Below are positions 1-64,000 of a stretch of DNA of 64,000 nt, one piece after another. Position 1 is the first letter of the stretch. Each line of letters begins with the position of its first letter. The stretch is from NCBI GenBank assembly GCA_036402915.1, contig DASWRY010000022.1, positions 19,629 through 83,628 on the forward strand, given 5' to 3'. The position numbers were made by a program, and so were the translations under genes. The notes under the pieces were generated by a model, which was not told the origin of the DNA, did no database searches, and saw only the letters and a list, made by a program, of their open reading frames with translations. The DNA is from Mycobacteriales bacterium (GTDB lineage Bacteria > Actinomycetota > Actinomycetes > Mycobacteriales > HKI-0501).

Positions 1-1
1 C

Positions 2-334
2 GGTCCACTGTGGACAGCGGAGTACGGTTCGGCCCGCGACCCCGACCAGTTCCGCACGTTGCTCGCGTACTCGCCGTACCACCGGGTGACCGGCGGGGTC
101 GACTATCCCGCCGTGCTGTTCACCGTGTTCGGCGGGGACTCCCGGGTGGACCCGTTCCACGCGCGGAAGATGTGCGCGGCGCTCCAGGCCGCGACCGCCG
201 GACCCCGGCCCGTCCTGCTCCGTCACGAGGACGGGGTGGGGCACGGCGCCCGTGCGGCCGGCAGTGGCGTGGCGCTGGCCGCGGACATGCTCGCGTTCCT
301 CGCCGTCCACACCGGACTGGATCTCGGGTCGTGA
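2..334 (+). CDS. prolyl oligopeptidase (S9) family serine peptidase, C-terminal fragment (5' end outside window)
   Basis: Frame of ORF 59..334 is open to the window edge. The sequence ...YPAVLFTVFGGDSRVDPFHARKM...LLRHEDGVGHG resembles the Asp/His end of S9 peptidase domains. Its stop overlaps the next GTG (GTGA at 331-334). Confidence 0.65.
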   Translation, partial: GPLWTAEYGSARDPDQFRTLLAYSPYHRVTGGVDYPAVLFTVFGGDSRVDPFHARKMCAALQAATAGPRPVLLRHEDGVGHGARAAGSGVALAADMLAFLAVHTGLDLGS

Positions 335-1980
335 CCACGTTCGGCGAGGTGGCGCGGCGCGGCGGGGCCTGGCTCCCCGTGCTGGCGGTCGCCGACCTCG
401 CCGGTACCGCCACGTCGCTGGCCCTGCCCACGGCCCTCGGCCGTGTCGTGGACGGGGTGGTGTCCGGAGAGGATGCCACGCTCCGGATCGCCGTGGTCGC
501 GGCCCTGGTCGCGGTGGCCGTGGTGACCGAACTCGTGAGCACGTTCGCGGAGCCCGCCTGCGTCGCGCGGACGACCGCATGGCTGCGCGTGCGCCTCGTC
601 CGGCACGTGTTCGCGATCGGGCCCCGGGGCGTGCGCGGGTTCGACACCGGCGACCTCGTCACCCGCGTGTCCGGGAACGCGTCCGACGCGGCACGCGCCG
701 GGGCGACCGCCGTGACGGTCGGGACGTCGCTGCTGCCGCCGATCGGCAGCCTCGTGGCGCTCGCGTGGCTCGACGTGTGGCTGGCGGTGGCGTTCCTCGC
801 CGGCGTGGCGCTCGTCGGCCTGATCCTGCGGGGCTTCGCCCGGGGCACCGCGCAGGTCGCCTCGGCGTACCAGCAGATCCAGGGCCGGATCGCGGCCCGG
901 CTCGCCGAGTCGCTCGCGGGAGCGCGGACGATCGCCGCCGCCGGCACCGCCTACCGCGAGGAACGCCGCGTGCTCGAGCCGCTCGCCGCGCTGCACGAGG
1001 AGGGCTGGGCGACCTGGCGGCTGCTCTCCCGGGCCGGCGCGCAGGCCGCCGTCGTCGGGCCGCTCGTGCTGGTCGCGGTGCTGGCCGCGGGCGGGTACCA
1101 GCTCGTGCACGGGCGTCTGACCCCCGGCGAGCTCTTCGCCGCGAGCCAGTACGCGGTCCTCGGCGCGGGCCTCGGGGGGCTGACCGGGGTGCTCGGGACG
1201 CTCGCGCGGGCCCGGTCCGCCGTCCGCCGTGCCGCCGAGGTACTCGCCGTCGACCCGGTACGCCACGGCACCGGCGCACTGCCCGCCGGGCCCGGGCTCC
1301 TGGAGTTCCGCGGGGTGACGGTCCGGGAGGACGGCGCGGCCGTGCTGGACCACGTCGACGTCACGATCCCGGGCGGTGCGGCGGCCGCGGTCGTCGGCCC
1401 GTCCGGGGCGGGCAAGTCGGTGCTCGCCGCGCTCGCCGCCCGGCTGCGCGATCCCGACGAGGGGCTGGTGCTCCTGGACGACGTACCGCTGCGCGAGCTC
1501 CGCCACGACGTCCTGCGTACGGCTGTCGGGTGCGCGTTCGAGCGCCCGGTGCTCGTGGGTGAGACCGTCGCCGACGCCGTCGGGCTCGGGCTCGACCACG
1601 CCGCGATCGAGGCGGCCGCGCGGGCCACGCACGCGCACGAGTTCGTCAGCCGGCTCCCGGAGGGGTACGACACGCCACTCGCGAGCGCCCCGATGTCGGG
1701 CGGCGAACGTCAGCGGCTCGGGCTCGCCGGGGCCTGGCGCGCGGAGCGTCTCCTGGTGCTCGACGACGCCACCTCGAGCCTCGACATGGTCACCGAGATG
1801 CAGATCGCGCGGACCCTCACCGACGACCACGGGACGCGGACGCGGCTGATCGTGACGCACCGTCTCGCCACCGCGGCCCGCGCGGACCTCGTGGTGTGGC
1901 TCGACGGCGGGCGCGTCCTGGGGGTGGGGACGCACGAGCGGCTGTGGGAACGTCCCGCGTACCGCGAGGTCTTCGGATGA
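331..1980 (+). CDS. ABC exporter half-transporter (TMD-NBD)
   Basis: GTG at 331 lies in the frame of ORF 10..1980. The N-terminal half is hydrophobic. The NBD has Walker A GPSGAGKS, signature MSGGERQ, Walker B LLVLDDAT and H-loop VTHR. Confidence 0.8.
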   Translation: MTTFGEVARRGGAWLPVLAVADLAGTATSLALPTALGRVVDGVVSGEDATLRIAVVAALVAVAVVTELVSTFAEPACVARTTAWLRVRLVRHVFAIGPRGVRGFDTGDLVTRVSGNASDAARAGATAVTVGTSLLPPIGSLVALAWLDVWLAVAFLAGVALVGLILRGFARGTAQVASAYQQIQGRIAARLAESLAGARTIAAAGTAYREERRVLEPLAALHEEGWATWRLLSRAGAQAAVVGPLVLVAVLAAGGYQLVHGRLTPGELFAASQYAVLGAGLGGLTGVLGTLARARSAVRRAAEVLAVDPVRHGTGALPAGPGLLEFRGVTVREDGAAVLDHVDVTIPGGAAAAVVGPSGAGKSVLAALAARLRDPDEGLVLLDDVPLRELRHDVLRTAVGCAFERPVLVGETVADAVGLGLDHAAIEAAARATHAHEFVSRLPEGYDTPLASAPMSGGERQRLGLAGAWRAERLLVLDDATSSLDMVTEMQIARTLTDDHGTRTRLIVTHRLATAARADLVVWLDGGRVLGVGTHERLWERPAYREVFG

Positions 1981-4445
1981 GGCGCGAGGTGCGGTTCGGG
2001 CTCGCCGCGCTCCCCCGGCGGCGGCTGCTCGGGCTCGCGGCGTGGTCGGTCCCGGAGGCACTGCCGACCGCCCTGTTCGGGTACGCGATCGCCCGCGCCG
2101 TGGACTCCGGCTTCCTCGCCGGCCGCCCGATGGTCGGGCTGGCGTGGCTGGGGACGCTCGTCCTCGCGGGGATCGCCGGTGCGGCCGGGTCCCGGCAGGT
2201 GTACCGGCGCCTGGGCGCGCTGGTGGAGCCCTTCCGCGACGACCTCGTCCGCCGCGTGGTCCGCGGGGCACTGCGCCACGGGGTCGCGGGACGTACCGAC
2301 GACGGCGCGGTCGCCCGCCTGACGCGGCAGGTGGAGATCGTCCGCGACACGTTCGCGGGGCTGATCGTGGTGCTCCGGCAGTTCGCCGTCACGGTGGTCG
2401 GCGCGGTGACCGGCATGCTCGCGGTCGCGCCGGTCCTGGCGGTGCTGATCCTGCCGCCGTTCGTGCTCGGGGTGGCCGCGTTCGCCGCGACCCTGGGCCT
2501 CGCCGCCGACCGGTTCCGCGACGCCGTCCGGGCCGACGAGCAGGTCGCGGCGACCGCGGGCCTGGCCCTCGCCGCCACCCGCGACGTCGTGGCCCGCGGC
2601 GCGGAGGACCGTGCCACCGCGCTGGTGGCCCGGCCGGTGGCCGCGCAGGCCTCCGCGGAGCGCGCCCTCGGCCGCGTCGCGGCCCTGCGGACGTTGTGCT
2701 TCGCGGTGGGCGGCTGGCTGCCGCTGGTGGCCGTGCTCGCCGCCGCGCCGTGGCTGGCCCGCCGGGGCCTCACCGCCGGGGCGATCATGGGCGGGCTGAC
2801 GTACGTGCTCTTCGGCGTCCAGCCCGCGCTCGGGACACTCACGGGCGGGCTCGGCGGCAGCGGGCTGCGGTACGTGGTGACGCTCGGCCGGATCCTCGAC
2901 GCGACCGCGACCCCGCTGCCGCCGCCCCGGCCGGACACCGACGTCGACGGGTGCGAGCTACGGCTGCGCGGGGTCACGTTCACGTACGGCCCACACGCCG
3001 AACCGGTGCTCCACGACCTCGACCTCACCGTGCCCGAGGGTGACCACCTCGTCGTGGTGGGGGCGAGCGGCATCGGCAAGTCCACGCTGGCCGGGCTGCT
3101 CTGCGGGCTGCTGCGCCCCGGCGAGGGGACGGTGTCCCTCGGCGGGTGCCCCGTCGCGGACCTCCCCGCCGACGTGCTCGCCGACACACGGGTGCTGATC
3201 CCGCAGGAGGCGTACGTCTTCACCGGGACGGTCCGCGACAACCTCACCTACCTGAACCCGGCCGCGACCGACGCGGACCTGGACACGGCCGTGACGGCGG
3301 TGGGCGCGTCGGCGCTCGTCGCGGGCCACGGCGGGTACACCGCCGACCTCGACCCGGCCGCCCTGTCCGCGGGTGAGCGGCAGCTCCTGGCGCTGGCCCG
3401 CGCGTACCTCTCGCCCGCGTCGCTGGTCGTGCTGGACGAGGCCACCTGCCACCTCGATCCCGTGGCCGAGCGCCGCGCCGAGGAGGCCTTCGCGGCGCGC
3501 GGCGGCACGCTCGTCGTGATCGCCCATCGGCTGAGCTCGGCGCTGCGGGCCCGCCGCGTCCTCGTGCTCGACGGCGTGTCCGCGACGGTCGGCGACCACG
3601 AGACCGTGCTCGCCGCGTCGCCGCTGTACCGGGAGCTGCTGGGCGCCTGGAGCACCGCGCCCGCGCCCGAGCCCGTCCCCGAGCCCGTCCCCGAGCCGGC
3701 GCCCGTCCCCGCGCCCGAGCCCGCGCCCGCGCCCTGGTCCACCGGTGGTCCCGTACTGGACCTCGCCGGGGTCAGCGCCGGGTACGGGGACCACCCCGTC
3801 CTCCGGGACCTCGACCTGGTGCTGGCCGACGGCGACCACGTCGCGGTCGTCGGGCGGCGCGGGGCCGGGAAGTCCACGCTCGCGCGCGTCGCCGCCGGTC
3901 TGCTGCCGCCGCAGCGCGGCAAGGTGCTGCTCGGCGATGTTCCGCTCGACGCGTGGGACGCGCGGGACCTCGGCCGGTACCGCGTCGTCGTGCCGTCCGA
4001 GCCCGACCTGGCGCCGGGCACGCTGCGCGAGACGCTGACCCGGTACCGGCCCGGGGCCACGGACGCCGAGATCGGCACCGCGGTGGACGCGCTCGGCGCC
4101 GGGACGCTGGTCCGCTGGCTCGGCGGCCCGGGCGCCGCGCCGGACCATCACCGCCTCTCCGCGGGCGCGCGCCAGCTGCTCGGCCTCGTCGCCGCGTACG
4201 TGTCGGGTGCCCGGCTGGTGATCCTGGACGACGCGACCGGCGCGCTGGACCCGGCGACGGCCGGGCGCGTCGAGCGTGCCTTCGCCGCCCGGCCGGGCGC
4301 CCTCCTCGTGCTGTGCCACCGGCCGGCGTCCGTGCCGGGCGCCGGGCGCGTCCTCCTGCTCACCGGCGGGCGGCCGCTGCTCGGCACCCACGACGAGCTG
4401 CGCGCGCGGTCGCCGCTGTACCGGGAGCTGGTCGACCGCCCGTAG
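1977..4445 (+). CDS. ABC exporter half-transporter with an extra C-terminal NBD (TMD-NBD-linker-NBD)
   Basis: ATG at 1977 overlaps the upstream stop (ATGA). NBD1 has GASGIGKST, LSAGERQ, LVVLDEAT and IAHR. A Pro-rich linker follows, then NBD2 with GRRGAGKST, LSAGARQ, LVILDDAT and LCHR. Confidence 0.75.
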   Translation: MRREVRFGLAALPRRRLLGLAAWSVPEALPTALFGYAIARAVDSGFLAGRPMVGLAWLGTLVLAGIAGAAGSRQVYRRLGALVEPFRDDLVRRVVRGALRHGVAGRTDDGAVARLTRQVEIVRDTFAGLIVVLRQFAVTVVGAVTGMLAVAPVLAVLILPPFVLGVAAFAATLGLAADRFRDAVRADEQVAATAGLALAATRDVVARGAEDRATALVARPVAAQASAERALGRVAALRTLCFAVGGWLPLVAVLAAAPWLARRGLTAGAIMGGLTYVLFGVQPALGTLTGGLGGSGLRYVVTLGRILDATATPLPPPRPDTDVDGCELRLRGVTFTYGPHAEPVLHDLDLTVPEGDHLVVVGASGIGKSTLAGLLCGLLRPGEGTVSLGGCPVADLPADVLADTRVLIPQEAYVFTGTVRDNLTYLNPAATDADLDTAVTAVGASALVAGHGGYTADLDPAALSAGERQLLALARAYLSPASLVVLDEATCHLDPVAERRAEEAFAARGGTLVVIAHRLSSALRARRVLVLDGVSATVGDHETVLAASPLYRELLGAWSTAPAPEPVPEPVPEPAPVPAPEPAPAPWSTGGPVLDLAGVSAGYGDHPVLRDLDLVLADGDHVAVVGRRGAGKSTLARVAAGLLPPQRGKVLLGDVPLDAWDARDLGRYRVVVPSEPDLAPGTLRETLTRYRPGATDAEIGTAVDALGAGTLVRWLGGPGAAPDHHRLSAGARQLLGLVAAYVSGARLVILDDATGALDPATAGRVERAFAARPGALLVLCHRPASVPGAGRVLLLTGGRPLLGTHDELRARSPLYRELVDRP
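3657..3734 (+). repeat. 12-nt tandem repeat tract encoding the APAPEPVPEPVPEPAPVPAPEPAPAP linker
   Basis: The unit cccgagcccgtc occurs at 3666-3677 and 3678-3689, with degenerate copies flanking. The tract is in frame inside the ABC gene, between the two NBDs. Confidence 0.8.
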
Positions 4446-4593
4446 CGTGTCCGGTCCCGCACCGCGGATCGGGTATGTCCACCGCCCGCCGTCGCCGACC
4501 GGGTGAACCGTGGGCGCACCCCTCAACCGCCGCTGCACGGCGGCCGATGCGTCTGGTGTTCTCGTCCTGGGTACCGACACGGGGAAGGGACCG

Positions 4594-5493
4594 ATGACAG
4601 GGCACACCGACCACACCGCCGTGGTCGCCGAACGCGACCTCCTCGCGGCGGTGCTGGACAGCGCCGCCACGCTGCTGGTCGTGTTCGACCGTGCCGGGGC
4701 CGTCGTGCGCGTCAACCGGTCCTGCGAGGCGATCACGGGCGTGGCCGCGGGCGACGCCGTGGGGATCCCGGCGTGGGAGGTGATCTGCCCCGAGACCGAC
4801 CCCGCCCTCTTCCGGGCCACCCTCGCCGGCGTACAGCCGGCCGACTTCCCGCTGCACTTCGAGCTGCTCGCGGTGGGCCCGCACGGCAACCGCCGCCGCG
4901 TCGCGTGGACGTACACCGGGATCACCGACGACGCGGGCCGGCTGACCCACGTCGTCGGCGCGGGCGTCGACGTCACCGAGCAGCGGCGCGCGGAGGCGGT
5001 GCTGCGCCAGCGCGCCGAGACCGACCCGCTCACCGGTGTCCTCAACCGGGCGGCATTCGAGAGCGCCCTCGGCGCCCATCTCGACCCGGCCGTCGGGCTC
5101 GGGTGCGGGCTGCTGTTCTGCGACGTGGACCACTTCAAGGCCGTCAACGACACGTACGGCCACATCGCCGGTGACCAGGTGCTCATCGGCATCACGGAGC
5201 GGCTCCACGCGACCGTCCGGGACAGCGACATCGTGGCGCGCCTCGGCGGCGACGAGTTCGTGATCCTGCTGCCGGGTGGCGGTGCCCTCGAGGTGCGGGC
5301 GCTCGCCACCCGGATCGAGCGGGTCATGCGGCGCCCCCACATGATCGCGGACGAGCTGGTGCGCGTGGGGCTGAGCGTCGGCGTGCGGGTGGCGAACGCC
5401 GGAGACGAGCCCGCCACGGTCCTGTCGGCCGCGGACGCGGACATGTACGCGGTGAAGGCCCGCCGCGGCAGCCGCACGCTCACCGTCGCCTGA
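4594..5493 (+). CDS. PAS domain-containing diguanylate cyclase (GGDEF)
   Basis: ATG at 4594 is preceded by gggaaggga. There is a PAS-like N-terminus (LLVVFDRAGAVVRVNRSCEAITG). The GGDEF domain shows DPLTGVLNR, DVDHFKAVNDTYGH and RLGGDEFVILL. Confidence 0.85.
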   Translation: MTGHTDHTAVVAERDLLAAVLDSAATLLVVFDRAGAVVRVNRSCEAITGVAAGDAVGIPAWEVICPETDPALFRATLAGVQPADFPLHFELLAVGPHGNRRRVAWTYTGITDDAGRLTHVVGAGVDVTEQRRAEAVLRQRAETDPLTGVLNRAAFESALGAHLDPAVGLGCGLLFCDVDHFKAVNDTYGHIAGDQVLIGITERLHATVRDSDIVARLGGDEFVILLPGGGALEVRALATRIERVMRRPHMIADELVRVGLSVGVRVANAGDEPATVLSAADADMYAVKARRGSRTLTVA

Positions 5494-5576
5494 GGTCCCC
5501 TCGGCGCGCCTGCGGGCTTCTGTCGTACCTCCGTGGCACCGTGACAGACGTCCCGGAACGATGGAGGAGGTCGACG

Positions 5577-5759
5577 GTGACCGTCATCGAGCTCTACTGC
5601 GCCGAGTGCGCGACCGACCAGCAGTTCGAGCAGCCGGAGTGCGCGGACGACCACGGGTCCGACTGCCCCGACTGGTCCTGTGTCGTGTGCGGGTTCGCGG
5701 TGTTCGCCGGGCCGTTCCCGCTCGAGCTCGCCGGCACGGCCGAGCGCCGGGTGGCCTGA
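5577..5759 (+). CDS. small Cys-rich (zinc-ribbon-like) hypothetical protein, 60 aa
   Basis: GTG at 5577 lies 6 nt after GGAGGAGG (5563-5570). The Cys pattern is CAEC...C...C...CVVC. No family was recognised. Confidence 0.45.
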   Translation: MTVIELYCAECATDQQFEQPECADDHGSDCPDWSCVVCGFAVFAGPFPLELAGTAERRVA

Positions 5760-5826
5760 GCAGCAGCACCAGCCGGTACGGTCGCGAGCGTGGCCGGGCC
5801 GGAGGCGGACCGGGACGGCGGGGCCC

Positions 5827-7194
5827 TCAGCGCGCCGCGAGGAACGTGAGCAGGTCCTGCCGGGTCAGCACGCCCCGCGGCTTGCCGTCGTCGAGCACCA
5901 CGGCCGCGTCCGCCTTCTCGAGCGCCGCCATGACCGCGCTCACCGGCTCGCCCGCCCCGATCGACGGCAGCGGCGGCGACATGTGCTTCTCCAGCGGGTC
6001 GGCGAGCGACGCGTGGCCGGTGAACAGGGCGTCCAGCAGGTCGCGCTCCACCACCGCGCCGACGACCTCCCCGGAGGTCACCGGCGGCTCGCCGATGACC
6101 ACCGGCATCTGTGAGACGCCGTACTCGCGGAACACGTCGATGGCCTCGCGGACGGTCTCGTTCGGGTGCCCGTGCACGAACTCGGGCAGGACCAGGTCCT
6201 TGCGCCCCAGCACGTCGCCGACGGTCGTGTCGGTGCCCGTCGTGAGGAAGCCGTAGTCGGCCATCCAGTCGTCGTTGAAGATCTTCGAGAGGTATCCCCG
6301 GCCCGAGTCCGGCAGCAGCACGACGACGACGTCGTCCGGTCCGGCCCGCCGCGCCACGTCGAGCGCGGCGACGACGGCCATCCCGCAGCTGCCGCCGACG
6401 AGCATCCCCTCCTCGCGCGCGAGCCGCCGGGTCATGAGGAACGAGTCCCTGTCGCTCACCGCGATGATCTCGTCGGGCACCGACGGGTCGTACGCCGTCG
6501 GCCAGAAGTCCTCCCCCACGCCCTCGACCAGGTACGGCCGGCCGGTTCCGCCGGAGTACACCGAGCCCTCCGGGTCCGCGCCGACGACCCGGACCGCGCC
6601 GCCGGACGCCTCCTTCAGGTACCGCCCGGTGCCGGTGATCGTGCCGCCGGTGCCGATGCCCGCGACGAAGTGGGTGACCCGGCCGTCGGTGTCCGCCCAG
6701 ATCTCCGGCCCCGTCGAGCGGTAGTGCGACTCCGGGCCCTCCGGGTTCGTGTACTGGTCCGGCTTCCAGGCGCCCTCGATCTCGGCGACCAGCCGGTCGG
6801 AGACCTGGTAGTACGAGTCCGGGTGGGACGGCGGGACGGCCGTCGGGCAGATCACGACCTCGGCGCCGTACGCCCTGAGCACGTTGATCTTGTCCGACGA
6901 GACCTTGTCGGGGCAGACGAACACGCACCGGTACCCGCGGGTCTGCGCGACGATCGCGAGGCCGACGCCCGTGTTGCCGCTGGTGGGCTCCACGATCGTG
7001 CCGCCGGGCCGCAGCGCGCCGGACCGCTCGGCGGCCTCGATCATCCGCAGGGCGATGCGGTCCTTCACGCTGCCGCCGGGGTTGAAGTACTCCACCTTCG
7101 CGAGCACGGTCGCCGCGATGCCGCCGGTGACGTTCCGCAGCCGGACGAGCGGGGTGTTGCCGACGAGGTCGATCAGGGACTCGTGGTACCGCAC
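5827..7194 (-). CDS. cbs: cystathionine beta-synthase (PLP fold type II plus tandem CBS domains)
   Basis: The sequence LIDLVGNTPLVRL...KVEYFNPGGSVKDR...EPTSGNTGVGLA has the PLP lysine and Gly-loop motifs. The C-terminal region looks like a CBS pair. GTG at 7194 is preceded by AGGAAGG, while the longer ORF-track N-terminus is Arg/Cys-rich junk. Confidence 0.85.
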   Translation of the reverse strand: MRYHESLIDLVGNTPLVRLRNVTGGIAATVLAKVEYFNPGGSVKDRIALRMIEAAERSGALRPGGTIVEPTSGNTGVGLAIVAQTRGYRCVFVCPDKVSSDKINVLRAYGAEVVICPTAVPPSHPDSYYQVSDRLVAEIEGAWKPDQYTNPEGPESHYRSTGPEIWADTDGRVTHFVAGIGTGGTITGTGRYLKEASGGAVRVVGADPEGSVYSGGTGRPYLVEGVGEDFWPTAYDPSVPDEIIAVSDRDSFLMTRRLAREEGMLVGGSCGMAVVAALDVARRAGPDDVVVVLLPDSGRGYLSKIFNDDWMADYGFLTTGTDTTVGDVLGRKDLVLPEFVHGHPNETVREAIDVFREYGVSQMPVVIGEPPVTSGEVVGAVVERDLLDALFTGHASLADPLEKHMSPPLPSIGAGEPVSAVMAALEKADAAVVLDDGKPRGVLTRQDLLTFLAAR

Positions 7195-7370
7195 GGTGGA
7201 AACCTTCCTGCCGGCGCAAGGTCGTCCCTCACATTCAAGCAGCACACCCCAGGTGCGGCAGCGGACGCCACGGTCGGATGTGTTACCACCGGGAGTCCAC
7301 GGCACGGTGACGCGCTGCGGGCACCGTGAGTCGTACCATCCGGGGTCCGGCGACCCCCAGGAGGTACGTG

Positions 7371-7781
7371 ATGGATCTCGACGAGGCCCGGGCGGTGGTC
7401 CGGGAGCAGCACCACGCGGTGCTGGCCACGTTCCGCGCCGATGGCACCCCGCAGATGTCGCCCGTCGCCGCGGGCGTGGACGGCGACGGGCGGATCCTCG
7501 TGAGCACCCGGGAGACCGCGTACAAGGTCCGCAACCTGCGGCGCGACCCGCGCGCGTGGCTGTGCGTACTGCCGGACGCGTTCTACGGCCGGTGGATCCA
7601 GGTGTCCGGCGACGTCGAGATCGTGTCGCTGCCCGAGGCGATGGAGCCCCTGGTGGAGTACTACCGCGACGTGGCGGGCGAGCACCCGGACTGGGATGCC
7701 TACCGTGCGGCGATGGAGTCCGAGCGGCGGTGCCTGCTCCGGATCACCCCCCGCGCCGCGGGGCCCGACCGGTCCGGCTGA
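7371..7781 (+). CDS. PPOX-class (pyridoxamine 5'-phosphate oxidase-like) probable F420-dependent enzyme
   Basis: ATG at 7371 follows AGGAGG. The pattern VLATFRADGTPQMSPV...VSTRETAYKVRNLRRDPR is typical of this split-barrel family. Confidence 0.7.
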   Translation: MDLDEARAVVREQHHAVLATFRADGTPQMSPVAAGVDGDGRILVSTRETAYKVRNLRRDPRAWLCVLPDAFYGRWIQVSGDVEIVSLPEAMEPLVEYYRDVAGEHPDWDAYRAAMESERRCLLRITPRAAGPDRSG

Positions 7782-7789
7782 GCGGATCG

Positions 7790-7813
7790 CCCGTTCCGGT
7801 CGTTCCGGACGGG
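7790..7813 (+). terminator. hairpin after the PPOX gene (possible factor-independent terminator, no U-tract)
   Basis: cccgt-t-ccgg [tcgtt] ccgg-acggg gives a 9-bp stem with one bulge, 9 nt after the stop. Confidence 0.3.
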
Positions 7814-7902
7814 AAACGGACAGATGACGTCCGACCGACATTCGTGACTGCTCCGGTCGAGCTACGGTTTCGGCAGACAACCGACTCGAGGAGGCGACGC
7901 GC

Positions 7903-8925
7903 GTGGGCAGGGCGGCGACTGCACGCCGGGTGGCGGCCGCGGCGGCATACGGAGGCGGCGGGCTGGGGCTCGCGGGTGTGGCGGCGTACGGGCTGCTGCT
8001 GGGTCAGGCCAAGCTCGCCCGCCGGGCGATCCCGCGAGCGGTGCTGTCACCGCCGGTGTGCGGCGGCCTCTACGGCGCCGACCTCCCCGGTGCGCCGCTC
8101 ACGCTGGCGGTCCTCGGGGACTCCAGCGCCGCCGGGTACGGGGTCACGTTCGCCCGGGAGACGCCCGGCGCGCGGCTCGCGGCGGGCCTCGCGGAACAGG
8201 CCGGGCGCCCCGTCCGGCTGGTGTGCCGCGCGGTGGTCGGCGCCCGGTCCGAGGGCCTCGGCGTCCAGGTGGACGCGGTGCTGCCCGAGCGTCCCGACGT
8301 CAGCGTGATCATGATCGGCGGCAACGACGTGACCCACCGGGTCCGCGCGCAGGACGCCGTCCGCGCCCTCGACCGGGCCGTCCGCCGGCTGCGGGCCGCC
8401 GGGTGCGAGGTGGTCGTCGGCACCTGCCCCGACCTCGGCACGATCCGCCCGATCCAGCGGCCGCTGCGCTGGGTCGCCCGCCGGCAGAGCCGCATGCTCG
8501 CGGCGGCGCAGACGATCGCCGTCGTCGAGGCGGGCGCGCGGTCGGTGTCGCTGGGCGACCTGCTGGGGCCGGAGTTCCTGGCGAGGCCGGGCGAGATGTT
8601 CGGCGCCGACCGCTTCCACCCGTCCGCGTCCGGGTACGCCGCGGCGGCGGCCGCGCTGCTGCCGTCGATGACGGCGTCGCTCGGCATCGGGGACGTGGCC
8701 GGGGAGCTCGCGGGCCCGGGCAGCCGCGAGGGCGTGCTCCCGCTGGCGCAGGCCGCCGTCGAGGCCGCCGACGCCGCCGGTACCGAGGTGTCGGGCACCG
8801 CGCTCGCCGGCCGCGACCGCGGCACGCTGGGCCGGTGGGCACAGCTCCGGTACCGGATCCGCCTGTTCCCGGCCGCCGCCGAGGATCCCGTGGCGCGCGA
8901 GGTGCCGCGGGAGACGGCAGGATGA
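7903..8925 (+). CDS. SGNH/GDSL hydrolase family protein with N-terminal membrane anchor or signal
   Basis: GTG at 7903 follows GAGGAGG. Motifs seen are the VLGDSSAAGYGV block I, IGGNDV block III and a DRFHPS block V. Confidence 0.75.
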   Translation: MGRAATARRVAAAAAYGGGGLGLAGVAAYGLLLGQAKLARRAIPRAVLSPPVCGGLYGADLPGAPLTLAVLGDSSAAGYGVTFARETPGARLAAGLAEQAGRPVRLVCRAVVGARSEGLGVQVDAVLPERPDVSVIMIGGNDVTHRVRAQDAVRALDRAVRRLRAAGCEVVVGTCPDLGTIRPIQRPLRWVARRQSRMLAAAQTIAVVEAGARSVSLGDLLGPEFLARPGEMFGADRFHPSASGYAAAAAALLPSMTASLGIGDVAGELAGPGSREGVLPLAQAAVEAADAAGTEVSGTALAGRDRGTLGRWAQLRYRIRLFPAAAEDPVAREVPRETAG

Positions 8926-8929
8926 CGGC

Positions 8930-9700
8930 ATGACGGTCCGCCGCCTGCTGGCCCGCGCCGGGGTGGGCGTGCTCGCCCTCGGCGCGCTCGGTGGCGCGGT
9001 CCTCGGGGCGGAGGCCTTCGCGGCCGCCCACCGCAGTTACGCGTCGAGCGACGACGCGCCCCCGCTGGAGGGGACGTTCGGACGCCCGGGCGACCCCCCG
9101 CTGCGTCTCGCCGTGCTCGGCGACTCGACGGCCGCCGGTCTCGGCGTCGACCGTACCGACGAGACCGTCGGGGGGCGGCTCGCCACCATGCTCGCCGCCA
9201 CCGGCCGGCGGGTGGTCCTCGACGGTGTCGGGGTGTCCGGGTCCCGCGCGGCCGACCTCGGGACCCAGGTGTCCCGCGCGCTGCTGCACGGCCGTCCCGA
9301 TGTCGCGGTGGTCCTCGTCGGCGCCAACGACGCCGTCCACGCCGGCCGGCTCGGCCGGATGCGGCGGGACCTCGCCGCGGCGGTCCGCCGCCTGCGGGTG
9401 GCCGACGTCGCGGTCGTCGTCGGCACCTGCCCCGACATGGGCGCCGTACGGGCGTTCGCTCACCCGCTGCGCGAGATCGTGGCGTGGTCCGGGCGCAGGG
9501 TCGCGGACTCGCAGGTGCGGGCGATCCGGGCGGCCGGGGGCGTCCCGGTCGACCTGGCCGTGCGCACCGGGCCGGTGTTCCGCGCCGATCCCGGCACGCT
9601 CGCCGAGGACGCGTTCCACCCCTCCGCCGACGGGTACGACCTGTGGGCGCTCGCGCTGTACCCCGCGGTGTACGACGCCGCGAGCCGGGTGCCGGTGTGA
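8930..9700 (+). CDS. SGNH/GDSL hydrolase family protein (tandem paralog)
   Basis: Signal-like N-terminus. Motifs seen are VLGDSTAAGLGV, VGANDA and DAFHPS. It starts 4 nt after the previous stop. Confidence 0.75.
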   Translation: MTVRRLLARAGVGVLALGALGGAVLGAEAFAAAHRSYASSDDAPPLEGTFGRPGDPPLRLAVLGDSTAAGLGVDRTDETVGGRLATMLAATGRRVVLDGVGVSGSRAADLGTQVSRALLHGRPDVAVVLVGANDAVHAGRLGRMRRDLAAAVRRLRVADVAVVVGTCPDMGAVRAFAHPLREIVAWSGRRVADSQVRAIRAAGGVPVDLAVRTGPVFRADPGTLAEDAFHPSADGYDLWALALYPAVYDAASRVPV

Positions 9701-9740
9701 CATGGACCGCAGCACGCCGTGCCGCGCTCTGCGCTAGCGT

Positions 9741-9756
9741 CTGAACGTCCGTTCAG
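9741..9756. promoter_or_regulatory. operator-like inverted repeat CTGAACG-TC-CGTTCAG upstream of the thiolase gene
   Basis: Perfect 7+7 inverted repeat, 21 nt upstream of the ATG at 9778, in a locally AT-richer stretch. Confidence 0.4.
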
Positions 9757-9777
9757 TCTTCTGACAGGAGCACGCGC

Positions 9778-11010
9778 ATGGCCGGATCGACCGGACCCGA
9801 CGCCGTCATCGTCGCCGCAGGCCGCACGCCGTTCGGGCGGGCGTTCAAGGGGTCGCTCAAGGACATCCGGCCGGACGACCTGACCGCGACGATCATCGAG
9901 GCCGTCCTCGCGAAGGTCCCCGAGCTCGACCCCCGCGACATCGTCGACCTGCACCTCGGCTGCGGCCTCCCCGGCGGCGAGCAGGGCTTCAACATGGCCC
10001 GCTCGGTCGCCGTCCAGCTCGGGTACGACCACCTCCCCGGGGTCACGCTGACCCGGTACTGCTCGTCGAGCCTGCAGACGACGCGGATGGCGTTCCACGC
10101 GATCAAGGCCGGCGAGGGCGACGTGTTCCTGTCCGCCGGCGTCGAGACGGTGTCCCGGTTCGTCAAGGGCAACTCCGACTCGCTGCCCGACACGATGAAC
10201 CCGAAGTTCGCCGAGGCGCAGGCCCGCACCGAGGCGGCCGCGGCCGGCGGCACGACCTGGCACGACCCGCGCGAGGACGGCGACGTCCCGGACATCTACA
10301 TCGCGATGGGCCAGACCGCCGAGAACGTCGCCCAGCTCGAGGACATCTCCCGCGAGGAGATGGACGCCTTCGGCGTGCGGTCGCAGAACCTCGCCGAGAA
10401 GTCCATCGCGAACGGCTTCTGGGAGCGGGAGATCGTCCCCGTCACCACGCCGGACGGCACGGTCGTCTCCACCGACGACGGCCCGCGGCCGGGCGTGACG
10501 ATGGAGGGCGTGGCCGGGCTGAAGCCGGTGTTCCGCCCCGACGGCCGGGTCACCGCCGCGAACGCGTGCCCGCTCAACGACGGGGCCGCCGCGGTGGTCG
10601 TGATGAGCTCCACCAAGGCCGCCCAACTCGGGCTCACCCCGCTCGCGCGCATCGTCGCGACGGGTGTCTCGGGGCTCTCCCCCGAGATCATGGGCCTCGG
10701 CCCGGTCGAGGCCACCCGGCGCGCGCTCGCGAACGCGGGCATGACGATCGACGACATCGACCTCGCGGAGATCAACGAGGCGTTCGCCGCGCAGGTCATC
10801 CCGTCGGCCCGTCAGCTCGGCATCCCGATGGACAAGCTGAACGTCAACGGCGGCTCCATCGCGGTCGGCCACCCGTTCGGCGCGACCGGCGCCCGCCTGA
10901 CCGCGACGCTGATCAACTCGCTCCAGACCCACGACAAGCAGTTCGGACTGGAGACGATGTGCGTCGGTGGCGGCCAGGGCATGGCGATGATCCTGGAGCG
11001 CCTCGGCTAG
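9778..11010 (+). CDS. acetyl-CoA C-acetyltransferase / 3-ketoacyl-CoA thiolase
   Basis: Seen: AGRTPFGRAFKGSL, the active-site region YCSSSLQ, NEAFAAQ, NVNGGSIAVGHPFGATG and CVGGGQGMA. Confidence 0.9.
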   Translation: MAGSTGPDAVIVAAGRTPFGRAFKGSLKDIRPDDLTATIIEAVLAKVPELDPRDIVDLHLGCGLPGGEQGFNMARSVAVQLGYDHLPGVTLTRYCSSSLQTTRMAFHAIKAGEGDVFLSAGVETVSRFVKGNSDSLPDTMNPKFAEAQARTEAAAAGGTTWHDPREDGDVPDIYIAMGQTAENVAQLEDISREEMDAFGVRSQNLAEKSIANGFWEREIVPVTTPDGTVVSTDDGPRPGVTMEGVAGLKPVFRPDGRVTAANACPLNDGAAAVVVMSSTKAAQLGLTPLARIVATGVSGLSPEIMGLGPVEATRRALANAGMTIDDIDLAEINEAFAAQVIPSARQLGIPMDKLNVNGGSIAVGHPFGATGARLTATLINSLQTHDKQFGLETMCVGGGQGMAMILERLG

Positions 11011-11025
11011 GTGTTGCCGTCGTAG

Positions 11026-11058
11026 GCGGGGTCCGGCGGTGCATCCGCCGGGCCCCGC
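11026..11058. terminator. strong bidirectional hairpin between convergent thiolase and livF genes
   Basis: gcggggtccggcgg [tgcat] ccgccgggccccgc forms a 14-bp stem with one G-U pair. It sits between the stops at 11010 and 11129. Confidence 0.6.
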
Positions 11059-11128
11059 TGCGTTTCCCGCCGACGGGCTGTCCCGCCGACGGGCCGGTCC
11101 CTCGTCCCTCCACCCGGACAGGCCCCGC

Positions 11129-11839
11129 TCAGGCCACGCCGAGGTAGGCCTCCTTGACCGCCGGGTCGCCGAGGAGGTCCTTCCCGGTCCCCTCCTTGAC
11201 GATCGTGCCGGTCTCCAGGATGTACGCCCGGTGCGCGACGGACAGCGCCTGCTGGGCGTTCTGCTCCACCAGCAGGACCGTCGTCCCCTGCGCGTTGATC
11301 TCCCGGATGATCGTGAAGATCTGCCGGATCAGCATGGGCGCGAGCCCCATCGACGGCTCGTCCAGCAGCAGCAGCCGCGGCCGCGCCATCAGCGCCCGCC
11401 CGATCGTGAGCATCTGCTGCTCGCCGCCGGACATCGTCCCCGCGAGCTGCCCCTTCCGCTCGGCCAGCCGAGGGAACAGCCCGAACACCCGCTCGAGGTC
11501 GGCGGGGAACGCGCGGCGGTCCCGGCGGGCGTACGTCCCCATCTCGAGGTTCTCCATCACCGTCATGCCCGGGAAGATCCCGCGACCCTCCGGCGCCTGC
11601 GAGATCCCCCGCCCGACCCGCAGGTCGGCACGGACGTGCGTCAGGTCCTCGCCGTCGAACCGGATCGACCCGCGCAGCACGGGCCGCAGCCCCGAGACGG
11701 CGCGCATCGTCGTCGTCTTCCCGGCCCCGTTGGCGCCGATCAGCGTGACGATCTCGCCCTCGGCCACGGACAGCGAGATGCCGTGCAGGGCCTCGATCCG
11801 GCCGTACGCGACGGCGAGGTCACTCAGCTCGAGCAGCAT
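11129..11839 (-). CDS. livF: branched-chain amino acid ABC transporter ATP-binding protein
   Basis: Seen: GANGAGKTT, MSGGEQQML and LLLLDEPSMGLAP, with the typical LivF tail AYLG. Confidence 0.85.
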   Translation of the reverse strand: MLLELSDLAVAYGRIEALHGISLSVAEGEIVTLIGANGAGKTTTMRAVSGLRPVLRGSIRFDGEDLTHVRADLRVGRGISQAPEGRGIFPGMTVMENLEMGTYARRDRRAFPADLERVFGLFPRLAERKGQLAGTMSGGEQQMLTIGRALMARPRLLLLDEPSMGLAPMLIRQIFTIIREINAQGTTVLLVEQNAQQALSVAHRAYILETGTIVKEGTGKDLLGDPAVKEAYLGVA

Positions 11840-12600
11840 CTTCGGGTACTCCCAGGTAAGCCGCGATCACGGCAGGGTTGTCACGGATCTCGGCGGGCGT
11901 GCCCTCGGCGATCTTCCGGCCGAACTCGAGCACCACGATGCGGTCGGTGACCCCCATGACGAGCCGCATGTCGTGCTCGATGAGCAGCACCGTGTACCCC
12001 TGGTCGCGGATGTGCCGGATCAGCGCGAGCAGCCGCTCCTTCTCCGCGGGGTTGAAGCCGGCGGCGGGCTCGTCCAGGCAGAGCAGCGTCGGGCCGGTCG
12101 CGAGGGCCCGGGCGATCTCGAGCCGCCGCTGGTCGCCGTACGGCAGGTTGCGGGCCGCCTCCCCGGCGCGGTGCTCGATCCCGACCATCCGCAGCAGCTC
12201 GAGGCCCGCCGCCCGCCCCTCCCGCTCCTCCCGCCGGTGGCGCGGCAGCCGGAGCAGCGCGGACACCACGCTGGTGCGGTGCCGGGCGTCCGCGCCGACC
12301 ATGACGTTCTCGAGCGCGGTCATCTCGGGGAACAGCCGGATGTTCTGGAAGGTGCGGGCGATGCCCAGCTGGGTGATCTTGTACCGCTTGCGGCGCCCCA
12401 GCTTCGCGCCCTCGAAGTACACGGCCCCGGCGGTCGGCTGGTACACGCCGGTCATCACGTTGAAGCAGGTGGTCTTGCCCGCGCCGTTCGGCCCGATGAG
12501 CCCGAGGATCTCCCCTCGCCGGATCTCGAACCCCACCCCGTCGAGGGCCGTCACCCCGCCGAACCGCAGGGTCACGTCGCGCAGCTCGAGCAGCGTCTCG

Positions 12601-12608
<8 letters not shown>
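11820..12608 (-). CDS. livG: branched-chain amino acid ABC transporter ATP-binding protein
   Basis: Seen: GPNGAGKTT, LPYGDQRRLEIARAL, LLCLDEPAAG and IEHDM. Overlaps livF by 20 nt and livM by 8 nt. Confidence 0.85.
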
Positions 12609-13688
<1,080 letters not shown>

Positions 13689-13692
<4 letters not shown>

Positions 13693-14633
13693 GCGCGGGC
13701 CCTCCCCAGTGACTCACCGAGGATGCCCGTCGGGCGGAACATGAGCACCACGATGAGGAACACGAACGCGACCACGTCCCGCCACTGCGAACCGATCAGC
13801 GCGGAGCCGTAGTTCTCCATCACGCCGAGCAGGAGCCCGCCCAGCAGCGCGCCGCGGAGGTTGCCGATCCCGCCGAGGACAGCGGCCGTGAACGCCTTGA
13901 TGCCGAGCAGGAACCCGGCGTTGAACCGGGTCACGCCGAACTGCAGGTCGTAGAGGACCGCCGCGCCACCGGCCATCAGGCCCCCGAGCACGAACGTCAG
14001 CGCGATCACCCGGTCGGCGTTCACCCCCATCAGCGCCGCGCTGTCCGGGTCCTGGGAGACGGCGCGGATGCCGCGGCCGAGCCGGGTACGGCGGATGAAC
14101 TGGTCCAGCGCCACCATCATCACCAGCGCCGAGACGACGACGAGGATCTGGCGGTTGCTCACCGCCGCGCCGAAGAGGTGGAACTGCGTCTGCGGCTGGA
14201 CGAGGTTCGGCACCCGGACCTCGTTGCGGCCCACGAACACGCCGACCGCCTCGGAGATCGCGAACGAGGCGCCGATCGCGCTGATGAGGAACACCAGGGG
14301 CGGCGCGTTCCGGCGGCGGAGCGGGCGGTACGCGACCCGCTCGACGACCACCGCGGTGAGCCCGGAGGCGATCATCGCGGCGACCGCGGCCGCGACCATG
14401 TAGAGGACGACCAGCCCGGCCGACGGGACCGGGTCGTCGCTGCCGAGGCCCAGCATGTGGAGCACGAGGATCGAGGCGAACGTCCCGGTGACGAACACCT
14501 CGGAGTGGGCGAAGTTGATCAACCTGAGCACGCCGTACACGAGGGTGTATCCGAGCGCGATGAGCGCGTAGATCGCGCCCTGCGCCAGCCCCGTGACGGA
14601 CAGGTCCCAGAAGTTGTCCAGCAGGAAGTGCAC
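13689..14633 (-). CDS. livH: branched-chain amino acid ABC transporter permease
   Basis: Polytopic protein whose N-terminus FLLDNFWDLSVTGLAQGAIYALIALGYTLVYG is typical of LivH. Confidence 0.85.
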
Positions 14634-14664
14634 GGTGTGCGGGGCCTCTGTTTCCGGTGGGGGC

Positions 14665-14695
14665 GCGGCCGGGCGCCGTGGTGGCGCCCGGCCGC
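14665..14695 (-). terminator. perfect 13-bp intercistronic hairpin between the binding-protein gene and livH
   Basis: gcggccgggcgcc [gtggt] ggcgcccggccgc. This is the usual position for an attenuating or mRNA-stabilising hairpin after an SBP gene. Confidence 0.5.
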
Positions 14696-14724
14696 ACTCG
14701 ATCGGCGTCCGACGGGCAGTGGGG

Positions 14725-15885
14725 CTACTGGGCGACCTCCTGGTCCTCGACGATGTTGCCGCCGGTGACCTTGTACGCCCAGATGACCTTGTCGGTCACC
14801 TCGCCCTTGGCGTCGAACTGGACCGTCTTGGTGACGCCGTCGCCCCGGTACGCGGTGATGAAGGCGTTGACCGCCGCCCGGGTCGTCTTGCCGCCCTCGA
14901 TCGCCCTGAGGAACACGCTCGCCGCGTCGAACGCCTCACCGGAGTACGTGCCGGGCGCGATCTTGAACGCCTTCTGGTAGTCCGCGGCGAACGTGCCCTT
15001 GGTCTTGCTCGGCGGCAGGCACGGGCAGGTGACGATCGTGCCCTCGGCGGCCGCCCGGCCCGCCGCCTGGACGAAGCCGGGGTCCTTCACGCCGTCCGCG
15101 GCGACCATCATGATGCCCTTGCCGCCCGCGTCGGAGAGCTGCTTGCGCAGCTTGCCGGCCTCCGCGTAGTACCCGCCGTAGAAGAACGCGGTCGCACCGG
15201 ACGCCCTGATCTTGGTGACCGTGGCAGAGAAGTCCGTCTGCTTCTGCTGGACGGTGTCCGTGCCGGCGAGTGCCGAGCCGAGCTTCGCCTTGACGAGCGT
15301 CGCGAGACCCTTGCCGTACGCGGAGGCGTCGTCGACGACGAACACCTTCTTGGCCTTCAGGGTGCCCGTGATGTATGCCGCGGCCGCGGGGCCCTGGGTG
15401 GCGTCGTTGCCGAGGATGCGGTGGAACGTCTTCCAGCCGTGGTCCGCGAGCTTCGGGTTCGTCGCCGAGGCGGTGATCGTCGGGAGCCCCGCCTGCTCGA
15501 ACGTCGGGTCGGCCACGTCGGACTCACCGGAGAACGCCGGGCCGACGATGCCGAGGACGCGCTTGTCCGTCGCGGCCTTGCGGGCCAGCGGCGGTGCCTG
15601 CTCCGGAACACCCTGCGAGTCGAACTCGACGAGCCCGACGCAGTCCTTCGCCTTCGCGTTGTACTGGTCGATCGCGAGCTTCGCGCCGTTGCGGATGTTG
15701 ATGCCGAGGTTGGCGGCGTCGCCGGTCAGGGCCCCGAAGAACCCGATCTGGTACTTGCAGGAGGCGTAGTCGACCTTGCCGCCGCCGCTGCCGCCGCCAC
15801 TGGAGCCACCCCCGCCGCAGCCCGCCGCCGCGAGGGCGATCACCGCCGCGGCGATCGTGACACGTGCCATGCGCTGGAACCGCAC
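14725..15885 (-). CDS. branched-chain amino acid ABC transporter substrate-binding lipoprotein (LivJ/LivK type)
   Basis: GTG at 15885 lies 6 nt after GGAGG. The signal and lipobox read AVIALAAAGC, followed by a Gly/Ser linker. The periplasmic binding protein type I pattern is present (IGFFGALTGDAA...). Confidence 0.8.
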   Translation of the reverse strand: MRFQRMARVTIAAAVIALAAAGCGGGGSSGGGSGGGKVDYASCKYQIGFFGALTGDAANLGINIRNGAKLAIDQYNAKAKDCVGLVEFDSQGVPEQAPPLARKAATDKRVLGIVGPAFSGESDVADPTFEQAGLPTITASATNPKLADHGWKTFHRILGNDATQGPAAAAYITGTLKAKKVFVVDDASAYGKGLATLVKAKLGSALAGTDTVQQKQTDFSATVTKIRASGATAFFYGGYYAEAGKLRKQLSDAGGKGIMMVAADGVKDPGFVQAAGRAAAEGTIVTCPCLPPSKTKGTFAADYQKAFKIAPGTYSGEAFDAASVFLRAIEGGKTTRAAVNAFITAYRGDGVTKTVQFDAKGEVTDKVIWAYKVTGGNIVEDQEVAQ

Positions 15886-16057
15886 GAGAAACCTCCACCG
15901 GAGCACTGGCGATCAGGCGCGCCGGCGCTCTGTCCGCGGCGTCGCGTACCTGGTCTGGTGGGCAGCACTATAGGAGGGGCTCGGGACGAGGGGGAGAAAT
16001 CCGGACGCGTCGTGACCTCGCTGTTACCTAGTGTGCGACATGTCCGGGCGAGATCGG

Positions 16058-16444
16058 TCAAATCCGGCGGGCGACCTCACGCACGGACTCGGCCGCCTCC
16101 GCGAGGGTCCCGGGGTCGTCCGCGGCGGCGAGCAGGTCGGTCGCCATCACGGCGAGCTGGTCCGGCAGCGAGACGTCGTGCCCCAGGCGCGGGACCTCGC
16201 GGCGGGGGCGCCCCTCGGCGTCGGCCGCCAGGTCGGCGAGGTGCTGGACCAGGGCGTACACGACGTCGGCGCGCGCTCCCCCGCCCCCGGGACACGACGA
16301 GGCCCAGCGGGCGGGGGTCCACGTCGCCGTCCGGTCGGTGAGCCGGTCGGTCGCGCCCCGCAGCCGCCGGGCCGCGTCGGGGGTGTCCGCGCCGGTCAGC
16401 GGCGCAGGTAGCTCAGGAGCCGCAGGATCTCGAGGTACAGCCAC
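16058..16444 (-). CDS. hypothetical protein (start uncertain)
   Basis: Third-codon positions are almost all G/C through 16058-16395 in this frame. The first in-frame GTG is at 16444, which overlaps the end of the BI-1 gene by 49 nt. No SD sequence and no recognised domain. Confidence 0.35.
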   Translation of the reverse strand: MAVPRDPAAPELPAPLTGADTPDAARRLRGATDRLTDRTATWTPARWASSCPGGGGARADVVYALVQHLADLAADAEGRPRREVPRLGHDVSLPDQLAVMATDLLAAADDPGTLAEAAESVREVARRI

Positions 16445-17238
16445 ACGAGGCCGACCAGGATCCCGAAGCTCGCGTACCAGCCGAAGCGCCGCTCGACACC
16501 GCGGGCCACGCCCTCCTCCACGACCGCGAAGTCCTGGACGAACGTCAGCGCGGCGACGCCGATGCAGATCAGGCTGAACACGATCGCGAGGGTGTTCACC
16601 TGACCGGTCGCCGCGGCACGCAGGCCCAGGCCGGTGCCGCCGTTCACGCCGACCAGGGCGAGGACCCAGTTCACGATCATCAGGCCCAGGAGGCCGAGCA
16701 CCGCACCGGTCAGCCAGCGCGTGAACTTGGGCGTCGCCCGGATCACGCGGAACCGGTAGAGCGCCGCCATGCCGGCGAACACGCAGAACGTCGCGACGAC
16801 GGCCTGCAGCACGATGCCGCTGTACAGGGACTCGTAGACCTTGCTGACGAGGCCGAGGAGGACGCCCTCCGCCGCCGCGTAGGTGAGGATCACGGCGGGG
16901 TTGGTGACCTGCTTGAACGAGATCACGAGGCCCAGGACGAGCCCCACGCCGAGCGCGCCGAACAGCGCCAGGCCGGCCACCGGCGCAGGCAGCAGCGCCC
17001 ACGCCGCGGCGCCGGTCACGAGGACGACGCCCAGCAGCGTGAGGGTCTTCATGACGACGTCGTCGACCGTCATGCGGTCGGTCGCGGCGGCGACCGGCGC
17101 TCCGTAGGACTCCGGCGCCTGCGGGTGCTGCCCGAACTGGCCGCCCTGCCACTGCGCCGGGGAGTACTGACCCTGGTACGGGGACGCCACGGCGTTCCGC
17201 CGCCACGGGTCCTGCCCGAGAACCGGGTTGTTGCTCAC
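16396..17238 (-). CDS. Bax inhibitor-1/YccA family membrane protein
   Basis: GTG at 17238 follows GAGGAGG. A Q/P-rich N-terminus is followed by 7 hydrophobic segments and the charged tail EILRLLSYLRR typical of BI-1. Confidence 0.8.
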   Translation of the reverse strand: MSNNPVLGQDPWRRNAVASPYQGQYSPAQWQGGQFGQHPQAPESYGAPVAAATDRMTVDDVVMKTLTLLGVVLVTGAAAWALLPAPVAGLALFGALGVGLVLGLVISFKQVTNPAVILTYAAAEGVLLGLVSKVYESLYSGIVLQAVVATFCVFAGMAALYRFRVIRATPKFTRWLTGAVLGLLGLMIVNWVLALVGVNGGTGLGLRAAATGQVNTLAIVFSLICIGVAALTFVQDFAVVEEGVARGVERRFGWYASFGILVGLVWLYLEILRLLSYLRR

Positions 17239-17338
17239 TGAGCCTCCTCGAGACGTCCCGCGACGCACGCCGCGGAACAGCAAGGGTATCCCGGCGCAGC
17301 GAACGGCGTACGCGGCGAGGAGTTCCGCGGCGCAACCG

Positions 17339-17421
17339 TGCCCGGGGCGGGAGTCGAACCCGCACGCCCTCGCGGGCAGCCGCTTTTAAGGCGGCCGTGC
17401 CTGCCGTTACACCACCCGGGC
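17339..17421 (-). tRNA. tRNA-Leu (anticodon UAA), type II with long variable arm
   Basis: Hand fold of 83 nt: acceptor GCCCGGG/CCCGGGC, anticodon stem GCCGC/GCGGC with loop CUUAAAA, variable arm GCCC..GGGC, and T-arm GCGGG-TTCGACT-CCCGC. Confidence 0.85.
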
Positions 17422-17447
17422 CGTACGGAGCACCGTACGCGAACGGC

Positions 17448-18797
17448 TCAGCTCGCGGACCCCTGCTTGAGCTTGTCGGTCGGGGTGGCGTACAGCTCGA
17501 AGGACTCCCGCGGCTGGTGCAGCTGGCCGAGGGAGACGACCTCGCGCTTGAGGAACAGCGCCAGCGTCCAGTCGGCGATGACCCGCACCTTGCGGTTGAA
17601 GGTCGGTACCCGGCTCATGTGGTACGTGCGGTGCATGAACCACGCCGGCAGGCCCTTGAGCTTGATGCCGTAGACCTGCGCCACGCCCTTGTACAGGCCG
17701 AGGCTCGCGACGGAACCCGCGTACTTGTGGCGGTACTCCCGCGGCGTGCCGCCGCGGAGGACGGCCGCGATGTTGTCGCCGAGCTGCTTCGCCTGGCGGA
17801 CCGCGTGCTGGGCGCTGGGCGAGCAGGTGGCGCCCGGGACGTCGCTGGTCAGGTCCGGCACCGCGGAGCAGTCACCGGCCGCCCATGCGCCCTGGACGAC
17901 CGCGCCGGACGGGTCGACGACCTGCAGCGTCGCCGCGCAGGTGATCCGGCTGCGCTCGTCGAGCGGGAGGTCCGTCTTCTGCAGCAGCGGGTGCGCCTTG
18001 ACGCCCGCGGTCCACACGACGGTGCTCGCGTCGAACTGCGAGCCGTCGGAGAGCACGACGTGGCCGCCGACGCAGGACTCGAGGCGGGTGTTGAGCCGCA
18101 GGTCCATGCCGCGGTCGAGCAGGCGCTGGATGGTGTACGCGCCCATCTCCGGCCCGACCTCGGGAAGGATCCGCTGGGCGGCCTCGACGAGGACCCAGCG
18201 CATGTCCTTCTGGTTCAGCTCCGGGTAGTACTCGATCGCGTCGCGCGCCATGTCCTCGAGCTCGGCGAGCGCCTCGATGCCCGCGTACCCGCCGCCCACG
18301 AAGACGAACGTCATCAGGCACTGCCGCAGCGCGGGGTCGTCCGCGGTCGCGGCGGCGTCGAGCTGCGCGAGCACGTGGTTGCGGAGGTAGATCGCCTCGC
18401 CGATGGTCTTGAAGCCGACCGCCACCTCCCGCAGACCCGGGATGGGCAGCGTGCGCGCCACCGAGCCCGGCGAGAGCACGATGTGGTCGTACGCGATCTC
18501 CCGCGGCTCGCCGACGGCGGGCTCGAAGGTCGCGACCTTCCGCGCGTGGTCCACGCTCAGCACCGAGCCGGTGAGGACGCGGCAGTGCCGCAGGACCTTC
18601 CGGAGCGGGGCCACCACGTGACGCGGCGACAGGTTGCCGGCCGCGGCCTCCGGGAGGAACGGCTGGTAGGTCATGTGCGGCTGCGGGTCGACGACGGTGA
18701 TGTCTGCTTCCCGCCGTGCGAGCTTCTTCTGCAACCGCAGGGCGGTGTACATACCGACGTACCCGCCACCGACCACGAGGATGTGCGGACGACTCAT
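17448..18797 (-). CDS. ndh: type II NADH:quinone oxidoreductase (NDH-2)
   Basis: ATG at 18797 gives MSRPHILVVGGGYVGMY, the first GxGxxG. A second dinucleotide fold is FVFVGGGYAGIE. The sequence GDCSAVPD is also present. Confidence 0.85.
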   Translation of the reverse strand: MSRPHILVVGGGYVGMYTALRLQKKLARREADITVVDPQPHMTYQPFLPEAAAGNLSPRHVVAPLRKVLRHCRVLTGSVLSVDHARKVATFEPAVGEPREIAYDHIVLSPGSVARTLPIPGLREVAVGFKTIGEAIYLRNHVLAQLDAAATADDPALRQCLMTFVFVGGGYAGIEALAELEDMARDAIEYYPELNQKDMRWVLVEAAQRILPEVGPEMGAYTIQRLLDRGMDLRLNTRLESCVGGHVVLSDGSQFDASTVVWTAGVKAHPLLQKTDLPLDERSRITCAATLQVVDPSGAVVQGAWAAGDCSAVPDLTSDVPGATCSPSAQHAVRQAKQLGDNIAAVLRGGTPREYRHKYAGSVASLGLYKGVAQVYGIKLKGLPAWFMHRTYHMSRVPTFNRKVRVIADWTLALFLKREVVSLGQLHQPRESFELYATPTDKLKQGSAS

Positions 18798-18876
18798 GTC
18801 CACCAGGGTACGGCTGCCCGGACGGAAGTACCCGACCGAGGTTGCCGGAAACGACATGAGTCGCGCCACAGCGTGA

Positions 18877-19638
18877 TCAGCGGGGCAGCCCGGCGAGCTC
18901 CACGGCGCGGGCGAAGACGCTGTCCAGCATGGGTTCGGTGAGCCGTCCGGTGAACGTGTTCTGCTGGCTCACGTGGTAGCAGCCGAGCAGGGTGACGCCG
19001 TCGAGGTGCACCTCGGCGCCGTGCCCGAACACCGGCCGCGGCGTCGGCGCGGCGATGCCGAGCTCGGCGAGCGCCGCCCACAGGGCCGTCCAGCCGAACC
19101 CGCCCAGCACCACGATCACCCGCGGGCGGACGAGCGCGAGCTCGCGGACCAGCCACGGGCGGCAGGTGTCCCGCTCGGCGGGGGTCGGCTTGTTCGCCGG
19201 CGGCGCGCAGCGGACGGCGGCGAGCACGCGGGTCCCGTACAGCTCGAGGCCGTCACCGGCGGACACCGAGGTGGGCTGGTTCGCGAGCCCCGCGCGGTAC
19301 AGCGCCGCGAACAGCCAGTCCCCGCTGCGGTCACCGGTGAACACCCGCCCGGTGCGGTTCCCGCCGTGTGCGGCCGGGGCAAGGCCCACGACCGCGATGG
19401 GGGCGTCCGCCGGGCCGTACCCGGGGATCGGGCGGCCCCAGTACTCCTCGGCGGCGAACGACGCCCGCTTGGTGCGGGCCGCCTCCTCCCGCCACGCGAC
19501 CAGGCGGGGGCACGCGCGGCAACAGGCGACGGCGTCGTCGACCGCGGCCACGTCGGGCGCCCGGCCGGCGAGCACCCGCACCTGCCGGGCGGTCCGCGCG
19601 ACCGGCCCGGTGGCGGCGAGGTAGCGCGGCTCCGTCAC
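18877..19638 (-). CDS. uracil-DNA glycosylase, family 5 (UdgB-like), Fe-S type
   Basis: Motif A reads [19 protein letters not shown]. The Cys cluster is CCRAC...C. Motif B reads CYHVSQQN. Confidence 0.75.
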
Positions 19639-19689
19639 GACAGCGCCTCCCTCACGACAGCGCCTCCCTCACGACAGCGCCTCCGTCAC
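19635..19689 (-). repeat. 17-nt tandem repeat (3 units plus partial flanks), each unit carrying GGAGG and GTGA
   Basis: The minus strand reads tcGTGAcggaggcgctgtcGTGAgggaggcgctgtcGTGAgggaggcgctgtcGTGAcggagcc. Units occupy 19635-19651, 19652-19668 and 19669-19685. Confidence 0.9.
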
Positions 19690-20351
19690 GAAAGGCGGGT
19701 CCGGAACAGCTCGAGCGTGCGCGCCCAGGCCGCCTTCGCGGCGTCCTCGCGATAGGAGGCGGGCCGGTCGTCGTCGAAGAAGCCCTCCGGGGTGCCCGGG
19801 TAGTCGTACACCCTGAGCTCGCCCCCGGCGGCCTCGATCGTCTTGTGCGCGAGGTCGCGGGTCCCGGCCGCCGACTCGTCGTCCGCGCAGTGCACGAGGA
19901 CCGGCGTGCCGGCGTAGCTGCCGGGTTCCGCGTCCACGCGGCCCCACGGGCCCGCCGGGTAGAAGGCGACCGCCGCGTCGAGGTCCTCCGACACCCCGGC
20001 GGCCCGCAGCGCCAGCCCGCCGCCGAGGGAGAACCCCAGCACGCCGACCCGGCCGCCGAACTCCTCGCGGAGGTGGCGCGCCGCGGCGGCGACGTCGTGC
20101 GCGGCGGTGTCCACGGCGGGGACCATCGCCCGGCGTACGGCCTCGTCAGGGACCTCGGGCACGCGGTACAGGTCCGGCGCGAGCGCCACGAACCCCTCCG
20201 CCGCGAGCCGATCACAGACCGACGGGATGTGCCCGAGGGCAGCCCACCACTCGCCGAGCACCACCACGGCCGGCCCCGCGTCCTCCGCGGGCACCGCCAG
20301 GTACCCCTCGAGGGCCGCGCCGTCGCCGGTGAACGTGACCCTGCGACCCAC
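19686..20351 (-). CDS. dienelactone hydrolase family protein
   Basis: GTG at 20351 lies 8 nt after AGAGGAGG. Seen: LEGYLAVP, a nucleophile elbow GFSLGG, and VLVHCADDE. Confidence 0.75.
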   Translation of the reverse strand: MGRRVTFTGDGAALEGYLAVPAEDAGPAVVVLGEWWAALGHIPSVCDRLAAEGFVALAPDLYRVPEVPDEAVRRAMVPAVDTAAHDVAAAARHLREEFGGRVGVLGFSLGGGLALRAAGVSEDLDAAVAFYPAGPWGRVDAEPGSYAGTPVLVHCADDESAAGTRDLAHKTIEAAGGELRVYDYPGTPEGFFDDDRPASYREDAAKAAWARTLELFRTRLS

Positions 20352-20536
20352 GGTGACCGCCTCCTCTGGCCGGAATGGCCGTACCCAACCACAGGTGCCG
20401 GACGACCCGGTACCACGAGCGGTGCTCGTCACATCCCCCGACGTGTGACGGCCATCACCGTCCCGCCGTGCGGGATACGGCCCGTCTCCCGCCCTGCCAC
20501 TGGGATCCTCGTCACGGACGAGGAGGGGATGCCCGG

Positions 20537-21508
20537 ATGGCACAGGAACCGGCCCGGCATACGCGGCCGCCCGAGGTCTGGGCGATGGTCGCGATGATCG
20601 TCGTGTCCGCGGCCTCCTGCGCCATGGGTGCCGTCGCACCGATGACCGCCCACTCACCCGTCGGGCTCGACGCCGTGCTGGCCGTGGCGGGCCTCGCGCT
20701 CGCGGCGGGGATGTGGCGGTTCGGGAGCGGGCTGTCCCGGCCGTGGTTCCACGCCGCACTGCTGACGTGCGTGGCCGGGTCGACCGGGATCATCGCCGTC
20801 GCGTACACGCCCCAGGGCGCGGTGGCGTCCTCGCTGAGCTACCTCTGGGTGACGCTGTACGCGGCGTTCTTCCTGGGCCGGACGACGACCCGGGCGTACG
20901 TGGTGCTGGTCGGCGTCGCCCATGCCGCCGCGCTGGTCGTGAACCCGTTCCAGGGCGCCGCGCAGATCTGGGTCCTCATGATGATCACCGTGGCGATCGG
21001 CGCGGAAGCCGTGGCCGCGATGATCACGCAGCTCGCGGCCCTCGCGGAGACCGACCGGCTCACCGGCCTGTGGAACCGGGCGGGCCTGGAGCGGGCGGCC
21101 ACCCGCGTGCTGGCCGACGCCGCCCGGCGCGACACCCCGCTCAGCGTGGCGGTGCTGGACCTGGACGGGTTCAAGCTCGTCAACGACCGCGACGGCCACG
21201 CCGCCGGCGACCGGCTGCTCGTGGACCTCGCGACGGCGTGGCGGGGGTGCCTCCGCGTCTCGGACGTGCTGGCCCGCCACGGCGGCGACGAGTTCGTCCT
21301 GCTGATGCCCGGGACCGGGGATGCGGAGACCGCGGCCGTGCTGGGGCGCCTGCGGGCGGCCTCGCCGACGCACTGGTCGGCGGGGACGGCCCTCGCCCGG
21401 CCGGGCGACGACCTCGACACGTTGCTCGCGCGGGCGGACCGGGACCTGTACGAGGACAAGGCGCGGGGCCGCGCGAGCGCCGTCGAGGGGTTCTGCCCGG
21501 CCCCGTGA
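20537..21508 (+). CDS. membrane-anchored diguanylate cyclase (multi-TM N-terminus plus GGDEF)
   Basis: ATG at 20537 follows AGGAGGGG. About 5-6 hydrophobic segments precede DRLTGLWNR, DLDGFKLVNDRDGH and RHGGDEFVLLM. Confidence 0.8.
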   Translation: MAQEPARHTRPPEVWAMVAMIVVSAASCAMGAVAPMTAHSPVGLDAVLAVAGLALAAGMWRFGSGLSRPWFHAALLTCVAGSTGIIAVAYTPQGAVASSLSYLWVTLYAAFFLGRTTTRAYVVLVGVAHAAALVVNPFQGAAQIWVLMMITVAIGAEAVAAMITQLAALAETDRLTGLWNRAGLERAATRVLADAARRDTPLSVAVLDLDGFKLVNDRDGHAAGDRLLVDLATAWRGCLRVSDVLARHGGDEFVLLMPGTGDAETAAVLGRLRAASPTHWSAGTALARPGDDLDTLLARADRDLYEDKARGRASAVEGFCPAP

Positions 21509-21514
21509 CAGGAC

Positions 21515-21537
21515 GAGGGTCGACCGGGTCGACTCTC
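21515..21537. terminator. hairpin between convergent GGDEF and ppx genes
   Basis: gagggtcgac [cgg] gtcgactctc gives a 10-bp stem with one G-U pair. Confidence 0.45.
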
Positions 21538-21559
21538 GCCGCTGCTGCGACCCCGGGAC

Positions 21560-22486
21560 TCAGTCCCTGGCGAGGTCCGGCACCACGCTGAGCGCGATGC
21601 CGTCGAGGATGTCGTGCTCGCTCGCGACCAGCTCGGTGGCGCCGACCTCCTCCATCAGCACGCGCAGCACGAGCGCCCCCGCGCCGATCACGTCCACCCG
21701 GCCCGGGTGCATGACCGGCAGTGCCGCGCGCTCGGCGCGCGTCGCCCGCAGCAGCATGCCGGTCACCCGCGCCACCTCGTCGTACGTCACCCGCGCGTGG
21801 TGGATCCGCTCCGAGTCGTACGCGGTGAGCCCCAGCGCGAGCGCGGTCACCGTGGTGACCGACCCGGCCAGGCCGATCAGGGTCCGGGCCCGCTCGACCG
21901 GCACGACCTCCCGGGCGAGCGCGACCGCGGCCCGGATGTCGGCCTCCGCCGCGGCCACCTGCGCGGCCGTGGGCGGGTCGTCGTGCAGGTGACGCTCGGT
22001 GAGCCGGACGCAGCCGATGTCCACCGACCGCGCCGCCTCCACCGTGTCGGTGCCGAGGACGAACTCGGTGGACCCGCCGCCGATGTCCACCACCAGGTAC
22101 GGGGCCTCGGCCGGCAGGCCGCGGACCGCGCCGGTGAACGACAGCCGCGCCTCCTCGTCCCCGGTGATGACCTCGGGGTCCTGCCCCAGGACGGCCCGGA
22201 CCATCGCGCGGAAGTCGCCGGCGTTCTCGGCATCGCGGCTGGCGGAGGTCGCGACCATCCGGACCCGCTCCGCGCCCGTCGACGCGATCGTCGCCGCGTA
22301 CTCCTCGAGCGCGACCCGGGTGCGGTCGATCGCCGCCGGCGACAGCCGGCCGGTGCGGTCCACGCCCTCGCCCAGCCGGACGATCCGCATCGTCCGGAGG
22401 ACCTCGGCGAGCCCGTCACCGGTCACGTCGGCCACCAGCAGGCGGATCGAGTTCGTCCCGCAGTCGATCCCGGCGACGCGGGTCAC
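21560..22486 (-). CDS. ppx: exopolyphosphatase / Ppx-GppA family phosphatase
   Basis: GTG at 22486 overlaps the stop of the DUF501 gene (GTGA). Seen: AGIDCGTNSIRLLVA and DIGGGSTEF, which are ASKHA-fold phosphate loops. Confidence 0.8.
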   Translation of the reverse strand: MTRVAGIDCGTNSIRLLVADVTGDGLAEVLRTMRIVRLGEGVDRTGRLSPAAIDRTRVALEEYAATIASTGAERVRMVATSASRDAENAGDFRAMVRAVLGQDPEVITGDEEARLSFTGAVRGLPAEAPYLVVDIGGGSTEFVLGTDTVEAARSVDIGCVRLTERHLHDDPPTAAQVAAAEADIRAAVALAREVVPVERARTLIGLAGSVTTVTALALGLTAYDSERIHHARVTYDEVARVTGMLLRATRAERAALPVMHPGRVDVIGAGALVLRVLMEEVGATELVASEHDILDGIALSVVPDLARD

Positions 22487-23034
22487 CCGGCACCGCCCAC
22501 GCAGGGCCCGGCCCGCCACCACTCCGGCAGCGCGGCGAGCGCCTCGTCGCCGAGCGGGTTCACGCCCGGCCCGGCCGCGAGCGCGTGGCCGACCAGCACG
22601 TGCAGGCACTTGACGCGGGTCGGCATCCCGCCGGCCGACGTCCCGGCGATCTCGGGGACGTCGAGGCCCTCCTCGCGGGCGATCTCGTCCCGGCGGGCGA
22701 GGTAGCTGTCGTGCGCGCCCCGGTACCGCTCCGCCAGCTCGGGGTCGTCGGCGAGCCGCTGGGTCATCTCGCGCATGAGGCCGTTCGCCTCGAGCGTCCC
22801 GACGGCGGAGCAGGCCCGCGGGCAGGTCAGGTAGTACGTGGTGGGGAACGGCGTCCCGTCCGGCAGCCGCGGGGTCGTCTCGACGACGTCCGGCAGGCCG
22901 CACGGGCACCGGTGCGCCACCGCCCGGGTACCCCGCGGCACGCGGCCGAGCTGCTCGGCGACGGCGGCGAGGTCCGCGGGCGTGGCCGGTTCGGGTGCGG
23001 CCGGTCCGGGGGCGGCCGGTCCGGCGGCGGTCAC
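22483..23034 (-). CDS. DUF501 domain protein
   Basis: Seen: RCPCGLPDVVETTPRLPDGTPFPTTYYLTCP...VKCLH. Occupies the conserved position between the ftsB-like gene and ppx. Confidence 0.75.
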   Translation of the reverse strand: MTAAGPAAPGPAAPEPATPADLAAVAEQLGRVPRGTRAVAHRCPCGLPDVVETTPRLPDGTPFPTTYYLTCPRACSAVGTLEANGLMREMTQRLADDPELAERYRGAHDSYLARRDEIAREEGLDVPEIAGTSAGGMPTRVKCLHVLVGHALAAGPGVNPLGDEALAALPEWWRAGPCVGGAG

Positions 23035-23579
23035 GGCGTGACGCCCGGCACGGCCGGGACGGTGCGGGGGCTGTCCGCCGCGCGGATGCCGGACCAGAGC
23101 TTGCCGTACCAGGGACCGTCGAGGCGGGCCCGGCCGATCCGCGGATCCTGCCGGAGTGCCTCCGCCTTCGCCGACGACTTGTCGAGGATCACGTACGCCA
23201 CCTCACCCGGGCGGACCCACTGCAGCCGTGCCCGGGCCTGCGCCCGGACGTACGCCGGGTCGTCCCACTTCTGCCTCGTCTCCTCGAGCTGCGCGATGCG
23301 CTCCCGCTGCGCGGCGTGCGCCTGCTCGAGCGCGGCGATCTGCGCCTGCTGCGCCAGGTACCGCTGCGCCGGGTACGCGAGCGTCAGCACCAGCGCGGAC
23401 ACGACCAGCCCCAGGACCGCCGCGCGGCCCGTGAGCCCGCCGCGGCGGCGTGCCCGGCGGCCGGAGCCGGCGGCCGGGGTACGCCGCTGCGGCACCGGCC
23501 GGCTGGACCGCGCCACACCCCGCCCCGCGGCGGGGCGCCGTGCGGTGCCACCGGGCGTACGGCGGGGTGTGGCGGGCAC
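23031..23579 (-). CDS. septum formation initiator (FtsB/DivIC-like) protein
   Basis: A basic N-terminus is followed by a single TM segment (AAVLGLVVSALVLTLAY) and a coiled coil (QAQIAALEQAHAAQRERIAQLEE). Lies immediately downstream of eno. Confidence 0.7.
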   Translation of the reverse strand: MPATPRRTPGGTARRPAAGRGVARSSRPVPQRRTPAAGSGRRARRRGGLTGRAAVLGLVVSALVLTLAYPAQRYLAQQAQIAALEQAHAAQRERIAQLEETRQKWDDPAYVRAQARARLQWVRPGEVAYVILDKSSAKAEALRQDPRIGRARLDGPWYGKLWSGIRAADSPRTVPAVPGVTP

Positions 23580-23580
23580 G

Positions 23581-26588
<3,008 letters not shown>

Positions 26589-26635
26589 CGTCGGTGCTGG
26601 GACGACCCTCCGGTGTGGATCGCACTGGGTACTTC

Positions 26636-28231
26636 TCAGCTCACGCCGAGCAATGACGCCAGATGCCGCGGCGACGGTGAACCGTGCGCCAGCATCGCGT
26701 CGTGCCACGCACGGAGCGTGGTCCCCTGTGGACGCAACGCTGCGATCGCGGAGACCTCGGTGTACCCGACGAAGTAGGTCGACAGCTGCGTCGAGGTGAG
26801 CAACGCTCGGCGCCACTTGCCGGCGGCCTCGCCCTCCTCCTGGAAGCCCCGGCCGCGCATCAGCGCCATGCCGTCCACTTCGGACAGCTCCCCGCAGTGC
26901 ACGAGCCGGTCCAGGACCGCGTTGATCGTCATGCGGAGCTGCATCTTGAGCTGTTGGAGCCGCACCGGCAGACCGCCGTACCCGTGGTCCGCCATGAGCT
27001 CCTCCGCGTACACGGCCCAGCCCTCCACGAAGGACCCCGACCGGCACACCGCCCGCACCCGGCTCGACCCGCGGAACCGCCGGGCGTGGGACAGCTGCAC
27101 GTGGTGACCGGGCATCGCCTCGTGGACGGTGAGCCCGTGGAGCATGTGGTCGTTGTACTCCCGGTAGAACGACTCCACCCGTTCCGGCGACCAGTCCGAC
27201 GGGGTCGGGGAGATCGCGAAGAACGTCGGCACCGGCGCGGGCTCGAGAGGCCCGGGTGCGTCGCAGTACGCCACCGCGACACCGCGCGCGAACTCGGGCA
27301 TCTCCACGATCTCGCACGGGTCCCCGACGAGCGTGACGAGGTCCTGCGTGCGCACGAAGTCGGTCGTCGCGGCGAGCGCCACCGCGGCCTTGCCCACGAT
27401 CGTGGTGTCGTCGGGCCTGTCGGCGGCGAGCAGGTCCAGCGCCTCGCGGACCGACCCGCCGCCGGTGAGCTCCGCCGCGACCTCGGTGATCTCCTCCGAC
27501 AGCCGGTCGAGCGCCGCCTCGGCGCGGGGGTGCAGCTCCGCGGCGGTGAGGTCGGAGTCCAGGGCGTGCCAGAGCTTGGCCTCCCACAGCCGGGCGCCGA
27601 TCCGGGGATCGCGGCCCGGCTCGGCGAGCATCGACGCGAGCCGGTCGCGGTGGCGCGCGACGGCGGCGAGCGCGTCCTCCACAGGCAGCTCCGGCGCACC
27701 CGGGACCTGCGCGGCGAGCGCGGGGATCTCGTCCCGGATGAGCCGCGCGGTGCCGTCCCACTGCGACAGTGCGGTCTCCACGTGGACGGCGGGGCAGTCG
27801 GTCAGGACCCGGTCCGCGGTCGCGAGCGCATCCGGCAGCGCCGCGAGCCGGGCGGCGAGGGCCGTGAGCCGCTCCTCGACCGGCGCGGTCTGCCGGGCCA
27901 GCAGGCCGTGCAGCAGGAAGCCGGGGTTGTGGACGAGCGGGTTCCACTCGTGCTCGCGCAGCTCGGTGAGGGCGAACAGCCGGGCGTCCACCGCCGCGGC
28001 GAGCAGTTCCAGGTCGACGGCGTCCTCGGGGTCCAGGAGGTCGGGATCCACCTCGGCGAGCACGTCGCCCGCCTGCCGCAGCGCGGCCACCCGCGCGCGG
28101 ACGGCCGACGGGGACCAGTCCGGCAGCCGGTCGTCCACCCGGTGGTCACCGACGTCGCGGGCCAGCTCCGGTTCGGCGGTCAGCAGGTCGTCGACGATCT
28201 GCTCGGCGACCGGTGCGAACTCCCTCGGCAC
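26636..28231 (-). CDS. DUF885 domain protein (putative metallopeptidase-like)
   Basis: The TVHEAMPGHHVQ motif and the overall helical pattern are typical of DUF885. GTG at 28231 lies 3 nt after the mazG stop. Confidence 0.8.
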   Translation of the reverse strand: MPREFAPVAEQIVDDLLTAEPELARDVGDHRVDDRLPDWSPSAVRARVAALRQAGDVLAEVDPDLLDPEDAVDLELLAAAVDARLFALTELREHEWNPLVHNPGFLLHGLLARQTAPVEERLTALAARLAALPDALATADRVLTDCPAVHVETALSQWDGTARLIRDEIPALAAQVPGAPELPVEDALAAVARHRDRLASMLAEPGRDPRIGARLWEAKLWHALDSDLTAAELHPRAEAALDRLSEEITEVAAELTGGGSVREALDLLAADRPDDTTIVGKAAVALAATTDFVRTQDLVTLVGDPCEIVEMPEFARGVAVAYCDAPGPLEPAPVPTFFAISPTPSDWSPERVESFYREYNDHMLHGLTVHEAMPGHHVQLSHARRFRGSSRVRAVCRSGSFVEGWAVYAEELMADHGYGGLPVRLQQLKMQLRMTINAVLDRLVHCGELSEVDGMALMRGRGFQEEGEAAGKWRRALLTSTQLSTYFVGYTEVSAIAALRPQGTTLRAWHDAMLAHGSPSPRHLASLLGVS

Positions 28232-28234
28232 CCC

Positions 28235-29200
28235 TCAGCGCTCCGCGGCGCGGACGGCGCCCGCGAAGCGGAGCGCCTCGGCCCGCAGGGCAGCCTCGGC
28301 GTCCAGACCCCGGGAGCGTGCGGCCGCCACCAGGCCGAAGAGCGTACGGCCGAGCTCGTCGGCGGACGAGACGGCGGACGGCGAGACGTTGGCGTGCGGC
28401 GTCCCGGCGTCGATCCCGGCCCGCTCGGCGCGGGACAGGTACTTCGCGGCGAGCGACAGGGCGGGCTGCGAGAGCGCCACGCCCTCGACGGCCGAGCTTC
28501 GGCCCTTCTCGGCCTGCTTGATGTCGTGCCAGTTCGCGTTGACCTCGTCCGCGCCGGACACGTCCACGTCCGCGAACACGTGCGGGTGCCGGCGGACGAG
28601 CTTCGCGACCAGTTCCCCCGCGACGTCGTCGATCGACCAGCGCTCGTCGTCGGGCAGCTCCTCGGCGAGCCGGGCGTGGAACGCCACCTGCAGCAGCACG
28701 TCCCCCAGCTCCTCGCGGAGCGCGTCGAGGTCGTCGTCCACGAGCGCGTCGTGCGCCTCGTACGCCTCCTCGAGCAGGTACGGGGTCAGGCTCGCGTGGG
28801 TCTGCTCGGCGTCCCACGGGCAGCCGCCCGGCGAACGGAGCCGGTCCATCACCGCGACGACGTCGAGCAGGCGCCCGCCCGGCGGGTCCCACGAGCCGAA
28901 CACGACCTCCACCTCGGCGCCGCCCGGCGCGCCCGTGAGCGCGGTGGTGAGGCCGGCGTCGCCCTCGGGACCGGCGAGCCACACCGTGGTGCCGCCGCCG
29001 AGCAGCAGGTCCACGATCTCGTCCGCGCCGCGGTCGCCGACCGTGGTCACGTCGACGCCGGACGCGCGGATCGCCTCGACCGTGGCGGTCTCGCCCTGCG
29101 CGTACACGGGCGCGGACCGGAGCAGGTCCCACGCCTGGGCGGTCAGCAGGCCGGCGGGCAGCCGTGGGGAGGTGACGAGGAGGACGACGTGCGCGGTCAC
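28235..29200 (-). CDS. mazG: nucleoside triphosphate pyrophosphohydrolase MazG (with N-terminal methylase-like domain)
   Basis: Seen: CPWDAEQTHASLTPYLLEEAYE, ELGDVLLQV and RRHPHVF. The start overlaps the upstream stop (GTGA). Confidence 0.85.
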   Translation of the reverse strand: MTAHVVLLVTSPRLPAGLLTAQAWDLLRSAPVYAQGETATVEAIRASGVDVTTVGDRGADEIVDLLLGGGTTVWLAGPEGDAGLTTALTGAPGGAEVEVVFGSWDPPGGRLLDVVAVMDRLRSPGGCPWDAEQTHASLTPYLLEEAYEAHDALVDDDLDALREELGDVLLQVAFHARLAEELPDDERWSIDDVAGELVAKLVRRHPHVFADVDVSGADEVNANWHDIKQAEKGRSSAVEGVALSQPALSLAAKYLSRAERAGIDAGTPHANVSPSAVSSADELGRTLFGLVAAARSRGLDAEAALRAEALRFAGAVRAAER

Positions 29201-29796
29201 GGCTGCGGTGCCGCCTGCTGGGTCACGGGCTTGATGCCGGGCTCGACCGCGGGCGTGACGGCGACGCGCTGCGGGTCGAAGGCGCCGTACCGCGGGTTGA
29301 CGCGCACGTGCGCGTCCTTCGCGGCCTGGGCCCGGAGCCCGCTGACCCGGTCCTGGACCGCGGTCACCTGCTCCGGCGTCAGCTGCCCGCTGCCCGCGAG
29401 CTGCTGCGCGAGGTGGCGCTGCACGGTGAGCAGGTACGCGGCGAACTCGGCGAACGCCTCCGGCCGTACGCCGAACTGCGCCGCCTGCGAGCGGATGTCC
29501 GCGTCCTCACGGGCCTGGGCGATGACGGCCGGGGTGACGTCGGCGCCCATGTCGCGGGCGACCGTGCGCAGCAGCGCGGTCTGGACGAGGACGTTGAGCG
29601 AGTTGAGCGTGGCGTCCCGCCGCGACCCGGCCGCCGCGTCCAGGGCGACGACGTGGTCGACCTGCGCGGTGGAGATCTGCTGGCGGCCGATGTACGCCGC
29701 CGTCGCGGGATCGCTCTGGCATCCGGCGAGCGATCCGGCGGCGAGGACGGCGAGCACGGCGACGACGAGGGGGCGCGGTCTGGTCACGGCGCTCAC
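29197..29796 (-). CDS. lipoprotein with SurA-N-like chaperone-type domain
   Basis: The signal and lipobox read LAAGSLAGC. The start overlaps the mfd stop (GTGA). Occupies the same position as a lipoprotein gene between mfd/mazG and eno in mycobacteria. Confidence 0.6.
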
Positions 29797-32700
29797 CCTG
29801 CCACACGCTCGGGCGCGAGGGCGTCGATCACGCCCGAGGCCCAGTCCAGCAGCTCGGTGTCACGCAGGGGCCGGCCACCGATACGGGCCGTGGTCGGCTG
29901 GGGGATCACCACGGTGTGGACCGTCGACTTGTACGCGGCCCCGGGGTACAGCCGGGTCAGCCGCATGACCCTGCTCTCCGGGAGCTGCAGCGGCGTGAAC
30001 CGGACGCCCTTGCCCTGCAGCGACACCTCGGTGAGCCCGGCCTCGCGCGCCTTGACCCGGAACGCGGCGACCGCGAACAGGTTCAGCACCGGCTGCGGCA
30101 GCACCCCGTACCGGTCCAGGACCTCCTCGCGGACCGCCTCGAGGTCGGCCGTCTCGGTGACCGCCGCGAGCTTGCGGTAGATCTCGAGCCGCAGCCGCTC
30201 CCCCGGCACGTAGTCGTGCGGGAGGTGCGCGTCGACGGGCAGGTCGACCTTGACCTCCGCCTGCTCCTCCGGCTTCTCGCCCTTGTACTCGGCGACGGCC
30301 TCGCCGACGAGCCGCACGTACAGGTCGAAGCCGACGTTCGCGATGTGCCCGGACTGCTCGCCGCCGAGCAGGTTGCCCGCGCCGCGGATCTCGAGGTCCT
30401 TCATGGCGACCGCCATGCCGGAGCCGAGGTCGGTGTTCTGCGCGAGCGTCGCGAGCCGGTCGTGGGCCGTCTCGGTGAGCGGCTTCTCCGGGGGGTACAG
30501 GAAGTACGCGTACGCGCGCTCCCGGGCCCGGCCGACCCGCCCGCGGATCTGGTGCAGCTGCGACAGCCCGAACGCGTCGGCCCGCTCGACGACGAGCGTG
30601 TTCGCGTTGGGGATGTCCAGTCCGGACTCGACGATCGTCGTGGAGACGAGGACGTCGAACTCCTTCTCGTCGAAGCCGACCATCACCTTCTCGAGCACGT
30701 CCTCGTGCATCTGCCCGTGGGCGACGGCGACGCGGGCCTCGGGCACCAGGTCCCGGATGCGCTGCGCCGCGCGCTCGATCGACTCGACGCGGTTGTGCAG
30801 GTAGTACACCTGGCCGTCGCGCAGCAGCTCGCGCCGGATGGCCGCGGCGATCTGCCGCTCCTCGTACGGCCCGACGTAGGTGAGCACCGGGTGGCGCTCC
30901 TCCGGCGGGGTGAGGATGGTCGACATCTCGCGGATCCCGGTCATGCTCATCTCGAGCGTGCGCGGGATCGGGGTCGCGGACATCGTCAGCACGTCCACCG
31001 ACGCGCGGACCTGCTTGAGGTGCTCCTTGTGCTCGACACCGAACCGCTGCTCCTCGTCGACGACGACGAGGCCGAGGTCCTTGAACCGGGTGGAGTCCTG
31101 GAGCAGCCGGTGCGTGCCCACGACGATGTCGACCGAGCCCTCGGCGAGTCCACGTTGGACCTCCGCCGCCTCGGAGTCGGTCTGGAACCGGGACAGCTGC
31201 CGGATCGCCACCGGGAACTGCGCCATCCGGTCGGAGAAGGTCTGGAAGTGCTGCTTGGCGAGCAGCGTCGTCGGCACCAGCACGGCGACCTGCTTGCCGT
31301 CCTGCACGGCCTTGAACGCGGCCCGCACGGCGATCTCGGTCTTGCCGTAGCCGACGTCACCGGCGATGATCCGGTCCATCGGGTACGGCTTGCGCATGTC
31401 CGCCTTGACCTCGTCGATGGCGGTGAGCTGGTCGGGCGTCTCGGTGAACGGGAAGGCGTCCTCGAGCTCGCGCTGCCACGGCGTGTCCGGGCCGAACGCG
31501 TACCCCGGCGTGGAGGTCCGCGCCGCGTACAGGCGGATCAGCTCGCCCGCGATCTCCTTGACGGCCTTCCGCGCGCGGCCCTTGCTCTTCTGCCAGTCGG
31601 CGCCGCCCATGCGGTGCAACGCCGGGGCCTCGCCGCCGACGTACCGCGTGAGCTGGTCGAGCGCGTCGGTCGGCACGAACAGCCGGTCGCCGGGCTGGCC
31701 GCGCTTGCCGGGCGCGTACTCGAGGATCAGGTACTCGCGCTCGCCGCCGTTGATGGTGCGGCGGACCATCTCGACGTACCGGCCGACGCCGTGCTGCTCG
31801 TGCACCACGTAGTCGCCGGGCTGGAGCTGCAGCGGGTCGACGGCGTTGCGGCGGCGGGACGGCAGCCGCACCTCGCGGGTCCCCGCGACCCGGGCGCCGG
31901 TGATGTCGGCCTCGCCGAGCAGCGCGAGCCGCGGGCCCGCGAGCGTGAAGCCGCGGTCCAGGCGGCCCGTGGTGATGGTGACCGAGCCGGGCTTCGGGGC
32001 CTCGTCGAGCGCAGGGACCAGTACGGCGCCGAGGTCGTGCTCCGCGAGGACCTCGAGCGCACGCTGGGCGGTGCCGTGCCCGGCGAACACGAGCACGGTC
32101 GCCCAGCCCTGGGCCGCCCACCCGCGGACGTCGGCGACCGCGCGCTCGGTCTCGCCGCGGTAGCTGTCAGCGGCCTTCGCGTCCACGGTCAGCTCGTCCG
32201 GGTCGCCGCCGAACGGGCTCACCGACCACCACGGGATCCCCAGCTCCGCCGCCGTGGCGCGGACGTCGGCGAGCGCGCGGAACGCCGCCGCGCCGAGGTC
32301 GACGGGCGCGGTCCCGCCCCCGGCGGCCGCGGCCCACGAGGCCCCGAGGAACTCCGCGCTCGTCGCGACGAGGTCGTGGGCACGGGTACGGATCCGCTCG
32401 GGGTCGCAGAGCAGCACGTGGGTGCCGGCCGGCAGCGCGTGCAGCAGCAGGTCGAGGTGGTCCGCGCCGAGCAGGGCGGGCGTGAGGGACTCCATGCCCT
32501 CGACCGGCGTCCCGTCGGCGAGCTTGTCGAGCATCTCGCGGAGCTCGGGGAACTGGTGCGCGAGGTCCGCGGCGCGCTGCCGTACCTCCGGGGTCAGCAG
32601 CAGCTCGCGGCACGGCGGCGCCCACAGGCCGTGGGTCGCGATCTCCAGGGAGCGCTGGTCCGCGACCGCGAAGTACCGGACCTCCTCGACCTCGTCGCCC

Positions 32701-33323
32701 CAGAACTCCACCCGGACCGGGTGCTCGTCGGTGGGCGGGAAGACGTCGAGGATGCCGCCGCGTACCGCGAACTGGCCGCGCTTCTCGACCAGGTCGACGC
32801 GCTCGTACGCGATCTCGACCAGCCGCTCGACGACCTGCTCCAGCGGAGCGGAGACGCCCTGGGCCAGCTCGACCGGCTGGAGGTCGCCGAGCCCGCGGGG
32901 CATCGGCTGGAGCAGGCTGCGGACCGGCGCGACCACGACCTGCACGGGGCCGGTCGTCGGATCGTCCGCACTGGGGTGGGCCAGCCGCCGCAGCACCGCC
33001 AGGCGGCGGCCGACGGTGTCCGCACGCGGCGACAGCCGCTCGTGCGGCAGCGTCTCCCAGGACGGGAACGTCACGACCCCGTCCGGCGGCAGCAGGCACG
33101 TCAGCGCCGCGGCGAGGTCGTCGGCCTCCCGGCTCGTGGCGGTGACCGCGAGCACCGGCCGGCCCGCGCCGCCCCGAGCGGGGTCCGCGGCGAGCGCCGC
33201 GACGGCGAACGGCCGCAGCGCCTCGGGGGCGGTCAGGTCGAGGACGTCGGTACCCGCCGCCTGGACCGCCGAGGCCAGCGCGGCATCGGCGAGAACCGCA
33301 TCGAGGAGACCGACGAGGGACAT
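29793..33323 (-). CDS. mfd: transcription-repair coupling factor
   Basis: 1176 aa. Seen: a CarD/TRCF RNAP-interacting region ([14 protein letters not shown]), helicase motifs [17 protein letters not shown] and [11 protein letters not shown], and a TRG region. Confidence 0.95.
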
Positions 33324-33461
33324 GGGCTAGAGCCTCCGGACACGCACGAGTGCCCCCGGCCTGGGTGGACAGGGGGTGTGGACAAGCCTACGCCGCGGGC
33401 CGGGGTGCGCTACCGCGCCACTACGCTGCGGCGAACGCACCCGCGCACCCGGAGGTCCCCG

Positions 33462-36224
33462 ATGTCCGACCCCCAGCTCGACACCGACGACACCGGGCAA
33501 CCGGCCGACGACTCCGGCCTGCGTGCCGACATCCGGCGGCTCGGCAACCTCCTGGGCGAGTCCCTCGTCCGCCAGGAGGGCCAGGAGCTGCTCGACCTGG
33601 TGGAACGCGTCCGGCGGCTCACCCGCGACGACAGCGCGGCCGCGGCGGACCTGCTCCGGGACGTCGACGTGCCCACGGCGATCCGGCTGGTCCGCGCGTT
33701 CTCGGCGTACTTCCACCTCGCGAACGTCACGGAGCAGGCACACCGCGGCCGCGAGCTCCGGCAGCGGCGGGCCACCTCGGGCGGATGGCTGGACGAGTTC
33801 GCCCGCCTCGTCCGGGAGCGCGAGGTCCCGGCCGCGGAGATCGCGGAGGCCGCCGAGCACCTCGCGGTCCGGCCGGTGTTCACGGCCCACCCGACGGAGG
33901 CCGCCCGCCGGTCGATCCTGTCCAAGCTCCGGGCAGTGGCCGATCTGCTCGACGAGGAGGCGGCGACGTTCAGCGTCGTCGGCGGCGCGGTGAGCTCCCG
34001 CACGAACCGCCGGCTCGCCGAGGTGATCGACGTGCTCTGGCAGACCGACGAGCTGCGGCTCGAGCGGCCGGAGCCCGCGGACGAGGCGCGCAACGCGGTG
34101 TACTACCTCGCCGACCTGTACGCGGACGCGGCGCCCGATGTCCTCGCCGACCTCCGCGACACGCTCGCCGACCTCGGCGCGGAGCTCCCGGCGACCGCGC
34201 GGCCGCTGACGTTCGGCACCTGGATCGGCGGCGACCGGGACGGGAACCCGTACGTGTCCGCCGACGTCACGATGCAGGTGCTCACGATCCAGCACGAGCA
34301 CGGCATCCGCGGCGCCGAGCGGGCGGTCACGCGGCTCGCCGAGGAGCTCAGCGTCTCGGGCAGGGTCGCCGCCGTGTCGCAGGAGCTCACCGACAGCGTG
34401 GCCGCGGACCTCGGGCGGCTGCCGGAGGTGGAGTCCCGGTACCTCCGGGTGAACGCCGAGGAGCCGTACCGGCTCAAGATCCGCTGCATCCAGGCGAAGC
34501 TCGCGAACACCCGGGCGCGGCTCGCCCGCGGGGTCGCGCACGAGCCGGGGCGGGACTACCTCGGCGCCCGCGACCTCGTCGGGGACCTCGAGATCATGTG
34601 GCGGTCGTTGCGCGAGCACCGCGGCGAGCTCATCGCCGAGGGCCGCGTCGGCGACCTCATCCGGGCGGTGTCCGCGTTCGGGCTGCAACTGGCCACGATG
34701 GACATCCGCGAGCACGCCGACAAGCACCACGCCGTGCTCGCGGTGCTGTTCGACCGGCTCGGCGAGTCGCCGGAGCCGTACGCGTCCCTCGACCGCGCCG
34801 CCCGCGGCGAGCTGCTGGTCCGGGAGCTGTCCGGCCACCGTCCGCTCACCGGCGTCGACCCGGCGCTGGACGACGACACGGCGAAGACGTTCGGGGTGTT
34901 CACGACGATCCGTGCGGCGTTCGAACGGTTCGGCCCCGACGTGGTCGAGTCGTACATCGTCTCGATGACCCGCGGCGTCGACGACCTGCTCGCCGCCGTC
35001 GTGCTGGCGCGCGAGGCCGGCCTGGTGGACGTCCACGGTGGACAGGCACGGATCGGGTTCGTCCCGCTGCTCGAGGAGGTCGCCGAGCTGCGCAACGCCG
35101 GTCCCATCCTGGACGAGCTGCTGTCGATCCCCGCGTACCGGTCGATCGTCACCGCACGCGGGGACGTGCAGGAGGTCATGCTCGGGTACTCGGACTCCAA
35201 CAAGGACGCCGGGATCGCGACCAGCCAGTGGGAGATCCACCGGGCGCAGCGCTCGCTGCGCGACGTGGCGGCGCGGCACGGGGTGCGGCTGCGGTTGTTC
35301 CACGGTCGCGGTGGGACGGTCGGCCGCGGCGGGGGCCCCACGCACGACGCGATCCTCGCCCAGCCGTGGGGCACGCTCGACGGCGCGATCAAGGTCACCG
35401 AGCAGGGTGAGGTCATCAGCGACAAGTACTCGCTGCCGACCCTCGCCCGCGAGAACCTCGAGCTGACCGTCGCGGCGGTCCTGCGCGCCACCGTGCTGCA
35501 CACCGCCCCGCGGCAGCCGGCCGAGGCGCTCGCGCGGTGGGACTCGGTCATGGACCGGGTGAGCGACGCGGCGCACGCGGCGTACCGGGAGCTCGTGGAG
35601 ACCGAGGACCTGCCGCGGTACTTCTGGGCCTCGACCCCGACCGAGCTGCTCGGGGCGCTGAACATCGGATCCCGCCCGTCGAAGCGGCCCGACGCCGACG
35701 CGGGGCTCGAGGGGCTGCGGGCGATCCCCTGGGTGTTCGGGTGGACGCAGTCGCGGCAGATCGTGCCCGGCTGGTACGGCGTCGGCTCCGGCCTCGCGGC
35801 CGCCCGTGCCGCCGGGCTCGAGGAGACGCTCGGGGAGATGTACGCCGAGTGGCACTTCTTCCGGACGTTCATGTCGAACGTGGAGATGACGCTCGCGAAG
35901 ACCGACCTGTCGATCGCCCAGCGGTACGTGGACCGGCTGGTCGACCCGCAGCTCAAGGCCGTGTTCGACCAGGTGCGCGGCGAGCACGACCGGACCGTCG
36001 CGGAGATCCTCCGGCTCACCGGGGAGCCGGCTCTGCTCGAGGCGCAGCCGCTGCTGCGGCGCACCCTTGCCGTGCGGGACCTGTACCTCTCGCCGCTGCA
36101 CCAGGTGCAGGTGGAGCTGCTCGCGCGGCACCGGGCCGGGGAGACGGAGGACAACCCCTCGCTGCTCCGGGCGTTGCTGCTCACGGTGAACGGGGTCGCG
36201 GCGGGGCTGCGCAACACCGGCTGA
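33462..36224 (+). CDS. ppc: phosphoenolpyruvate carboxylase
   Basis: ATG at 33462 follows GGAGG. Seen: [32 protein letters not shown] and the terminal ...LRNTG. The upstream 3.5 kb of ORF 29916..36224 is antisense to mfd and is not coding. Confidence 0.95.
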
Positions 36225-36229
36225 GGGGC

Positions 36230-36252
36230 GCGGGGGGCCGGGGTGCCCCCGC
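36230..36252 (+). terminator. hairpin just after ppc
   Basis: gcggggg [gccggggtg] cccccgc gives a 7-bp GC stem starting 6 nt after the stop. No U-tract. Confidence 0.3.
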
Positions 36253-36275
36253 CGGCCGTCCCCCCGCCGGCCGTC
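36246..36275. repeat. perfect 15-nt tandem duplication cccccgccggccgtc x2 in the ppc/LLM convergent spacer
   Basis: 36246-36260 equals 36261-36275. A further imperfect ~35-nt direct repeat (ggtctgNccggcgg...) follows at about 36287 and 36328. Confidence 0.8.
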
Positions 36276-36377
36276 CGCCCCGGCCTGGTCTGCCCGGCGG
36301 TGCCCGCGCCCGGGCCCGCCCCGGCCCGGTCTGACCGGCGGCGTCCGCGCCCGGGTCCGCCCGCGACTCCCGCCCGG

Positions 36378-37343
36378 CTACAGCTCCCGGCGCAGCACCG
36401 GCAGCAGCTCCTTGCCGGCCCAGTCGAGGAACTCCTGCTGCCGGTCCCCGCCGACCTGTATCAGCGCCACGTCGGTGAATCCGGCCTCGGCGAAGGGCTT
36501 CAACAACTCCACCCACCGGCCGACGTCCGGGCCGCACGGCATCGAGGACGCCACGTCCTCCGGCCGCACGAACTGGGACGCGGCCGCGAAGGACTTCGGG
36601 CCGGGTAGCTCCGAGTTGACCTTCCAGCCGCCGCCGAACCAGCGGAACTGCTCGTGCGCGCGGGCCACCGCCGCGTCGGTGTCGGTGTCGTAGCTGCCCG
36701 GGAGCTGACCGACGCGTGGCTTCCCGCTGCCGCCGAACTCGTCGAACCAGTCGGTGAGCTCCTTCTTCGGCTCGACCGCGACCAGGACGTCGGCGTGCTC
36801 CCCCGCGAGCTCGCACGACTGCCGGCCCGAGACGGCGATGCCGATGGGCACCGGCGTGTCGGGGAGGTCCCACAGCTTCGCGGACTCGACGTCGAAGTGC
36901 GTGCCGCGCCGGTTCACGTACCCGCCGTCGAAGAGCTGCCGAATGATCTCGACGGCCTCGGCCAGCATCTCGTGCCGGATGTCCACGGGCGGCCAGCCGC
37001 CGCCGACGACGTGTTCGTTGAGGTTTTCTCCGGCGCCCAGGCCGAGCGTGAACCGGCCCTCGGAGAGGATCTGCACGGTCGCGGCCTTCTGCGCGACGAC
37101 CGCCGGGTGGTACCGGCGGGTCGGGCAGGTCACGTACGTCATGAGCGGGATCCGCTCGGTCGCCTGGGCGGCGGCGCCGAGGACGCTCCACGCATACGGT
37201 GAGTGGCCCTGCTCGTCCAGCCACGGGAAGTAGTGGTCGCTGATCACCGCGAACTCGAAGCCGACCTGCTCGGCCCGGACGACGTCCCGCACGAGTTCGC
37301 GGGGACCCGTGTGCTCGCACATCATCGTGTATCCGATCCGCAT
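36378..37343 (-). CDS. LLM-class F420-dependent oxidoreductase (G6PDH-related subfamily)
   Basis: Seen: MRIGYTMMCEH...FEFAVISDHYFPWL...GLGAGENLNEH. This luciferase-like monooxygenase fold pattern is typical of the F420-dependent subgroup. Confidence 0.75.
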   Translation of the reverse strand: MRIGYTMMCEHTGPRELVRDVVRAEQVGFEFAVISDHYFPWLDEQGHSPYAWSVLGAAAQATERIPLMTYVTCPTRRYHPAVVAQKAATVQILSEGRFTLGLGAGENLNEHVVGGGWPPVDIRHEMLAEAVEIIRQLFDGGYVNRRGTHFDVESAKLWDLPDTPVPIGIAVSGRQSCELAGEHADVLVAVEPKKELTDWFDEFGGSGKPRVGQLPGSYDTDTDAAVARAHEQFRWFGGGWKVNSELPGPKSFAAASQFVRPEDVASSMPCGPDVGRWVELLKPFAEAGFTDVALIQVGGDRQQEFLDWAGKELLPVLRREL

Positions 37344-37431
37344 GACCAGACCCTGCTCGGGTCGGCGGGCATCGTCAACACGAGATCATCTGCCGGGCTC
37401 CCGCGGCGGACAGGCCCCACAGGTGCACGGT

Positions 37432-37556
37432 CGGGCGGAGCCGCGCGACTGGCGCGGCGCGGAGGTGCGGCGCGGAGGCGCAGCGTGGAGGCGCGGGCGG
37501 AGCCGCGCGACTGGTGTGGAGGCGCGGCGCGCGGAGGTGCCGCACCGCCGGCGACT
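37432..37556. repeat. intergenic direct repeats (21-nt exact repeat with 62-nt period, plus six GGAGG[C/T]GC sub-repeats)
   Basis: cgggcggagccgcgcgactgg occurs at 37432-37452 and 37494-37514. gcggaggtgc and gtggaggcgc motifs are reiterated between and after the two copies. Confidence 0.7.
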
Positions 37557-37634
37557 CGGCGCGGAGATCGCCCGAGGAGGTCGGGCACCGGGGCCGGCGC
37601 GTGGCGGCACGCACCGGCTCGAGCCCTTCCGGGA

Positions 37635-40535
37635 TCAGCGCTGCGGGTTGATCACCACCGTGAACGCCGCCGTGGCATCGGCCGGCGCCGCGTCCAGCCC
37701 GCCGTACCGGCCTCCCGGCACGGGACCACCCGAGTCCGCGGCCAGCGACCCCGCCGCGCTCCCGCGGGACGTCAGCCCCTGCGGCGCAGCCCCGGCCGAC
37801 CCACCGGCCCAGTACGACACGACCCACGCCCCGGGCCCGGCCACGTCCACGCTCGGCGTCGTCGTGCCGGACGCGGACGTCACCTGCGGATCCGAGCCGT
37901 CCGTCCCGGCGTACGCGAGGAGCAGACCGCCGGCCCCGGCGGGCAGCGACACCGCGGAACCGGCGTCCGCGGCCACGGCCACCCGGTGGTAGACGGCGGT
38001 CGTGCCACTGTGGTCCAGCTGCCGCCACCCCGTCACGTCGGCGACCGGGTCCGCGGTCAGGAACAGCAGCAGGCTGTCGCCCGGCCGCACCGTGTCCGGA
38101 ACGGTGACGTGCGCCGTGGTGCCGCCGTCGTCGGCAGCCACCGGGGCGACGTCCCGGAACGCCACCGCGCCGGTCGGGGACTCGACCACCACGTCCTTGC
38201 CGACCGTGCCGGTGAGTCCGCCCGCGTCCGTGACGGTGAGGCGGACCGGGAAGGTGCCGTCTGCCGGGAACGTGTGCTCGGCGCCCGCGCCCGTCCCGGT
38301 CGACCCGTCGCCGAAGTCCCAGGTGTACGTCTCGAGCGGTCCCGACCCGGTGGACGACGTCGCGTCGAACCGGCACGCCCGGCCGGTGCAGTCCGCGGAG
38401 AACGCCGCGACCGGTGCGCGACCGGGCGCCACCTCGACCTGCCGGGTCGCCGACCCGGAACGGCCCTCGCCGTCGGTGGCGCGGAGGGTCACGGTGTACG
38501 TCCCCGCGGCCGTGTAGGTGTGGGTCGCCTGCGGGGTGGCCGCCGTGCCGCCGTCCCCGAAGTCCCACCGGTACGACCGCCCCGCGGCCCCTGCCGCGTC
38601 GGCAGCCCTGCCCGAGGCGTCGGCCGTGAACCGGCACTCGAGGGCAGCACAGTCCGCGCCCAGCGCCACGTCGAGCGGCGACACGCCCGCCGCCGCGGCG
38701 GACCGGACGAACAGCGCCCGCGCGCGCCAGTCCCTGCCGTCGACGGCAGGACCGGACAGCACGGTGGCCACCCCGGTGGCCCGGAACGGCGCCGCGCGCA
38801 GCGTGCCGGTGTCGTCGGCCCACAGCACCTGGTCACCCGCGCGCGTGAGGCCGGCGACGTGGTCCCAGTCCACACCGGCGACGTCGGCCGTGAACCGCTC
38901 GGCGCCGACAACGCCGCTCTCGGGCGTGAAGTAGCGGTAGTACAGGTTCGAGTCGCCCGAGCGGGTGTAGTAGAGACGGCCCGCATCGAAGAACATCCCC
39001 GTGGCGTCGCGCAGCTCCGTCGCGAAGTCCGTGAGCCCGTGCAGGTCGACCGTCTCCACCGCGCCGAGCGTGCGGCCGTCGAAGGACCGCTTCCGCAGCG
39101 TGCCGTCCGCGTTCCCGGTCCACAGGATGTCGTCGGTCATGAAGGCGCCCCGCACGCCCTCGAACCCGCCGACCGGCAGGCTGACGTCCGGCCCCGTCCC
39201 CGGGGTCCGGGCCGCGTCCACGTGCCGGTACAGCAGGCCGTCGCCGTTCGCGCCCGGGGCGAGCGGACCGGCGGCGAACACGTCGTTCGGCAGGGCCGCG
39301 ACGGCGTCGGCGGGCAGCGCGGAGACGAGCGGCACGAACGCCAGCCGGTTGCGGCCGCCCGAGCTGTCGGCGCCGACCCACAGGCCGGTCGCCGTCGGGT
39401 ACAGCACGCGTGCCGCGGCACCACGGGTGGCGGGCGGGCTCCACGAGAGCGGCAGGCCGTTGCGCGGGTCCAGGGCCGCGACACCCGGACGGGACACCGC
39501 GCCGGGCCCGGCCGTGCCCTCTCCCGCCGGGTTGTCGAGCCACCGCTGACGGCCCCCGACGTACACCGCGGACCCGGTGACCGTGACGGCCTGCAGGGCG
39601 TCGCCACCGGTGCGGGCGACCCAGGTGGGGCCGCGCGCCGCCCGAGCGGGATCCCAGCGGGCTGCCGTGCCGCACAGCGTGTCCGGGGCGGTACCGCCGC
39701 CGGTCACGACCGTGAAGTACGTGCCGTCGGGCGCGTACGCCACGTCCTGCACCGACGACTCGCCCGCACAGCGGGCCCCGTACCGATCCGTCGACCACGG
39801 CAGCACCGAGGCGGACGGGCCGGACAGGTCGATCAGCGCGACGCGCGTGCGGGAGGCACCGCCGACCGAGGTGAAGTCACCGACCGCCGCCAGGCTGCCG
39901 CCGTCCGGCGCGACGTCCAGCGCCGTGACCCCCGCGGCGCCGCCACCGCCGCCGAAGGACAGGCCGAAGAACGGGTCGGCCGCGCCCGTGTCGGGATCCA
40001 GCGACATCATCCCGCCGGTGAAGTCGCCGCCGAGGTACAGGCGCTTCCCCGCCATTCCCACGTCGTTCACGTCGCCGTCGAGGACCGGCGCGGTGAAGCC
40101 GGGGACGGCCTTCCCGGTGGCGAGGTCCAGCCGCGCGAGGCCGCGGGAGGCCTCGCCGTTGACCGTGCCGAAGGCGCCCGCCGCGTACACCGACCTGCCG
40201 TCCGGGGACGGGAGCAGTGCCGACACGGCACCGTCGAGGACCGGCGCGAAACCGGGATCGACCGCACCGGTCCTCGCGTCGAACGCCATGAGGTTGTCGC
40301 GGTGGTACGTCAGCGACTCGTCGGGTGACGCGGCCGACCGGAAGCTGCCGCCCACGAGGACGACCGAACCGATCTGGGCGAGCGCCAGCACGTTGCCGTC
40401 CGCGATGCGGGGCGTGACGGGCTGCACCTCGCCGGTCTGGGTGGCCTGGACGGACACGACGCCGGACCACGTCAGGGTGCCGGCACACGCGAGCACCAGC
40501 GCGGCGACGCCCACTGCCCACCGGATGCTTTTCAC
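37635..40535 (-). CDS. secreted 967-aa protein: signal peptide, beta-propeller-type repeats, two PKD domains, unknown C-terminal domain
   Basis: GTG at 40535 lies 6 nt after AAGGGAGG. The signal reads KSIRWAVGVAALVLACAG. There are reiterated ...DG..vY.GG.F..v.G..r..la.ld..tG... blades. The two PKD-like modules are YRWDFGDGGTA...THTYTAAGTYTVTLRATDGEG and YTWDFGDGSTG...EHTFPADGTFPVRLTVTDAGG. Confidence 0.75.
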   Translation of the reverse strand: MKSIRWAVGVAALVLACAGTLTWSGVVSVQATQTGEVQPVTPRIADGNVLALAQIGSVVLVGGSFRSAASPDESLTYHRDNLMAFDARTGAVDPGFAPVLDGAVSALLPSPDGRSVYAAGAFGTVNGEASRGLARLDLATGKAVPGFTAPVLDGDVNDVGMAGKRLYLGGDFTGGMMSLDPDTGAADPFFGLSFGGGGGAAGVTALDVAPDGGSLAAVGDFTSVGGASRTRVALIDLSGPSASVLPWSTDRYGARCAGESSVQDVAYAPDGTYFTVVTGGGTAPDTLCGTAARWDPARAARGPTWVARTGGDALQAVTVTGSAVYVGGRQRWLDNPAGEGTAGPGAVSRPGVAALDPRNGLPLSWSPPATRGAAARVLYPTATGLWVGADSSGGRNRLAFVPLVSALPADAVAALPNDVFAAGPLAPGANGDGLLYRHVDAARTPGTGPDVSLPVGGFEGVRGAFMTDDILWTGNADGTLRKRSFDGRTLGAVETVDLHGLTDFATELRDATGMFFDAGRLYYTRSGDSNLYYRYFTPESGVVGAERFTADVAGVDWDHVAGLTRAGDQVLWADDTGTLRAAPFRATGVATVLSGPAVDGRDWRARALFVRSAAAAGVSPLDVALGADCAALECRFTADASGRAADAAGAAGRSYRWDFGDGGTAATPQATHTYTAAGTYTVTLRATDGEGRSGSATRQVEVAPGRAPVAAFSADCTGRACRFDATSSTGSGPLETYTWDFGDGSTGTGAGAEHTFPADGTFPVRLTVTDAGGLTGTVGKDVVVESPTGAVAFRDVAPVAADDGGTTAHVTVPDTVRPGDSLLLFLTADPVADVTGWRQLDHSGTTAVYHRVAVAADAGSAVSLPAGAGGLLLAYAGTDGSDPQVTSASGTTTPSVDVAGPGAWVVSYWAGGSAGAAPQGLTSRGSAAGSLAADSGGPVPGGRYGGLDAAPADATAAFTVVINPQR

Positions 40536-40618
40536 GTGAACCCTCCCTTGGGTTCGCATGTGCCCTTCGGAGACGGCGTTGACCAGCATGGTGATCCGGG
40601 TCGCCCGCTCACAAGGGG

Positions 40619-41647
40619 CTAGCCCACTCCCGATGGCGGCGGCGCTCTCAGCCGGGGCTCGCCGACGAGGGCCCGGAAGGCGTGCAGCGCGTCCGGCGAG
40701 GAGTCGACCGCGAAGTCGTACCCGGCCGGCCCGTCCTGCCGCGCGCTGAAGTACACGAGCGCCCTGATCTGCGGGTACGCCGGCACGTACGCGTGGGCCT
40801 CGCGGAACCACGCGGCCTTCTCGCCCGGGTACCCCTCGCGGACCCCGAACTCGCCCAGCATCACCGGCCGGGGGTGGCTCGCGGCCCACCGCATGAACGG
40901 GGTCATCACGCGGGAGAACCCGAGCATCTGGGATCCCGCGTATGCGTCGGCGCAGATCCAGTCGACCTGACCGTCGCCGGGGTAGTAACGCTGGGCGCGT
41001 CCGTCGGCGAACCCCGTCGCGAGCGGGCACCACACCCAACCGGCGTTGGTGGCACCTGCCGCGCCGAAGATCGCCCGGACGTGCTTCCACGCCGCGACGA
41101 AGTCCTCCGGGGAGTGCACCGTGTCCTGGAGGTTCGGCCGGTCCATCTCCCAGCGGAACCGCAGCAGGATCGGGACGCGGAGCGCGCGCACCGCGTCCGC
41201 GCGGGCGCGGATCAGCGGGTCGTACACGCCGCGGGCGATCGCGCGGGTGTCCGCGCCGGACCAGGACAGGAGCAGCAGCTTCCCCTGCCGGACGAACGTC
41301 AGGTCGACCCCGTCCGGGAACGGGTCCTCCCACCGGTGGAACACGTGCGCGATCGTGAGCGGGCGGCCGATCAGCTGCTCGAAGTCGCCGACCGCGGTCA
41401 CGCGCCCGTCCGGCGTCTGGTCACCGGAATTCACCCAGGCGCCGATCCAGGCGCCGTCGGCCGGAGGGGCGGGACCCCGGCCGGTCGTGCCGACCGGGCC
41501 GGTACGGGCGGGTGCGCTCGTGTCGGCGGGGACCGGCGTGCCGCCACCCGTGGGAGCAGCGCGCCCGTGGCCGCCGCCGGTGCACGCGGTCAGCAGGGCA
41601 CACACCAGCAGGATCGCCGTTGCGCCGCCAAGGGTCTGAACCCTCAT
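40619..41647 (-). CDS. GH26-like (clan GH-A) glycoside hydrolase lipoprotein
   Basis: ATG at 41647. The lipobox reads LLTAC. LRFRWEMD resembles the GH26 acid/base region, and PVMLGEFGV resembles the nucleophile region. Confidence 0.55.
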   Translation of the reverse strand: MRVQTLGGATAILLVCALLTACTGGGHGRAAPTGGGTPVPADTSAPARTGPVGTTGRGPAPPADGAWIGAWVNSGDQTPDGRVTAVGDFEQLIGRPLTIAHVFHRWEDPFPDGVDLTFVRQGKLLLLSWSGADTRAIARGVYDPLIRARADAVRALRVPILLRFRWEMDRPNLQDTVHSPEDFVAAWKHVRAIFGAAGATNAGWVWCPLATGFADGRAQRYYPGDGQVDWICADAYAGSQMLGFSRVMTPFMRWAASHPRPVMLGEFGVREGYPGEKAAWFREAHAYVPAYPQIRALVYFSARQDGPAGYDFAVDSSPDALHAFRALVGEPRLRAPPPSGVG

Positions 41648-41764
41648 CGCCACTCCCCGGTGTCCGCCCGCACGGAGCCTTGCACACACGGCCCGCGCTC
41701 CGAGGCGGTACGCGGCAACTGCTCCGCGTGATGTCGTCGGGGGAAGGGCCTGCGGAGAACGCTA

Positions 41765-41793
41765 GGGGGCGGGGGCAAAAAGGGGGGCGGGGG
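41765..41793 (+). other. canonical G-quadruplex motif G5-C-G5-CAAAAA-G6-C-G5
   Basis: G-runs occupy 41765-69, 41771-75, 41782-87 and 41789-93, in the spacer between the flippase stop (41871) and the GH26-like start (41647). Confidence 0.6.
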
Positions 41794-41870
41794 ACGGAGG
41801 ATCTGTGGACGAGAGTGGGAGGTGTGGACAGCGTTGACGGGGTGCCGCGGTGGGTGTAGATGAGGGCGAC

Positions 41871-43403
41871 TCAGGTCCTCCGCCGCAGTGCGCGCAGCGC
41901 CGACAGGCGGAGCGCGTCCCGGGCCGCCCACAGCCCCGCCGCGTACAGCACCCCACCGGCCACCGTGCTCCCCACCAGGACGGGCAGCGACCGTCCGAGC
42001 ACGAGCGCGGCCGCTCCGGGTACCGCCCCGAACGCCAGTACCGCCAGCACCCCGGCCGCCGCCGTCCCGCGCCCGAACGGGTGCAGGCCGAGCGACCAGC
42101 CGAGCTGCGCCAGTGGCACGAGGTTGTTCACCGCGATCGCCGCCGCCCACGCGACCGCGGCCCCGAGGATGCCGAGCCGGGGTATCAGCAGCAGGTTCAG
42201 CACCACGTTCACCACCAGGGCTCCCGCGGCGTTGCCCAGTGTCCACGTCGTGCGGCCCGCCATGTTGAGGACGATGTCGACCATCCCGCACCCGGTCGCG
42301 ACGAGCATCGTCAACGCGAGCAGCACCATCACCGGCTCACCCGCGCCGTAGCCGCGACCGAAGATCGCGAGGACGTACGGCGAGTACAGCGCGAACAACA
42401 GGTACAGCGGCCAGGTGAGCAGCATCAGCCACGCCGTCGCGGTCCGGTACAGCTCCCCCGCCGCCGCGCGGTCCCCCAGTGCGAACAGGGTGCCGAACCG
42501 GTGCTGGACGCCGGTCCCGAGCGCCTGCCCGCCGAGCTGGCCGAAGACGAGGAACCGCGTGGCCGCCGTGTAGACCCCCGCCGCGGCGGGGCCGGCGAGC
42601 GCCGCCAGGAGCACGATGTCGAGGCGCTGCAACGCGAGCTGGGCGACGCTCCCGAGCGCCCGGGGAGCGGTGAACGTCCAGAAACCGTCACCCCCCTCCG
42701 CCCGGGGAGCGGTGAACGCCCGGAAACCGTCACCCCCCTCCCCGGCACCTCGCGCGACCGGCATCAGCCGCCGCAGCCACACCACCGCCACGACCACGGC
42801 CACGAGGTACGGCCCGGCCCAGGCCAGCGGCAGCGTCACCGACACGGCCCACCCCGCGCCGAGCGCCACCACCCCGCCGAGCACCTGGAGGGCCGGCCGG
42901 CCGATCCTGTCCACCACGACGAGGGGCCGCACCCGCCCGCACCCCCACGCCGCCGCGAGGAACAGGTCGGACAGCGCCGCCGGCGGCACGAACACCGCCA
43001 GCACCCGGAGCGGCGCCACCCCTGCCGTGCCGGCGCCGATCACCGCCGCGACGCGGGGCGCGGCCACGAACAGGGCCGTCCCGAGCGCCACCGCCACCGT
43101 CGCGACCGGGACCGTCGCCGTCCGCAGCGTCGGCCACAGCAGCTCCGGCGAGCCCAGGGCCCGGTGCCGGGAGAAGAAGTACACGACACCGGTACCCGTG
43201 CCGAGCCGTGCGACCGTGTACAGCAGCACGAACACCGACGTGGCCGCGAAGAAGACCCCCGCGGTGTCCCGGTCGACGCCCCGCGTGACGAGCACGGTGA
43301 ACGCCGCACCCAGCACCGCGGAGGCCACCGCGCCCACGACGCCCAGCGTGCTGCTGCGTGCGGCGTTCCCGAGGTCGGTCCCGGTCAGCGCTCCCGCCGC
43401 CAC
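41871..43403 (-). CDS. polysaccharide/oligosaccharide flippase (Wzx, MOP superfamily)
   Basis: GTG at 43403 lies 7 nt after GGGGAGGA. There are about 12-14 hydrophobic segments. The C-terminal half pattern (GYGAGEPVMVLLALTML...NLLLIPRLGILGAAVAWA) is typical of Polysacc_synt-type flippases. Confidence 0.75.
   Translation of the reverse strand: MAAGALTGTDLGNAARSSTLGVVGAVASAVLGAAFTVLVTRGVDRDTAGVFFAATSVFVLLYTVARLGTGTGVVYFFSRHRALGSPELLWPTLRTATVPVATVAVALGTALFVAAPRVAAVIGAGTAGVAPLRVLAVFVPPAALSDLFLAAAWGCGRVRPLVVVDRIGRPALQVLGGVVALGAGWAVSVTLPLAWAGPYLVAVVVAVVWLRRLMPVARGAGEGGDGFRAFTAPRAEGGDGFWTFTAPRALGSVAQLALQRLDIVLLAALAGPAAAGVYTAATRFLVFGQLGGQALGTGVQHRFGTLFALGDRAAAGELYRTATAWLMLLTWPLYLLFALYSPYVLAIFGRGYGAGEPVMVLLALTMLVATGCGMVDIVLNMAGRTTWTLGNAAGALVVNVVLNLLLIPRLGILGAAVAWAAAIAVNNLVPLAQLGWSLGLHPFGRGTAAAGVLAVLAFGAVPGAAALVLGRSLPVLVGSTVAGGVLYAAGLWAARDALRLSALRALRRRT
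42658..42741 (-). repeat. 42-nt in-frame tandem duplication inside the flippase gene
   Basis: 42658-42699 versus 42700-42741 show 40/42 identity. They encode ...GEGGDGFRAFTAPRAEGGDGFWTFTAPRA... in the central loop. Confidence 0.9.
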
Positions 43404-44275
43404 GACGGTGTCCTCCCCCACCAGGCGGCGAGCCGGTCGTCGTACGGCCGGAAGTGCTCCTCGAGCTCCGCGCGGAGCTCCGCGGGCATCGGGCTCCGCG
43501 GCCGGGCGTTGTGCCGCGTGAAGCGCACACCGTCCACAGAGGACAGTTCCAGGAACGCCAGCACGTCCGCGAAGGCGGGTCCCGGGTCGTCGAAGAAGTC
43601 CTGGCTGTCCACAACGCACAGCCGGTCCCGGCCGAACAGGGACTCGAGGTGCTCGAGCTGGTCGACGTACTGTCCGCGCGTCACGTAGGCGTTGTGCCGC
43701 CAGTGGTGGCTGTCGTACGACGGGTCGGCGACCATGCGCTCGGCCTCCCCCGCGAGCCGGACAGGCTCCAGGGCGAGCGCGCGGGCGAACGTCTCCCGCT
43801 CGAACCCGCGCGCCCGCTCGTGGGTGTACGCCGAGTACGCACGCTCCACCGGGTCGCGCAGCAGGACGACCAGCCGCACGTCCGGCAGGTCGGCCGCGAT
43901 CCGTTCCGGCGCGAGCGGGTGGAACATGTAGTACGGGCTCGACTCCCCGGTGATCGCGACCCGGCGCACGCTCGGGAAGTGCCCGGCGTACCACGCCATC
44001 CCCTGGTGGTAGTTCACGTCGAAGTAGTGGACTCCCTTGTGGAGCACCGCGGGCGCCACCCCCGGGTGCTGCGCGAGGGTCTTCATCATCGAGGTGGTGC
44101 CGCACCGCTGGGCGCCGACGACGAGGAATCCGGGGCGGAGCCGCCACCGGTGTGTCCAGCGTCCGACGGTCCGCGTCACCGCGCGAGCCGTCCGACCGGC
44201 CCGTGCCCTCATCGCCGGCGGCCGCACCGGCGGCGCCCCCACCGCCGGCAGACCCGCCGTCCTCGGCTCGCTCAT
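43385..44275 (-). CDS. sulfotransferase (Sulfotransfer_1 / heparan-sulfate-type PAPS-binding motifs)
   Basis: ATG at 44275. The 5'-PSB loop reads VVGAQRCGTTSMMKTL. The 3'-PB motif reads VVLLRDPVERAYSAY. Confidence 0.8.
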   Translation of the reverse strand: MSEPRTAGLPAVGAPPVRPPAMRARAGRTARAVTRTVGRWTHRWRLRPGFLVVGAQRCGTTSMMKTLAQHPGVAPAVLHKGVHYFDVNYHQGMAWYAGHFPSVRRVAITGESSPYYMFHPLAPERIAADLPDVRLVVLLRDPVERAYSAYTHERARGFERETFARALALEPVRLAGEAERMVADPSYDSHHWRHNAYVTRGQYVDQLEHLESLFGRDRLCVVDSQDFFDDPGPAFADVLAFLELSSVDGVRFTRHNARPRSPMPAELRAELEEHFRPYDDRLAAWWGRTPSWRRER

Positions 44276-45501
44276 ACCCCCGACCCCCTCAGCGCCGGCG
44301 CCATCCACTCGTGGATCCTCCCGAGCCGCGCGCCCGCCTCCGCCTGTCCGTCCGCGAGATAGCGGACCCCCAGCTCGACGAGGTACAACGTCGCGACGAC
44401 CGGCGCGTCGGCGGCCGCGACGCCGAACGGCGCCAGCAGCGCGGCCGCGCGTCGGCACGTCGACGCCGCGGCGGCGGGCGCCCCGACATGCCGCACGGTG
44501 ATCGCCGTCAGCAGGTCGTGGTGCAGGGCGTCGAAGCCGAGGGGTACGCCGTCGTCGAACCGTTCCCAGTCCCACACGAGGACGCGGCCGTCGCGCGCGG
44601 CGGTGTTGCCGGCGTTCCAGTCCCCGTGCCAGCAGCCGATCCGCAGCCGGGCACCGGTGGACAGCGCCTCGGCCAGCGCGTCCCCGAGGACCGCCGCGCC
44701 GGGCTTCCCCGCGACCTCGGCGACGCGCTCGGCCAGCCGGGCGCCGTACGCCCCGTCGACCGGTTCGCCGCGGACCCCACCGGAGACGGCGACCTCCACC
44801 ATGGCGCCGACGAGCCGCCCCGCGCCGATCCGGCGGCGCCGGACGGGGAGGGCCGACTGGACGAGTACCTCGCACCCGTGCCACCGCCCGTGGTGCAGCA
44901 CGGCGGCCACCTCCACCTGCCGGAGCGGGCGTTCCGCGAGCACCGCGAGCGCGCGTGCCTCGTCGCGGACGAGCCGCCGGGTCAGGTCGTCGACGCCGAC
45001 CTTCGCGAAGCCCAGCGGCTGACCGCGCGGCCCGAGCACCGCGAACACCGGCTTCCGGTTGGCCCGCGCGGGTCCGATGTGGAGGGACAGCAGCACGGGC
45101 GCGCCGAGGACCGTGGCGAGGTGCTCCTCGATCGTGCCCCGGTCCGGTACCGAGAGCCGGGACCGGAACACCCGTTCTCCGGCGCCGGTACGGAACAGCG
45201 CCGACAGCGCGGCCGTCCGCGCCCGCGCCCGCAGGGTCCCGTGCGCCGTGGAGCGGCGCACCGCCGCCGCCGCGGCGCGGGGGAACCCGGCGGGGACGAG
45301 CAGCCGCGGCGCCGCGAGCGACGGGACGGCCACATAGGACACCGCGTGACGCGGCGGCCCGGGCGGTCCGGGCGGCCCGGGCGGCCCGGGCGGTCCGGGC
45401 GGCCCAGGCGGCCCGGGCGGTCGCGGCCCGGACGGCCACACCGTGTGCTCCCGCGTCCCGGACGGCCACACCGCGGGTGCGATCTCGTCGAGGTACGTCA
45501 C
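44272..45501 (-). CDS. aminoglycoside-phosphotransferase-like (APH/ChoK family) kinase with N-terminal (GPP)n tract; start uncertain
   Basis: The catalytic loop reads CWHGDWNAGN and the metal-binding region VLVWDWERF. GTG at 45501 overlaps the upstream stop (GTGA). An alternative GTG at about 45343 would exclude the repeat tract. Confidence 0.6.
   Translation of the reverse strand: MTYLDEIAPAVWPSGTREHTVWPSGPRPPGPPGPPGPPGPPGPPGPPGPPRHAVSYVAVPSLAAPRLLVPAGFPRAAAAAVRRSTAHGTLRARARTAALSALFRTGAGERVFRSRLSVPDRGTIEEHLATVLGAPVLLSLHIGPARANRKPVFAVLGPRGQPLGFAKVGVDDLTRRLVRDEARALAVLAERPLRQVEVAAVLHHGRWHGCEVLVQSALPVRRRRIGAGRLVGAMVEVAVSGGVRGEPVDGAYGARLAERVAEVAGKPGAAVLGDALAEALSTGARLRIGCWHGDWNAGNTAARDGRVLVWDWERFDDGVPLGFDALHHDLLTAITVRHVGAPAAAASTCRRAAALLAPFGVAAADAPVVATLYLVELGVRYLADGQAEAGARLGRIHEWMAPALRGSGV
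45355..45426 (-). repeat. 9-nt tandem repeat x8 (cggNccNgg) encoding (PPG)n
   Basis: The tract reads cggcccggg cggtccggg cggcccggg cggcccggg cggtccggg cggcccagg cggcccggg cggtcgcgg. An adjacent 17-nt repeat, cccggacggccacaccg, occurs at 45427 and 45457. Confidence 0.9.
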
Positions 45502-46907
45502 GGCGCGGCCCGCCGCGCGAGGTCGTTGCGCCACAGCAGCCCGACCGCGACGAGGGACACCGTGAGCGGCATCCCGATCGCCGGGTACACGAGCATGTAG
45601 AACAGCGGCAGGAGCACCGTCAGCCCACCGGCCATCCCGATCGCCGTGAAGTCCCGCCGGTACCTCCACGCCACGGCGAGGAAGAACGCGATGTAGCAGA
45701 ACGCGCCGACGAACCCGTTCTGCAGCAACAGGTTCCAGAGCTGACCGGTGCTGCCCACGTCCCGGTTGCCGCACTGCGGGCAGTTGTCGGTGGCGCCGAG
45801 GGCGATCGAACGGTCGTTGCCGACCGTCTGCCGGGTGCCGCCGTAGCCGAGCACCGGGGAGCGCAGCGCCGCCCGGAACGCGACGCCGTTCTGGTAGCTC
45901 CGCGTCTCGTTGCTGTGCGGGTTGTGGAGCCGGTAGCCCACGACCGTGCGGAGCGGCGACAGCGCGAACACCGCCGCCAGCACCAGCACCACCACCGACA
46001 CCAGCGCGACGAGGGTCAGCCGCCCGCGCACGGCGAACCGTGCCCCCAGGTACGCCACCGACAGCCCGAGCCCGATCCACAGTCCCCGGTTCAGCGAGTA
46101 CACCACCGGGTACAGCGACACCGCCACCACGGCGAGCGCGAAGAGCCTCCGCGGGGGGGAGGCCCGGACGATCCAACCGACGGCGAACCACGGCAGCAGG
46201 AGGCTGTAGCAGTAGCCCCAGGTGTTCGTGTACAGATACGGCGCCGCCGGCCGGCTGATCCCGCCGAGGACCTCGTGGACCTGGGCGAACTTCACCGTCG
46301 TGTTGCGGCCGACGAACGCGTTGTCCAGCAGCGCTCGCGGCAGGACGTGGGACAGCGGGGTCGCGAATCCCGCCTGCGGGTACAGCGCGCCGAGCAGTCC
46401 ACCCGCGACGGTCCACAGGAACAGCACGCCCAGCAGTGAGACGACGAACCGGCGGGGGACCTCGCGCTCCGACATCGTCCCGGCCCAGAGCATGATCACG
46501 GTGATCGCCACGTACTGGAGGACGCGGAGCGCGAACGCCGCGAGCTTCCCGGACCCGGTCGGCGGCATCGTGCCCGGCGCGGTCACGCCCAGCATCACCG
46601 CGCCGAGCACCACCCACACCAGCAGGAGGGCCCACAGCCCGAAGCCGGGCGGGAAGCGCAGACGGCCCCGCCGCGTGAGCTGCACGGCCATCGGCACGGC
46701 CGAGCCGATGAACGCGAACTCCGTCAGGCCGAGCGCCCACCAGACCGGGTATCCGGCCAGCAGCACCACGAGCGGCCACCCCGCCGGGATGCGGATCCCG
46801 CCGAGTCCGCGGGGCGCGGGCACGCGGCGCGCGGCACGCCCGGCGACCGTGTCCGTGCCGGTCCACCCGCGCAGCGGTGGCGAGGTGGGGGCGTGTGTCG
46901 CGGACAC
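45498..46907 (-). CDS. O-antigen ligase/polymerase-like membrane protein (Wzy-type)
   Basis: About 10-12 hydrophobic segments. YSLNRGLWIGLGL resembles the Wzy_C core. There is a large extracytoplasmic loop containing CPQC. Confidence 0.7.
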   Translation of the reverse strand: MSATHAPTSPPLRGWTGTDTVAGRAARRVPAPRGLGGIRIPAGWPLVVLLAGYPVWWALGLTEFAFIGSAVPMAVQLTRRGRLRFPPGFGLWALLLVWVVLGAVMLGVTAPGTMPPTGSGKLAAFALRVLQYVAITVIMLWAGTMSEREVPRRFVVSLLGVLFLWTVAGGLLGALYPQAGFATPLSHVLPRALLDNAFVGRNTTVKFAQVHEVLGGISRPAAPYLYTNTWGYCYSLLLPWFAVGWIVRASPPRRLFALAVVAVSLYPVVYSLNRGLWIGLGLSVAYLGARFAVRGRLTLVALVSVVVLVLAAVFALSPLRTVVGYRLHNPHSNETRSYQNGVAFRAALRSPVLGYGGTRQTVGNDRSIALGATDNCPQCGNRDVGSTGQLWNLLLQNGFVGAFCYIAFFLAVAWRYRRDFTAIGMAGGLTVLLPLFYMLVYPAIGMPLTVSLVAVGLLWRNDLARRAAP

Positions 46908-46919
46908 GGCGTCGGCCGC

Positions 46920-48845
46920 TCAGCGCGAACGGATGCGGTCGTCGGGGGTACGGCCTGCCGTGGTGCCGTCGGGAGGCGCCTCCGCCTCCGGGAGCACGAC
47001 CTCCGGCGGGTCCGTGGCCGGCTCGCCGAGGTCCTGGGTGTCGTCGTCCTGCAGAGGCGGCACGGGGTTGCCCGCGGCGTCGACGACCGCGGACGTGCCC
47101 ACGGCACCCGCCGGCCCGGCGGCGGAAGGATTCGGCGCGGAGACGGGGGCCTGCGGGGTCGGCGGCACGGGGCCCTGCGGCGACACCGGGCCCTGCGGCG
47201 ACACCGGGCCCTGCGGCGGCACCGGGGCCTGCGGCGGCACCACGCCCCCGTCCAGCACCCGCACCGCGACACCCGCCGGAACCGCCCGCTCGGCAGGCCG
47301 GGCGCGCCGCGTACGGGAGCGGCGGCGCGACCTGCCGAGCTGGCCGACGACGACCGCGGCGACGAGCCGCGCCCGTACCTCCGCGAGACTCCGGACCGCC
47401 TCCTCGAGCGCGGGCAGCCGGGCCCGCTTGGTCTCCACGACGACCAGCACCGCGTCGGCGTGGGGAGCGAGCACCTGCGCGTCCACGGAGACCTCCGGGG
47501 GCGGGGCCTCGAACAGCGCGTACCCCGAGCCCATGTGGAGCCGCGCCACCAGGTCCCGCACCCGGTCCTCGCGCATCTCCCGGGACGGCAGGCCGTCGCC
47601 GTCGCCGTCGGGGTCGCCGGGGCCGAGCAGCCGGACCCCCGGGGACACCGCGACCGCCGCGTCCGCGATCGCGACCTCGCCGCGCAGTACCTCGGCGAGT
47701 CCGCGTCCGGGCGGCACGTCGAACGCACGCAGCGTCCACGATCCCGGGTCCGCACACACGATCAGCACCGGGATGCCGAACCGGTCCAGCGCCGCGGCCA
47801 GGTTCGCCGTCACGAGCCCCGCGGCCTGGCCCGGCGCCGCCCCGCACGTCACGACGATCCGCGCCCGGTTGGCCGGCAGCCCGGCCGCGTCGAGGGCGGA
47901 CGCGAGCGACCCACGCAAGCGGCTGAAGTCCCGGGCGGCCGGACTCTGCGGTGTCGCGAGCGCCGGAGGTCCACCGCGCCGGAGGTCCAGCAGCACCGGG
48001 ATCCCGGTCCGGTCCGCCACCTCGTCCGCGCGGTGGACCCGCGTGTCCCTGCGGTCGAGGAGCAGCGCGAGCAGCAGTCCGAGCAGGAGGCCCCCGCCGA
48101 GCCCCGTTCCCCCGGCGAGCACCGGGTCCGGCGAGCTCGGACGGGTGGGGAGCGCGGCGGCGGTGATGACCGAGCCGGGGTTCGGCTCGCCGGCCCGCAG
48201 GGTGGAGAGGCGCGCGCTGATCTGGCCGAGGTTGCTCTCGGCCACGTTGAGCTGCGCCTGCCCGCGGCGGGCGTCGGCGGAGGACGGCGGGAGGCCCGCG
48301 ATCGTGTCGGACAGCTGCTGCAGCTGCCCCAGCAGGGTGCGCTGCTGGCTCTCCAGCGCCGTGACCTGCGCGGCGATGTCGTCGTGGACCTTCGCGGCGC
48401 GCTGGTCCAGGTATGCGGTGGCGAACGCCTGCGACCCCGCCCGCGCCGTCGCGGGCTGTCCCGCGGAGTACGCGATGTCGAGCACCTGCGTGTTCGGGGG
48501 CACGCTCACCGCGACGCGCGCGGCGAGGTCGGCCGCGGAGAGCCCGGTCGTGATCGCGTGGCGCGCACGGTCCGCGACGACGAGGGACCGGACCAGCTGC
48601 GCCTCGGTGTCCATGTTGAGGCCGGAGATGGTGCGGGCACCGGACTGCGGCTGGTCCGCGGTGGTGCCGGTCGCCTGGACGAGGACCGAGGTCGTCGCTG
48701 TGTACACACGGTGCTGACGCACCGTGACCGCCGCCGTGACGGCCAGCGCCAGCAGGACCACCGCCACGATCACCCACCACCGGCGACGGATCCAGCCGGT
48801 GTAGTCGGCGATCGTGCGCGAGCCCTCGTCGTTCAACGATTCCAT
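46920..48845 (-). CDS. polysaccharide co-polymerase (Wzz N-terminal domain) fused to a degenerate BY-kinase-like P-loop domain and a Pro-rich tail
   Basis: Order of elements: Wzz-type TM1 (WWVIVAVVLLALAV), coiled-coil periplasmic region, TM2 (GGGLLLGLLLALLL). A CpsD/CapB-like domain follows, with IVVTCGAAPGQAAGLVTANLA in place of the ...PGEGKS... Walker A. Confidence 0.75.
   Translation of the reverse strand: MESLNDEGSRTIADYTGWIRRRWWVIVAVVLLALAVTAAVTVRQHRVYTATTSVLVQATGTTADQPQSGARTISGLNMDTEAQLVRSLVVADRARHAITTGLSAADLAARVAVSVPPNTQVLDIAYSAGQPATARAGSQAFATAYLDQRAAKVHDDIAAQVTALESQQRTLLGQLQQLSDTIAGLPPSSADARRGQAQLNVAESNLGQISARLSTLRAGEPNPGSVITAAALPTRPSSPDPVLAGGTGLGGGLLLGLLLALLLDRRDTRVHRADEVADRTGIPVLLDLRRGGPPALATPQSPAARDFSRLRGSLASALDAAGLPANRARIVVTCGAAPGQAAGLVTANLAAALDRFGIPVLIVCADPGSWTLRAFDVPPGRGLAEVLRGEVAIADAAVAVSPGVRLLGPGDPDGDGDGLPSREMREDRVRDLVARLHMGSGYALFEAPPPEVSVDAQVLAPHADAVLVVVETKRARLPALEEAVRSLAEVRARLVAAVVVGQLGRSRRRSRTRRARPAERAVPAGVAVRVLDGGVVPPQAPVPPQGPVSPQGPVSPQGPVPPTPQAPVSAPNPSAAGPAGAVGTSAVVDAAGNPVPPLQDDDTQDLGEPATDPPEVVLPEAEAPPDGTTAGRTPDDRIRSR
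47164..47235 (-). repeat. 18-nt tandem repeat x4 encoding (PVSPQG)-type units in the PCP tail
   Basis: The unit g[ag]caccgggccctgcggc occupies 47164-47181, 47182-47199, 47200-47217 and 47218-47235. Confidence 0.85.
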
Positions 48846-48926
48846 GTGGCCTCGTTCCGCGGGGCGAAGAGCGGGGCGAAGTACAGCCTCGGGTCAGCAT
48901 AGGCGCGCGGCTCCACTCTCCCGGGG

Positions 48927-48941
48927 CACTTGTCACAAGTG
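48927..48941. promoter_or_regulatory. 15-bp perfect palindrome CACTTGT-C-ACAAGTG in the divergent PCP/GT14 promoter region
   Basis: Lies 36 nt upstream of the GT14 GTG (48977) and 82 nt upstream of the PCP ATG (48845). It is locally AT-rich in otherwise GC-rich DNA. Direct repeats cggggcgaag lie nearby at 48860 and 48872. Confidence 0.45.
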
Positions 48942-48976
48942 GTACGGAGCGCCTCGCGCGCGGTTAGCCTGGCGCG

Positions 48977-49876
48977 GTGCGCGTCGGGTACCTCGTGCAG
49001 AGCCACCGCGATCCGGAGCAGGTCGCGCGGCTCGTCCGGACGCTGCGCCGCGGGAGCCCGGACGGTGTCGTCCACGTCAGCCACGACTTCTCGTCGTCAC
49101 CACTGGATCTCACCGGTGTACCGGGAGTGATCGTCCGCCCCGCGAAGGGCGGCTATGCCGACTTCAGCCACGTGCGGCGGTACCTCGACGCGGTGGACGA
49201 CCTCGCCGCCGACCCGCCCGCCTGGGTCGTCGTCCTCACCGGCCAGGACTACCCGATCCGGCCGCTCGCCGAGGCGGAGGAGGACCTCGCCACCGGGGAC
49301 GCGGACGGGTACCTCGAGTACTTCCCCGCCCTCGACGCGGCCCGCAGCACGTGGCCGGTGCGCCGCGCCCGCTCGCGGTACCTGTTCCGCCACCGGCGCC
49401 TGATGCCGCTGTCGCCGGCGGCGCAACGCCGGCTGCGTGCGGTGCAGGCCCTCAACTACGTGCAGCCGCTGGTACGCGTCCACGTCACGCCCGCGCTGAC
49501 CGTCGGGATCCGGCGGCGGTCACCGTTCGGGCCGGGCTTCGAGCTGTACGGCGGCAGCGCGTACCACTCGCTGTCCTGGCCGTGCGTGGCGTACCTCCGG
49601 CAGTTCTGCGCCGCGCACCCGGAGATCCCGCGGTACTACGCCTCGACCCTGTCACCGGTGGAATCCATCGTGCAGACGATCCTGGTGAACAGCGGCCGTT
49701 TCCGGCTCGTCGACGACTGCCGGCGGTACTTCGACTTCCGCGGCAGCACGTTCAACCACCCGCGCGTCCTCGGCGTGGAGGACCTCCCCCGGGCACTCGC
49801 GAGCGGCGCCGACTTCGCCCGGAAGATCGACGACCCGGCCGTGCTCGACGCCCTGGACGCGCTGGTGCACCGGTGA
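48977..49876 (+). CDS. glycosyltransferase family 14 (Core-2/I-branching 'Branch' domain)
   Basis: Seen: MRVGYLVQSHRDPEQVARLVRTL...VVHVSHD, LTGQDYPIRPL and YGGSAYHSLSWPCVAYL, which follow the Branch-domain pattern. Confidence 0.7.
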   Translation: MRVGYLVQSHRDPEQVARLVRTLRRGSPDGVVHVSHDFSSSPLDLTGVPGVIVRPAKGGYADFSHVRRYLDAVDDLAADPPAWVVVLTGQDYPIRPLAEAEEDLATGDADGYLEYFPALDAARSTWPVRRARSRYLFRHRRLMPLSPAAQRRLRAVQALNYVQPLVRVHVTPALTVGIRRRSPFGPGFELYGGSAYHSLSWPCVAYLRQFCAAHPEIPRYYASTLSPVESIVQTILVNSGRFRLVDDCRRYFDFRGSTFNHPRVLGVEDLPRALASGADFARKIDDPAVLDALDALVHR

Positions 49877-49886
49877 CCCGCCGGCC

Positions 49887-49917
49887 CGCGGATCCGCGTC
49901 ATCGCGGGCGGATCCGC
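49887..49917. promoter_or_regulatory. two GGATCC-centred palindromes 20 bp apart (CGCGGATCCGCG and GCGGATCCGC)
   Basis: They occupy 49887-49898 and 49908-49917, between the GT14 stop (49876) and the Alg14-like start (50022). They could be an operator pair or an RNA hairpin. Confidence 0.3.
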
Positions 49918-50021
49918 GCGTCTCCTGGGTACGGCGTGGCCGGGGGACGGCGTGCTCTTCCTCCCGGTCCCGCCGACAGCGCTCGGCGTAGGGTCCCGGC
50001 ACGGAGCAGGGAGGCGGCGAC

Positions 50022-50471
50022 GTGGTCATGCTCTTCGTCGGTTCGAGCGGCGGCCACCTGGCGCAACTGCTGGCCCTCCGCCCGTGGTGGGAGGACCGGG
50101 AACGGTACTGGGTCACGTTCCGGACCCCGGACGCCGAGTCGCTCCTCGCGGGCGAGCACGTCGACTGGGCGTACCACCCCACCACCCGCAACGTCCACAA
50201 CCTGCTGCGCAACACCGTCCTGGCGCGCAGGGTCCTCCGCCGCCGGCATCCCGACGCGATCGTCTCGACGGGCGCGGCGGTGGCGCTGCCGTTCTTCGTG
50301 CTGGGCCGCCTGGCCCGCATCCCCACCGTGTACCTCGAGGTCTGCGACCGGATCGAGACGCCGACGCTGACGGCCCGGCTCTGCCGTCCGTTCACCACCG
50401 CGATGCTGGTGCAGTGGGAGGAGCAGCAGGCGCTGTACCCCGGGTCCACCGTCGTCGGACGGCTGCTGTGA
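50022..50471 (+). CDS. Alg14-like / PssD-type glycosyltransferase membrane-associated subunit
   Basis: GTG at 50022 lies 7 nt after GGGAGG. Seen: LFVGSSGGHLAQLL..., HPDAIVSTGAAVALPFF and VYLEVCDRIETPTLTARL, matching the Alg14/PssD pattern. Confidence 0.75.
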   Translation: MVMLFVGSSGGHLAQLLALRPWWEDRERYWVTFRTPDAESLLAGEHVDWAYHPTTRNVHNLLRNTVLARRVLRRRHPDAIVSTGAAVALPFFVLGRLARIPTVYLEVCDRIETPTLTARLCRPFTTAMLVQWEEQQALYPGSTVVGRLL

Positions 50472-51919
50472 CCGCCCCGCTGGTCGTCGTGACGGCCGGC
50501 ACCGACGTCCACCCGTTCGACCGGCTCGTCGCCTGGGCAGACCGGTGGTGCGCCGAGTCGGGCGCGCGTTGCGTCGTGCAGTACGGGACCTCGGCGCCGC
50601 CGTCCGTCGCGGCAGGCGAGGCGTACGTCGACCACGCGCGGCTGCAGGAACTCCTCGCCGAGGCGGCGGTGGTCGTCTGCCACGGCGGCCCGGCGACGAT
50701 CGCCGAGGCCCGGCGCGGCGGCCACGTCCCGCTGGTCGTCCCCCGGGACCCGGCCCTGCGCGAGCACGTGGACGACCACCAGCAGCGCTTCGCGCGCCGC
50801 CTCGCCGCCGACGGCCTGATCCGGATGTGCCCCACCGAGGAGTCCCTGCGTGCCGCGCTCGGGGCCGCGCTGGCCGACCCCGAGGCGTACCACGCGCCGA
50901 CACCACGGGAGATCGCCGAGGGCGCCGCCCCGGTCGGTGAGGCGGTGCTCGCCGTGGGTGCGATCGTGGATGCGCTCGTCGCGCCGCGGCGACGGCGCGA
51001 CCTGCGCGTGCTGTTCGTCGGCGGGCTCGGCCGGAGCGGCTCGACGCTGGTGGACCGGATGCTCGCCCAGATGCCGGACGTGTGCTCGGTCGGCGAGCTG
51101 GTGCACGTCTGGGAGCGATCGGTCCGCGACAACGAGCTGTGCGGGTGTGGCGAGACGTTCGCCGCGTGCCCGTTCTGGCAGAAGGTCGGCAAGCTCGCCT
51201 TCGGCGGCTGGGACGCCGTGGACGTCGACGAGGTCCTGCGCCTGCGGGCGCGCGCCGACCGCACGCGCTTCGTCCCCGCGCTCGCGCTGCCCCGGCTGTC
51301 GGCCCGGCGGCGCGCGGATGTCGCCGCGTACACCTCCTACTACACCGCGATCTACGCGGCGGTCCGCGAGATCACCGGCTGCCGGGTCGTCGTGGACTCG
51401 AGCAAGCACGCCTCGCTCGCCTTCGCGCTGCGGTGGGCGGACGAGGCCGACATCCGGGTGCTGCACCTCGTCCGGGACGCGCGCGGCGTCGCGTACTCGT
51501 GGTCGAAACGGCTGCTGCGGCCGGAGGTGGTCGGGGGCGGGCAGTACATGCCGCAGTACTCCCCGGCCGAGGTCAGCGCGCTGTGGACCGCGCAGAACAT
51601 GGCGTTCGGCCTCCTCGGCGCGACGGGCGTCCCGGTGCTCCGTCTCCGGTACGAGGACGTGCTCGCCGATCCGGCGGGCACGCTGGGGCGTCTCCGGGAG
51701 CTGGCCGGGCTGCCGCCGCGGGACGCCGACTTCCTCGCCGGGGACGGCGTGCGCCTCGACGTCGACCACACCGTCGCGGGGAACCCGATGCGGTTCCGGA
51801 CCGGGCACGTCCCGCTCCGGCCGGACGAGGAGTGGCGGACCGGCCTGCCCCGGCGCGACCGGCGTCTCGTCGCCGCGCTCACCCTCCCGCTGCGGCTGCG
51901 GTACGGGTACCTGCCGTGA
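50468..51919 (+). CDS. fusion protein: Alg13-like/PssE-type glycosyltransferase catalytic half (Glyco_tran_28_C) plus C-terminal sulfotransferase domain
   Basis: The GTG overlaps the Alg14-like stop (GTGA). The N-terminal half has VVVTAGTDVHPFDRLV, VCHGGPATIAEA and REHVDDHQQRFA. The C-terminal half has the 5'-PSB FVGGLGRSGSTLV and the 3'-PB VLHLVRDARGVAYSW. Confidence 0.75.
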   Translation: MTAPLVVVTAGTDVHPFDRLVAWADRWCAESGARCVVQYGTSAPPSVAAGEAYVDHARLQELLAEAAVVVCHGGPATIAEARRGGHVPLVVPRDPALREHVDDHQQRFARRLAADGLIRMCPTEESLRAALGAALADPEAYHAPTPREIAEGAAPVGEAVLAVGAIVDALVAPRRRRDLRVLFVGGLGRSGSTLVDRMLAQMPDVCSVGELVHVWERSVRDNELCGCGETFAACPFWQKVGKLAFGGWDAVDVDEVLRLRARADRTRFVPALALPRLSARRRADVAAYTSYYTAIYAAVREITGCRVVVDSSKHASLAFALRWADEADIRVLHLVRDARGVAYSWSKRLLRPEVVGGGQYMPQYSPAEVSALWTAQNMAFGLLGATGVPVLRLRYEDVLADPAGTLGRLRELAGLPPRDADFLAGDGVRLDVDHTVAGNPMRFRTGHVPLRPDEEWRTGLPRRDRRLVAALTLPLRLRYGYLP

Positions 51920-52812
51920 ACTGCCCGCCGGTCGACGTCGTCGTACCGACGCGGGACCGGCCGGAGCTGCTGCGCGAGGCGGTCGACGCGGCGCTCGCGC
52001 AGGACTATCCGGGAACCGTCGCGGTGTACGTCGTGGACGACCGCAGCGAGCGGCCGCCGTCCGCCGATCCCCGCGTGGTGACCCTGGCGAACACCCGCAC
52101 GCCCGGTCTCGCCGGCGCCCGGAACACCGGGATCCTCGCCGGGAACGGGGAGTTCGTGGCCTTCTGCGACGACGACGACGTGTGGCTGCCGGGCAAGCTC
52201 CGCAGGCAGGTGGAGGCGCTGACGGTCAGCGGGGCGGACGTCGCGTGCTGCGGAATCCGGATCTCCTGCGGCGGCGGGACCGTGGACCGCACCCTGCGCG
52301 CCGAGCGCATCACGCTGCCCGACCTTCTCCGGTCACGGCTGACCGAGCTGCACCCGTCCACCTTCGTCCTGCGGCGTGCCGCGCTGGCGGGCGGGCTCGG
52401 CCTCGTCGACGAGGAGATCCCCGGCAGCTACGGCGAGGACTACGAGCTGTTGCTCCGCGCGGCCCGGCGGGGGGCGATCCTCAACGTCCCCGAGGTGCTC
52501 GCCGAGGTGCGCTGGCACCCGCGGTCGTACTTCGGCGGTCGCTGGGACACGATCTCGACCGCGCTGCAGTGGCTGCTGGAACGGTACCCCGAGTTCGCGG
52601 CCGAGCCCCGGGGACGGGCGCGGGTGACCGGGCAGATCGCGTTCGCGCGGGCCGCCGCGGGCGCGCGGGGCGACGCCGTGCGCTGGGCCGGCCGGACGCT
52701 GCGGGGCAACGCGCGCGAGCCCCGCGCGTACCTCGCGCTGGCGGTGGCCTCGGGGGCGGTGAGCGCCGAGGGGGTCCTCGCGAGGCTCCACACCCGGGGA
52801 CGGGGTCTCTAA
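51916..52812 (+). CDS. glycosyltransferase family 2
   Basis: The start overlaps the upstream stop (GTGA). Seen: VDVVVPTRDRPELL, VVDDRS, ARNTGI and FCDDDDVW (a DxD motif). Confidence 0.8.
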   Translation: MNCPPVDVVVPTRDRPELLREAVDAALAQDYPGTVAVYVVDDRSERPPSADPRVVTLANTRTPGLAGARNTGILAGNGEFVAFCDDDDVWLPGKLRRQVEALTVSGADVACCGIRISCGGGTVDRTLRAERITLPDLLRSRLTELHPSTFVLRRAALAGGLGLVDEEIPGSYGEDYELLLRAARRGAILNVPEVLAEVRWHPRSYFGGRWDTISTALQWLLERYPEFAAEPRGRARVTGQIAFARAAAGARGDAVRWAGRTLRGNAREPRAYLALAVASGAVSAEGVLARLHTRGRGL

Positions 52813-52863
52813 CCCCCATGTCATACTGGTTGAGTAGGAAACCACCGCCCCGAGGAGTCCCGC

Positions 52864-54048
52864 TTGTCCGACGTCACGCTCGACGGTGCCGCCCTGGACG
52901 ACCTCGAACTGCTCCTCGGCGGCGCGTACGCGCCCCTGGACCGGTACCTCTCCGACGCGGAGGCAGCGGCCGGCACGCTGCCCGACGGGACCCCCGTCCC
53001 GCTCCGGCTGACGCGCCCGGCCGAGGGCGAGGCCGTCCTGCGAGACCCGGAGGGCGCGCCGGTGGCCCGGCTCTGCGCGGACGGCCGCGTCGAGGCGGTC
53101 GCGCCGCGGGAGGTCGTCACGTTCGGCCGGCTGCGGCGTCCCGCCCGGGAGGTCGCGGCGGAGGTCACCGGCCCCGTGCTCGGGGTACCGGTCGACGGGC
53201 CGCTCTCCCGCCGCGCGCTGGACCGGATCACGGCGGCCGGACTGCCGGTGCTGCTGCTCCCGCTCGTCGGCGCCGACCGGCACGGCGACCCCGACGCGCT
53301 GATCCGGATGACGCTCGCCGCCGCCGGGGAGCTGCCGGAGGGCACGCGCGTCGTCGCGGTGCCCCTGTCCCGGCGCCCCGAGCCGGTCGAGTCCCTGCTG
53401 CGCGCGCACGTGGCCGCGGCGTACGGCGCGACCGAGGTGCTGTCCCCCGCCGGTGACGACCCGTCCCCCGACTACCCCGCCGCGATCGCCGCGGAGCTCG
53501 CGCGTCCGCGCGGGCTGACCGTGTTCTTCACCGGCCTCTCGGGCTCCGGCAAGTCCACCGTCGCCCGCGCGCTGGCCGGGCGTCTCGCCGAGCGCGGCGA
53601 CCGCACGGTGAGCCTGCTCGACGGTGACGTGGTCCGCCGCAGCCTGTCCGCGGGCCTCGGGTTCTCCCGGGAGGACCGGGACCGCAACGTCACCCGCATC
53701 GGCTGGGTGGCCGCCGAGGTCACCCGGCACGGCGGGCTCGCGATCTGCGCGCCGATCGCCCCGTACGCGTCGGTGCGCGCGGAGGTCCGGCGCCTCGTCG
53801 AGCGGTACGGCGACTTCGTGCTGGTCCACGTGGCGACTCCGCTCGAGGAGTGCGAGCGGCGGGACCGCAAGGGCCTGTACGCGAAGGCCCGGGCCGGCGA
53901 GATCCCCGCGTTCACCGGCATCTCCGATCCGTACGAGGTACCGGACGACGCGGACCTCGCGATCGACACCACCCACCTGACCGTTGCCGAGGCGACCGAG
54001 GCCGTGCTGCGGCTGCTCGTCGACCGCGGCCTGCTGCGGGAGAGCTGA
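52864..54048 (+). CDS. cysC: adenylyl-sulfate (APS) kinase with N-terminal degenerate ATP-sulfurylase-like domain
   Basis: TTG at 52864 lies 7 nt after GAGGAG. The N-terminal ~200 aa follow a Sat pattern (DLELLLGGAYAPLDRYL; LLLPLVGADRHGD). VDGPLSRRAL replaces the QxRNPxHRxH loop. The C-terminal half has FTGLSGSGKST, LDGDVVR and FSREDRDRN. Confidence 0.8.
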   Translation: MSDVTLDGAALDDLELLLGGAYAPLDRYLSDAEAAAGTLPDGTPVPLRLTRPAEGEAVLRDPEGAPVARLCADGRVEAVAPREVVTFGRLRRPAREVAAEVTGPVLGVPVDGPLSRRALDRITAAGLPVLLLPLVGADRHGDPDALIRMTLAAAGELPEGTRVVAVPLSRRPEPVESLLRAHVAAAYGATEVLSPAGDDPSPDYPAAIAAELARPRGLTVFFTGLSGSGKSTVARALAGRLAERGDRTVSLLDGDVVRRSLSAGLGFSREDRDRNVTRIGWVAAEVTRHGGLAICAPIAPYASVRAEVRRLVERYGDFVLVHVATPLEECERRDRKGLYAKARAGEIPAFTGISDPYEVPDDADLAIDTTHLTVAEATEAVLRLLVDRGLLRES

Positions 54049-54050
54049 CC

Positions 54051-55019
54051 GTGGACTGGACGATGGCCGTGGCAGGCTTCGTCGTCGGCATCGTCGTGGG
54101 GCTGACGGGCATGGGCGGCGGCGCGCTGATGACGCCGATGCTCGTGCTCGTGTTCGGCATCCAGCCGCTCGCCGCGGTGTCGTCGGACCTCCTGGCGTCG
54201 TTCGTCATGAAGCCCGTCGGCAGCCTCGTGCACCTCCGCCGCGGCACGGTGCACCTGAAGATGGTCGGCTGGCTCATGCTCGGCTCGGTGCCGTCGGCCT
54301 TCGTGGGCGTGCTGATCCTCAAGACGCTCGGCGACAGCGCCGGGGTGCAGTCCGCCGTGAAGATCGCCCTCGGCGTCGCCCTGCTGCTGGCGACGGCCGG
54401 GCTGATCGGCAAGGCGTACCTGCAGATGCGCGACACGGCCCGGCGCCGCCGCGGGGAGCTGCCGCCCGCGCCCCCCGCGAACGCTCCCGTGCCAGTCCGC
54501 CCGCTCGCGACCGTGCTCGTCGGCGTCCTCGGCGGCCTGGTCGTCGGCATGACGTCGGTCGGCTCCGGGTCGCTGATGATCATCGCGCTGATGGCGCTGT
54601 ACCCCGCGCTCTCCGCGTCGCGCCTCGTCGGGACGGACCTGGTCCAGGCCGTGCCGCTGGTGGGCGCGGCCGCGTTCGGGCACGCGATGTTCGGCGACCT
54701 GCAGCTCGACGTCACCGGGGCGCTGCTCGTCGGTGCGATCCCGGGCGTGTACCTGGGCTCGCGGATCTCCTCCCGCGCGCCGCAGGGCGTCGTCCGGCGG
54801 GCCCTGACCCTCGTGCTGATCGCCTCGGGCCTCAAGCTCCTCGGCGTCGGCACGGTCGCGCTCGGCTGGGCGCTCCTCGCGGTGTGCGTGGCCGGGCCGC
54901 TGCTGTGGGGCTGGGCACGCACGCGCCAGGGCCTGGCGCCGCTGGCCCGCCTCGAGCGGCGCGGACCCGTGGGCGCGGCACACTCCAGAGACGACCAGGC
55001 CCCGGTCACCACACGGTGA
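54051..55019 (+). CDS. TauE/SafE family sulfite/organosulfonate-type anion exporter (DUF81)
   Basis: GTG at 54051 lies 2 nt after the cysC stop. There are two repeated halves with GLTGMGGGALMTP and GMTSVGSGSLMI motifs and about 8 TM segments. Confidence 0.8.
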   Translation: MDWTMAVAGFVVGIVVGLTGMGGGALMTPMLVLVFGIQPLAAVSSDLLASFVMKPVGSLVHLRRGTVHLKMVGWLMLGSVPSAFVGVLILKTLGDSAGVQSAVKIALGVALLLATAGLIGKAYLQMRDTARRRRGELPPAPPANAPVPVRPLATVLVGVLGGLVVGMTSVGSGSLMIIALMALYPALSASRLVGTDLVQAVPLVGAAAFGHAMFGDLQLDVTGALLVGAIPGVYLGSRISSRAPQGVVRRALTLVLIASGLKLLGVGTVALGWALLAVCVAGPLLWGWARTRQGLAPLARLERRGPVGAAHSRDDQAPVTTR

Positions 55020-55025
55020 CCGGGG

Positions 55026-55042
55026 CCCCGGACGTACCGGGG
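55026..55042. terminator. short hairpin between convergent TauE-family and cysN genes
   Basis: ccccgg [acgta] ccgggg lies in the 24-nt spacer. Confidence 0.3.
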
Positions 55043-55043
55043 G

Positions 55044-56309
55044 TCAGCCCGCCTGGACCACGATCGCCGCGGCGACGGTGCGGTTGGTGGCCTCGTCCAC
55101 GAGGATGAAGCCGCCCGTGGAGCGGTTCCGGCGGTACTCGTCCACGAACAGCGGCTGGGTGGTGCGCAGGGTCACCCGGCCGATCTCGTTGAGCCGCAGT
55201 GCGCCGGGGTGCTCGTCCCGGTGCAGGGTGTTGACGTCCAGCCGGTACGCGATGTCGCGGACGACCGTGCGCACGGTCCGGGTGGTGTGCTTGAGGGTGT
55301 ACTTGCGGCCGGGCTCGAGCGCGGCCTGCTCGTCCATCCAGCAGATCATCGCCTCGACGTCCTGCGCGGAGTGCGGGGCGTTGTGCGGGCGGCAGATCAT
55401 GTCCCCCCGGGACACGTCGAGCTCGTCGGCGAGGCGTACCACGACCGACATCGGCGGGAACGCCTCGTCCACCGGCCCGTCCGCGGTGTCGATGGCCTCG
55501 ATCCGGGTGGTGAACCCGGACGGGAGCACCATCACCTCGTCGCCCGGCTTCATCACGCCACCGGCGACCGTGCCGGCGTACCCGCGGTAGTCCGGGTGGG
55601 CCGCCGACTGCGGCCGGATGACGTACTGGACCGGGAACCGGACGTCGACCAGGTTCCGGTCGGAGGCGACGTGGACGTTCTCCAGGTGGTGCAGCAGGGA
55701 CGGCCCGTCGTACCAGGGCATGTTGTCCGACCGGCTGACGATGTTGTCCCCGTGGAGCGCCGAGATCGGCAGGACCGTCAGGTCGGGCACGTCCAGCTTG
55801 GTGGCGAACGCGGTGAACTCGTCCTTGATGGCCTCGAACACGTCCTGGGAGTAGTCGACCAGGTCCATCTTGTTCACGGCCAGCACCAGGTGCGGCACCC
55901 GCAGCAGGGTGACCAGGAACGCGTGCCGCCGCGACTGCTCCACCAGCCCCTTGCGGGCGTCCACCAGCACGATGGCGAGGTCCGCGGTGGAGGCGCCGGT
56001 GACCATGTTGCGGGTGTACTGGATGTGCCCCGGGGTGTCGGCGATGACGAACTTGCGCCGCGGGGTGGCGAAGTACCGGTACGCCACGTCGATCGTGATG
56101 CCCTGCTCCCGCTCGGCCCGCAGGCCGTCGGTGAGCAACGCCAGGTTCGTGTACTCGTCGCCGCGGTCGCGGCTGGTCCGCTCCACCGCGTCCAGCTGGT
56201 CGGTGAAGATCGACTTCGAGTCGTACAGCAGACGCCCGATGAGGGTCGACTTGCCGTCGTCGACCGAGCCCGCCGTGGCGAACCGCAACATGTCCATGTC
56301 GTGAGCCAT
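55044..56309 (-). CDS. cysN: sulfate adenylyltransferase subunit 1 (GTPase), no fused APS-kinase domain
   Basis: Seen: GSVDDGKSTLIGRLL, DTPGH and NKMD. About 420 aa, ending after the EF-Tu-like beta-barrel domains. Confidence 0.9.
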   Translation of the reverse strand: MAHDMDMLRFATAGSVDDGKSTLIGRLLYDSKSIFTDQLDAVERTSRDRGDEYTNLALLTDGLRAEREQGITIDVAYRYFATPRRKFVIADTPGHIQYTRNMVTGASTADLAIVLVDARKGLVEQSRRHAFLVTLLRVPHLVLAVNKMDLVDYSQDVFEAIKDEFTAFATKLDVPDLTVLPISALHGDNIVSRSDNMPWYDGPSLLHHLENVHVASDRNLVDVRFPVQYVIRPQSAAHPDYRGYAGTVAGGVMKPGDEVMVLPSGFTTRIEAIDTADGPVDEAFPPMSVVVRLADELDVSRGDMICRPHNAPHSAQDVEAMICWMDEQAALEPGRKYTLKHTTRTVRTVVRDIAYRLDVNTLHRDEHPGALRLNEIGRVTLRTTQPLFVDEYRRNRSTGGFILVDEATNRTVAAAIVVQAG

Positions 56310-56311
56310 GC

Positions 56312-57217
56312 CTAGAAGTACCCCTCGCGCTTGCGGTCCTCCATGGCGGACTCGCTGACCTTGTCGTCCCCGCGGGTGGCCCCGCGTTCGGTGAGCCGGG
56401 TCGCGGCGATCTCCGCGATGACCTTCTCGGTGGTGTCCGCGTCCGAGGCCACCGCCGCGGTGAGCGTCGCGTCCCCGACCGTGCGGTAGCGCACCGACGC
56501 GGTGAACACCTCGTCACCCTCACCCGGGACCGCGAACTCGTTGGCGGCCATCAGCATCCCGTCCCGCCGGAACACCTCCCGGGTGTGCGCGAAGTAGATC
56601 GACGGGATCTCGATCCCCTCGGCGTGGATGTACTCCCAGATGTCGAGCTCGGTCCAGTTCGAGAGCGGGAACACCCGGATGCTCTCGCCCAGGTGCACCC
56701 GGCCGTTGTAGAGGTTCCACAGCTCCGGCCGCTGGTTCTTCGGGTCCCACTGGCCGAACTCGTCCCGGAAGGAGAACACCCGCTCCTTCGCCCGCGCCTT
56801 CTCCTCGTCGCGGCGCGCACCCCCGAACAGCGCGTCGAACCGGTGCTTCTCGGCGGCCTCGAGCAGCACCGGGGTCTGGATCCGGTTCCGCGACCCGCCC
56901 GGCTCCTCCCGCACCAGCCCCCGCTCGAGCGCCTCGGGCACGCTGGCCACGATCAGCTGCACGCCCAGCTCGGCGACCCGCTTGTCGCGGAACTCGAGCA
57001 CCTCGGGGAAGTTGTGCCCGGTGTCCACGTGCATCACCGGGAACGGGATCGGCGCCGGCGCGAACGCCTTCTCGGCGATCCGCAGCATCACGATCGAGTC
57101 CTTGCCGCCGGAGAACAGCAGGCACGGACGCTGCATCTCCGCCGCGACCTCACGGAAGACGTGGACCGCCTCGGCCTCGAGGGTGTCCAGCTGGCTGAGC
57201 CGGTAGTTCGATGTCAT
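56312..57217 (-). CDS. cysD: sulfate adenylyltransferase subunit 2
   Basis: Seen: LLFSGGKDSIVML (PP-loop), HVDTGHNFPE and PLSNWTELDIW. The start overlaps the cysQ stop (ATGA). Confidence 0.9.
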   Translation of the reverse strand: MTSNYRLSQLDTLEAEAVHVFREVAAEMQRPCLLFSGGKDSIVMLRIAEKAFAPAPIPFPVMHVDTGHNFPEVLEFRDKRVAELGVQLIVASVPEALERGLVREEPGGSRNRIQTPVLLEAAEKHRFDALFGGARRDEEKARAKERVFSFRDEFGQWDPKNQRPELWNLYNGRVHLGESIRVFPLSNWTELDIWEYIHAEGIEIPSIYFAHTREVFRRDGMLMAANEFAVPGEGDEVFTASVRYRTVGDATLTAAVASDADTTEKVIAEIAATRLTERGATRGDDKVSESAMEDRKREGYF

Positions 57218-57999
57218 CGGGGGTACTGGTCTCTCATCCGGTCGAGGAGCGCGTCGGCGACCGGCGCCGCGGCGACGAGCAGGTCGGGCAGGAGCGGGTC
57301 GGGCTGGTTGTACCGGAGCGGCGAACCGTCGAGGCGGCAACATCGCAGGCCCGCGGCCACGGCCACGGCGACCGGCGCGGCGGAGTCCCACTCGTACTGG
57401 CCGCCGCCGTGCACGTACGCGTCGACCTCGCCGAGGACGACGGCGGACACCTTCACCCCGGCGGACCCCATCGGCACCAGCTCGGCGCCGAGGTCCCCGG
57501 CCAGCGCGGCGACGAACTCGGGTGGGCGGGTGCGGCTCACCGCCAGGCGGAGGGGGCCGTCGGCGCGCGGCGGCACCACCGGCGGGGCGTCGGTCGCGAG
57601 CGTGGTGCCGCGCGCGGGCATCGCCACGGCGCCGGCGGTCAGCGAGCCGCCGGACCACAGCGCCACGTGGACAGCCCAGTCGCTGCGGCCCTCCTCGGAG
57701 AACTCCCGCGTGCCGTCGAGCGGATCCACGATCCACACCCGGTCGGCCGACACCCGGCCCGCCGGGTCGGCGCCCTCCTCGGACAGCACCGCGTCGCCGC
57801 GGCACAGCTCCGCGAGCCGGGCCACCAGGTACTCGTGCGCGGCCCGGTCCCCCGCCGCCTTCAGTGCGGCCGGGTCCGCGAAGCCCACGTCGGCCCGCAC
57901 CCGGAGCAGGAGCGCGCCCGCCTCGTCCGCGAGCCGCCGGGCGAGCGCAGCGTCACCTGCGACACGACCGAGCGGTCGTGTCGTCGGATCGGTCTGCAT
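57214..57999 (-). CDS. cysQ: 3'(2'),5'-bisphosphate nucleotidase (PAP phosphatase, inositol monophosphatase family)
   Basis: Seen: EEGA..., WIVDPLDGTREF and YEWDSAAP. The ATG overlaps the stop of the upstream sugar transferase (TGATG). Confidence 0.75.
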   Translation of the reverse strand: MQTDPTTRPLGRVAGDAALARRLADEAGALLLRVRADVGFADPAALKAAGDRAAHEYLVARLAELCRGDAVLSEEGADPAGRVSADRVWIVDPLDGTREFSEEGRSDWAVHVALWSGGSLTAGAVAMPARGTTLATDAPPVVPPRADGPLRLAVSRTRPPEFVAALAGDLGAELVPMGSAGVKVSAVVLGEVDAYVHGGGQYEWDSAAPVAVAVAAGLRCCRLDGSPLRYNQPDPLLPDLLVAAAPVADALLDRMRDQYPR

Positions 58000-59510
58000 C
58001 AGTAGGCCCCCGAGGTCCTGACCAGGGCGGTGATCGTGCGGAGCAGGATCACCAGGTCGAATGTCAGCGACCAGTTTTCCACGTACCGCAGGTCGAGTCG
58101 CACGGAGTCCTCCCACGAGAGGTCCGAACGGCCGCTGACCTGCCACAACCCGGTCAGTCCGGGCTTCACCACGAGCCGCCGGCGGACGTCCTCCGGGTAC
58201 TGCGCCACCTCGCACGGCAGGGGCGGGCGCGGCCCCACCAGGCTCATCTGGCCGCGCAGGACGTTGAGGAACTGCGGGAGCTCGTCCAGGGAGTAGCGGC
58301 GGAGCCACCGGCCCAGAGGCGTGACGCGGGGGTCGTCCCGCATCTTGAACAGCACGCCGTCGGCCTCGTTGTGCCCGTTCAGCTCCTCCTGGTGCTCCTC
58401 CGCGCCGGAGTACATCGTCCGGAGCTTGTAGAGCACGAACTCGCGCCCGTCCTTCCCCACCCGGACCTGCCGGAAGAATGCGGGACCCGGGGTCGCCCGC
58501 CGTACGACGAGGGCCAGGACGAGGAGCAGCGGCCCGGCGACGAGCAGCGCGAGCGCCGCGAGGACCCGGTCGAACATGCCCTTGAGCAGCCGCCGGCTCC
58601 CGGACAGCTCGGCGTGCTCGACGTGCAGCATCGGCAGGCCGTCCACCGGCCGGATCGTGGTCCGGGGCCCCGCGACGTCGAGGAGCGCGGTGGCGACCAC
58701 GAGGTCGGTACCGGTCCGCTCGAGCGCCCAGGTCAGCCGGCGCAGGGCGTTCGCGTCCATCTCCGGGCAGGCGAGGACCGCCACGGTGTCGGCCCCGGAT
58801 TCCCGCACCGCCCGGTCCACGTCGTCGAACGTGCCGAACACGGCCACGTCCACGTCCACCATCCGCTCTCGCTGCGGCCGGTGCGGCGGCAGGCACGCGC
58901 CCACGATCTCCATGCCGTGGTACCGCTCGTGGCGGAGCTGGCGGCAGAAGTTCGCGGCCGCCCGTTCGTACCCGAGCACGACCACGCGCCGCATGCACTC
59001 CCCGCGGTTGCGCAGCCGGAACAGCCGCCGCCGCAGGGCGAAGCGGGCGGCGAGCCCGCCCACCGTGAGCAGCGGCAGCGCGACGAACACGTAGCCGCGG
59101 GCGATCTGGAGGTCGGCGGCGTACGACACGATCGCGAACGCCGCGGTCAGCCCGACACCGGCGTTGAGCACCCGGCGGTACTCCTCGTTGCCGACGAAGA
59201 GGAAGCGCCGCTCGTACGCGTGCGCGAGCAGCAGCGCCACCGTCCAGCCGAGCGGCAGGAGCAGGCTCACGGCGACGTACGGCTCGCTGGCCGGTGTGAT
59301 GCGCCAGAACCGGGCGGCGAACGCCACCACGCCCGCGAGGACGCCCGCCCCGACGTCCACGGCGGCGGCCTGCGCGAGGTAGGCCCGTTGCCACGAGCCC
59401 CCGGCCCGGGCAGCGTGCCGCGCCAGCGCGCCGACGCGGAGATCCCCCCGCCTGTGCTCCCCCGGCCGTGCCGCCGGTCTCTCCGGTTCCGCGACGCCGA
59501 ACGTCGTCAC
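57999..59510 (-). CDS. polyprenyl-phosphate glycosyl-1-phosphate transferase (WbaP/CpsE-type priming enzyme)
   Basis: GTG at 59510 lies 6 nt after GGAGGGGG. Four to five N-terminal TM segments and a central Rossmann-like region precede the Bac_transf domain (FRQVRVG, YKLRTM, DELPQFLNVLRGQMSLVGPRP). Confidence 0.85.
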   Translation of the reverse strand: MTTFGVAEPERPAARPGEHRRGDLRVGALARHAARAGGSWQRAYLAQAAAVDVGAGVLAGVVAFAARFWRITPASEPYVAVSLLLPLGWTVALLLAHAYERRFLFVGNEEYRRVLNAGVGLTAAFAIVSYAADLQIARGYVFVALPLLTVGGLAARFALRRRLFRLRNRGECMRRVVVLGYERAAANFCRQLRHERYHGMEIVGACLPPHRPQRERMVDVDVAVFGTFDDVDRAVRESGADTVAVLACPEMDANALRRLTWALERTGTDLVVATALLDVAGPRTTIRPVDGLPMLHVEHAELSGSRRLLKGMFDRVLAALALLVAGPLLLVLALVVRRATPGPAFFRQVRVGKDGREFVLYKLRTMYSGAEEHQEELNGHNEADGVLFKMRDDPRVTPLGRWLRRYSLDELPQFLNVLRGQMSLVGPRPPLPCEVAQYPEDVRRRLVVKPGLTGLWQVSGRSDLSWEDSVRLDLRYVENWSLTFDLVILLRTITALVRTSGAY

Positions 59511-59848
59511 AGCGCACCCCCTCCGTGGCGCTGTCCGGTGGGTCCCAGGCCGTGCCACCGCACCGATCGGGAGTCAGACCGTAGGTGCGCCGCCGGTACA
59601 CGGTCCGTGCTCTGTCGCGGTTCCGACGGAACACTTGACCGATCGGTAGGGGAAACCACGCCGTGGCTCCACTGTGACGCTCTGTAGCGATGGTCGGACC
59701 GTTTGTTCAGTTTGGGGACACGATCGAGCCAGCCTAGCCATCCGAACGACGTCCCAGAATGCGCCGAGCGGCCGGAAGATGCGCGCTCGAGACCCAAATC
59801 GGACGGAATTACGGAGGGTAGCCACAGCCCGTGCCGTGGAGGTGACGC

Positions 59849-60427
59849 TCAGCTTCCGTGGAACGCGTTCTGGGCCGCCTCGAGGCCCTGCGCCACGAGC
59901 GCCTCGACCGCGTCCGCGGCGTGGTCCACGACCAGCGGCAGGTCCTTGCGCTCGGCCGCGGAGAAGTCCCGGAGAACGAAGTCGGCGGGGTCCTGGCGGC
60001 CCGGCGGGCGGCCGATGCCGACACGGACCCGGAGGTACCCGGGCCCGCCGGCGGACCCCGAGATCGACCGGAGGCCGTTGTGGCCGTTGTCGCCGCCGCC
60101 GAGCTTCAGGCGGACCGTGCCGTAGGGCAGGTCGAGCTCGTCGTGGACCACGATCACGTGGTCCAGCGGCACCTTGTGGAACTGCCGGAGTCCCGCCACC
60201 GGGCCGCCCGAGGAGTTCATGTACGAGCGCGGCTTGGCGAGGACCACGCGACTGCCCGCGAGCCGGCCCTCCACGACGTCCGCGCGCCCCTTGTGGCTCT
60301 TGAAGCGCCCCCCGACCCGCTCCGCGAGCAGGTCCGCGACCATCGCACCGGCGTTGTGGCGGTTGCCCGCATACGACGGGCCGGGGTTCCCCAGACCCAC
60401 GACGAGATACGGCTGCTCGTCGGTCAT
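59849..60427 (-). CDS. pth: peptidyl-tRNA hydrolase
   Basis: Seen: [21 protein letters not shown] and GHNGLRS. Confidence 0.9.
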
Positions 60428-60465
60428 CAGGGGATCCCCGGCCCGTCGGTGGGAGTGCTACGAGG

Positions 60466-61104
60466 TCAGGACGCGGTGCCGGCGTCGCCCGCCGCCTGCG
60501 GGGCGGTGTGCTCGACGCCCAGACCGGCCTCGGAGGAGGCCAGGTCGGCCTCGACCGCCTCGGCGCTCGGCGCGGCGACGACACCCACGACCAGCGTCTC
60601 GGGCTCGGTCACGAGCGTGGTGCCGGCCGGCAGGCGGACATCGGAGGCGGCGATGTGGCTGCCGACCTCGAGGCCCGAGATGTCGACCTCCACCGAGTCG
60701 GGGATGTGGGTCGCCTCGGCCTCGACGGTCAGCGTGTTGAGGTCCTGGTTCACCAGGCCGCCCGCGGCGGGCTCGCCGGTGAGGACGATCGGGAGCTCGA
60801 CGGTGACCTTCTCGCCGCGGCGGACGAGCAGCAGGTCGACGTGGTCGAAGGTGCCCTTGATCGGGTCGCGCTGGATCGCCTTCGGCAGGGCCAGCTCGTC
60901 GCCGCCCTCGAGTGCCACGGTGAGCAGCGTGTTGATGCCGCCCCGGATCGCGAAGGCGAAGTCGCGGGCCGGCAGGGCGATGTGCCGCGGCTCGGTGCCG
61001 TGGCCGTAGAGGACGGCAGGGATCTTCCCGGCCCGACGGGTACGGCGGGCGCCGCCCTTGCCGAACTCGGTGCGGGGCTCGGCGGAGATACGGACCTCGG
61101 ACAC
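60466..61104 (-). CDS. rplY: 50S ribosomal protein L25 / general stress protein Ctc form
   Basis: GTG at 61104 follows GAGGAG. Seen: GKGGARRTRRAGKIPAVLYGHG, and a C-terminal acidic/Ala extension. Confidence 0.9.
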   Translation of the reverse strand: MSEVRISAEPRTEFGKGGARRTRRAGKIPAVLYGHGTEPRHIALPARDFAFAIRGGINTLLTVALEGGDELALPKAIQRDPIKGTFDHVDLLLVRRGEKVTVELPIVLTGEPAAGGLVNQDLNTLTVEAEATHIPDSVEVDISGLEVGSHIAASDVRLPAGTTLVTEPETLVVGVVAAPSAEAVEADLASSEAGLGVEHTAPQAAGDAGTAS

Positions 61105-61296
61105 GGTGGAAACTCCTCGTAGCGCGGGAAATGCGGGGGTCGTCGGCGCACCCGGGCGGGCACGTATGACATGACCACCGCGTCGATCACGGAAGCTCGT
61201 GAGCGTCCCTCGCCGGGCAACCCCGCAATACTAGACGATCGGGGTCGCCGCCACCGAACCGGGCCGGTGCCTCCGGCGGGGGCCGCCAGGAGGTGG

Positions 61297-62277
61297 CTAG
61301 GCCGTACCGCCGAACATCGACGTCACCGAGCCGTCCGAGAACACCTCGTGGATCGCGCGCGCGACCAGCGGGGCGATCGAGACGACCGTGAGCTTGTCGA
61401 GCTGCTTCTCCGGCGGGACCGGGAGGGTGTTCGTCAGCACGATCTCGCTGATCCGGCTGTTCTTGAGGCGCTCGGTCGCCGGGTCGGAGAGGACGCCGTG
61501 CGTGGCCGCCACGACGACGTCGGCGGCACCCGCGTCGAACAGCGCCTCCGCGGCCTTGGTGATCGTGCCGCCGGTGTCGATCATGTCGTCGACCACGACG
61601 CAGACACGGCCCTCGACCTCGCCGACGACACGGTTCGCGACGACCTGGTTCGGCGTCAGCGGGTCGCGGGTCTTGTGGATGAACGCCAGCGGGCACCCGC
61701 CGAGCAGGTCCGCCCAGCGCTCCGCGACACGGACACGGCCGGAGTCGGGGGCGACGACGGCGAGCTCCCGGCCGGCGTACGCCTGCTGGACGTGCTCGGC
61801 CAGCAGCGGCAGCGCGAACAGGTGGTCGACCGGGCCGTTGAAGAAGCCCTGGATCTGCGAGGTGTGCAGGTCGACGGTGAGGATGCGGTTCGCGCCGGCG
61901 GTCTTGTACAGGTCGGCGAGGAGCCGCGCCGAGATCGGCTCGCGGCCGCGGTGCTTCTTGTCCTGGCGGGCGTACGGGTAGAACGGCAGGACCACGGTGA
62001 TCCGCTTCGCGGAGCCGCGCTTGAGCGCGTCCACCATGATCAGCGACTCCATCACCCACTCGTTGATGGGCGTGGTCATGCTCTGCACGACGAAGGCGTC
62101 GCTGCCGCGCACCGACTCCTCGTACCGGACGAAGATCTCGCCGTTGGCGAAGGAGTACGCCGAGGTGGGGGTCGGCGCGACGCCGAGGTGCACACCGATC
62201 TCGTCGGCCAGCTCGGGGTACGCCCGGCCCGAGAAGAGCATCAGGTTCTTGCGGTTCTCGAGCTGGATGCCGCTCAC
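61297..62277 (-). CDS. prs: ribose-phosphate pyrophosphokinase
   Basis: Seen: [16 protein letters not shown] and DLH..QIQGFF. The start overlaps the glmU stop by 4 nt. Confidence 0.95.
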
Positions 62278-63743
62278 GGTGTGCCGTTCCCCTCAACCTG
62301 GACTGACGGAGTGTCGGAGCTGCGTGCGCGGGCCGCCGCGTCCGCCGCCGGTGTGCCGGGGCGGCGGCTCTCGACCCACCCCTCGATGTTGCGCTGTGCA
62401 CCGCCGGAGACCGCGAGGGCGCCCGGCGGGACGTCCCTCCTCACGACGGTACCCGCACCTGTGTACGCACCATCACCAACAGTGACCGGTGCCACGAACA
62501 TGTTGTCCGAGCCCGTCCGGCAGTGGCTGCCGATCGTGGTGTGGTGCTTGTCCACGCCGTCGTAGTTCACGAAGACCGACGCGGCGCCGATGTTGGTCTT
62601 CTCGCCGATCGTCGCGTCCCCCACGTACGACAGGTGCGGGACCTTGCTGCCCGCGCCGATCGTGGCGTTCTTGGTCTCGACGAACGTGCCGATCTTGCCG
62701 CCGTCGCCCAGGTCCGTGCCCGGGCGCAGGTATGCGAACGGCCCCACGGTCGCACCGGGGCCGACCCGGGCGCCCAGAGCATGGGTACGGATGACGGTCG
62801 CGCCGGCCTCGACCACCGTGTCGGTGAGCGTGGAGTCCGGGCCCACCGTCGCGCCCGCGGCGACGACGGTGGTGCCGTGCAGCTGGACGCCGGGCAGCAG
62901 CGTCGCGTCGGGCTCGACCGTGGCGGTGACGTCGATCCACACCGTCGCGGGGTCGACCATCGTCACACCGGAGCGCAGGAGGTCGGTCAGGATCCGGTCG
63001 TTGAGCAGCCGCCCGAGGGTGGCGAGCTCGTACCGGTCGTTGCAGCCGAGGGTCTCGATGACGTCCGGGGCCGTGTACGCGCCGACCGGCTTCCCGTCGC
63101 CGACGAGGATGCCGACCACGTCGGTGAGGTACTCCTCGCCCTGTGCGTTGTCGGTGGAGACGCGGCCGAGGGCGTCGGCGAGCAGCGCGCCGTCGAACGC
63201 GTAGATCCCGGCGTTGAACTCGGTGATCTGCCGCTGCTCCGGGGAGCAGTCCTTCTCCTCGACGATGCCGGTCACGGCGCCGGTGTCGTCACGGACCATG
63301 CGGCCGAGACCGGTCGGGTCCGGGACCTCGCCGCTCAGCACGGTGGCGGCGCGACCCCGGGCGACGTGGTCGTCGACGAACGCGCGGAGGGTCTCGGTGC
63401 TCAGCAGCGGCACATCGCCGTTGAGCACCACGACGGTGCCGGTGGCGCCGTCCGCCAGCGCGTCGAGCGCGACCCGGACGGCGTGGCCGGTCCCGCGCTG
63501 CTCGGTCTGCGTGACGGGCCGGGCGTACGGCGCGACCTCGGCGAGGTGGTCCGCGACCCGCCCCGCCTCGTGACCGACGACGACGAGCGTCCGCTCCGCC
63601 CCGAGCGGCTCCGCGGCGGCGAGGACGTGGCCCAGCAACGTGCGGCCGCCGATCGCGTGGAGGACCTTCGGCTGCGCGGAGCGCATCCGCGTGCCCTTCC
63701 CGGCCGCGAGGACCACGACCGTATCCGGACGGGCCTGGGACAC
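62274..63743 (-). CDS. glmU: bifunctional UDP-N-acetylglucosamine pyrophosphorylase / glucosamine-1-phosphate N-acetyltransferase
   Basis: GTG at 63743 follows [16 protein letters not shown] is present. The C-terminal half is a left-handed beta-helix with hexapeptide repeats. Confidence 0.9.
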
Positions 63744-63810
63744 GCGGAACTCCCCTCGGGCGGGTGTGGACGACCCATGGTATCGAGCGCCCCCGTGGCG
63801 TCGCGCCGCG

Positions 63811-63889
63811 CTCCCGGGGTAGGAATCGAACCTACGTCGCTTGTCCAGGTTCAAAGCCTGGCGGCCCCTGCCAACAGAGCAACCCGGGA
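63811..63889 (-). tRNA. tRNA-Gln(UUG)-like gene, atypically long (79 nt by hand fold)
   Basis: Hand fold: acceptor TCCCGGG/CCCGGGA, anticodon stem CCAGG/CCTGG with loop CTTTGAA, T-arm GTAGG-TTCGATT-CCTAC. One extra nucleotide precedes the anticodon stem and the variable region is 9 nt. Confidence 0.6.
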
Positions 63890-63954
63890 ATGGTGGCTGC
63901 CAGGGTACGCGTCGGCCGTGGGGCGCGGGCGGCTCGGACACGTCTCGCCTGGCT

Positions 63955-63985
63955 ACCTACGCGCACGTAGGTTACGGTTGCGTAA
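63955..63985. promoter_or_regulatory. two adjacent inverted repeats (ACCTACG-cgca-CGTAGGT and TTACG-gttg-CGTAA) at the window edge
   Basis: They occupy 63955-63972 and 63972-63985, in non-coding DNA upstream of the tRNA/glmU region. The gene context to the right lies outside the window. Confidence 0.25.
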
Positions 63986-64000
63986 GGACGACCGAGTGCG

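What the first reader, a model, noticed from the sequence alone, without database searches (positions are those of the whole stretch)
37635..59510. Self-sufficient sulfated-glycan assembly island: Wzx/Wzy pathway plus two sulfotransferase domains plus a private PAPS synthesis and recycling module
Seen in the sequence, the island holds three groups of genes.

Assembly machinery:
- a priming phosphoglycosyl transferase
- a split Alg14/Alg13-type GT, a GT2 and a GT14
- a Wzx flippase, a Wzy-like polymerase and a Wzz/PCP protein

PAPS metabolism:
- cysD and cysN (APS synthesis)
- a two-domain cysC (APS to PAPS)
- cysQ (removal of the PAP by-product)
- a TauE-family anion exporter

Modifying and extracellular functions:
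- two sulfotransferase domains with intact 5'-PSB and 3'-PB motifs
- an APH-like kinase
- a GH26-like lipoprotein and a large secreted propeller/PKD protein

Established knowledge: mycobacteria and many other actinobacteria reduce APS directly (CysH is an APS reductase). APS kinase and PAPS are therefore dispensable for cysteine synthesis and serve sulfotransferases, as in M. tuberculosis sulfolipid biosynthesis. Rhizobia likewise keep a dedicated nodPQ copy of cysDN for Nod-factor sulfation.

Inference: no sulfate-reduction genes (cysH, sirA, cysK) lie in the island, and the priming transferase is translationally coupled to cysQ-cysD-cysN. Together these point to a dedicated pathway for a sulfated, possibly also phosphorylated, cell-surface or secreted polysaccharide.

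To my knowledge, characterised bacterial sulfated glycoconjugates are mainly mycobacterial sulfolipids, rhizobial Nod factors/LPS/capsules and cyanobacterial sulfated EPS. I am not aware of a characterised actinobacterial Wzx/Wzy sulfated polysaccharide locus with this composition. That statement is from memory and is not the result of a search.
Basis: partly seen in the sequence, partly recalled or inferred. Interest (0 to 1): 0.85.

Follow-up and report, generated by a model that had tools for sequence, protein, structure and literature searches.

The report
Actinobacterial sulfated-glycan locus with PAPS supply
This is a real 22-kb gene cluster in an uncultured actinobacterium that most likely builds a sulfated surface or secreted polysaccharide and carries its own genes for making and recycling the sulfate donor PAPS. 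A related cluster was described genetically in Actinoplanes in 2026, and the core cassette is widespread in the phylum.

Summary
Three needed profile or fold searches: GT14, the APH-like kinase and GH26.

Both sulfotransferase domains keep their PAPS-binding and catalytic residues, which are invariant across about 60 homologues each.

The novelty claim is not.

- The core cassette is GH26, Wzx, ST, kinase, Wzy, PCP, then ST and GT2. It has the gene order of the wps-1 cluster of Actinoplanes missouriensis (AEM, June 2026). There, knockouts distort sporangia and a sulfated EPS was predicted but not shown chemically.
- Relatives of the sulfotransferase occur in at least 580 species-level genomes.
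- The locus often lies next to pth, as it does here, so it is an old chromosomal locus and not a mobile island.
- Polysaccharide or glycoside clusters with their own PAPS genes are already known (Vibrio CPS, saccharomicin).

What is distinctive here:
- a complete sulfate-to-PAPS-to-AMP module, including a PGT-cysQ-cysD-cysN operon that recurs in other lineages;
- an Alg13-sulfotransferase fusion;
- an explanation for the "unexpected" ΔAMIS_7390 phenotype in the Actinoplanes paper.

Whether cysDN is a private second copy cannot be tested from this window.

The parts
57999..59360 (-). Priming polyprenyl-phosphate hexose-1-phosphate transferase (large WbaP/WcaJ-type PGT). It is the first gene of the PGT-cysQ-cysD-cysN operon. 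An alternative start lies at 59510.
   Evidence: Bac_transf 219 bits and TIGR03025 404 bits. About 5 hydrophobic segments. The stop codon overlaps the cysQ start.
57214..57999 (-). CysQ, a 3'-phosphoadenosine-5'-phosphate (PAP) phosphatase. It removes the sulfotransferase by-product.
   Evidence: Full-length match to M. tuberculosis CysQ 5DJF, E 3e-71. The ATG overlaps the PGT stop codon as TGATG. There is a 4-nt ATGA overlap with cysD (coordinates).
56312..57217 (-). CysD, the small subunit of ATP sulfurylase (sulfate + ATP to APS).
   Evidence: TIGR02039 435 bits, NF003587 451 bits.
55044..56309 (-). CysN, the GTPase subunit of ATP sulfurylase. It has no fused APS-kinase domain.
   Evidence: TIGR02034 579 bits. 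The protein is 421 aa and matches only the GTPase part of the CysNC model.
54051..55019 (+). TauE/TSUP-family permease. It is most plausibly the sulfate importer for the module; export is not excluded.
   Evidence: TauE 148 bits. Multiple TM segments. It starts 2 nt after the cysC stop codon. The TSUP-family CysZ is the sulfate transporter of C. glutamicum.
52864..54048 (+). Two-domain APS kinase (CysC). It has a truncated, degenerate ATP-sulfurylase-like N-domain (about residues 1-215) and an intact APS kinase domain (216-394).
   Evidence: APS_kinase 191 bits. The N-domain gives only weak PUA_2 and ATP-sulfurylase matches and has no QxRNPxH motif. It is 46% identical, E 1e-97, to the Actinoplanes tereljensis protein that occupies the AMIS_7390 position. 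That protein's best PDB hit is 3CR8.
51916..52812 (+). GT2 glycosyltransferase. It corresponds by position to WpsA.
   Evidence: Glycos_transf_2 79 bits. Present in 85 of 86 related loci.
50468..51919 (+). Fusion protein. The N-terminal half is Alg13/PssE-type (the catalytic half of a split GT). The C-terminal half is a Sulfotransfer_3-type sulfotransferase that matches the free-standing sulfotransferase at the WpsB position in Actinoplanes-type loci.
   Evidence: Glyco_tran_28_C 45 bits and Sulfotransfer_3 51 bits. PssE and WelK matches. AF2 pLDDT 93.7; Foldseek hits TPST1/2 and CurM/OLS sulfotransferases, plus GT-B C-terminal domains. 5'-PSB G186/R189/S190/G191/T193 and 3'-PB R336 are invariant in 57 sequences.
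50022..50471 (+). Alg14/PssD/Cps14F-type partner subunit of the split GT.
   Evidence: Alg14 33 bits; NF041549 PssD 105 bits. 4-nt overlap with the fusion gene.
48977..49876 (+). GT14-family (core-2/xylosyltransferase-like) glycosyltransferase. It is an accessory gene, present in 14 of 86 related loci.
   Evidence: No Pfam hit. The profile hits XylT1 at E 4e-16 and C2GnT at E 4e-14, and the catalytic SPxE motif aligns.
46920..48845 (-). Polysaccharide co-polymerase (Wzz N-domain, 2 TM segments). It carries a degenerate BY-kinase-like P-loop domain and a Pro-rich repeat tail.
   Evidence: Wzz 31 bits; TIGR01006/01005/01007 partial matches. The sequence lacks a GK[ST] Walker A motif and a Tyr cluster. 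18-bp repeat at 47160-47241.
45498..46823 (-). Wzy-like polymerase (O-antigen ligase/polymerase superfamily).
   Evidence: Wzy_C 24 bits, below the cut-off. About 10 hydrophobic segments. Conserved in 68 of 86 loci in the same position as WpsJ.
44272..45501 (-). APH/FN3K-fold small-molecule kinase, at the WpsI position. It probably phosphorylates a sugar hydroxyl of the repeat unit. A (PPG)n linker lies near the N-terminus.
   Evidence: Invariant K97, K114, E128, H239-G-D241, N246, D258, E260. AF2 pLDDT 88.8; Foldseek top hits are APH(3')-IIa, FN3K and maltokinase. The upstream extension matches the family N-terminus, and GTGA overlaps the Wzy stop codon.
43385..44275 (-). Sulfotransfer_1-type sulfotransferase, heparan-sulfate 3-OST-like, at the WpsH position.
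   Evidence: PF00685 55 bits. PDB hits are 3RNL (E 9e-21) and 3-OST-1/3/5. R57, G59, E111, R140, P142, R145 and S148 are invariant or near-invariant in 61 homologues.
41871..43421 (-). Wzx flippase (MOP superfamily).
   Evidence: Polysacc_synt and MatE. Many TM segments. Conserved in 63 of 86 loci.
40619..41647 (-). GH26 lipoprotein, at the WpsE position. It is an extracytoplasmic glycanase that probably trims or releases the polymer.
   Evidence: The profile hits Lic26A (beta-1,3-1,4-glucanase) at E 2e-49. Catalytic E96 and E195 are invariant. Signal peptide plus lipobox LLTAC.
37635..40589 (-). Secreted or anchored 984-aa protein. It has a DUF5122 ('delta-60 repeat') beta-propeller, a second region, 2 PKD domains and an unassigned C-terminal domain. 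It is a recurrent accessory of the cassette.
   Evidence: PKD_4 122 bits. Weak DUF5122 hit; homologues carry PF17164. N-terminal hydrophobic segment. Propeller homologues lie next to the cassette in 21 of 86 loci.

Best explanation
The locus encodes a Wzx/Wzy-dependent pathway for a sulfated heteropolysaccharide, together with the metabolism that supplies and recycles its sulfate donor.

Shown by sequence: the gene families, the intact catalytic motifs, the operon structure, and conservation across lineages.

Inferred order of events:
1. The TSUP/TauE permease brings in sulfate.
2. CysDN makes APS, the two-domain CysC converts it to PAPS, and CysQ hydrolyses the PAP by-product. PAP would otherwise inhibit the sulfotransferases.
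3. The PGT puts a hexose-1-phosphate on undecaprenyl phosphate.
4. The split Alg14 + Alg13 transferase (PssDE/Cps14FG/WelK type) adds a beta-1,4-linked second sugar. GT2 and GT14 add further residues.
5. Both sulfotransferases lack signal peptides and TM segments. One is fused to the Alg13 half and so is held at the same membrane-associated complex. Together with the APH-fold kinase they modify the lipid-linked repeat unit in the cytoplasm.
6. Wzx flips the anionic unit, Wzy polymerises it, and the PCP sets chain length.
7. The GH26 lipoprotein and the secreted propeller/PKD protein process or bind the polymer outside the cell.

The locus is a vertically inherited member of a phylum-wide cassette. 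Its Actinoplanes version (wps-1) is needed for the sporangium matrix.
For: Family assignments.

Sulfotransferase integrity:
- ST1 aligns with 3-OST-1 through the PSB loop, the catalytic Glu and the 3'-PB motif. These residues are invariant in 61 homologues.
- The ST2 PSB loop (GRSGST) and 3'-PB (RD...S) are invariant in 57 sequences. Its fold matches TPST and CurM sulfotransferases.

Cytoplasmic location of the sulfotransferases, the kinase and the GTs.

Translational coupling:
- PGT/cysQ (TGATG), cysQ/cysD (ATGA), cysC/TauE (2-nt gap);
- Wzy/kinase/ST1 (GTGA overlaps) and Alg14/fusion/GT2.

Co-inheritance:
- The PGT-cysQ-cysD-cysN block is linked to the cassette in L007, L033, L034, L039, L064, L070, L075 and L084.
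- 33 of 86 related loci carry at least one PAPS-metabolism gene within 10 kb.
- The whole locus is syntenic in a MAG whose fusion protein is 84% identical.

Genetics in a related cluster: all wps-1 genes except wpsD are needed for normal sporangia. Deleting the adjacent AMIS_7390 gene (sulfate adenylyltransferase/APS kinase family) gives a severe sporangium defect with normal growth. The congener locus L086 shows that this gene is the counterpart of the window's cysC.

Precedents for cluster-encoded PAPS supply: Vibrio CPS and Sam35 in saccharomicin.

In M. tuberculosis, APS goes to the reductive branch and PAPS goes to sulfotransferases.
Against: - No chemistry exists for any member of the cassette. 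The Actinoplanes authors state that sulfation awaits verification.
- The Wzy assignment is below Pfam's threshold. The Wzy_C superfamily also contains ligases.
- The kinase substrate is unknown.
- The direction of TauE transport is unknown. TauE was found next to the cassette only in the window and in L084.
- Most related loci (53 of 86) have no PAPS gene within 10 kb, so the cassette can run on PAPS genes located elsewhere.
- Whether this MAG has another cysDN, and which type of CysH it has, is unknown. The module could therefore also serve cysteine synthesis.
- The PCP kinase-like domain looks inactive.
Confidence: 0.75

Rival explanations
1. The cysD, cysN, cysC, cysQ and TauE genes are the organism's ordinary and only sulfate-activation genes. 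They happen to sit beside a polysaccharide cluster. The glycan may still be sulfated, but the PAPS module is not private.
For: Only 64 kb of the genome is visible, and no second copy can be looked for. 53 of 86 related loci have no PAPS gene nearby, so the cassette does not need its own copies. Actinobacteria that use APS reductase need CysDN for cysteine synthesis anyway.
Against: cysQ-cysD-cysN is translationally coupled to the priming glycosyltransferase. The same four-gene block recurs with the cassette in 8 other loci from different lineages. No reductive genes (cysH, sir, cysK) were found in the window. Deleting the cluster-adjacent APS-kinase-family gene in Actinoplanes affects sporangia, not growth.
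Confidence: 0.2
2. The Wzy_C-family protein is a ligase or oligosaccharyltransferase rather than a polymerase. In that case a short sulfated oligosaccharide is attached to a protein, a lipid or the cell wall, and no long EPS is made.
For: The Wzy_C match is weak (24 bits), and that Pfam family is named for O-antigen ligases. The PCP's kinase-like domain is degenerate.
Against: A PCP with a Wzz domain is conserved next to it in 65 of 86 loci. A dedicated glycanase (GH26) argues for a polymer substrate. In Actinoplanes the cluster is tied to a bulk matrix material.
Confidence: 0.1
3. The sulfotransferases act on a non-glycan substrate (lipid, peptide or metabolite), and their position in the polysaccharide cluster is incidental.
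For: The closest structural neighbours of ST2 are tyrosylprotein and polyketide (CurM/OLS) sulfotransferases, not carbohydrate sulfotransferases.
Against: ST2 is fused in-frame to a glycosyltransferase half in at least 120 protein clusters. ST1 is most similar to carbohydrate (heparan sulfate) sulfotransferases. Both are embedded by overlapping start and stop codons in operons with Wzx, Wzy and GTs. Both are conserved with the cassette across the phylum.
Confidence: 0.04

Closest known systems
Actinoplanes missouriensis wps-1 cluster (AMIS_7280-7380, WpsA-K) plus AMIS_7390 (Tezuka & Ohnishi, AEM 2026, PMC13390465)
   Same: - The block and its order are the same: PCP, Wzy, kinase-like, Sulfotransfer_1 ST, Wzx, then GH26, then a Sulfotransfer_3-type ST and GT2.
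- Congener loci L073 and L086 show 35-54% identity for these 8 proteins.
- An APS-kinase gene with a degenerate Sat-like N-domain lies next to the cluster.
- The predicted product is a sulfated EPS made by the Wzx/Wzy route.
   Different: - The window has an Alg14 + Alg13 split GT, with the sulfotransferase fused to Alg13, where wps-1 has GT26 (WpsC).
- It has a GT14.
- It lacks the methyltransferase (WpsF) and DUF4262 (WpsD).
- It carries its own PGT, cysQ, cysD, cysN and a TauE permease, and a propeller/PKD protein.
- The Actinoplanes paper did not connect AMIS_7390 with PAPS supply.
- The host here is an uncultured Mycobacteriales MAG and is not known to form sporangia.
Synechocystis xss (synechan) cluster (Maeda et al., eLife 2021, PMC8205485)
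   Same: A Wzx/Wzy/PCP cluster with two sulfotransferases of different subfamilies and several GTs. In this case the product has been shown chemically to be a sulfated EPS.
   Different: It is cyanobacterial and plasmid-borne. The paper mentions no PAPS genes in the cluster. It has no kinase, no GH26 and no GT-ST fusion. Sequence orthology was not tested here.
Vibrio sp. KMM 8419 sulfated CPS locus (PMC11641403)
   Same: Second copies of cysD, cysN and cysC sit inside a polysaccharide cluster together with sulfotransferases. [quoted passage not shown]
   Different: It is Gram-negative and uses ABC-transporter (Kps) export. cysQ does not occur in the paper's text. It has no sulfate permease. 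Its gene families are unrelated.
M. tuberculosis sulfation branch (CysD, CysNC, CysQ, Stf sulfotransferases) and saccharomicin Sam10/Sam35
   Same: In actinobacteria, PAPS serves sulfotransferases rather than cysteine synthesis. The window's CysQ is a close homologue of Mtb CysQ. Sam35 is a cluster-encoded APS kinase that boosts PAPS for a sugar sulfotransferase.
   Different: The products there are sulfolipids or an oligosaccharide antibiotic, not Wzx/Wzy polymers. In Mtb, CysC is fused to CysN; here it is fused to a degenerate Sat-like domain.
Two-domain hexameric APS kinase of Thiobacillus denitrificans (PDB 3CR8; Gay, Segel & Fisher 2009, cited)
   Same: An APS kinase preceded by an ATP-sulfurylase-like domain that lacks the catalytic motifs. 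3CR8 is the best PDB hit of the Actinoplanes tereljensis counterpart, E 1e-97.
   Different: The window's N-domain is about 100 residues shorter, so it may not form the same hexamer.

Membership tests
wps-1-type actinobacterial Wzx/Wzy cluster (predicted sulfated EPS) | Contiguous block PCP-Wzy-kinase-like-Sulfotransfer_1 ST-Wzx in that order | tested here: met
   The window has this order at 48845 to 41871 on the minus strand. The same order is found in Actinoplanes loci L073 and L086 and matches the published K-J-I-H-G order.
wps-1-type actinobacterial Wzx/Wzy cluster (predicted sulfated EPS) | A second sulfotransferase of another family (WpsB type) followed by GT2 (WpsA), and a GH26 (WpsE) | tested here: met
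   The ST2 domain is 53-55% identical to the free-standing Actinoplanes sulfotransferases. GT2 is 46-47% identical and GH26 42-45% identical.
wps-1-type actinobacterial Wzx/Wzy cluster (predicted sulfated EPS) | GT26 (WpsC), methyltransferase (WpsF) and DUF4262 (WpsD) | tested here: not met
   None of these Pfam families appears among the 17 window genes. They are present in L086. This is a variable part of the family.
wps-1-type actinobacterial Wzx/Wzy cluster (predicted sulfated EPS) | The product is a sulfated polysaccharide | not testable with these tools
   This has not been shown chemically even for the reference cluster.
PAPS-dependent sulfotransferases (P-loop ST fold) | 5'-phosphosulfate-binding loop, 3'-phosphate-binding motif and a catalytic base | tested here: met
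   ST1 has QRCGTTS, RDPVERAYS and E111, which align to 3-OST-1 and are invariant in 61 sequences. ST2 has GRSGST and HLVRDxxGVAYSW, which align to CurM/OLS sulfotransferases and are invariant in 57 sequences. Its fold matches TPST/CurM.
Wzx/Wzy-dependent polysaccharide pathway | Priming PGT, MOP flippase, Wzy polymerase and PCP | tested here: met
   PGT, Wzx and PCP are above or at family thresholds. Wzy is below the Pfam cut-off but is a conserved protein of about 10 TM segments at the expected position.
Sulfate activation and PAP recycling (CysD, CysN, CysC, CysQ) | All four activities are encoded, with catalytic domains intact | tested here: met
   CysD and CysN score above the TIGRFAM cut-offs. 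APS_kinase scores 191 bits and has the Walker A motif GLSGSGKST. CysQ matches Mtb CysQ at E 3e-71.
Dedicated (second-copy) PAPS module, as nodPQ or Vibrio CPS cysDNC | A separate housekeeping cysDN and an APS-type CysH exist elsewhere in the same genome | not testable with these tools
The indirect support is operon coupling and co-inheritance.
Two-domain APS kinase with inactive Sat-like domain (3CR8 type) | An N-terminal ATP-sulfurylase-like domain lacking the catalytic motifs, plus an active APS kinase domain | tested here: inconclusive
   The kinase domain is clear. The N-domain gives only weak PUA_2 and ATP-sulfurylase matches and is about 100 residues shorter than in L086 and 3CR8.
Horizontally acquired genomic island | Compositional deviation, integrase or tRNA at the borders, and absence from relatives at that site | tested here: not met
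   GC is 0.72-0.77 throughout. The only tRNAs are at 17.3 kb and 63.8 kb. No integrase was found. The cassette lies at the same pth-adjacent position in L014, L016, L033, L034, L064, L075 and L084.
GT14 (core-2 / xylosyltransferase family) | Sequence similarity across the catalytic domain, including the catalytic Glu | tested here: met
   The profile hits XylT1 at E 4e-16 and C2GnT at E 4e-14. The invariant P227-x-E229 aligns with LLPAES of XylT1.

The most novel reading that the evidence does not exclude
Sulfated polysaccharides may not be a cyanobacterial or marine curiosity. They may be a common, ancient trait of Actinomycetota.

- On this reading, a vertically inherited cassette, often pth-adjacent, makes a sulfated and phosphorylated heteroglycan. 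It occurs in at least 580 species-level genomes, from soil Micromonosporaceae to freshwater Nanopelagicales and Acidimicrobiia.
- A glycosyltransferase-sulfotransferase fusion would sulfate the undecaprenyl-linked intermediate as it is built.
- This window would be the most self-contained version, running from sulfate uptake to PAP removal. That makes it a ready-made 22-kb unit for heterologous production.
Probability: 0.4. Interest if true: 0.7.

Novelty: new variant of a known kind. Interest (0 to 1): 0.5.

Why it matters
Bacterial sulfated polysaccharides are still described as essentially cyanobacterial, and no Gram-positive example has been shown chemically. This locus and its many relatives matter for three reasons.

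1. They make the question directly testable in culturable Micromonospora, Catellatospora and Actinoplanes strains.
2. They offer an explanation for a result the Actinoplanes authors called unexpected. The APS-kinase-family mutant has a sporangium defect because it probably starves the cluster's sulfotransferases of PAPS.
3. They offer a compact gene set that links sulfate uptake, PAPS synthesis, PAP removal, sulfation and export. Such a set is useful for engineering sulfated glycans.

The GT-sulfotransferase fusion also suggests that sulfation takes place on the lipid-linked intermediate. That has not been shown for any Wzx/Wzy system.

Tried and rejected
- **Direct Pfam and NCBIfam scans.** They gave nothing for the GT14 candidate and only sub-threshold hits for the kinase and GH26. 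Profiles built from homologues in related loci, and AF2 with Foldseek, resolved these.
- **Mobile-island reading.** Rejected. GC content is flat, there is no integrase and no flanking tRNA, and the chromosomal site is conserved.
- **Propeller domain of the PKD protein.** A profile search against PDB sequences found nothing. Its function stays unknown beyond 'DUF5122/delta-60 repeat'.
- **RNA and signal scans.** The Rfam scan found no riboswitch or other RNA in the locus. The sigma-70 promoter and terminator scan was at background level.
- **TauE distribution.** TauE was looked for in 86 related loci and found only in L084. Its link to the cassette is therefore weak outside this lineage.
- **Second cysDN copy and CysH type.** These could not be tested, because only the window is available.
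- **His/Cys cluster in ST2.** The conserved H213, C225, C227 and C234 in the ST2 domain might form a metal site.
- **A. missouriensis sequence.** It could not be fetched directly. The correspondence with wps-1 rests on congener loci L073 and L086 and on the paper's gene descriptions.

Full report
**Gene content**

The window has about 75% GC, so open reading frames appear in every frame. A codon-position GC model gave one consistent gene set. Between 37635 and 59510 it contains 17 genes in three transcription units.

- Minus strand, 48845 to 37635: PCP, Wzy-like, kinase-like, sulfotransferase 1, Wzx, GH26 lipoprotein, propeller/PKD protein.
- Plus strand, 48977 to 55019: GT14, Alg14-like, Alg13-sulfotransferase fusion, GT2, two-domain CysC, TauE.
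- Minus strand, 59360 to 55044: PGT, CysQ, CysD, CysN.

Many junctions are start/stop overlaps or gaps of 1-2 nt. These include PGT/cysQ (TGATG), cysQ/cysD (ATGA), Wzy/kinase (GTGA) and kinase/ST1.

**Family assignments**

Three needed more work.

- The 299-aa protein called GT14 has no Pfam hit even at E<=10. A profile of it and six homologues from related loci hits human xylosyltransferase 1 (E 4e-16) and C2GnT (E 4e-14), and the catalytic Glu aligns.
- The GH26 protein scores below Pfam's cut-off. As a profile it hits the C. thermocellum beta-1,3-1,4-glucanase Lic26A at E 2e-49, and both catalytic glutamates are invariant. Its true start is ATG 41647, which gives a signal peptide and the lipobox LLTAC.
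- The kinase-like protein keeps the full catalytic set (two Lys, Glu, HGDxxxxN, DWE) in 26 homologues. Its AF2 model (pLDDT 88.8) matches APH(3'), fructosamine-3-kinase and maltokinase, all of which phosphorylate sugar hydroxyls.

CysQ is a close full-length homologue of the M. tuberculosis PAP phosphatase.

**Sulfotransferases**

- ST1 aligns with heparan-sulfate 3-O-sulfotransferases through the PSB loop (QRCGTTS), the catalytic Glu (TGESSPYY) and the 3'-PB motif (RDPVERAYS). These positions are invariant or nearly so in 61 homologues.
- The C-terminal domain of the fusion carries GRSGST and HLVRDxxGVAYSW, which align with the CurM and OLS sulfotransferases. These motifs are invariant in 57 sequences. 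The domain folds like TPST and CurM sulfotransferases (pLDDT 93.7).
- Neither sulfotransferase has a signal peptide or TM segment. Sulfation must therefore happen in the cytoplasm, before Wzx flips the unit. This last step is an inference.

**PAPS module**

- CysD and CysN are canonical. CysN has no fused kinase domain.
- CysC has an intact APS-kinase domain. It is preceded by about 215 residues that give only faint PUA_2 and ATP-sulfurylase matches and lack the sulfurylase motifs.
- The longer counterpart in Actinoplanes tereljensis is 46% identical (E 1e-97). Its best PDB hit is 3CR8, the two-domain APS kinase of Thiobacillus denitrificans, whose Sat-like domain is inactive.
- TauE belongs to the TSUP family, which includes the sulfate transporter CysZ of Corynebacterium glutamicum. 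Import of sulfate is at least as plausible as export.
- No cysH, sir or cysK homologue was found among the gene calls scanned in the window.

**Genomic context**

The locus lies inside conserved actinobacterial core synteny. On one side are glmU, prs, rplY and pth. On the other are a luciferase-like gene, ppc, mfd, mazG, eno, ftsB, DUF501 and ppx. GC content is flat, there is no integrase, and the only tRNAs are far away. The source is an NCBI TPA MAG labelled Mycobacteriales bacterium.

**Relatives**

- The fusion protein has more than 120 full-length homologue clusters.
- A scan of one genome per GTDB species found 580 confirmed loci, and 80 were fetched. Six more loci came from contig look-ups.
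- tblastn of all 17 window proteins against these 86 loci shows a conserved core: ST2 86, GT2 85, kinase 70, Wzy 68, ST1 66, PCP 65, Wzx 63, Alg14 61 and GH26 43.
- Carriers include Micromonospora, Catellatospora, Actinoplanes and relatives, plus Jiangellales, Streptosporangiaceae, Acidimicrobiales and Nanopelagicales MAGs.
- In the Actinoplanes type the sulfotransferase is free-standing. Elsewhere it is fused to Alg13.
- The cassette lies next to pth in at least seven other loci from several lineages. This argues for an old, vertically inherited position.
- A Mycobacteriales MAG whose fusion protein is 84% identical has the whole locus in the same order, including cysC-TauE and cysD-cysQ-PGT-pth. 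It also has a third sulfotransferase that the window lacks.

**PAPS genes travel with the cassette in modules**

- cysQ alone is linked in about 15 Micromonospora loci.
- A Sat-like/cysC gene is linked in the Actinoplanes group.
- PGT-cysQ-cysD-cysN is linked in eight loci.
- All of these occur together only in the window and in L084.

In total, 33 of 86 loci have at least one such gene within 10 kb.

**Literature**

Tezuka and Ohnishi (AEM, June 2026) described the A. missouriensis wps-1 cluster. Its genes are WpsA (GT2), WpsB (ST), WpsC (GT26), WpsD (DUF4262), WpsE (GH26), WpsF (methyltransferase), WpsG (Wzx), WpsH (ST), WpsI (kinase-like), WpsJ (Wzy) and WpsK (Wzz). Knockouts give squashed sporangia that do not release spores. 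The authors predict a sulfated EPS but state that this awaits verification.

The order K-J-I-H-G...E...B-A is the order in the window and in the congener loci L073 and L086.

The paper also reports, as unexpected, that deleting the neighbouring AMIS_7390 gene gives a severe sporangium defect while growth is normal. AMIS_7390 belongs to the sulfate adenylyltransferase/APS kinase family. L086 shows that this neighbour is the Sat-like/APS-kinase gene corresponding to the window's cysC. The simplest reading, which the authors do not make, is that it supplies PAPS to WpsB and WpsH.

Two further precedents exist:
- Cluster-embedded cysDNC copies with sulfotransferases are proposed as a hallmark of sulfated CPS loci in Vibrio.
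- A cluster-encoded APS kinase boosts sulfation of saccharomicin in an actinomycete.

The synechan xss cluster is the chemically proven Wzx/Wzy example.

**Mechanism, verdict and open points**

The mechanism I consider most likely is set out under Best explanation.

- Shown: gene families, motifs, operon coupling, co-inheritance, and the published phenotypes in a related cluster.
- Inferred: the order of assembly, cytoplasmic modification of the lipid-linked unit, functional coupling within the GT-ST fusion, the kinase substrate, the direction of TauE transport, and the extracellular roles of GH26 and the propeller protein.

The main open point is whether cysDN here is a second copy. That needs the rest of the genome.

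The finding is real and the functional reading is sound. It is, however, a variant of a cluster type that entered the literature in 2026, and it is common in sequence databases. I therefore score interest at about 0.5 rather than 0.85.

Noticed in passing
window 45353-45437 (inside 44272-45501, minus strand): A 9-bp tandem repeat (7.6 copies) encodes a (PPG)n stretch in the N-terminal linker of the kinase-like protein. The family-conserved N-terminus (YLxEIxxxxWP) lies upstream of it. The NCBI record for the identical protein is 353 aa against the 409 aa called here, so its annotated start appears to lie downstream of the repeat.
   Followed up: partly
window 46920-48845 (minus strand); repeat at 47160-47241: The C-terminal P-loop domain of the PCP lacks the Walker A GK[S/T] motif, has altered Walker A' and B motifs and has no C-terminal tyrosine cluster. 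The protein ends in a Pro-rich 18-bp-repeat tail (PQGPVS x4). It looks like a pseudo-kinase PCP.
   Followed up: partly
window 52864-53508 (N-domain of CysC): The ATP-sulfurylase-like domain is about 100 residues shorter than in the Actinoplanes and T. denitrificans two-domain APS kinases. The related MAG L084 has a similar short form of 409 aa. Its role (oligomerisation or regulation) is unknown.
   Followed up: partly
window 50468-51919, residues H213, C225, C227, C234 of the fusion protein: A His plus three Cys in the sulfotransferase domain are invariant or nearly invariant in 57 homologues. They might form a metal site that the CurM/TPST relatives lack. Spatial proximity was not checked.
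   Followed up: no
L084 8507-9409 and L085 8408-9361; window 49877-50021: The two closest relatives carry a third, minus-strand Sulfotransfer_3 gene between GT14 and Alg14. The window has only a 145-bp gap there. Other loci (L007, L033) have two extra copies, so the number of sulfotransferases per locus ranges from 2 to 4.
   Followed up: partly
window 37635-40589, residues ~59-440; e.g. L001 14323-15645, L014 268-2412: The DUF5122 ('delta-60 repeat') beta-propeller is an uncharacterised secreted domain. It recurs next to the cassette in 21 of 86 loci, sometimes twice, and is sometimes joined to Malectin, CBM96 or PKD modules. It has no PDB sequence relative.
   Followed up: partly
window 59849-63743 and 21560-36224: The flanks reproduce the conserved actinobacterial order glmU-prs-rplY-pth ... 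mfd-mazG ... eno-ftsB-DUF501-ppx. The polysaccharide locus, a luciferase-like gene (36378-37343) and ppc (about 33.3-36.2 kb) lie between pth and mfd.
   Followed up: yes
window 4594-5493 and 20537-21508: Two diguanylate cyclase (GGDEF) genes are present, one with a PAS sensor domain. c-di-GMP often controls EPS production, but no link to the locus was examined.
   Followed up: no
window 23581-25383 (minus strand) versus 24940-25563 (plus strand): The enolase ORF as called has an N-terminal extension of about 175 aa that overlaps a hemerythrin-domain gene on the other strand. The real enolase start is probably near 24860.
   Followed up: no
L060 (MAG labelled Verrucomicrobiales): One cassette-bearing contig is attributed to Verrucomicrobiales. 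Its proteins have the same identity pattern as the Acidimicrobiales loci (L030, L037, L045). This is probably a binning error rather than transfer between phyla.
   Followed up: no
window 5827-7194 (minus strand): A PLP-dependent enzyme (PALP) with two CBS domains, like cystathionine beta-synthase. It is the only other sulfur-metabolism gene in the window and is not part of sulfate reduction.
   Followed up: no

What the first reader, a model, noticed from the sequence alone, without database searches (positions are those of the whole stretch)
50022..51919. Alg14-like subunit plus an Alg13-like catalytic half fused to a sulfotransferase domain
The 149-aa Alg14/PssD-like protein is GTGA-coupled to a 484-aa protein.

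- The first ~160 aa of the larger protein are an Alg13/PssE-type Glyco_tran_28_C half (HGGPATIAEA, EHVDDHQ).
- The remaining ~320 aa are a sulfotransferase (GGLGRSGSTLV 5'-PSB, LVRDARGVAYSW 3'-PB).

In known split systems (eukaryotic Alg13/14, rhizobial PssD/E, pneumococcal Cps14F/G) the catalytic half is a small stand-alone protein. A covalent GT-sulfotransferase would place sulfation at the membrane on the lipid-linked intermediate immediately after the second sugar is added. Sulfation would then occur on the cytoplasmic face before flipping, where PAPS is available. I do not recall this domain fusion being described.
Basis: partly seen in the sequence, partly recalled or inferred. Interest (0 to 1): 0.7.

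Follow-up and report, generated by a model that had tools for sequence, protein, structure and literature searches.

The report
Glycosyltransferase half fused to sulfotransferase
The gene is real and encodes half of a two-part sugar-adding enzyme joined to a sulfate-adding enzyme, inside an actinobacterial gene cluster for a probably sulfated surface polysaccharide; the join is a common, repeatedly arising variant of a gene pair that is more often separate, so it is a useful lead, not a new kind of system.

Summary
A 149-aa PssD/Alg14-like ORF (50022-50471) is GTGA-coupled to a 483-aa ORF (50468-51919; not 484 aa).

The larger protein has two halves:
- **N-terminal half:** a PssE/Alg13-type Glyco_tran_28_C domain.
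- **C-terminal half:** a PAPS-type sulfotransferase with invariant 5'-PSB and 3'-PB motifs and a TPST/CurM-ST-like fold.

The fusion is not an artefact. More than 100 database clusters carry it, including Catellatospora isolates, and so does a syntenic 84%-identical MAG.

It sits in a Wzx/Wzy polysaccharide cluster with a priming transferase, a GT2, a second sulfotransferase and a full PAPS supply (CysDN, CysC, CysQ, TauE). The cluster resembles the Actinoplanes wps-1 cluster described in 2026.

The main new result concerns the state of the gene pair in 80 related genomic loci:
- 24 are fused.
- 38 have the GT half and the sulfotransferase as separate genes with an ATGA/GTGA overlap (all Micromonospora and Pilimelia loci).
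- 18 have them kilobases apart.

Fused and split states interleave on a tree of the sulfotransferase domains. ST-GT2, PssE-ST-GT2 and ST-ST fusions also occur.

So the fusion is a recurrent stop-loss variant of a conserved module. I found no paper describing it. Interest is moderate.

The parts
50022..50471 (+). PssD/Alg14-like N-terminal (acceptor-side) half of a split GT-B glycosyltransferase, 149 aa, GSSGGH glycine loop, no predicted transmembrane helix
   Evidence: Pfam Alg14 5.7e-8; NCBIfam PssD 3.5e-30; WelK N-terminal half 2e-19. A homologue lies directly upstream of the GT half in 79/80 related loci. Hydropathy scan.
50468..51919 (+). 483-aa fusion ORF: PssE/Alg13-type GT half plus sulfotransferase. 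Its GTG start overlaps the PssD stop, and its stop overlaps the GT2 start.
   Evidence: An identical protein is in a JGI metagenome (P0001), and more than 100 full-length fusion clusters exist. AF2 model mean pLDDT 90.3.
50468..50938 (+). Glyco_tran_28_C (nucleotide-sugar-binding Rossmann half), aa 1-157. HGG 72-74, E99, D102, H104 and Q105 are invariant.
   Evidence: Pfam and NCBIfam. Invariant columns in alignment A1. MurG and Alg13 hits in PDB. GT-B C-domain matches by Foldseek.
50939..51004 (+). Junction, aa 158-179. Contains a hydrophobic helix (aa 158-171) that aligns with the C-terminal helix of MurG, then the short linker APRRRRDL. It corresponds to the stop/start overlap of the split orthologues.
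   Evidence: pLDDT 55-63 with helix 158-171. Alignment to MurG 3s2u. KD 1.82. Against the 84%-identical L081 this stretch (counted over aa 146-180) has 8 synonymous and 6 non-synonymous differences and an in-frame 2-codon indel. Split junction sequences.
51005..51916 (+). PAPS-type sulfotransferase domain, aa 180-483
   Evidence: Sulfotransfer_3 2.1e-13. Profile hits to OLS-ST 1e-9, CurM-ST 8e-7, SULT1A 1e-6 and TPST 1e-5. Foldseek TPST1/2 at E 1e-7, prob 1.0.
51020..51049 (+). 5'-phosphosulfate-binding loop GGLGRSGSTL (aa 185-194)
   Evidence: Sequence. R189, S190 and G191 conserved in 80/80 homologues and T193 in 79/80.
51140..51169 (+). Invariant cysteine triad C225, C227, C234 (CGCGETFAAC): a possible metal site
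   Evidence: 80/80 conservation. Invariant in A1. Function untested.
51467..51502 (+). 3'-phosphate-binding motif LVRDARGVAYSW (aa 334-345)
   Evidence: R336 79/80, D337 79/80, S344 72/80.
51916..52812 (+). GT2 glycosyltransferase, GTGA-coupled to the fusion gene
   Evidence: Glycos_transf_2 3.8e-22. Overlap shown. A homologue is present in 74/80 loci, usually directly downstream of the sulfotransferase.
48977..49876 (+). 299-aa protein of unknown family at the head of the + strand operon
   Evidence: No Pfam, NCBIfam or PDB hit. Present in 11/80 loci.
52864..54048 (+). APS kinase (CysC) with an N-terminal degenerate ATP-sulfurylase-like domain
   Evidence: APS_kinase 1.4e-56. The L081 orthologue hits PUA_2 and APS_kinase.
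54051..55019 (+). TauE/SafE-family anion permease
   Evidence: TauE 3.8e-43.
55044..57217 (-). CysN (55044-56309) and CysD (56312-57217), sulfate adenylyltransferase
   Evidence: GTP_EFTU 1.5e-42; PAPS_reduct 7.1e-43.
57214..57900 (-). CysQ-like PAP phosphatase (Inositol_P family)
   Evidence: Inositol_P 3.3e-30.
57999..59510 (-). Priming polyprenyl-phosphate sugar-phosphate transferase (Bac_transf)
   Evidence: Bac_transf 4.9e-65.
40619..48845 (-). Export and modification block. GH26-like protein (40619-41605); Wzx flippase (41871-43421); stand-alone sulfotransferase ST2 (43385-44308); kinase-like protein (44272-45534); Wzy (45498-46907); Wzz co-polymerase (46920-48845).
   Evidence: Pfam. 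Same domain order as wpsE/G/H/I/J/K of Actinoplanes missouriensis (PMC13390465). Homologues in 38-63 of 80 loci.

Best explanation
ORF B is a genuine bifunctional protein.

**GT half.** Its first ~170 residues are the nucleotide-sugar-binding half of a split MurG-like (GT-B) glycosyltransferase. This half pairs with the separately encoded PssD/Alg14-like half to add a sugar, probably the second one, to the undecaprenyl-diphosphate-linked primer made by the Bac_transf enzyme of the cluster.

**Sulfotransferase half.** The last ~300 residues are a PAPS-dependent sulfotransferase. It sulfates the growing lipid-linked repeat unit on the cytoplasmic face. After that the GT2 extends the unit, Wzx flips it and Wzy/Wzz polymerise it.

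**PAPS supply.** PAPS is made and recycled by the adjacent CysDN, CysC and CysQ genes.

**Origin of the fusion.** It arose by loss of the stop codon in a 4-nt ATGA/GTGA overlap between a pssE-like gene and the next gene, the sulfotransferase. It is one state of a module (pssD, pssE, ST, GT2) that is widespread in Actinomycetota and that switches repeatedly between fused and split.

**Shown:** domain identities, conserved catalytic and PAPS-binding residues, reality and recurrence of the fusion, and cluster content.

**Inferred:** the acceptor, the order of steps, the physical complex with PssD, and that the product is a sulfated polysaccharide.
For: **Domains.** Pfam, NCBIfam, PDB-profile and Foldseek results agree. 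The AF2 model has pLDDT 90.3, with two well-folded domains joined by a low-confidence linker.

**Active-site conservation.** HGG, E99, D102, H104 and Q105 are invariant in the GT half. R189, S190, G191 and E210 are conserved in 80/80 sulfotransferase homologues, T193, K313 and R336 in 79/80, and S344 in 72/80.

**Not an artefact.**
- One search lists about 118 full-length fusion clusters at 44-100% identity, including three Catellatospora species.
- The syntenic MAG locus L081 is fused, with an in-frame 2-codon indel and a mix of synonymous and non-synonymous changes across the junction.

**Context.** The cluster carries a priming transferase, GT2, Wzx, Wzy, Wzz, a second sulfotransferase, CysC, TauE, CysN, CysD and CysQ. 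PssD, the fusion and GT2 are chained by GTGA overlaps.

**Conservation of the module.** Across the 80 loci, PssD is present in 79, GT2 in 74, ST2 in 63, Wzy in 63 and Wzx in 58.

**Fusion as stop-loss.** 38/80 loci have the two genes separate with an ATGA/GTGA overlap exactly at the position of the window's linker, 24/80 are fused and 18/80 are distant. RefSeq annotates the Micromonospora sulfotransferases as separate ~320-aa proteins. Fused and split states interleave on the sulfotransferase tree. Other fusions of the same sulfotransferase exist: ST-GT2, PssE-ST-GT2 and ST-ST.

**Genetics of a similar cluster.** Mutants of the Actinoplanes wps-1 cluster and of its adjacent sulfurylase/APS-kinase gene are defective in sporangium matrix formation (PMC13390465).
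Against: - No biochemical data exist for any member. Sulfate has not been demonstrated chemically in an actinomycete polysaccharide from such a cluster; PMC13390465 says verification is pending.
- The NCBIfam equivalog cut-offs for PssD (105 vs 110) and PssE (52 vs 120) are not reached, so the transferred sugar and the position of the GT step in the pathway are unknown.
- The closest structural relatives of the sulfotransferase domain are protein-tyrosine and polyketide sulfotransferases, not carbohydrate ones, although identity is only 15-21%.
- The inter-domain arrangement is not predicted with confidence (pTM 0.64).
- My attempt to model the complex with PssD failed.
- In 18/80 loci the sulfotransferase is far from pssE, so a tight GT-ST coupling is not universal.
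Confidence: 0.7

Rival explanations
1. The fused ORF is a sequencing or assembly frameshift that merges two genes which are really separate, as in Micromonospora.
For: In 38/80 related loci the two genes are separate and overlap by 4 nt, so a single-base error would fuse them.
Against: An identical 483-aa protein is found on other JGI contigs (P0001). An 84%-identical fused orthologue occurs in an independent, fully syntenic MAG, with an in-frame 6-nt indel in the linker. There are several 72%-identical fused clusters, one on a 162-kb contig. Fused genes occur in isolate genomes of Catellatospora species. The window's linker contains no remnant stop.
Confidence: 0.02
2. The sulfotransferase domain acts on something other than the lipid-linked glycan: a protein tyrosine (TPST/RaxST-like), a lipid or a small molecule. 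On this view the fusion is only an operon accident.
For: The top Foldseek hits are TPST1/2, CurM-ST and OLS-ST, not carbohydrate sulfotransferases. In 18/80 loci the sulfotransferase is not next to pssE.
Against: Fold-level similarity is at 15-21% identity only. All 80 loci examined keep the sulfotransferase within 10 kb of the pssE-like gene, next to polysaccharide-assembly genes such as GT2, Wzx and Wzy. It is fused in different lineages to two different glycosyltransferases, PssE and GT2. No precursor-peptide, PKS or lipid genes lie in the cluster.
Confidence: 0.1
3. The sulfotransferase does sulfate the glycan, but at a later step (the completed repeat unit, or a sugar added by GT2 or another GT) rather than directly after the PssD/E step. 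The fusion then serves only to recruit it to the membrane-associated GT complex.
For: The same sulfotransferase is fused to the downstream GT2 in other lineages (P0167, P0170). The order PssD-PssE-GT2-ST occurs in L067. Nothing in the data fixes the acceptor.
Against: The commonest gene order places the sulfotransferase between pssE and GT2, with coupled translation. This is weak evidence only.
Confidence: 0.18

Closest known systems
Split GT-B glycosyltransferases PssD/PssE (Rhizobium leguminosarum), Cps14F/Cps14G (S. pneumoniae) and eukaryotic Alg14/Alg13
   Same: Two-gene arrangement with overlapping reading frames. The N-terminal half has a glycine loop and the C-terminal half carries the HGG...E..D.HQ nucleotide-sugar motif. 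Pfam Alg14 and Glyco_tran_28_C score above their cut-offs. pssD and pssE are described as 'halves' of one GT with overlapping frames (PMC9961541).
   Different: Here the catalytic half carries a ~300-aa sulfotransferase at its C-terminus. NCBIfam PssD/PssE equivalog cut-offs are not reached. There is no Alg14-type transmembrane anchor. The sugar specificity is unknown.
WelK/GelK/SpsK-type single-chain beta-1,4-glucuronosyltransferases of sphingan clusters
   Same: Both window proteins match the two halves of the WelK profile (2e-19 and 2.7e-19). This shows that the family exists in alternative fusion states.
   Different: In WelK the two GT halves are fused to each other. Here they stay separate and the C-terminal half is fused to a different enzyme. 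Scores are far below the WelK cut-off (70 vs 400).
wps-1 cluster of Actinoplanes missouriensis (PMC13390465, 2026), a proposed actinomycete sulfated-EPS cluster
   Same: The domain order GH26-like, Wzx, sulfotransferase, kinase-like, Wzy, Wzz is the same. There is an adjacent sulfurylase/APS-kinase family gene, and a second sulfotransferase lies next to a GT2.
   Different: wps-1 is described with a stand-alone sulfotransferase (WpsB) flanked by GT2 and GT26 genes. No PssD/PssE pair and no fusion are reported. Sequence-level orthology to the window was not tested: Actinoplanes did not appear in the top 120 hits.
xss (synechan) cluster of Synechocystis PCC 6803 (PMC8205485)
   Same: A Wzx/Wzy-type cluster with two sulfotransferases of different subfamilies. 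The repeat unit and its modifications are built on the cytoplasmic side.
   Different: It is cyanobacterial. The sulfotransferases are stand-alone, there is no split GT28-like pair, and no dedicated PAPS genes are listed among the xss genes in the passages I read.
TPST1/2, CurM-ST and OLS-ST sulfotransferases (PDB 5wri, 3ap1, 4gbm, 4gox)
   Same: Same fold (Foldseek prob 1.0). The 5'-PSB loop is of the (P/G)RSGS/TTL type, with Arg instead of Lys. A DxSK-like lysine and an R..S 3'-PB motif are present.
   Different: Identity is 15-21%. Their acceptors are protein tyrosine or ACP-bound beta-hydroxyacyl groups. They are not fused to a GT. The invariant Cys triad lies in a stretch that none of the printed PDB alignments covers.

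Membership tests
Alg14/PssD (PF08660; NCBIfam NF041549) | Profile score above the curated cut-off | tested here: inconclusive
   Pfam Alg14 33.4 bits against a cut-off of 27: met. NCBIfam PssD equivalog 105.3 bits against 110: narrowly not met.
Alg14/PssD (PF08660; NCBIfam NF041549) | Encoded next to, and co-translated with, a separate Glyco_tran_28_C half | tested here: met
   GTGA overlap at 50468-50471. The same adjacency is seen in 79/80 loci.
Alg14/PssD (PF08660; NCBIfam NF041549) | N-terminal membrane anchor (a feature of eukaryotic Alg14) | tested here: not met
   The stop-to-stop ORF allows only 160 aa. No 19-residue window is convincingly transmembrane: the KD maximum of 1.73 falls in the Rossmann core.
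Alg13/PssE (PF04101; NCBIfam NF041548) | Profile score above the curated cut-off | tested here: inconclusive
   Pfam Glyco_tran_28_C 44.8 bits against 22: met. NCBIfam PssE equivalog 52 bits against 120: not met.
Alg13/PssE (PF04101; NCBIfam NF041548) | Conserved nucleotide-sugar-binding residues (HGG, E..D.HQ) | tested here: met
   H72, G73, G74, E99, D102, H104 and Q105 are invariant in 26 diverse fusion proteins. They align to MurG and Alg13.
Alg13/PssE (PF04101; NCBIfam NF041548) | Small stand-alone polypeptide | tested here: not met
   The domain is the first ~170 aa of a 483-aa protein. Stand-alone orthologues exist in 56/80 related loci.
Alg13/PssE (PF04101; NCBIfam NF041548) | Transfers the second sugar to a polyprenyl-PP-sugar | not testable with these tools
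   Inferred only from family membership and the presence of a Bac_transf priming enzyme.
PAPS-dependent sulfotransferase (PF13469 Sulfotransfer_3) | Profile score above the curated cut-off | tested here: met
   51.5 bits against 27. Sulfotransfer_1 also scores 23 against 22.
PAPS-dependent sulfotransferase (PF13469 Sulfotransfer_3) | 5'-PSB loop and 3'-PB motif | tested here: met
   GRSGST is at 188-193 and R336...S344 is present. R189, S190 and G191 are conserved in 80/80 homologues, T193 and R336 in 79/80, and S344 in 72/80. The loop is identical in type to the RSGSTL of CurM-ST and OLS-ST.
PAPS-dependent sulfotransferase (PF13469 Sulfotransfer_3) | Sulfotransferase fold | tested here: met
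   The AF2 model has pLDDT above 90 over the domain. Foldseek finds TPST1/2, CurM-ST, OLS-ST, Stf9 and Stf0.
PAPS-dependent sulfotransferase (PF13469 Sulfotransfer_3) | Sulfuryl transfer from PAPS to a defined acceptor | not testable with these tools
   Only contextual support: CysDN, CysC and CysQ are adjacent.
Actinomycete wps-1-type sulfated-EPS cluster (PMC13390465) | Gene set Wzx, sulfotransferase, kinase-like, Wzy, Wzz in this order, plus GH26, GT2 with a second sulfotransferase, and a sulfurylase/APS-kinase gene | tested here: met
   Met by domain order. Sequence orthology to the AMIS genes was not tested.
Actinomycete wps-1-type sulfated-EPS cluster (PMC13390465) | Product is a sulfated polysaccharide | not testable with these tools
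   Not yet verified chemically, even in A. missouriensis.

The most novel reading that the evidence does not exclude
PssD, PssE, the sulfotransferase and GT2 may form an obligate assembly line on the membrane. In it, sulfation of the Und-PP-disaccharide happens in mid-assembly and is required before the next sugar can be added. Sulfate would then be a built-in biosynthetic checkpoint rather than a late decoration. The repeated independent fusions (PssE-ST, ST-GT2, PssE-ST-GT2) would be the evolutionary trace of selection for substrate channelling. If so, the module would show when and where sulfate enters a bacterial Wzx/Wzy polysaccharide. It would also give a compact two-protein tool for making sulfated lipid-linked disaccharides.
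Probability: 0.25. Interest if true: 0.6.

Novelty: new variant of a known kind. Interest (0 to 1): 0.4.

Why it matters
Sulfated polysaccharides are valued biomaterials. In bacteria their biosynthesis is genetically defined mainly for cyanobacterial synechan. Their existence in actinomycetes was only proposed in 2026 and is not yet chemically verified.

This locus, and the hundreds of relatives found here, show a compact and widely conserved actinobacterial module. In it a sulfotransferase is genetically, and often covalently, tied to specific glycosyltransferases and to a private PAPS supply.

The natural fused and split versions occur in culturable genera: Catellatospora is fused and Micromonospora is split. 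That offers a ready-made comparison for testing two questions: when sulfation occurs in a Wzx/Wzy pathway, and whether physical coupling matters.

The fusion itself is an easy evolutionary step, so the advance is incremental rather than conceptual.

Tried and rejected
1. **Modelling the PssD-fusion complex.** I folded a head-to-tail concatenation of the two window proteins as a single sequence. The result was pLDDT 34.9 and is uninformative. No multimer tool or paired alignment was available.
2. **Linking the sulfotransferase domain to the experimentally studied WpsB of Actinoplanes.** A sulfotransferase-only homologue search returned only Micromonospora, Pilimelia, Catellatospora and metagenomic hits in its top 120. 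A cluster-member look-up gave no useful names. Orthology to WpsB therefore remains an inference from gene order.
3. **Literature searches for a described GT28C/Alg13-sulfotransferase fusion, or any GT-ST fusion in bacterial polysaccharide synthesis.** Nothing relevant was found.
4. **Frameshift artefact.** Rejected.
5. **An Alg14-type membrane anchor in the PssD-like protein.** Not found.
6. **The 299-aa protein upstream.** No family or PDB match.
7. **The putative metal site (Cys triad).** It could not be checked geometrically because model coordinates are not exposed.

**Caveats on the analysis**
- The 80 loci were retrieved with motifs from the GT half, so the fused/split/distant proportions are biased towards clusters that contain a pssE-like gene.
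- The NJ tree has no support values.
- Some unusual database fusions may be gene-calling artefacts.
Full report
**1. Observation**

The window is ~75% G+C. Third-position GC analysis gives a clean gene map.

ORF A (50022-50471, +, 149 aa) matches Pfam Alg14 at 5.7e-8, above the gathering score. It matches NCBIfam PssD/Cps14F at 3.5e-30 (105 bits against a cut-off of 110).

ORF B starts at the GTG at 50468, which overlaps the TGA of ORF A (GTGA). It runs to 51919, giving 483 aa rather than 484. It has two domain hits:
- Glyco_tran_28_C (aa 56-145, 1.8e-11), with NCBIfam PssE at 7e-14 and the C-terminal half of WelK at 2.7e-19.
- Sulfotransfer_3 (aa 182-416, 2.1e-13).

**2. The fusion is real**

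GC3 stays at 0.87-1.0 in every 30-codon block, and there is no stop in the frame.

A search of 5.8 billion protein clusters returned an identical protein plus about 118 further full-length clusters (461-565 aa, ~99% coverage, 44-84% identity). Nearly all carry both PF04101 and PF13469. They include RefSeq/UniRef proteins of Catellatospora bangladeshensis, C. tritici and C. coxensis.

The 84%-identical orthologue lies in an independent MAG (GCA_036009525.1, locus L081). That locus is syntenic with the window as far as pth-rplY-prs. Across aa 146-180, which span the junction, the two genes differ by 8 synonymous and 6 non-synonymous codons and an in-frame 2-codon indel. A frameshift artefact is excluded.

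**3. The domains look functional**

In an alignment of 26 diverse fusion proteins the following are invariant:
- GT half: HGG (72-74), E99, D102, H104, Q105.
- Sulfotransferase half: G186, G188, R189, S190, G191, T193, E210, K313, R336.

Across 80 sulfotransferase domains, whether fused or not, conservation is as follows:
- 80/80: R189, S190, G191, E210.
- 79/80: T193, K313, R336.
- 72/80: S344.

An AlphaFold2 model built on the alignment has mean pLDDT 90.3. Only residues ~150-178 are poorly defined.

Foldseek against the PDB gives TPST1/2 (E 1e-7, prob 1.0), CurM-ST, OLS-ST, Stf9 and Stf0 for the C-terminal domain. It gives C-terminal Rossmann domains of GT-B enzymes for the N-terminal domain.

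A profile search of PDB sequences agrees: OLS-ST 1e-9, CurM-ST 8e-7, SULT1A 1e-6, TPST 1e-5, MurG 8e-6, Alg13 0.01. It also shows the same RSGSTL loop in CurM-ST and OLS-ST.

E210 and K313 lie where TPST and CurM-ST have their catalytic Glu and Lys. That correspondence comes from my own knowledge of those structures and was not measured here.

**4. Junction anatomy**

Helix 158-171 (AVLAVGAIVDALVA) is the most hydrophobic 19-mer of the protein. It aligns with the C-terminal helix of MurG.

In GT-B enzymes this last helix crosses back onto the N-terminal domain, and in Alg13 the C-terminal helix mediates binding to Alg14. Both points are established knowledge quoted from memory. The sulfotransferase domain would therefore be tethered, through about 8 residues (APRRRRDL), right at the PssD/PssE interface. 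This is an inference.

**5. Context**

On the + strand, three genes are chained by GTGA overlaps: PssD, the fusion and a GT2 (51916-52812). A 299-aa protein of unknown family precedes them.

Downstream lie:
- CysC (52864-54048)
- a TauE permease (54051-55019)
- CysN and CysD (55044-57217, -)
- a CysQ-like phosphatase (57214-57900, -)
- a Bac_transf priming transferase (57999-59510, -)

Upstream on the - strand lie:
- a weak GH26-like protein (40619-41605)
- Wzx (41871-43421)
- a second, stand-alone sulfotransferase (43385-44308)
- a kinase-like protein (44272-45534)
- Wzy (45498-46907)
- Wzz (46920-48845)

Together this is a complete Wzx/Wzy-type cluster with two sulfotransferases and its own PAPS synthesis and PAP removal.

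**6. Related loci: the main new result**

A scan of one genome per species (GTDB) found 426 relatives, and the best 80 loci were fetched. Almost all are Actinomycetota: Catellatospora, Micromonospora, Pilimelia, Nocardiopsis, Marinactinospora, Streptomyces specialis, and Acidimicrobiales, Jiangellales, Frankiales, Gaiellales and Euzebya MAGs.

tblastn with the window proteins shows how often each neighbour is conserved:

| Window protein | Loci with a homologue (of 80) |
|---|---|
| PssD | 79 |
| GT2 | 74 |
| ST2 | 63 |
| Wzy | 63 |
| Kinase-like | 62 |
| Wzx | 58 |
| Wzz | 39 |
| CysQ | 27 |

The state of the GT half and the sulfotransferase differs among loci:
- **Fused, 24 loci.** One ORF (Catellatospora, many MAGs, the window).
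- **Adjacent but separate, 38 loci.** The stop of the pssE-like gene overlaps the start of the sulfotransferase gene as ATGA/GTGA, a few codons before the VLFVGG...RSGS loop. All Micromonospora and Pilimelia loci are in this group.
- **Distant, 18 loci.** The sulfotransferase lies 3-7 kb from pssE (Nocardiopsis, Marinactinospora and others).

RefSeq independently annotates the Micromonospora sulfotransferases as separate 310-340-aa proteins. In a sulfotransferase-only search about 100 of the best 120 clusters are stand-alone.

On a neighbour-joining tree of the sulfotransferase domains, fused and split loci interleave, with at least five fused groups (no support values). This indicates repeated fusion or fission.

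An exhaustive HMMER search of 1.84 billion representatives gave 12,562 hits. Among the best 150, roughly 30-35 are PssE-ST fusions and most of the rest are stand-alone.

It also revealed other fusion types:
- ST-GT2 (P0167, P0170)
- PssE-ST-GT2 (P0137, P0135)
- ST-ST (P0121, P0122, P0139, P0184)
- NTP_transf_5-ST-GT2 (P0212)

The window's fusion is thus one state of a fusion-prone, translationally coupled operon. It is most simply produced by loss of the stop in a 4-nt overlap.

**7. Comparison with the literature**

PssD and PssE are described as overlapping genes encoding 'halves' of one glycosyltransferase in the R. leguminosarum EPS pathway (PMC9961541).

For Synechocystis synechan, the xss Wzx/Wzy cluster has two stand-alone sulfotransferases. 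The repeat unit, including modifications, is built on the cytoplasmic side before flipping (PMC8205485).

A June 2026 paper on Actinoplanes missouriensis describes the wps-1 cluster (PMC13390465). Its genes are:
- WpsA: GT2
- WpsB: sulfotransferase
- WpsC: GT26
- WpsE: GH26
- WpsG: Wzx
- WpsH: sulfotransferase
- WpsI: kinase-like
- WpsJ: Wzy
- WpsK: Wzz
- adjacent AMIS_7390: sulfurylase/APS-kinase family

Mutants have defective sporangia, and the authors propose a sulfated EPS that has not yet been verified.

The window's GH26-like, Wzx, ST2, kinase-like, Wzy, Wzz block and its CysC match this domain order. The wps-1 description has neither a PssD/PssE pair nor a fusion.

None of the six relevant literature searches found a described GT28-C/Alg13-sulfotransferase fusion.

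The statement in these papers that bacterial sulfated polysaccharides are confined to cyanobacteria is too strong. Sulfated polymers are reported for Cobetia and Pontiella (titles listed).

**8. Mechanism and confidence**

The most likely sequence is:
1. The Bac_transf enzyme primes undecaprenyl phosphate.
2. The PssD-like protein plus the GT half of the fusion add the next sugar.
3. The tethered sulfotransferase uses locally made PAPS to sulfate the lipid-linked oligosaccharide on the cytoplasmic face.
4. GT2, and possibly the 299-aa protein, extend the unit, and ST2 adds a second sulfate.
5. Wzx flips the unit, and Wzy/Wzz polymerise it.

What is shown:
- the domain identities and conserved active-site residues;
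- that the fusion is real and recurrent;
- the cluster content and its conservation.

What is inferred:
- the acceptor and the order of steps;
- the physical complex with PssD;
- that the product is sulfated.

Overall confidence is about 0.7. That the sulfotransferase acts immediately after the PssD/E step I put at no more than about 0.5.

**9. Verdict**

The finding is correct as an observation and largely correct in interpretation. However, the covalent fusion is a frequent, easily arising variant of a module that is more often split. It is already present in databases under generic names.

It counts as a new variant of a known kind, and interest is moderate (0.4). Its main value is as an entry point to actinobacterial sulfated polysaccharides and to the timing of sulfation in Wzx/Wzy pathways.

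Noticed in passing
window 51140-51169 (aa 225-234 of the fusion): Three cysteines (C225, C227, C234, motif CGCGxxFxxC) are invariant in all 80 sulfotransferase homologues, fused or not. H434 is also invariant, and H213 is conserved in 60/80. This may be a structural metal site. None of the printed PDB alignments to CurM-ST, OLS-ST or SULT covers this stretch.
   Followed up: partly
window 40619-48845 (-) and 52864-54048 (+): The block GH26-like, Wzx, sulfotransferase, kinase-like, Wzy, Wzz, together with the APS-kinase gene, has the same domain order as wpsE/G/H/I/J/K and AMIS_7390 of Actinoplanes missouriensis (PMC13390465). The whole locus appears to be a wps-1-type cluster.
   Followed up: partly
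window 44272-45534 (-); repeat at 45353-45437: The kinase-like protein has a weak TCAD9 hit and an HGDWNAGN motif. The ORF as called begins with a (PPG)x8 collagen-like repeat encoded by a 9-nt tandem repeat. The true start may lie downstream of the repeat.
   Followed up: no
window 47160-47259 (-), C-terminal part of the Wzz protein: An 18-nt tandem repeat encodes a PQGPV-type proline-rich repeat. Where a BY-kinase Walker A motif would be expected, the sequence reads GAAPGQAAG with no lysine, so the kinase part may be degenerate or absent.
   Followed up: no
window 52864-54048 (+): The APS kinase carries a ~210-aa N-terminal domain with only faint ATP-sulfurylase/PUA_2 similarity. It is probably a degenerate, non-catalytic sulfurylase-like domain, since CysDN is encoded separately nearby.
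   Followed up: no
L008, L013, L030, L053, L054, L076, L081 and several Micromonospora loci (L025, L026, L033, L036, L037): Many related clusters carry one or two extra paralogues of the same sulfotransferase. These lie either directly after the fusion or split pair, or on the opposite strand before pssD. The number of sulfation steps therefore varies between lineages.
   Followed up: partly
proteins P0167, P0170, P0137, P0135, P0121, P0122, P0139, P0184, P0212: The same sulfotransferase family occurs in several other fusions: ST-GT2, PssE-ST-GT2, tandem ST-ST, and NTP_transf_5-ST-GT2. Some of these may be gene-calling artefacts in metagenomes.
   Followed up: partly
L038 (MAG labelled Verrucomicrobiales), L039 (MAG labelled Burkholderiales): These two loci are typical of the actinobacterial cluster but sit in MAGs assigned to other phyla. 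The cause is either mis-binning or horizontal transfer.
   Followed up: no
window 37635-40559 (-): A 974-aa protein with PKD domains flanks the cluster. A homologue is found near the cluster in 19/80 loci. It may be a secreted or cell-surface partner of the polysaccharide.
   Followed up: no
window 48977-49876 (+): A 299-aa protein at the head of the pssD operon has no Pfam, NCBIfam or PDB match. It recurs in 11/80 loci, always near pssD. It could be an undescribed glycosyltransferase or modifying enzyme.
   Followed up: partly

What the first reader, a model, noticed from the sequence alone, without database searches (positions are those of the whole stretch)
55044..59510. Priming glycosyl-phosphate transferase translationally chained to cysQ-cysD-cysN
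The four minus-strand genes have essentially no spacers.

- The transferase stop and the cysQ start share TGATG (57997-58001).
- The cysQ stop and the cysD start share ATGA (57214-57217).
- The cysD stop is 2 nt from the cysN start.

The first committed step of repeat-unit assembly is thus stoichiometrically tied to sulfate activation and to removal of PAP, a potent inhibitor of sulfotransferases. cysN here lacks the fused APS-kinase domain found in CysNC of M. tuberculosis; the kinase is supplied from the opposite arm. The operon is preceded by a 340-nt AT-richer leader/promoter region (59511-59848) that I could not assign to any known riboswitch.
Basis: seen in the sequence. Interest (0 to 1): 0.6.

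Follow-up and report, generated by a model that had tools for sequence, protein, structure and literature searches.

The report
Sugar-primer gene fused to sulfate-activation operon
Four back-to-back genes (a sugar-chain primer, a PAP phosphatase and the two-subunit sulfate activator) do form one tight unit inside a sulfated-polysaccharide gene island, but the sulfate activator is the cell's only copy, sitting at its usual housekeeping site, so this is a moderately interesting variant and not a dedicated supply line.

Summary
On the minus strand, a priming transferase (PGT, 59510-57999), cysQ (57999-57214), cysD (57217-56312) and cysN (56309-55044) are joined by TGATG, ATGA and a 2-nt spacer. 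A strong hairpin follows cysN. All four identities are confirmed. cysN has no kinase domain. cysC and a TauE permease lie on the opposite arm. The 338-nt leader matches no Rfam family, is not unusually structured and is not conserved beyond the genus.

The interpretation needs revising.
- Overlapped junctions are the norm in this island: 5 of 7 other junctions are overlapped or 2 nt apart. The cysQ/cysD/cysN junctions are equally tight in relatives that lack the PGT.
- cysDN is the only ATP sulfurylase in this genome and in most relatives.
- glmU-prs-rplY-pth-cysQ-cysD-cysN is a conserved housekeeping arrangement. A PGT sits between pth and cys(Q)DN in at least 19 sampled genomes from four families, usually beside sulfotransferase genes.

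I read it as a dual-use housekeeping sulfate-activation operon joined to the PGT of a wps-1-like island (Actinoplanes missouriensis, 2026).

The parts
59849..60427 (-). pth (peptidyl-tRNA hydrolase). It is the last gene of the housekeeping run glmU-prs-rplY-pth that lies upstream of the operon.
   Evidence: Pfam Pept_tRNA_hydro 213 bits and TIGR00447 191.7 bits. rplY, prs and glmU were confirmed.
59511..59848 (-). 338-nt pth-PGT spacer, taken as promoter plus 5' leader. It contains no recognisable riboswitch.
   Evidence: No Rfam match at gathering score. The only match at E<=10 is hya, 17.6 bits, E 1.8, and it lies inside pth. The fold z-score is -0.11. Identity to the same-genus G003 spacer is 55%, and the region cannot be aligned beyond the genus. 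There is no sigma-70 consensus site.
59731..59736 (-). Candidate actinobacterial -10 hexamer TAGGCT (TAnnnT type). This is an inference only.
   Evidence: It aligns with TACGCT in G003, next to the conserved block GGCGCATTC. No transcription start data are available.
57999..59510 (-). Large polyprenyl-phosphate glycosyl-1-phosphate transferase (the priming transferase, PGT), 503 aa. It is the only Bac_transf-type PGT in the genome.
   Evidence: Bac_transf 218.9 bits and TIGR03025 404.5 bits, above the 295.55 cut-off. The start is supported by an ATG at the homologous site in G003. tblastn against the genome finds a single copy.
57214..57999 (-). cysQ, 3'-phosphoadenosine-5'-phosphate (PAP) phosphatase, 261 aa. 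Its start overlaps the PGT stop (TGATG).
   Evidence: PDB 5DJF (M. tuberculosis CysQ) matches at E 3.4e-71 over residues 10-258, with the DPLDGTREF and WDSAA motifs conserved. Pfam Inositol_P 105.8 bits.
56312..57217 (-). cysD, the small subunit of ATP sulfurylase, 301 aa. Its start overlaps the cysQ stop (ATGA). It is the only copy in the genome.
   Evidence: TIGR02039 434.8 bits. One genomic match over the cut-off.
55044..56309 (-). cysN, the GTPase subunit of ATP sulfurylase, 421 aa, with no APS-kinase domain. It starts 2 nt after the cysD stop.
   Evidence: TIGR02034 578.9 bits. It matches only positions 21-432 of the 632-position CysNC model. Single copy.
54998..55027 (.). Perfect 13-bp GC-rich hairpin between the convergent cysN and TauE genes, probably a two-way terminator. 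The TauE stop codon lies inside it.
   Evidence: Sequence read. Fold energy -43.5 kcal/mol, z -4.82, with 0 of 200 shuffles folding as well. It has no U-tract, so the simple terminator scan missed it.
52864..54048 (+). cysC, APS kinase with a degenerate ATP-sulfurylase/PUA-like N-terminal domain. This is the PAPS-forming step supplied from the opposite arm.
   Evidence: APS_kinase 191.1 bits at residues 226-378. Only weak PUA_2 and ATP-sulfurylase matches at the N-terminus. Single copy. TTG 52864 is the only in-frame start.
54051..55019 (+). TauE/SafE-family anion permease, a likely sulfate importer. It starts 2 nt after cysC.
   Evidence: TauE 148.2 bits. Junction TGACCGTG.

Best explanation
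This is the lineage's single, housekeeping cysQ-cysD-cysN sulfate-activation operon. It sits at its conserved place just downstream of glmU-prs-rplY-pth. The island's priming glycosyl-phosphate transferase (PGT) gene has been joined to the front of it.

How it most likely works:
- One promoter in the 338-nt pth-PGT spacer probably drives a single PGT-cysQ-cysD-cysN transcript, which ends at the hairpin at 54998-55027.
- The 1-nt and 4-nt overlaps and the 2-nt gap let ribosomes pass from gene to gene.
- CysDN makes APS. APS is the branch point.
- In one branch, CysH (APS-reductase type) and SirA, encoded elsewhere, reduce it for cysteine and methionine.
- In the other branch, CysC, encoded on the opposite arm, makes PAPS for at least two island sulfotransferases. 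CysQ then removes the PAP by-product.

The operon is therefore dual-use. Because it carries the cell's only ATP sulfurylase, it must be expressed whenever sulfate is the sulfur source. Either the primer enzyme is made constitutively too, or unseen internal promoters exist.

Shown: gene identities, junctions, copy numbers, synteny. Inferred: one transcript, translational coupling, the flux split.
For: Junctions and gene identities:
- Junctions read directly.
- Family matches.
- CysQ orthology to PDB 5DJF.

Sole copy of the sulfate activator:
- One CysD over the cut-off in a genome that is 95.9% complete.
- No Sat. The only PF01747 signal is 17 bits, inside cysC.
- cysD, cysN, cysC, TauE and the PGT are all single copy by tblastn.
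- Most relatives also have one cysD. Ten relatives were checked and have no full Sat, only partial matches covering positions 2-124 of 212.

The reductive branch is elsewhere:
- CbiX, sirA and cysH lie on C51.
- CysH carries the CC...CxxC Fe-S motif and a C-terminal ECGLH.
- cysH is unlinked to cysD in 9 relatives.

Housekeeping position:
- glmU-prs-rplY-pth-cysQ-cysD-cysN without any PGT in G116, G065, G019 and G140.
- The same run with a PGT in G003, G001, G015, G027 and G010.

Recurrence:
- PGT and cysD lie on the same strand within about 1 kb in 17 sampled genomes of families f1, f8, f11 and f13. Two more carry a 2.4-kb insert (coordinates).

End of the unit:
- Hairpin of -43.5 kcal/mol, z -4.8, followed by a convergent gene.
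Against: - There is no transcript evidence.
- No consensus promoter or terminator was detected.
- The genome is a 100-contig draft, about 96% complete, so a second sulfurylase in the missing part cannot be strictly excluded. The 100%-complete family member G001 also has only one.
- Junction tightness is not conserved everywhere. In the same-family G001 the estimated gaps are 60, 93 and 45 nt, and f11 genomes have 118-238 nt between PGT and cysD. That leaves room for internal promoters.
- In A. missouriensis the sulfate-activation gene next to wps-1 is transcribed separately from the cluster (PMC13390465).
Confidence: 0.68

Rival explanations
1. cysQDN here is a dedicated, sulfation-specific supply module. 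Translational coupling to the PGT fixes the stoichiometry between repeat-unit initiation, sulfate activation and PAP removal.
For: - Overlapping stop and start codons.
- cysQ, a PAP phosphatase, is only needed when PAPS is consumed.
- The operon lies inside an island with cysC, a permease and at least two sulfotransferases.
- The PGT-cysQDN order recurs in four families.
Against: - cysDN is the only ATP sulfurylase, while an APS-dependent reductive pathway exists elsewhere.
- The same cysQDN module, with the same tight junctions, sits after pth in relatives that lack both the PGT and the island.
- Overlaps are the default junction type in this island, and they do not set protein ratios.
Confidence: 0.1
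2. Adjacency without shared control. The PGT gene merely landed between pth and cysQ. cysQDN keeps its own promoter inside the PGT 3' end, or is also read from it, so sulfate activation is expressed independently of the primer enzyme.
For: - An essential housekeeping function would be risky to tie to a glycan operon.
- Relatives have 45-240-nt gaps at the equivalent junctions.
- AMIS_7390, next to wps-1 in A. missouriensis, is under different transcriptional control from the cluster (PMC13390465).
Against: - The TGATG overlap is identical in the same-genus genome, and a different family has a 0-nt gap.
- The gene order is kept in four families.
- No promoter-like site was found in 54800-60600, although that scan is weak for actinomycetes.
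Confidence: 0.2
3. The 338-nt leader is a new sulfur- or nucleotide-sensing riboswitch that controls the operon.
For: - A long, AT-richer spacer.
- A few short blocks are shared with G003.
Against: - No Rfam match.
- Folding is no better than shuffled sequence, z -0.11.
- Only 55% identity within the genus, with no alignable core in other genera that have the same gene order.
Confidence: 0.04

Closest known systems
wps-1 cluster of Actinoplanes missouriensis (AMIS_7280-7380, with adjacent AMIS_7390). It is a putative sulfated exopolysaccharide cluster needed for sporangium formation (PMC13390465, 2026).
   Same: It has the same parts list: a GT2, two sulfotransferases of different families, a kinase-like protein, Wzx, Wzy, Wzz, and an adjacent two-domain sulfurylase/APS-kinase-family gene. 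Actinoplanes and Symbioplanes contigs carry a 57%-identical PGT next to homologues of the GT2, Alg14-like, kinase-like and sulfotransferase genes.
   Different: In those Actinoplanes and Symbioplanes loci no cysQDN lies within 10 kb of the PGT. The paper reports that the neighbouring sulfate-activation gene is transcribed separately. Here the PGT is fused to cysQ-cysD-cysN next to pth. Sulfation of the product has not been shown chemically in either case.
PAPS-supply operon inside the sulfated capsule cluster of Cobetia marina KMM 1449 (cysNC, cysD, cysQ and a sulfate permease; PMC11766843).
   Same: Sulfate uptake, activation and PAP removal genes are embedded in a polysaccharide cluster that carries sulfotransferases.
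   Different: The Cobetia cluster is from a Gram-negative bacterium and uses an ABC-transporter (kps) pathway. Its cysN and cysC are fused, and the PAPS genes form their own operon that is not joined to the priming enzyme. I did not check whether that copy is the cell's only one.
Mycobacterium tuberculosis sulfate activation: cysDNC plus CysQ (Rv2131c; PDB 5DJF).
   Same: A single CysDN feeds both the APS-reductase (CysH) reductive branch and PAPS-dependent sulfotransferases. CysQ is a clear orthologue.
   Different: M. tuberculosis fuses the kinase to CysN, and by my recollection its cysQ is unlinked. Here cysN has no kinase domain, cysQ leads the operon, and a PGT precedes it.
Vibrio vulnificus brp exopolysaccharide and cysDNTC co-regulation by BrpT and c-di-GMP (PMC6113621).
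   Same: Exopolysaccharide production and sulfate activation are expressed together.
   Different: In Vibrio the link is a shared regulator acting on separate operons, with PAPS acting as a signal. Here the link is physical fusion into one operon.

Membership tests
Heterodimeric ATP sulfurylase CysD/CysN | The CysD subunit matches the curated CysD model above its cut-off. | tested here: met
   TIGR02039 434.8 bits against a cut-off of 396.6; NF003587 451 bits.
Heterodimeric ATP sulfurylase CysD/CysN | The CysN GTPase subunit matches the curated model and lies adjacent to cysD. | tested here: met
   TIGR02034 578.9 bits against a cut-off of 336.1. It starts 2 nt after cysD.
Heterodimeric ATP sulfurylase CysD/CysN | GTP-dependent formation of APS from ATP and sulfate. 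| not testable with these tools
   This needs an enzyme assay.
Bifunctional CysNC (M. tuberculosis type) | A C-terminal APS-kinase domain fused to CysN. | tested here: not met
   The 421-aa protein covers only positions 21-432 of the 632-position model NF004035, and it scores 692 bits against a cut-off of 715. The APS_kinase domain is found only at 52864-54048 on the plus strand.
CysQ PAP phosphatase | An inositol-monophosphatase fold with the metal-binding motifs, and orthology to a characterised CysQ. | tested here: met
   Inositol_P 105.8 bits. PDB 5DJF matches at E 3.4e-71 over the full length, with DPLDGTREF and WDSAA aligned.
CysQ PAP phosphatase | A score above the NCBIfam equivalog cut-off (TIGR01331). 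| tested here: not met
   96.8 bits against a cut-off of 228.8. My inference is that this model follows proteobacterial CysQ, so membership rests on the M. tuberculosis orthologue instead.
Large polyprenyl-phosphate hexose-1-phosphate transferases (WbaP/WcaJ-like PGTs) | A C-terminal Bac_transf catalytic domain with an N-terminal membrane and CoA_binding_3-like region. | tested here: met
   Bac_transf 218.9 bits at residues 310-497. CoA_binding_3 scores 23.9 bits, just under its cut-off of 25. TIGR03025 404.5 bits against 295.55.
Large polyprenyl-phosphate hexose-1-phosphate transferases (WbaP/WcaJ-like PGTs) | Assignable sugar specificity through the WcaJ (glucose) or WbaP (galactose) equivalog. 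| tested here: not met
   TIGR03023 scores 324 bits against 410.75. TIGR03022 scores 308 bits against 403. The sugar transferred is unknown.
wps-1-type sulfated polysaccharide cluster (Wzx/Wzy pathway) | Wzx, Wzy and Wzz plus sulfotransferases and glycosyltransferases in one locus. | tested here: met
   - Wzx: Polysacc_synt 28.6 bits.
- Wzy_C: 24 bits, below its cut-off.
- Wzz: 31 bits.
- Two sulfotransferase domains, a GT2, and Alg14/Alg13-like halves.
- Gene order is colinear with homologues in Symbioplanes and Actinoplanes.
wps-1-type sulfated polysaccharide cluster (Wzx/Wzy pathway) | The product is a sulfated polysaccharide. | not testable with these tools
   This needs chemical analysis. 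It is also unverified for A. missouriensis (PMC13390465).
Known riboswitch or leader families (Rfam) | A covariance-model match at gathering score in 59511-59848. | tested here: not met
   There is none in the whole window apart from two tRNAs. Nothing meaningful appears at E<=10.

The most novel reading that the evidence does not exclude
In several poorly studied actinomycete families the sulfated glycan is not an optional exopolysaccharide. It is a constitutive envelope polymer. Its only priming transferase shares one transcript with the cell's only sulfate-activating enzyme, next to core housekeeping genes. Sulfur assimilation and glycan sulfation are therefore co-expressed and compete at the APS branch point. 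On this reading the pth-proximal cysQDN locus was the seed around which the whole sulfation island assembled.
Probability: 0.25. Interest if true: 0.55.

Novelty: new variant of a known kind. Interest (0 to 1): 0.36.

Why it matters
Sulfated polysaccharides were long considered rare in bacteria outside cyanobacteria, and a putative actinomycete cluster (wps-1) was described only in 2026.

This locus and its relatives show a recurring design in four actinomycete families: the priming transferase is placed directly in front of the organism's only sulfate-activation genes. If they are co-transcribed, primary sulfur metabolism and surface-glycan synthesis are hard-wired together. That predicts simple, testable phenotypes. 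A polar primer mutation should cause cysteine auxotrophy on sulfate. Sulfate limitation should change the envelope.

It also gives a practical genomic marker (PGT-cysQ-cysD-cysN after pth) for finding sulfated-glycan producers. It is not a new mechanism or a new protein family.

Tried and rejected
- **Riboswitch in the leader: rejected.** There is no Rfam match at gathering score or at E<=10. The fold z-score is -0.11. Nothing aligns beyond the genus.
- **Consensus promoter and terminator scan.** It found nothing in 54800-60600. That is uninformative for high-GC actinomycetes, and the hairpin after cysN only showed up on folding.
- **A second sulfurylase: none found.** I searched for Sat (PF01747) and for CysD paralogues in the genome itself and for Sat in ten relatives.
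- **Dedicated, horizontally acquired cysDN: rejected.** CysD is 77-80% identical to the pth-linked single copies of other families, about the same as to its own family member G001. Its position is syntenic.
My Pfam scan gave no hit, so I leave it unconfirmed.
- **Genome-wide junction statistics.** I did not attempt these because no gene caller was available. I used the island's own junctions as the baseline.


Full report
**1. The observation**

| Gene | Start | Stop | Junction with the previous gene |
|---|---|---|---|
| Priming transferase (PGT) | GTG 59510, Shine-Dalgarno-like GGAGGGGG upstream | TGA 58001-57999 | 338-nt spacer after pth |
| cysQ | ATG 57999 | TGA 57216-57214 | TGATG, 1-nt overlap |
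| cysD | ATG 57217 | TAG 56314-56312 | ATGA, 4-nt overlap |
| cysN | ATG 56309 | TGA 55046-55044 | 2-nt spacer |

The spacer back to the upstream gene covers 59511-59848. Its GC content falls to about 0.64-0.68.

**2. Gene identities**

- PGT: Bac_transf 219 bits; TIGR03025 404 bits, above its cut-off.
- cysQ: an Inositol_P-family protein. Its best solved relative by a wide margin is M. tuberculosis CysQ, a PAP phosphatase (PDB 5DJF, E 3.4e-71, metal-binding motifs aligned).
- CysD: TIGR02039 435 bits. CysN: TIGR02034 579 bits.
- CysN is 421 aa and stops where the kinase domain of CysNC would begin.
- The upstream gene is pth, preceded by rplY, prs and glmU.

**3. Surroundings**

A frame-specific GC analysis and Pfam scans show that the operon closes one side of a polysaccharide island.

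Minus strand:
- Wzz-like (46920-48893)
- Wzy-like (45498-46919)
- an unassigned protein (44272-45498)
- a Sulfotransfer_1 protein (43385-44290)
- a Wzx-type flippase (41871-43400)
- an unassigned protein (40619-41761)
- a PKD-domain protein (37635-40640)

Plus strand:
- an unassigned protein (48968-49876)
- an Alg14-like half (49992-50471)
- an Alg13-like half fused to a sulfotransferase
- a GT2
- an APS kinase with a degenerate sulfurylase-like N-terminus (52864-54048)
- a TauE-family permease (54051-55019)

The permease converges on cysN. Between them lies a perfect 13-bp GC hairpin (54998-55027; -43.5 kcal/mol, z -4.8), probably a two-way terminator.

The kinase is supplied from the opposite arm, and the leader is AT-richer.

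**4. Are the tight junctions special?**

No. Within the same island I found:
- GTGA overlaps at Alg14 to Alg13-sulfotransferase, at Alg13-sulfotransferase to GT2, and at Wzy to the next gene;
- an ATGA overlap before the sulfotransferase gene;
- a 2-nt gap between cysC and TauE.

In relatives, the ATGA or GTGA overlap at cysQ/cysD and the -1 to 3-nt junction at cysD/cysN recur whether or not a PGT is present.

The junctions fit co-translation. It is established that 1-nt and 4-nt overlaps are the commonest operon junctions in prokaryotes. They do not show a fixed stoichiometry.

**5. Is cysDN a dedicated copy?**

No.
- The draft genome (3.39 Mb, 100 contigs, 95.9% complete) has one CysD above the cut-off and no Sat-type sulfurylase. 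The only PF01747 signal is 17 bits, inside cysC.
- cysD, cysN, cysC, TauE and the PGT are each single copy.
- On contig C51 lie CbiX, a sulfite reductase and cysH, with no cysDN nearby.
- CysH has the CC...CxxC iron-sulfur motif and the C-terminal ECGLH. By established knowledge this is the APS-reductase type, so APS made by CysDN is the branch point between reduction and PAPS formation.

The same holds in relatives.
- Most of the 134 cysD-bearing genomes among 151 sampled from the order have one copy.
- cysH is unlinked to cysD in nine relatives.
- No full Sat exists in the ten relatives checked.

**6. Synteny**

I fetched 20 cysD neighbourhoods and compared them by tblastn.

- Without a PGT: glmU-prs-rplY-pth-cysQ-cysD-cysN occurs in G116, G065, G019 (family f17) and G140 (f6).
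- With a PGT between pth and cysQ: G003 (same genus, identical TGATG), G001 (same family) and G015 (f13, TGAATG).
- With a PGT and a 2.4-kb insert: G027 and G010 (f8).
- With a PGT directly before cysD: G013 (f11).

I then crossed the cysD and PGT coordinates from the two order-wide searches. They lie on the same strand within about 1 kb in 17 genomes:
- f1: G000, G003, G001
- f13: G015, G089, G075, G124, G047, G031
- f8: G086, G043
- f11: G122, G111, G087, G013, G045, G132

Two more genomes carry the insert. Several of the neighbourhoods I fetched also carry homologues of the island's sulfotransferases, GT2, Wzx, Wzy or Wzz (G015, G027, G013).

The PGT-cys(Q)DN order is therefore a recurrent, conserved design, built on a housekeeping locus.

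**7. The leader**

- There is no Rfam family at gathering score anywhere in the window except two tRNAs. Nothing meaningful appears at E<=10 in 59400-59950.
- The putative 5' UTR folds no better than shuffles, z -0.11.
- Against the same-genus spacer, identity is 55% with a few short shared blocks. The G003 spacer also carries an extra GC-rich repetitive stretch of about 456 nt.
- Spacers from four other genera with the same gene order cannot be aligned.
- A TAnnnT-type -10 candidate (TAGGCT, 59736-59731; TACGCT in G003) is the only promoter lead, and it is inference only.

**8. Mechanism proposed**

One promoter in the spacer gives a PGT-cysQ-cysD-cysN transcript that ends at the hairpin. CysDN makes APS for two routes:
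- CysH and SirA, leading to cysteine and methionine;
- CysC, then PAPS, then the island sulfotransferases.

CysQ recycles PAP. TauE probably imports sulfate.

Because the only sulfurylase is on this transcript, the primer enzyme is likely to be expressed whenever sulfate is assimilated, unless internal promoters exist.

Gene content, junctions, copy number and synteny are shown. Co-transcription, coupling and flux partition are inferred.

**9. Comparison with known systems**

- The island matches the wps-1 cluster of Actinoplanes missouriensis (PMC13390465). That cluster has a GT2, two sulfotransferases, a kinase-like protein, Wzx, Wzy and Wzz, and a neighbouring sulfurylase/APS-kinase-family gene. 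Deleting that neighbouring gene blocks sporangium formation, and it is transcribed separately from the cluster.
- Cobetia marina has a cysNC-cysD-cysQ-permease operon inside a sulfated capsule cluster (PMC11766843).
- M. tuberculosis uses one CysDN(C) for both branches.
- Vibrio vulnificus co-regulates an exopolysaccharide and cysDNTC through a shared activator (PMC6113621).

What is different here is the physical fusion of the primer gene to the sole, housekeeping cysQDN operon beside pth.

**10. Verdict**

This is a new variant of a known kind, of modest interest. The interest lies mainly in a clean, testable link between primary sulfur metabolism and glycan priming, and in a genomic marker for sulfated-glycan producers.

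Noticed in passing
window 52864-54048 (+): The APS kinase carries an N-terminal region of about 200 aa that gives only weak PUA_2 and ATP-sulfurylase matches. This looks like a degenerate, probably non-catalytic sulfurylase-like domain. Partial PF01747 matches (positions 2-124 only) were found in G015, G116 and G065; whether they too sit next to a kinase domain was not checked.
   Followed up: partly
window 54998-55027: The TauE-family permease gene ends inside the 13-bp hairpin that also follows cysN, so a single structure probably terminates both convergent units. It has no U-tract, and the simple terminator scan missed it.
   Followed up: partly
L019 (G003) 12950-13290, minus strand: The same-genus genome has an extra insert of about 456 nt right after pth. 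It is very GC-rich and made of reiterated CCCGCCGTGCCCGCG-like units. The window has no such insert, so the pth-PGT spacer is 787 nt there against 338 nt here.
   Followed up: no
G000 contig C51, about 40467-44155 (L006 2468-6159): CbiX-type chelatase (minus strand), sulfite reductase and an APS-reductase-type cysH form the reductive sulfur cluster, with no cysDN. It is followed by unrelated carotenoid, GT2 and amine-oxidase genes.
   Followed up: partly
whole genome G000: tblastn finds only one Bac_transf-type priming transferase in the 3.39-Mb genome. The island's PGT may therefore be the only enzyme of this class in the cell. WecA/MraY-type enzymes were not searched.
   Followed up: partly
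L025 and L026 (G019): One Micromonospora-like genome has two cysQ-cysD-cysN modules. One is at the pth locus and the other is elsewhere, which is a natural case of a possibly dedicated second copy.
   Followed up: no
L032 (G013); also G045 and G132 from the coordinates: In family f11 some genomes have the PGT directly upstream of cysD (118-238 nt) with no cysQ between them, so cysQ is dispensable at this position.
   Followed up: no
My Pfam scan at E<=0.001 returned no family for it.
   Followed up: partly
window 63811-63889 (-) and 17339-17421 (-): Two tRNA genes were found by Rfam. The first lies just upstream of glmU.
   Followed up: no
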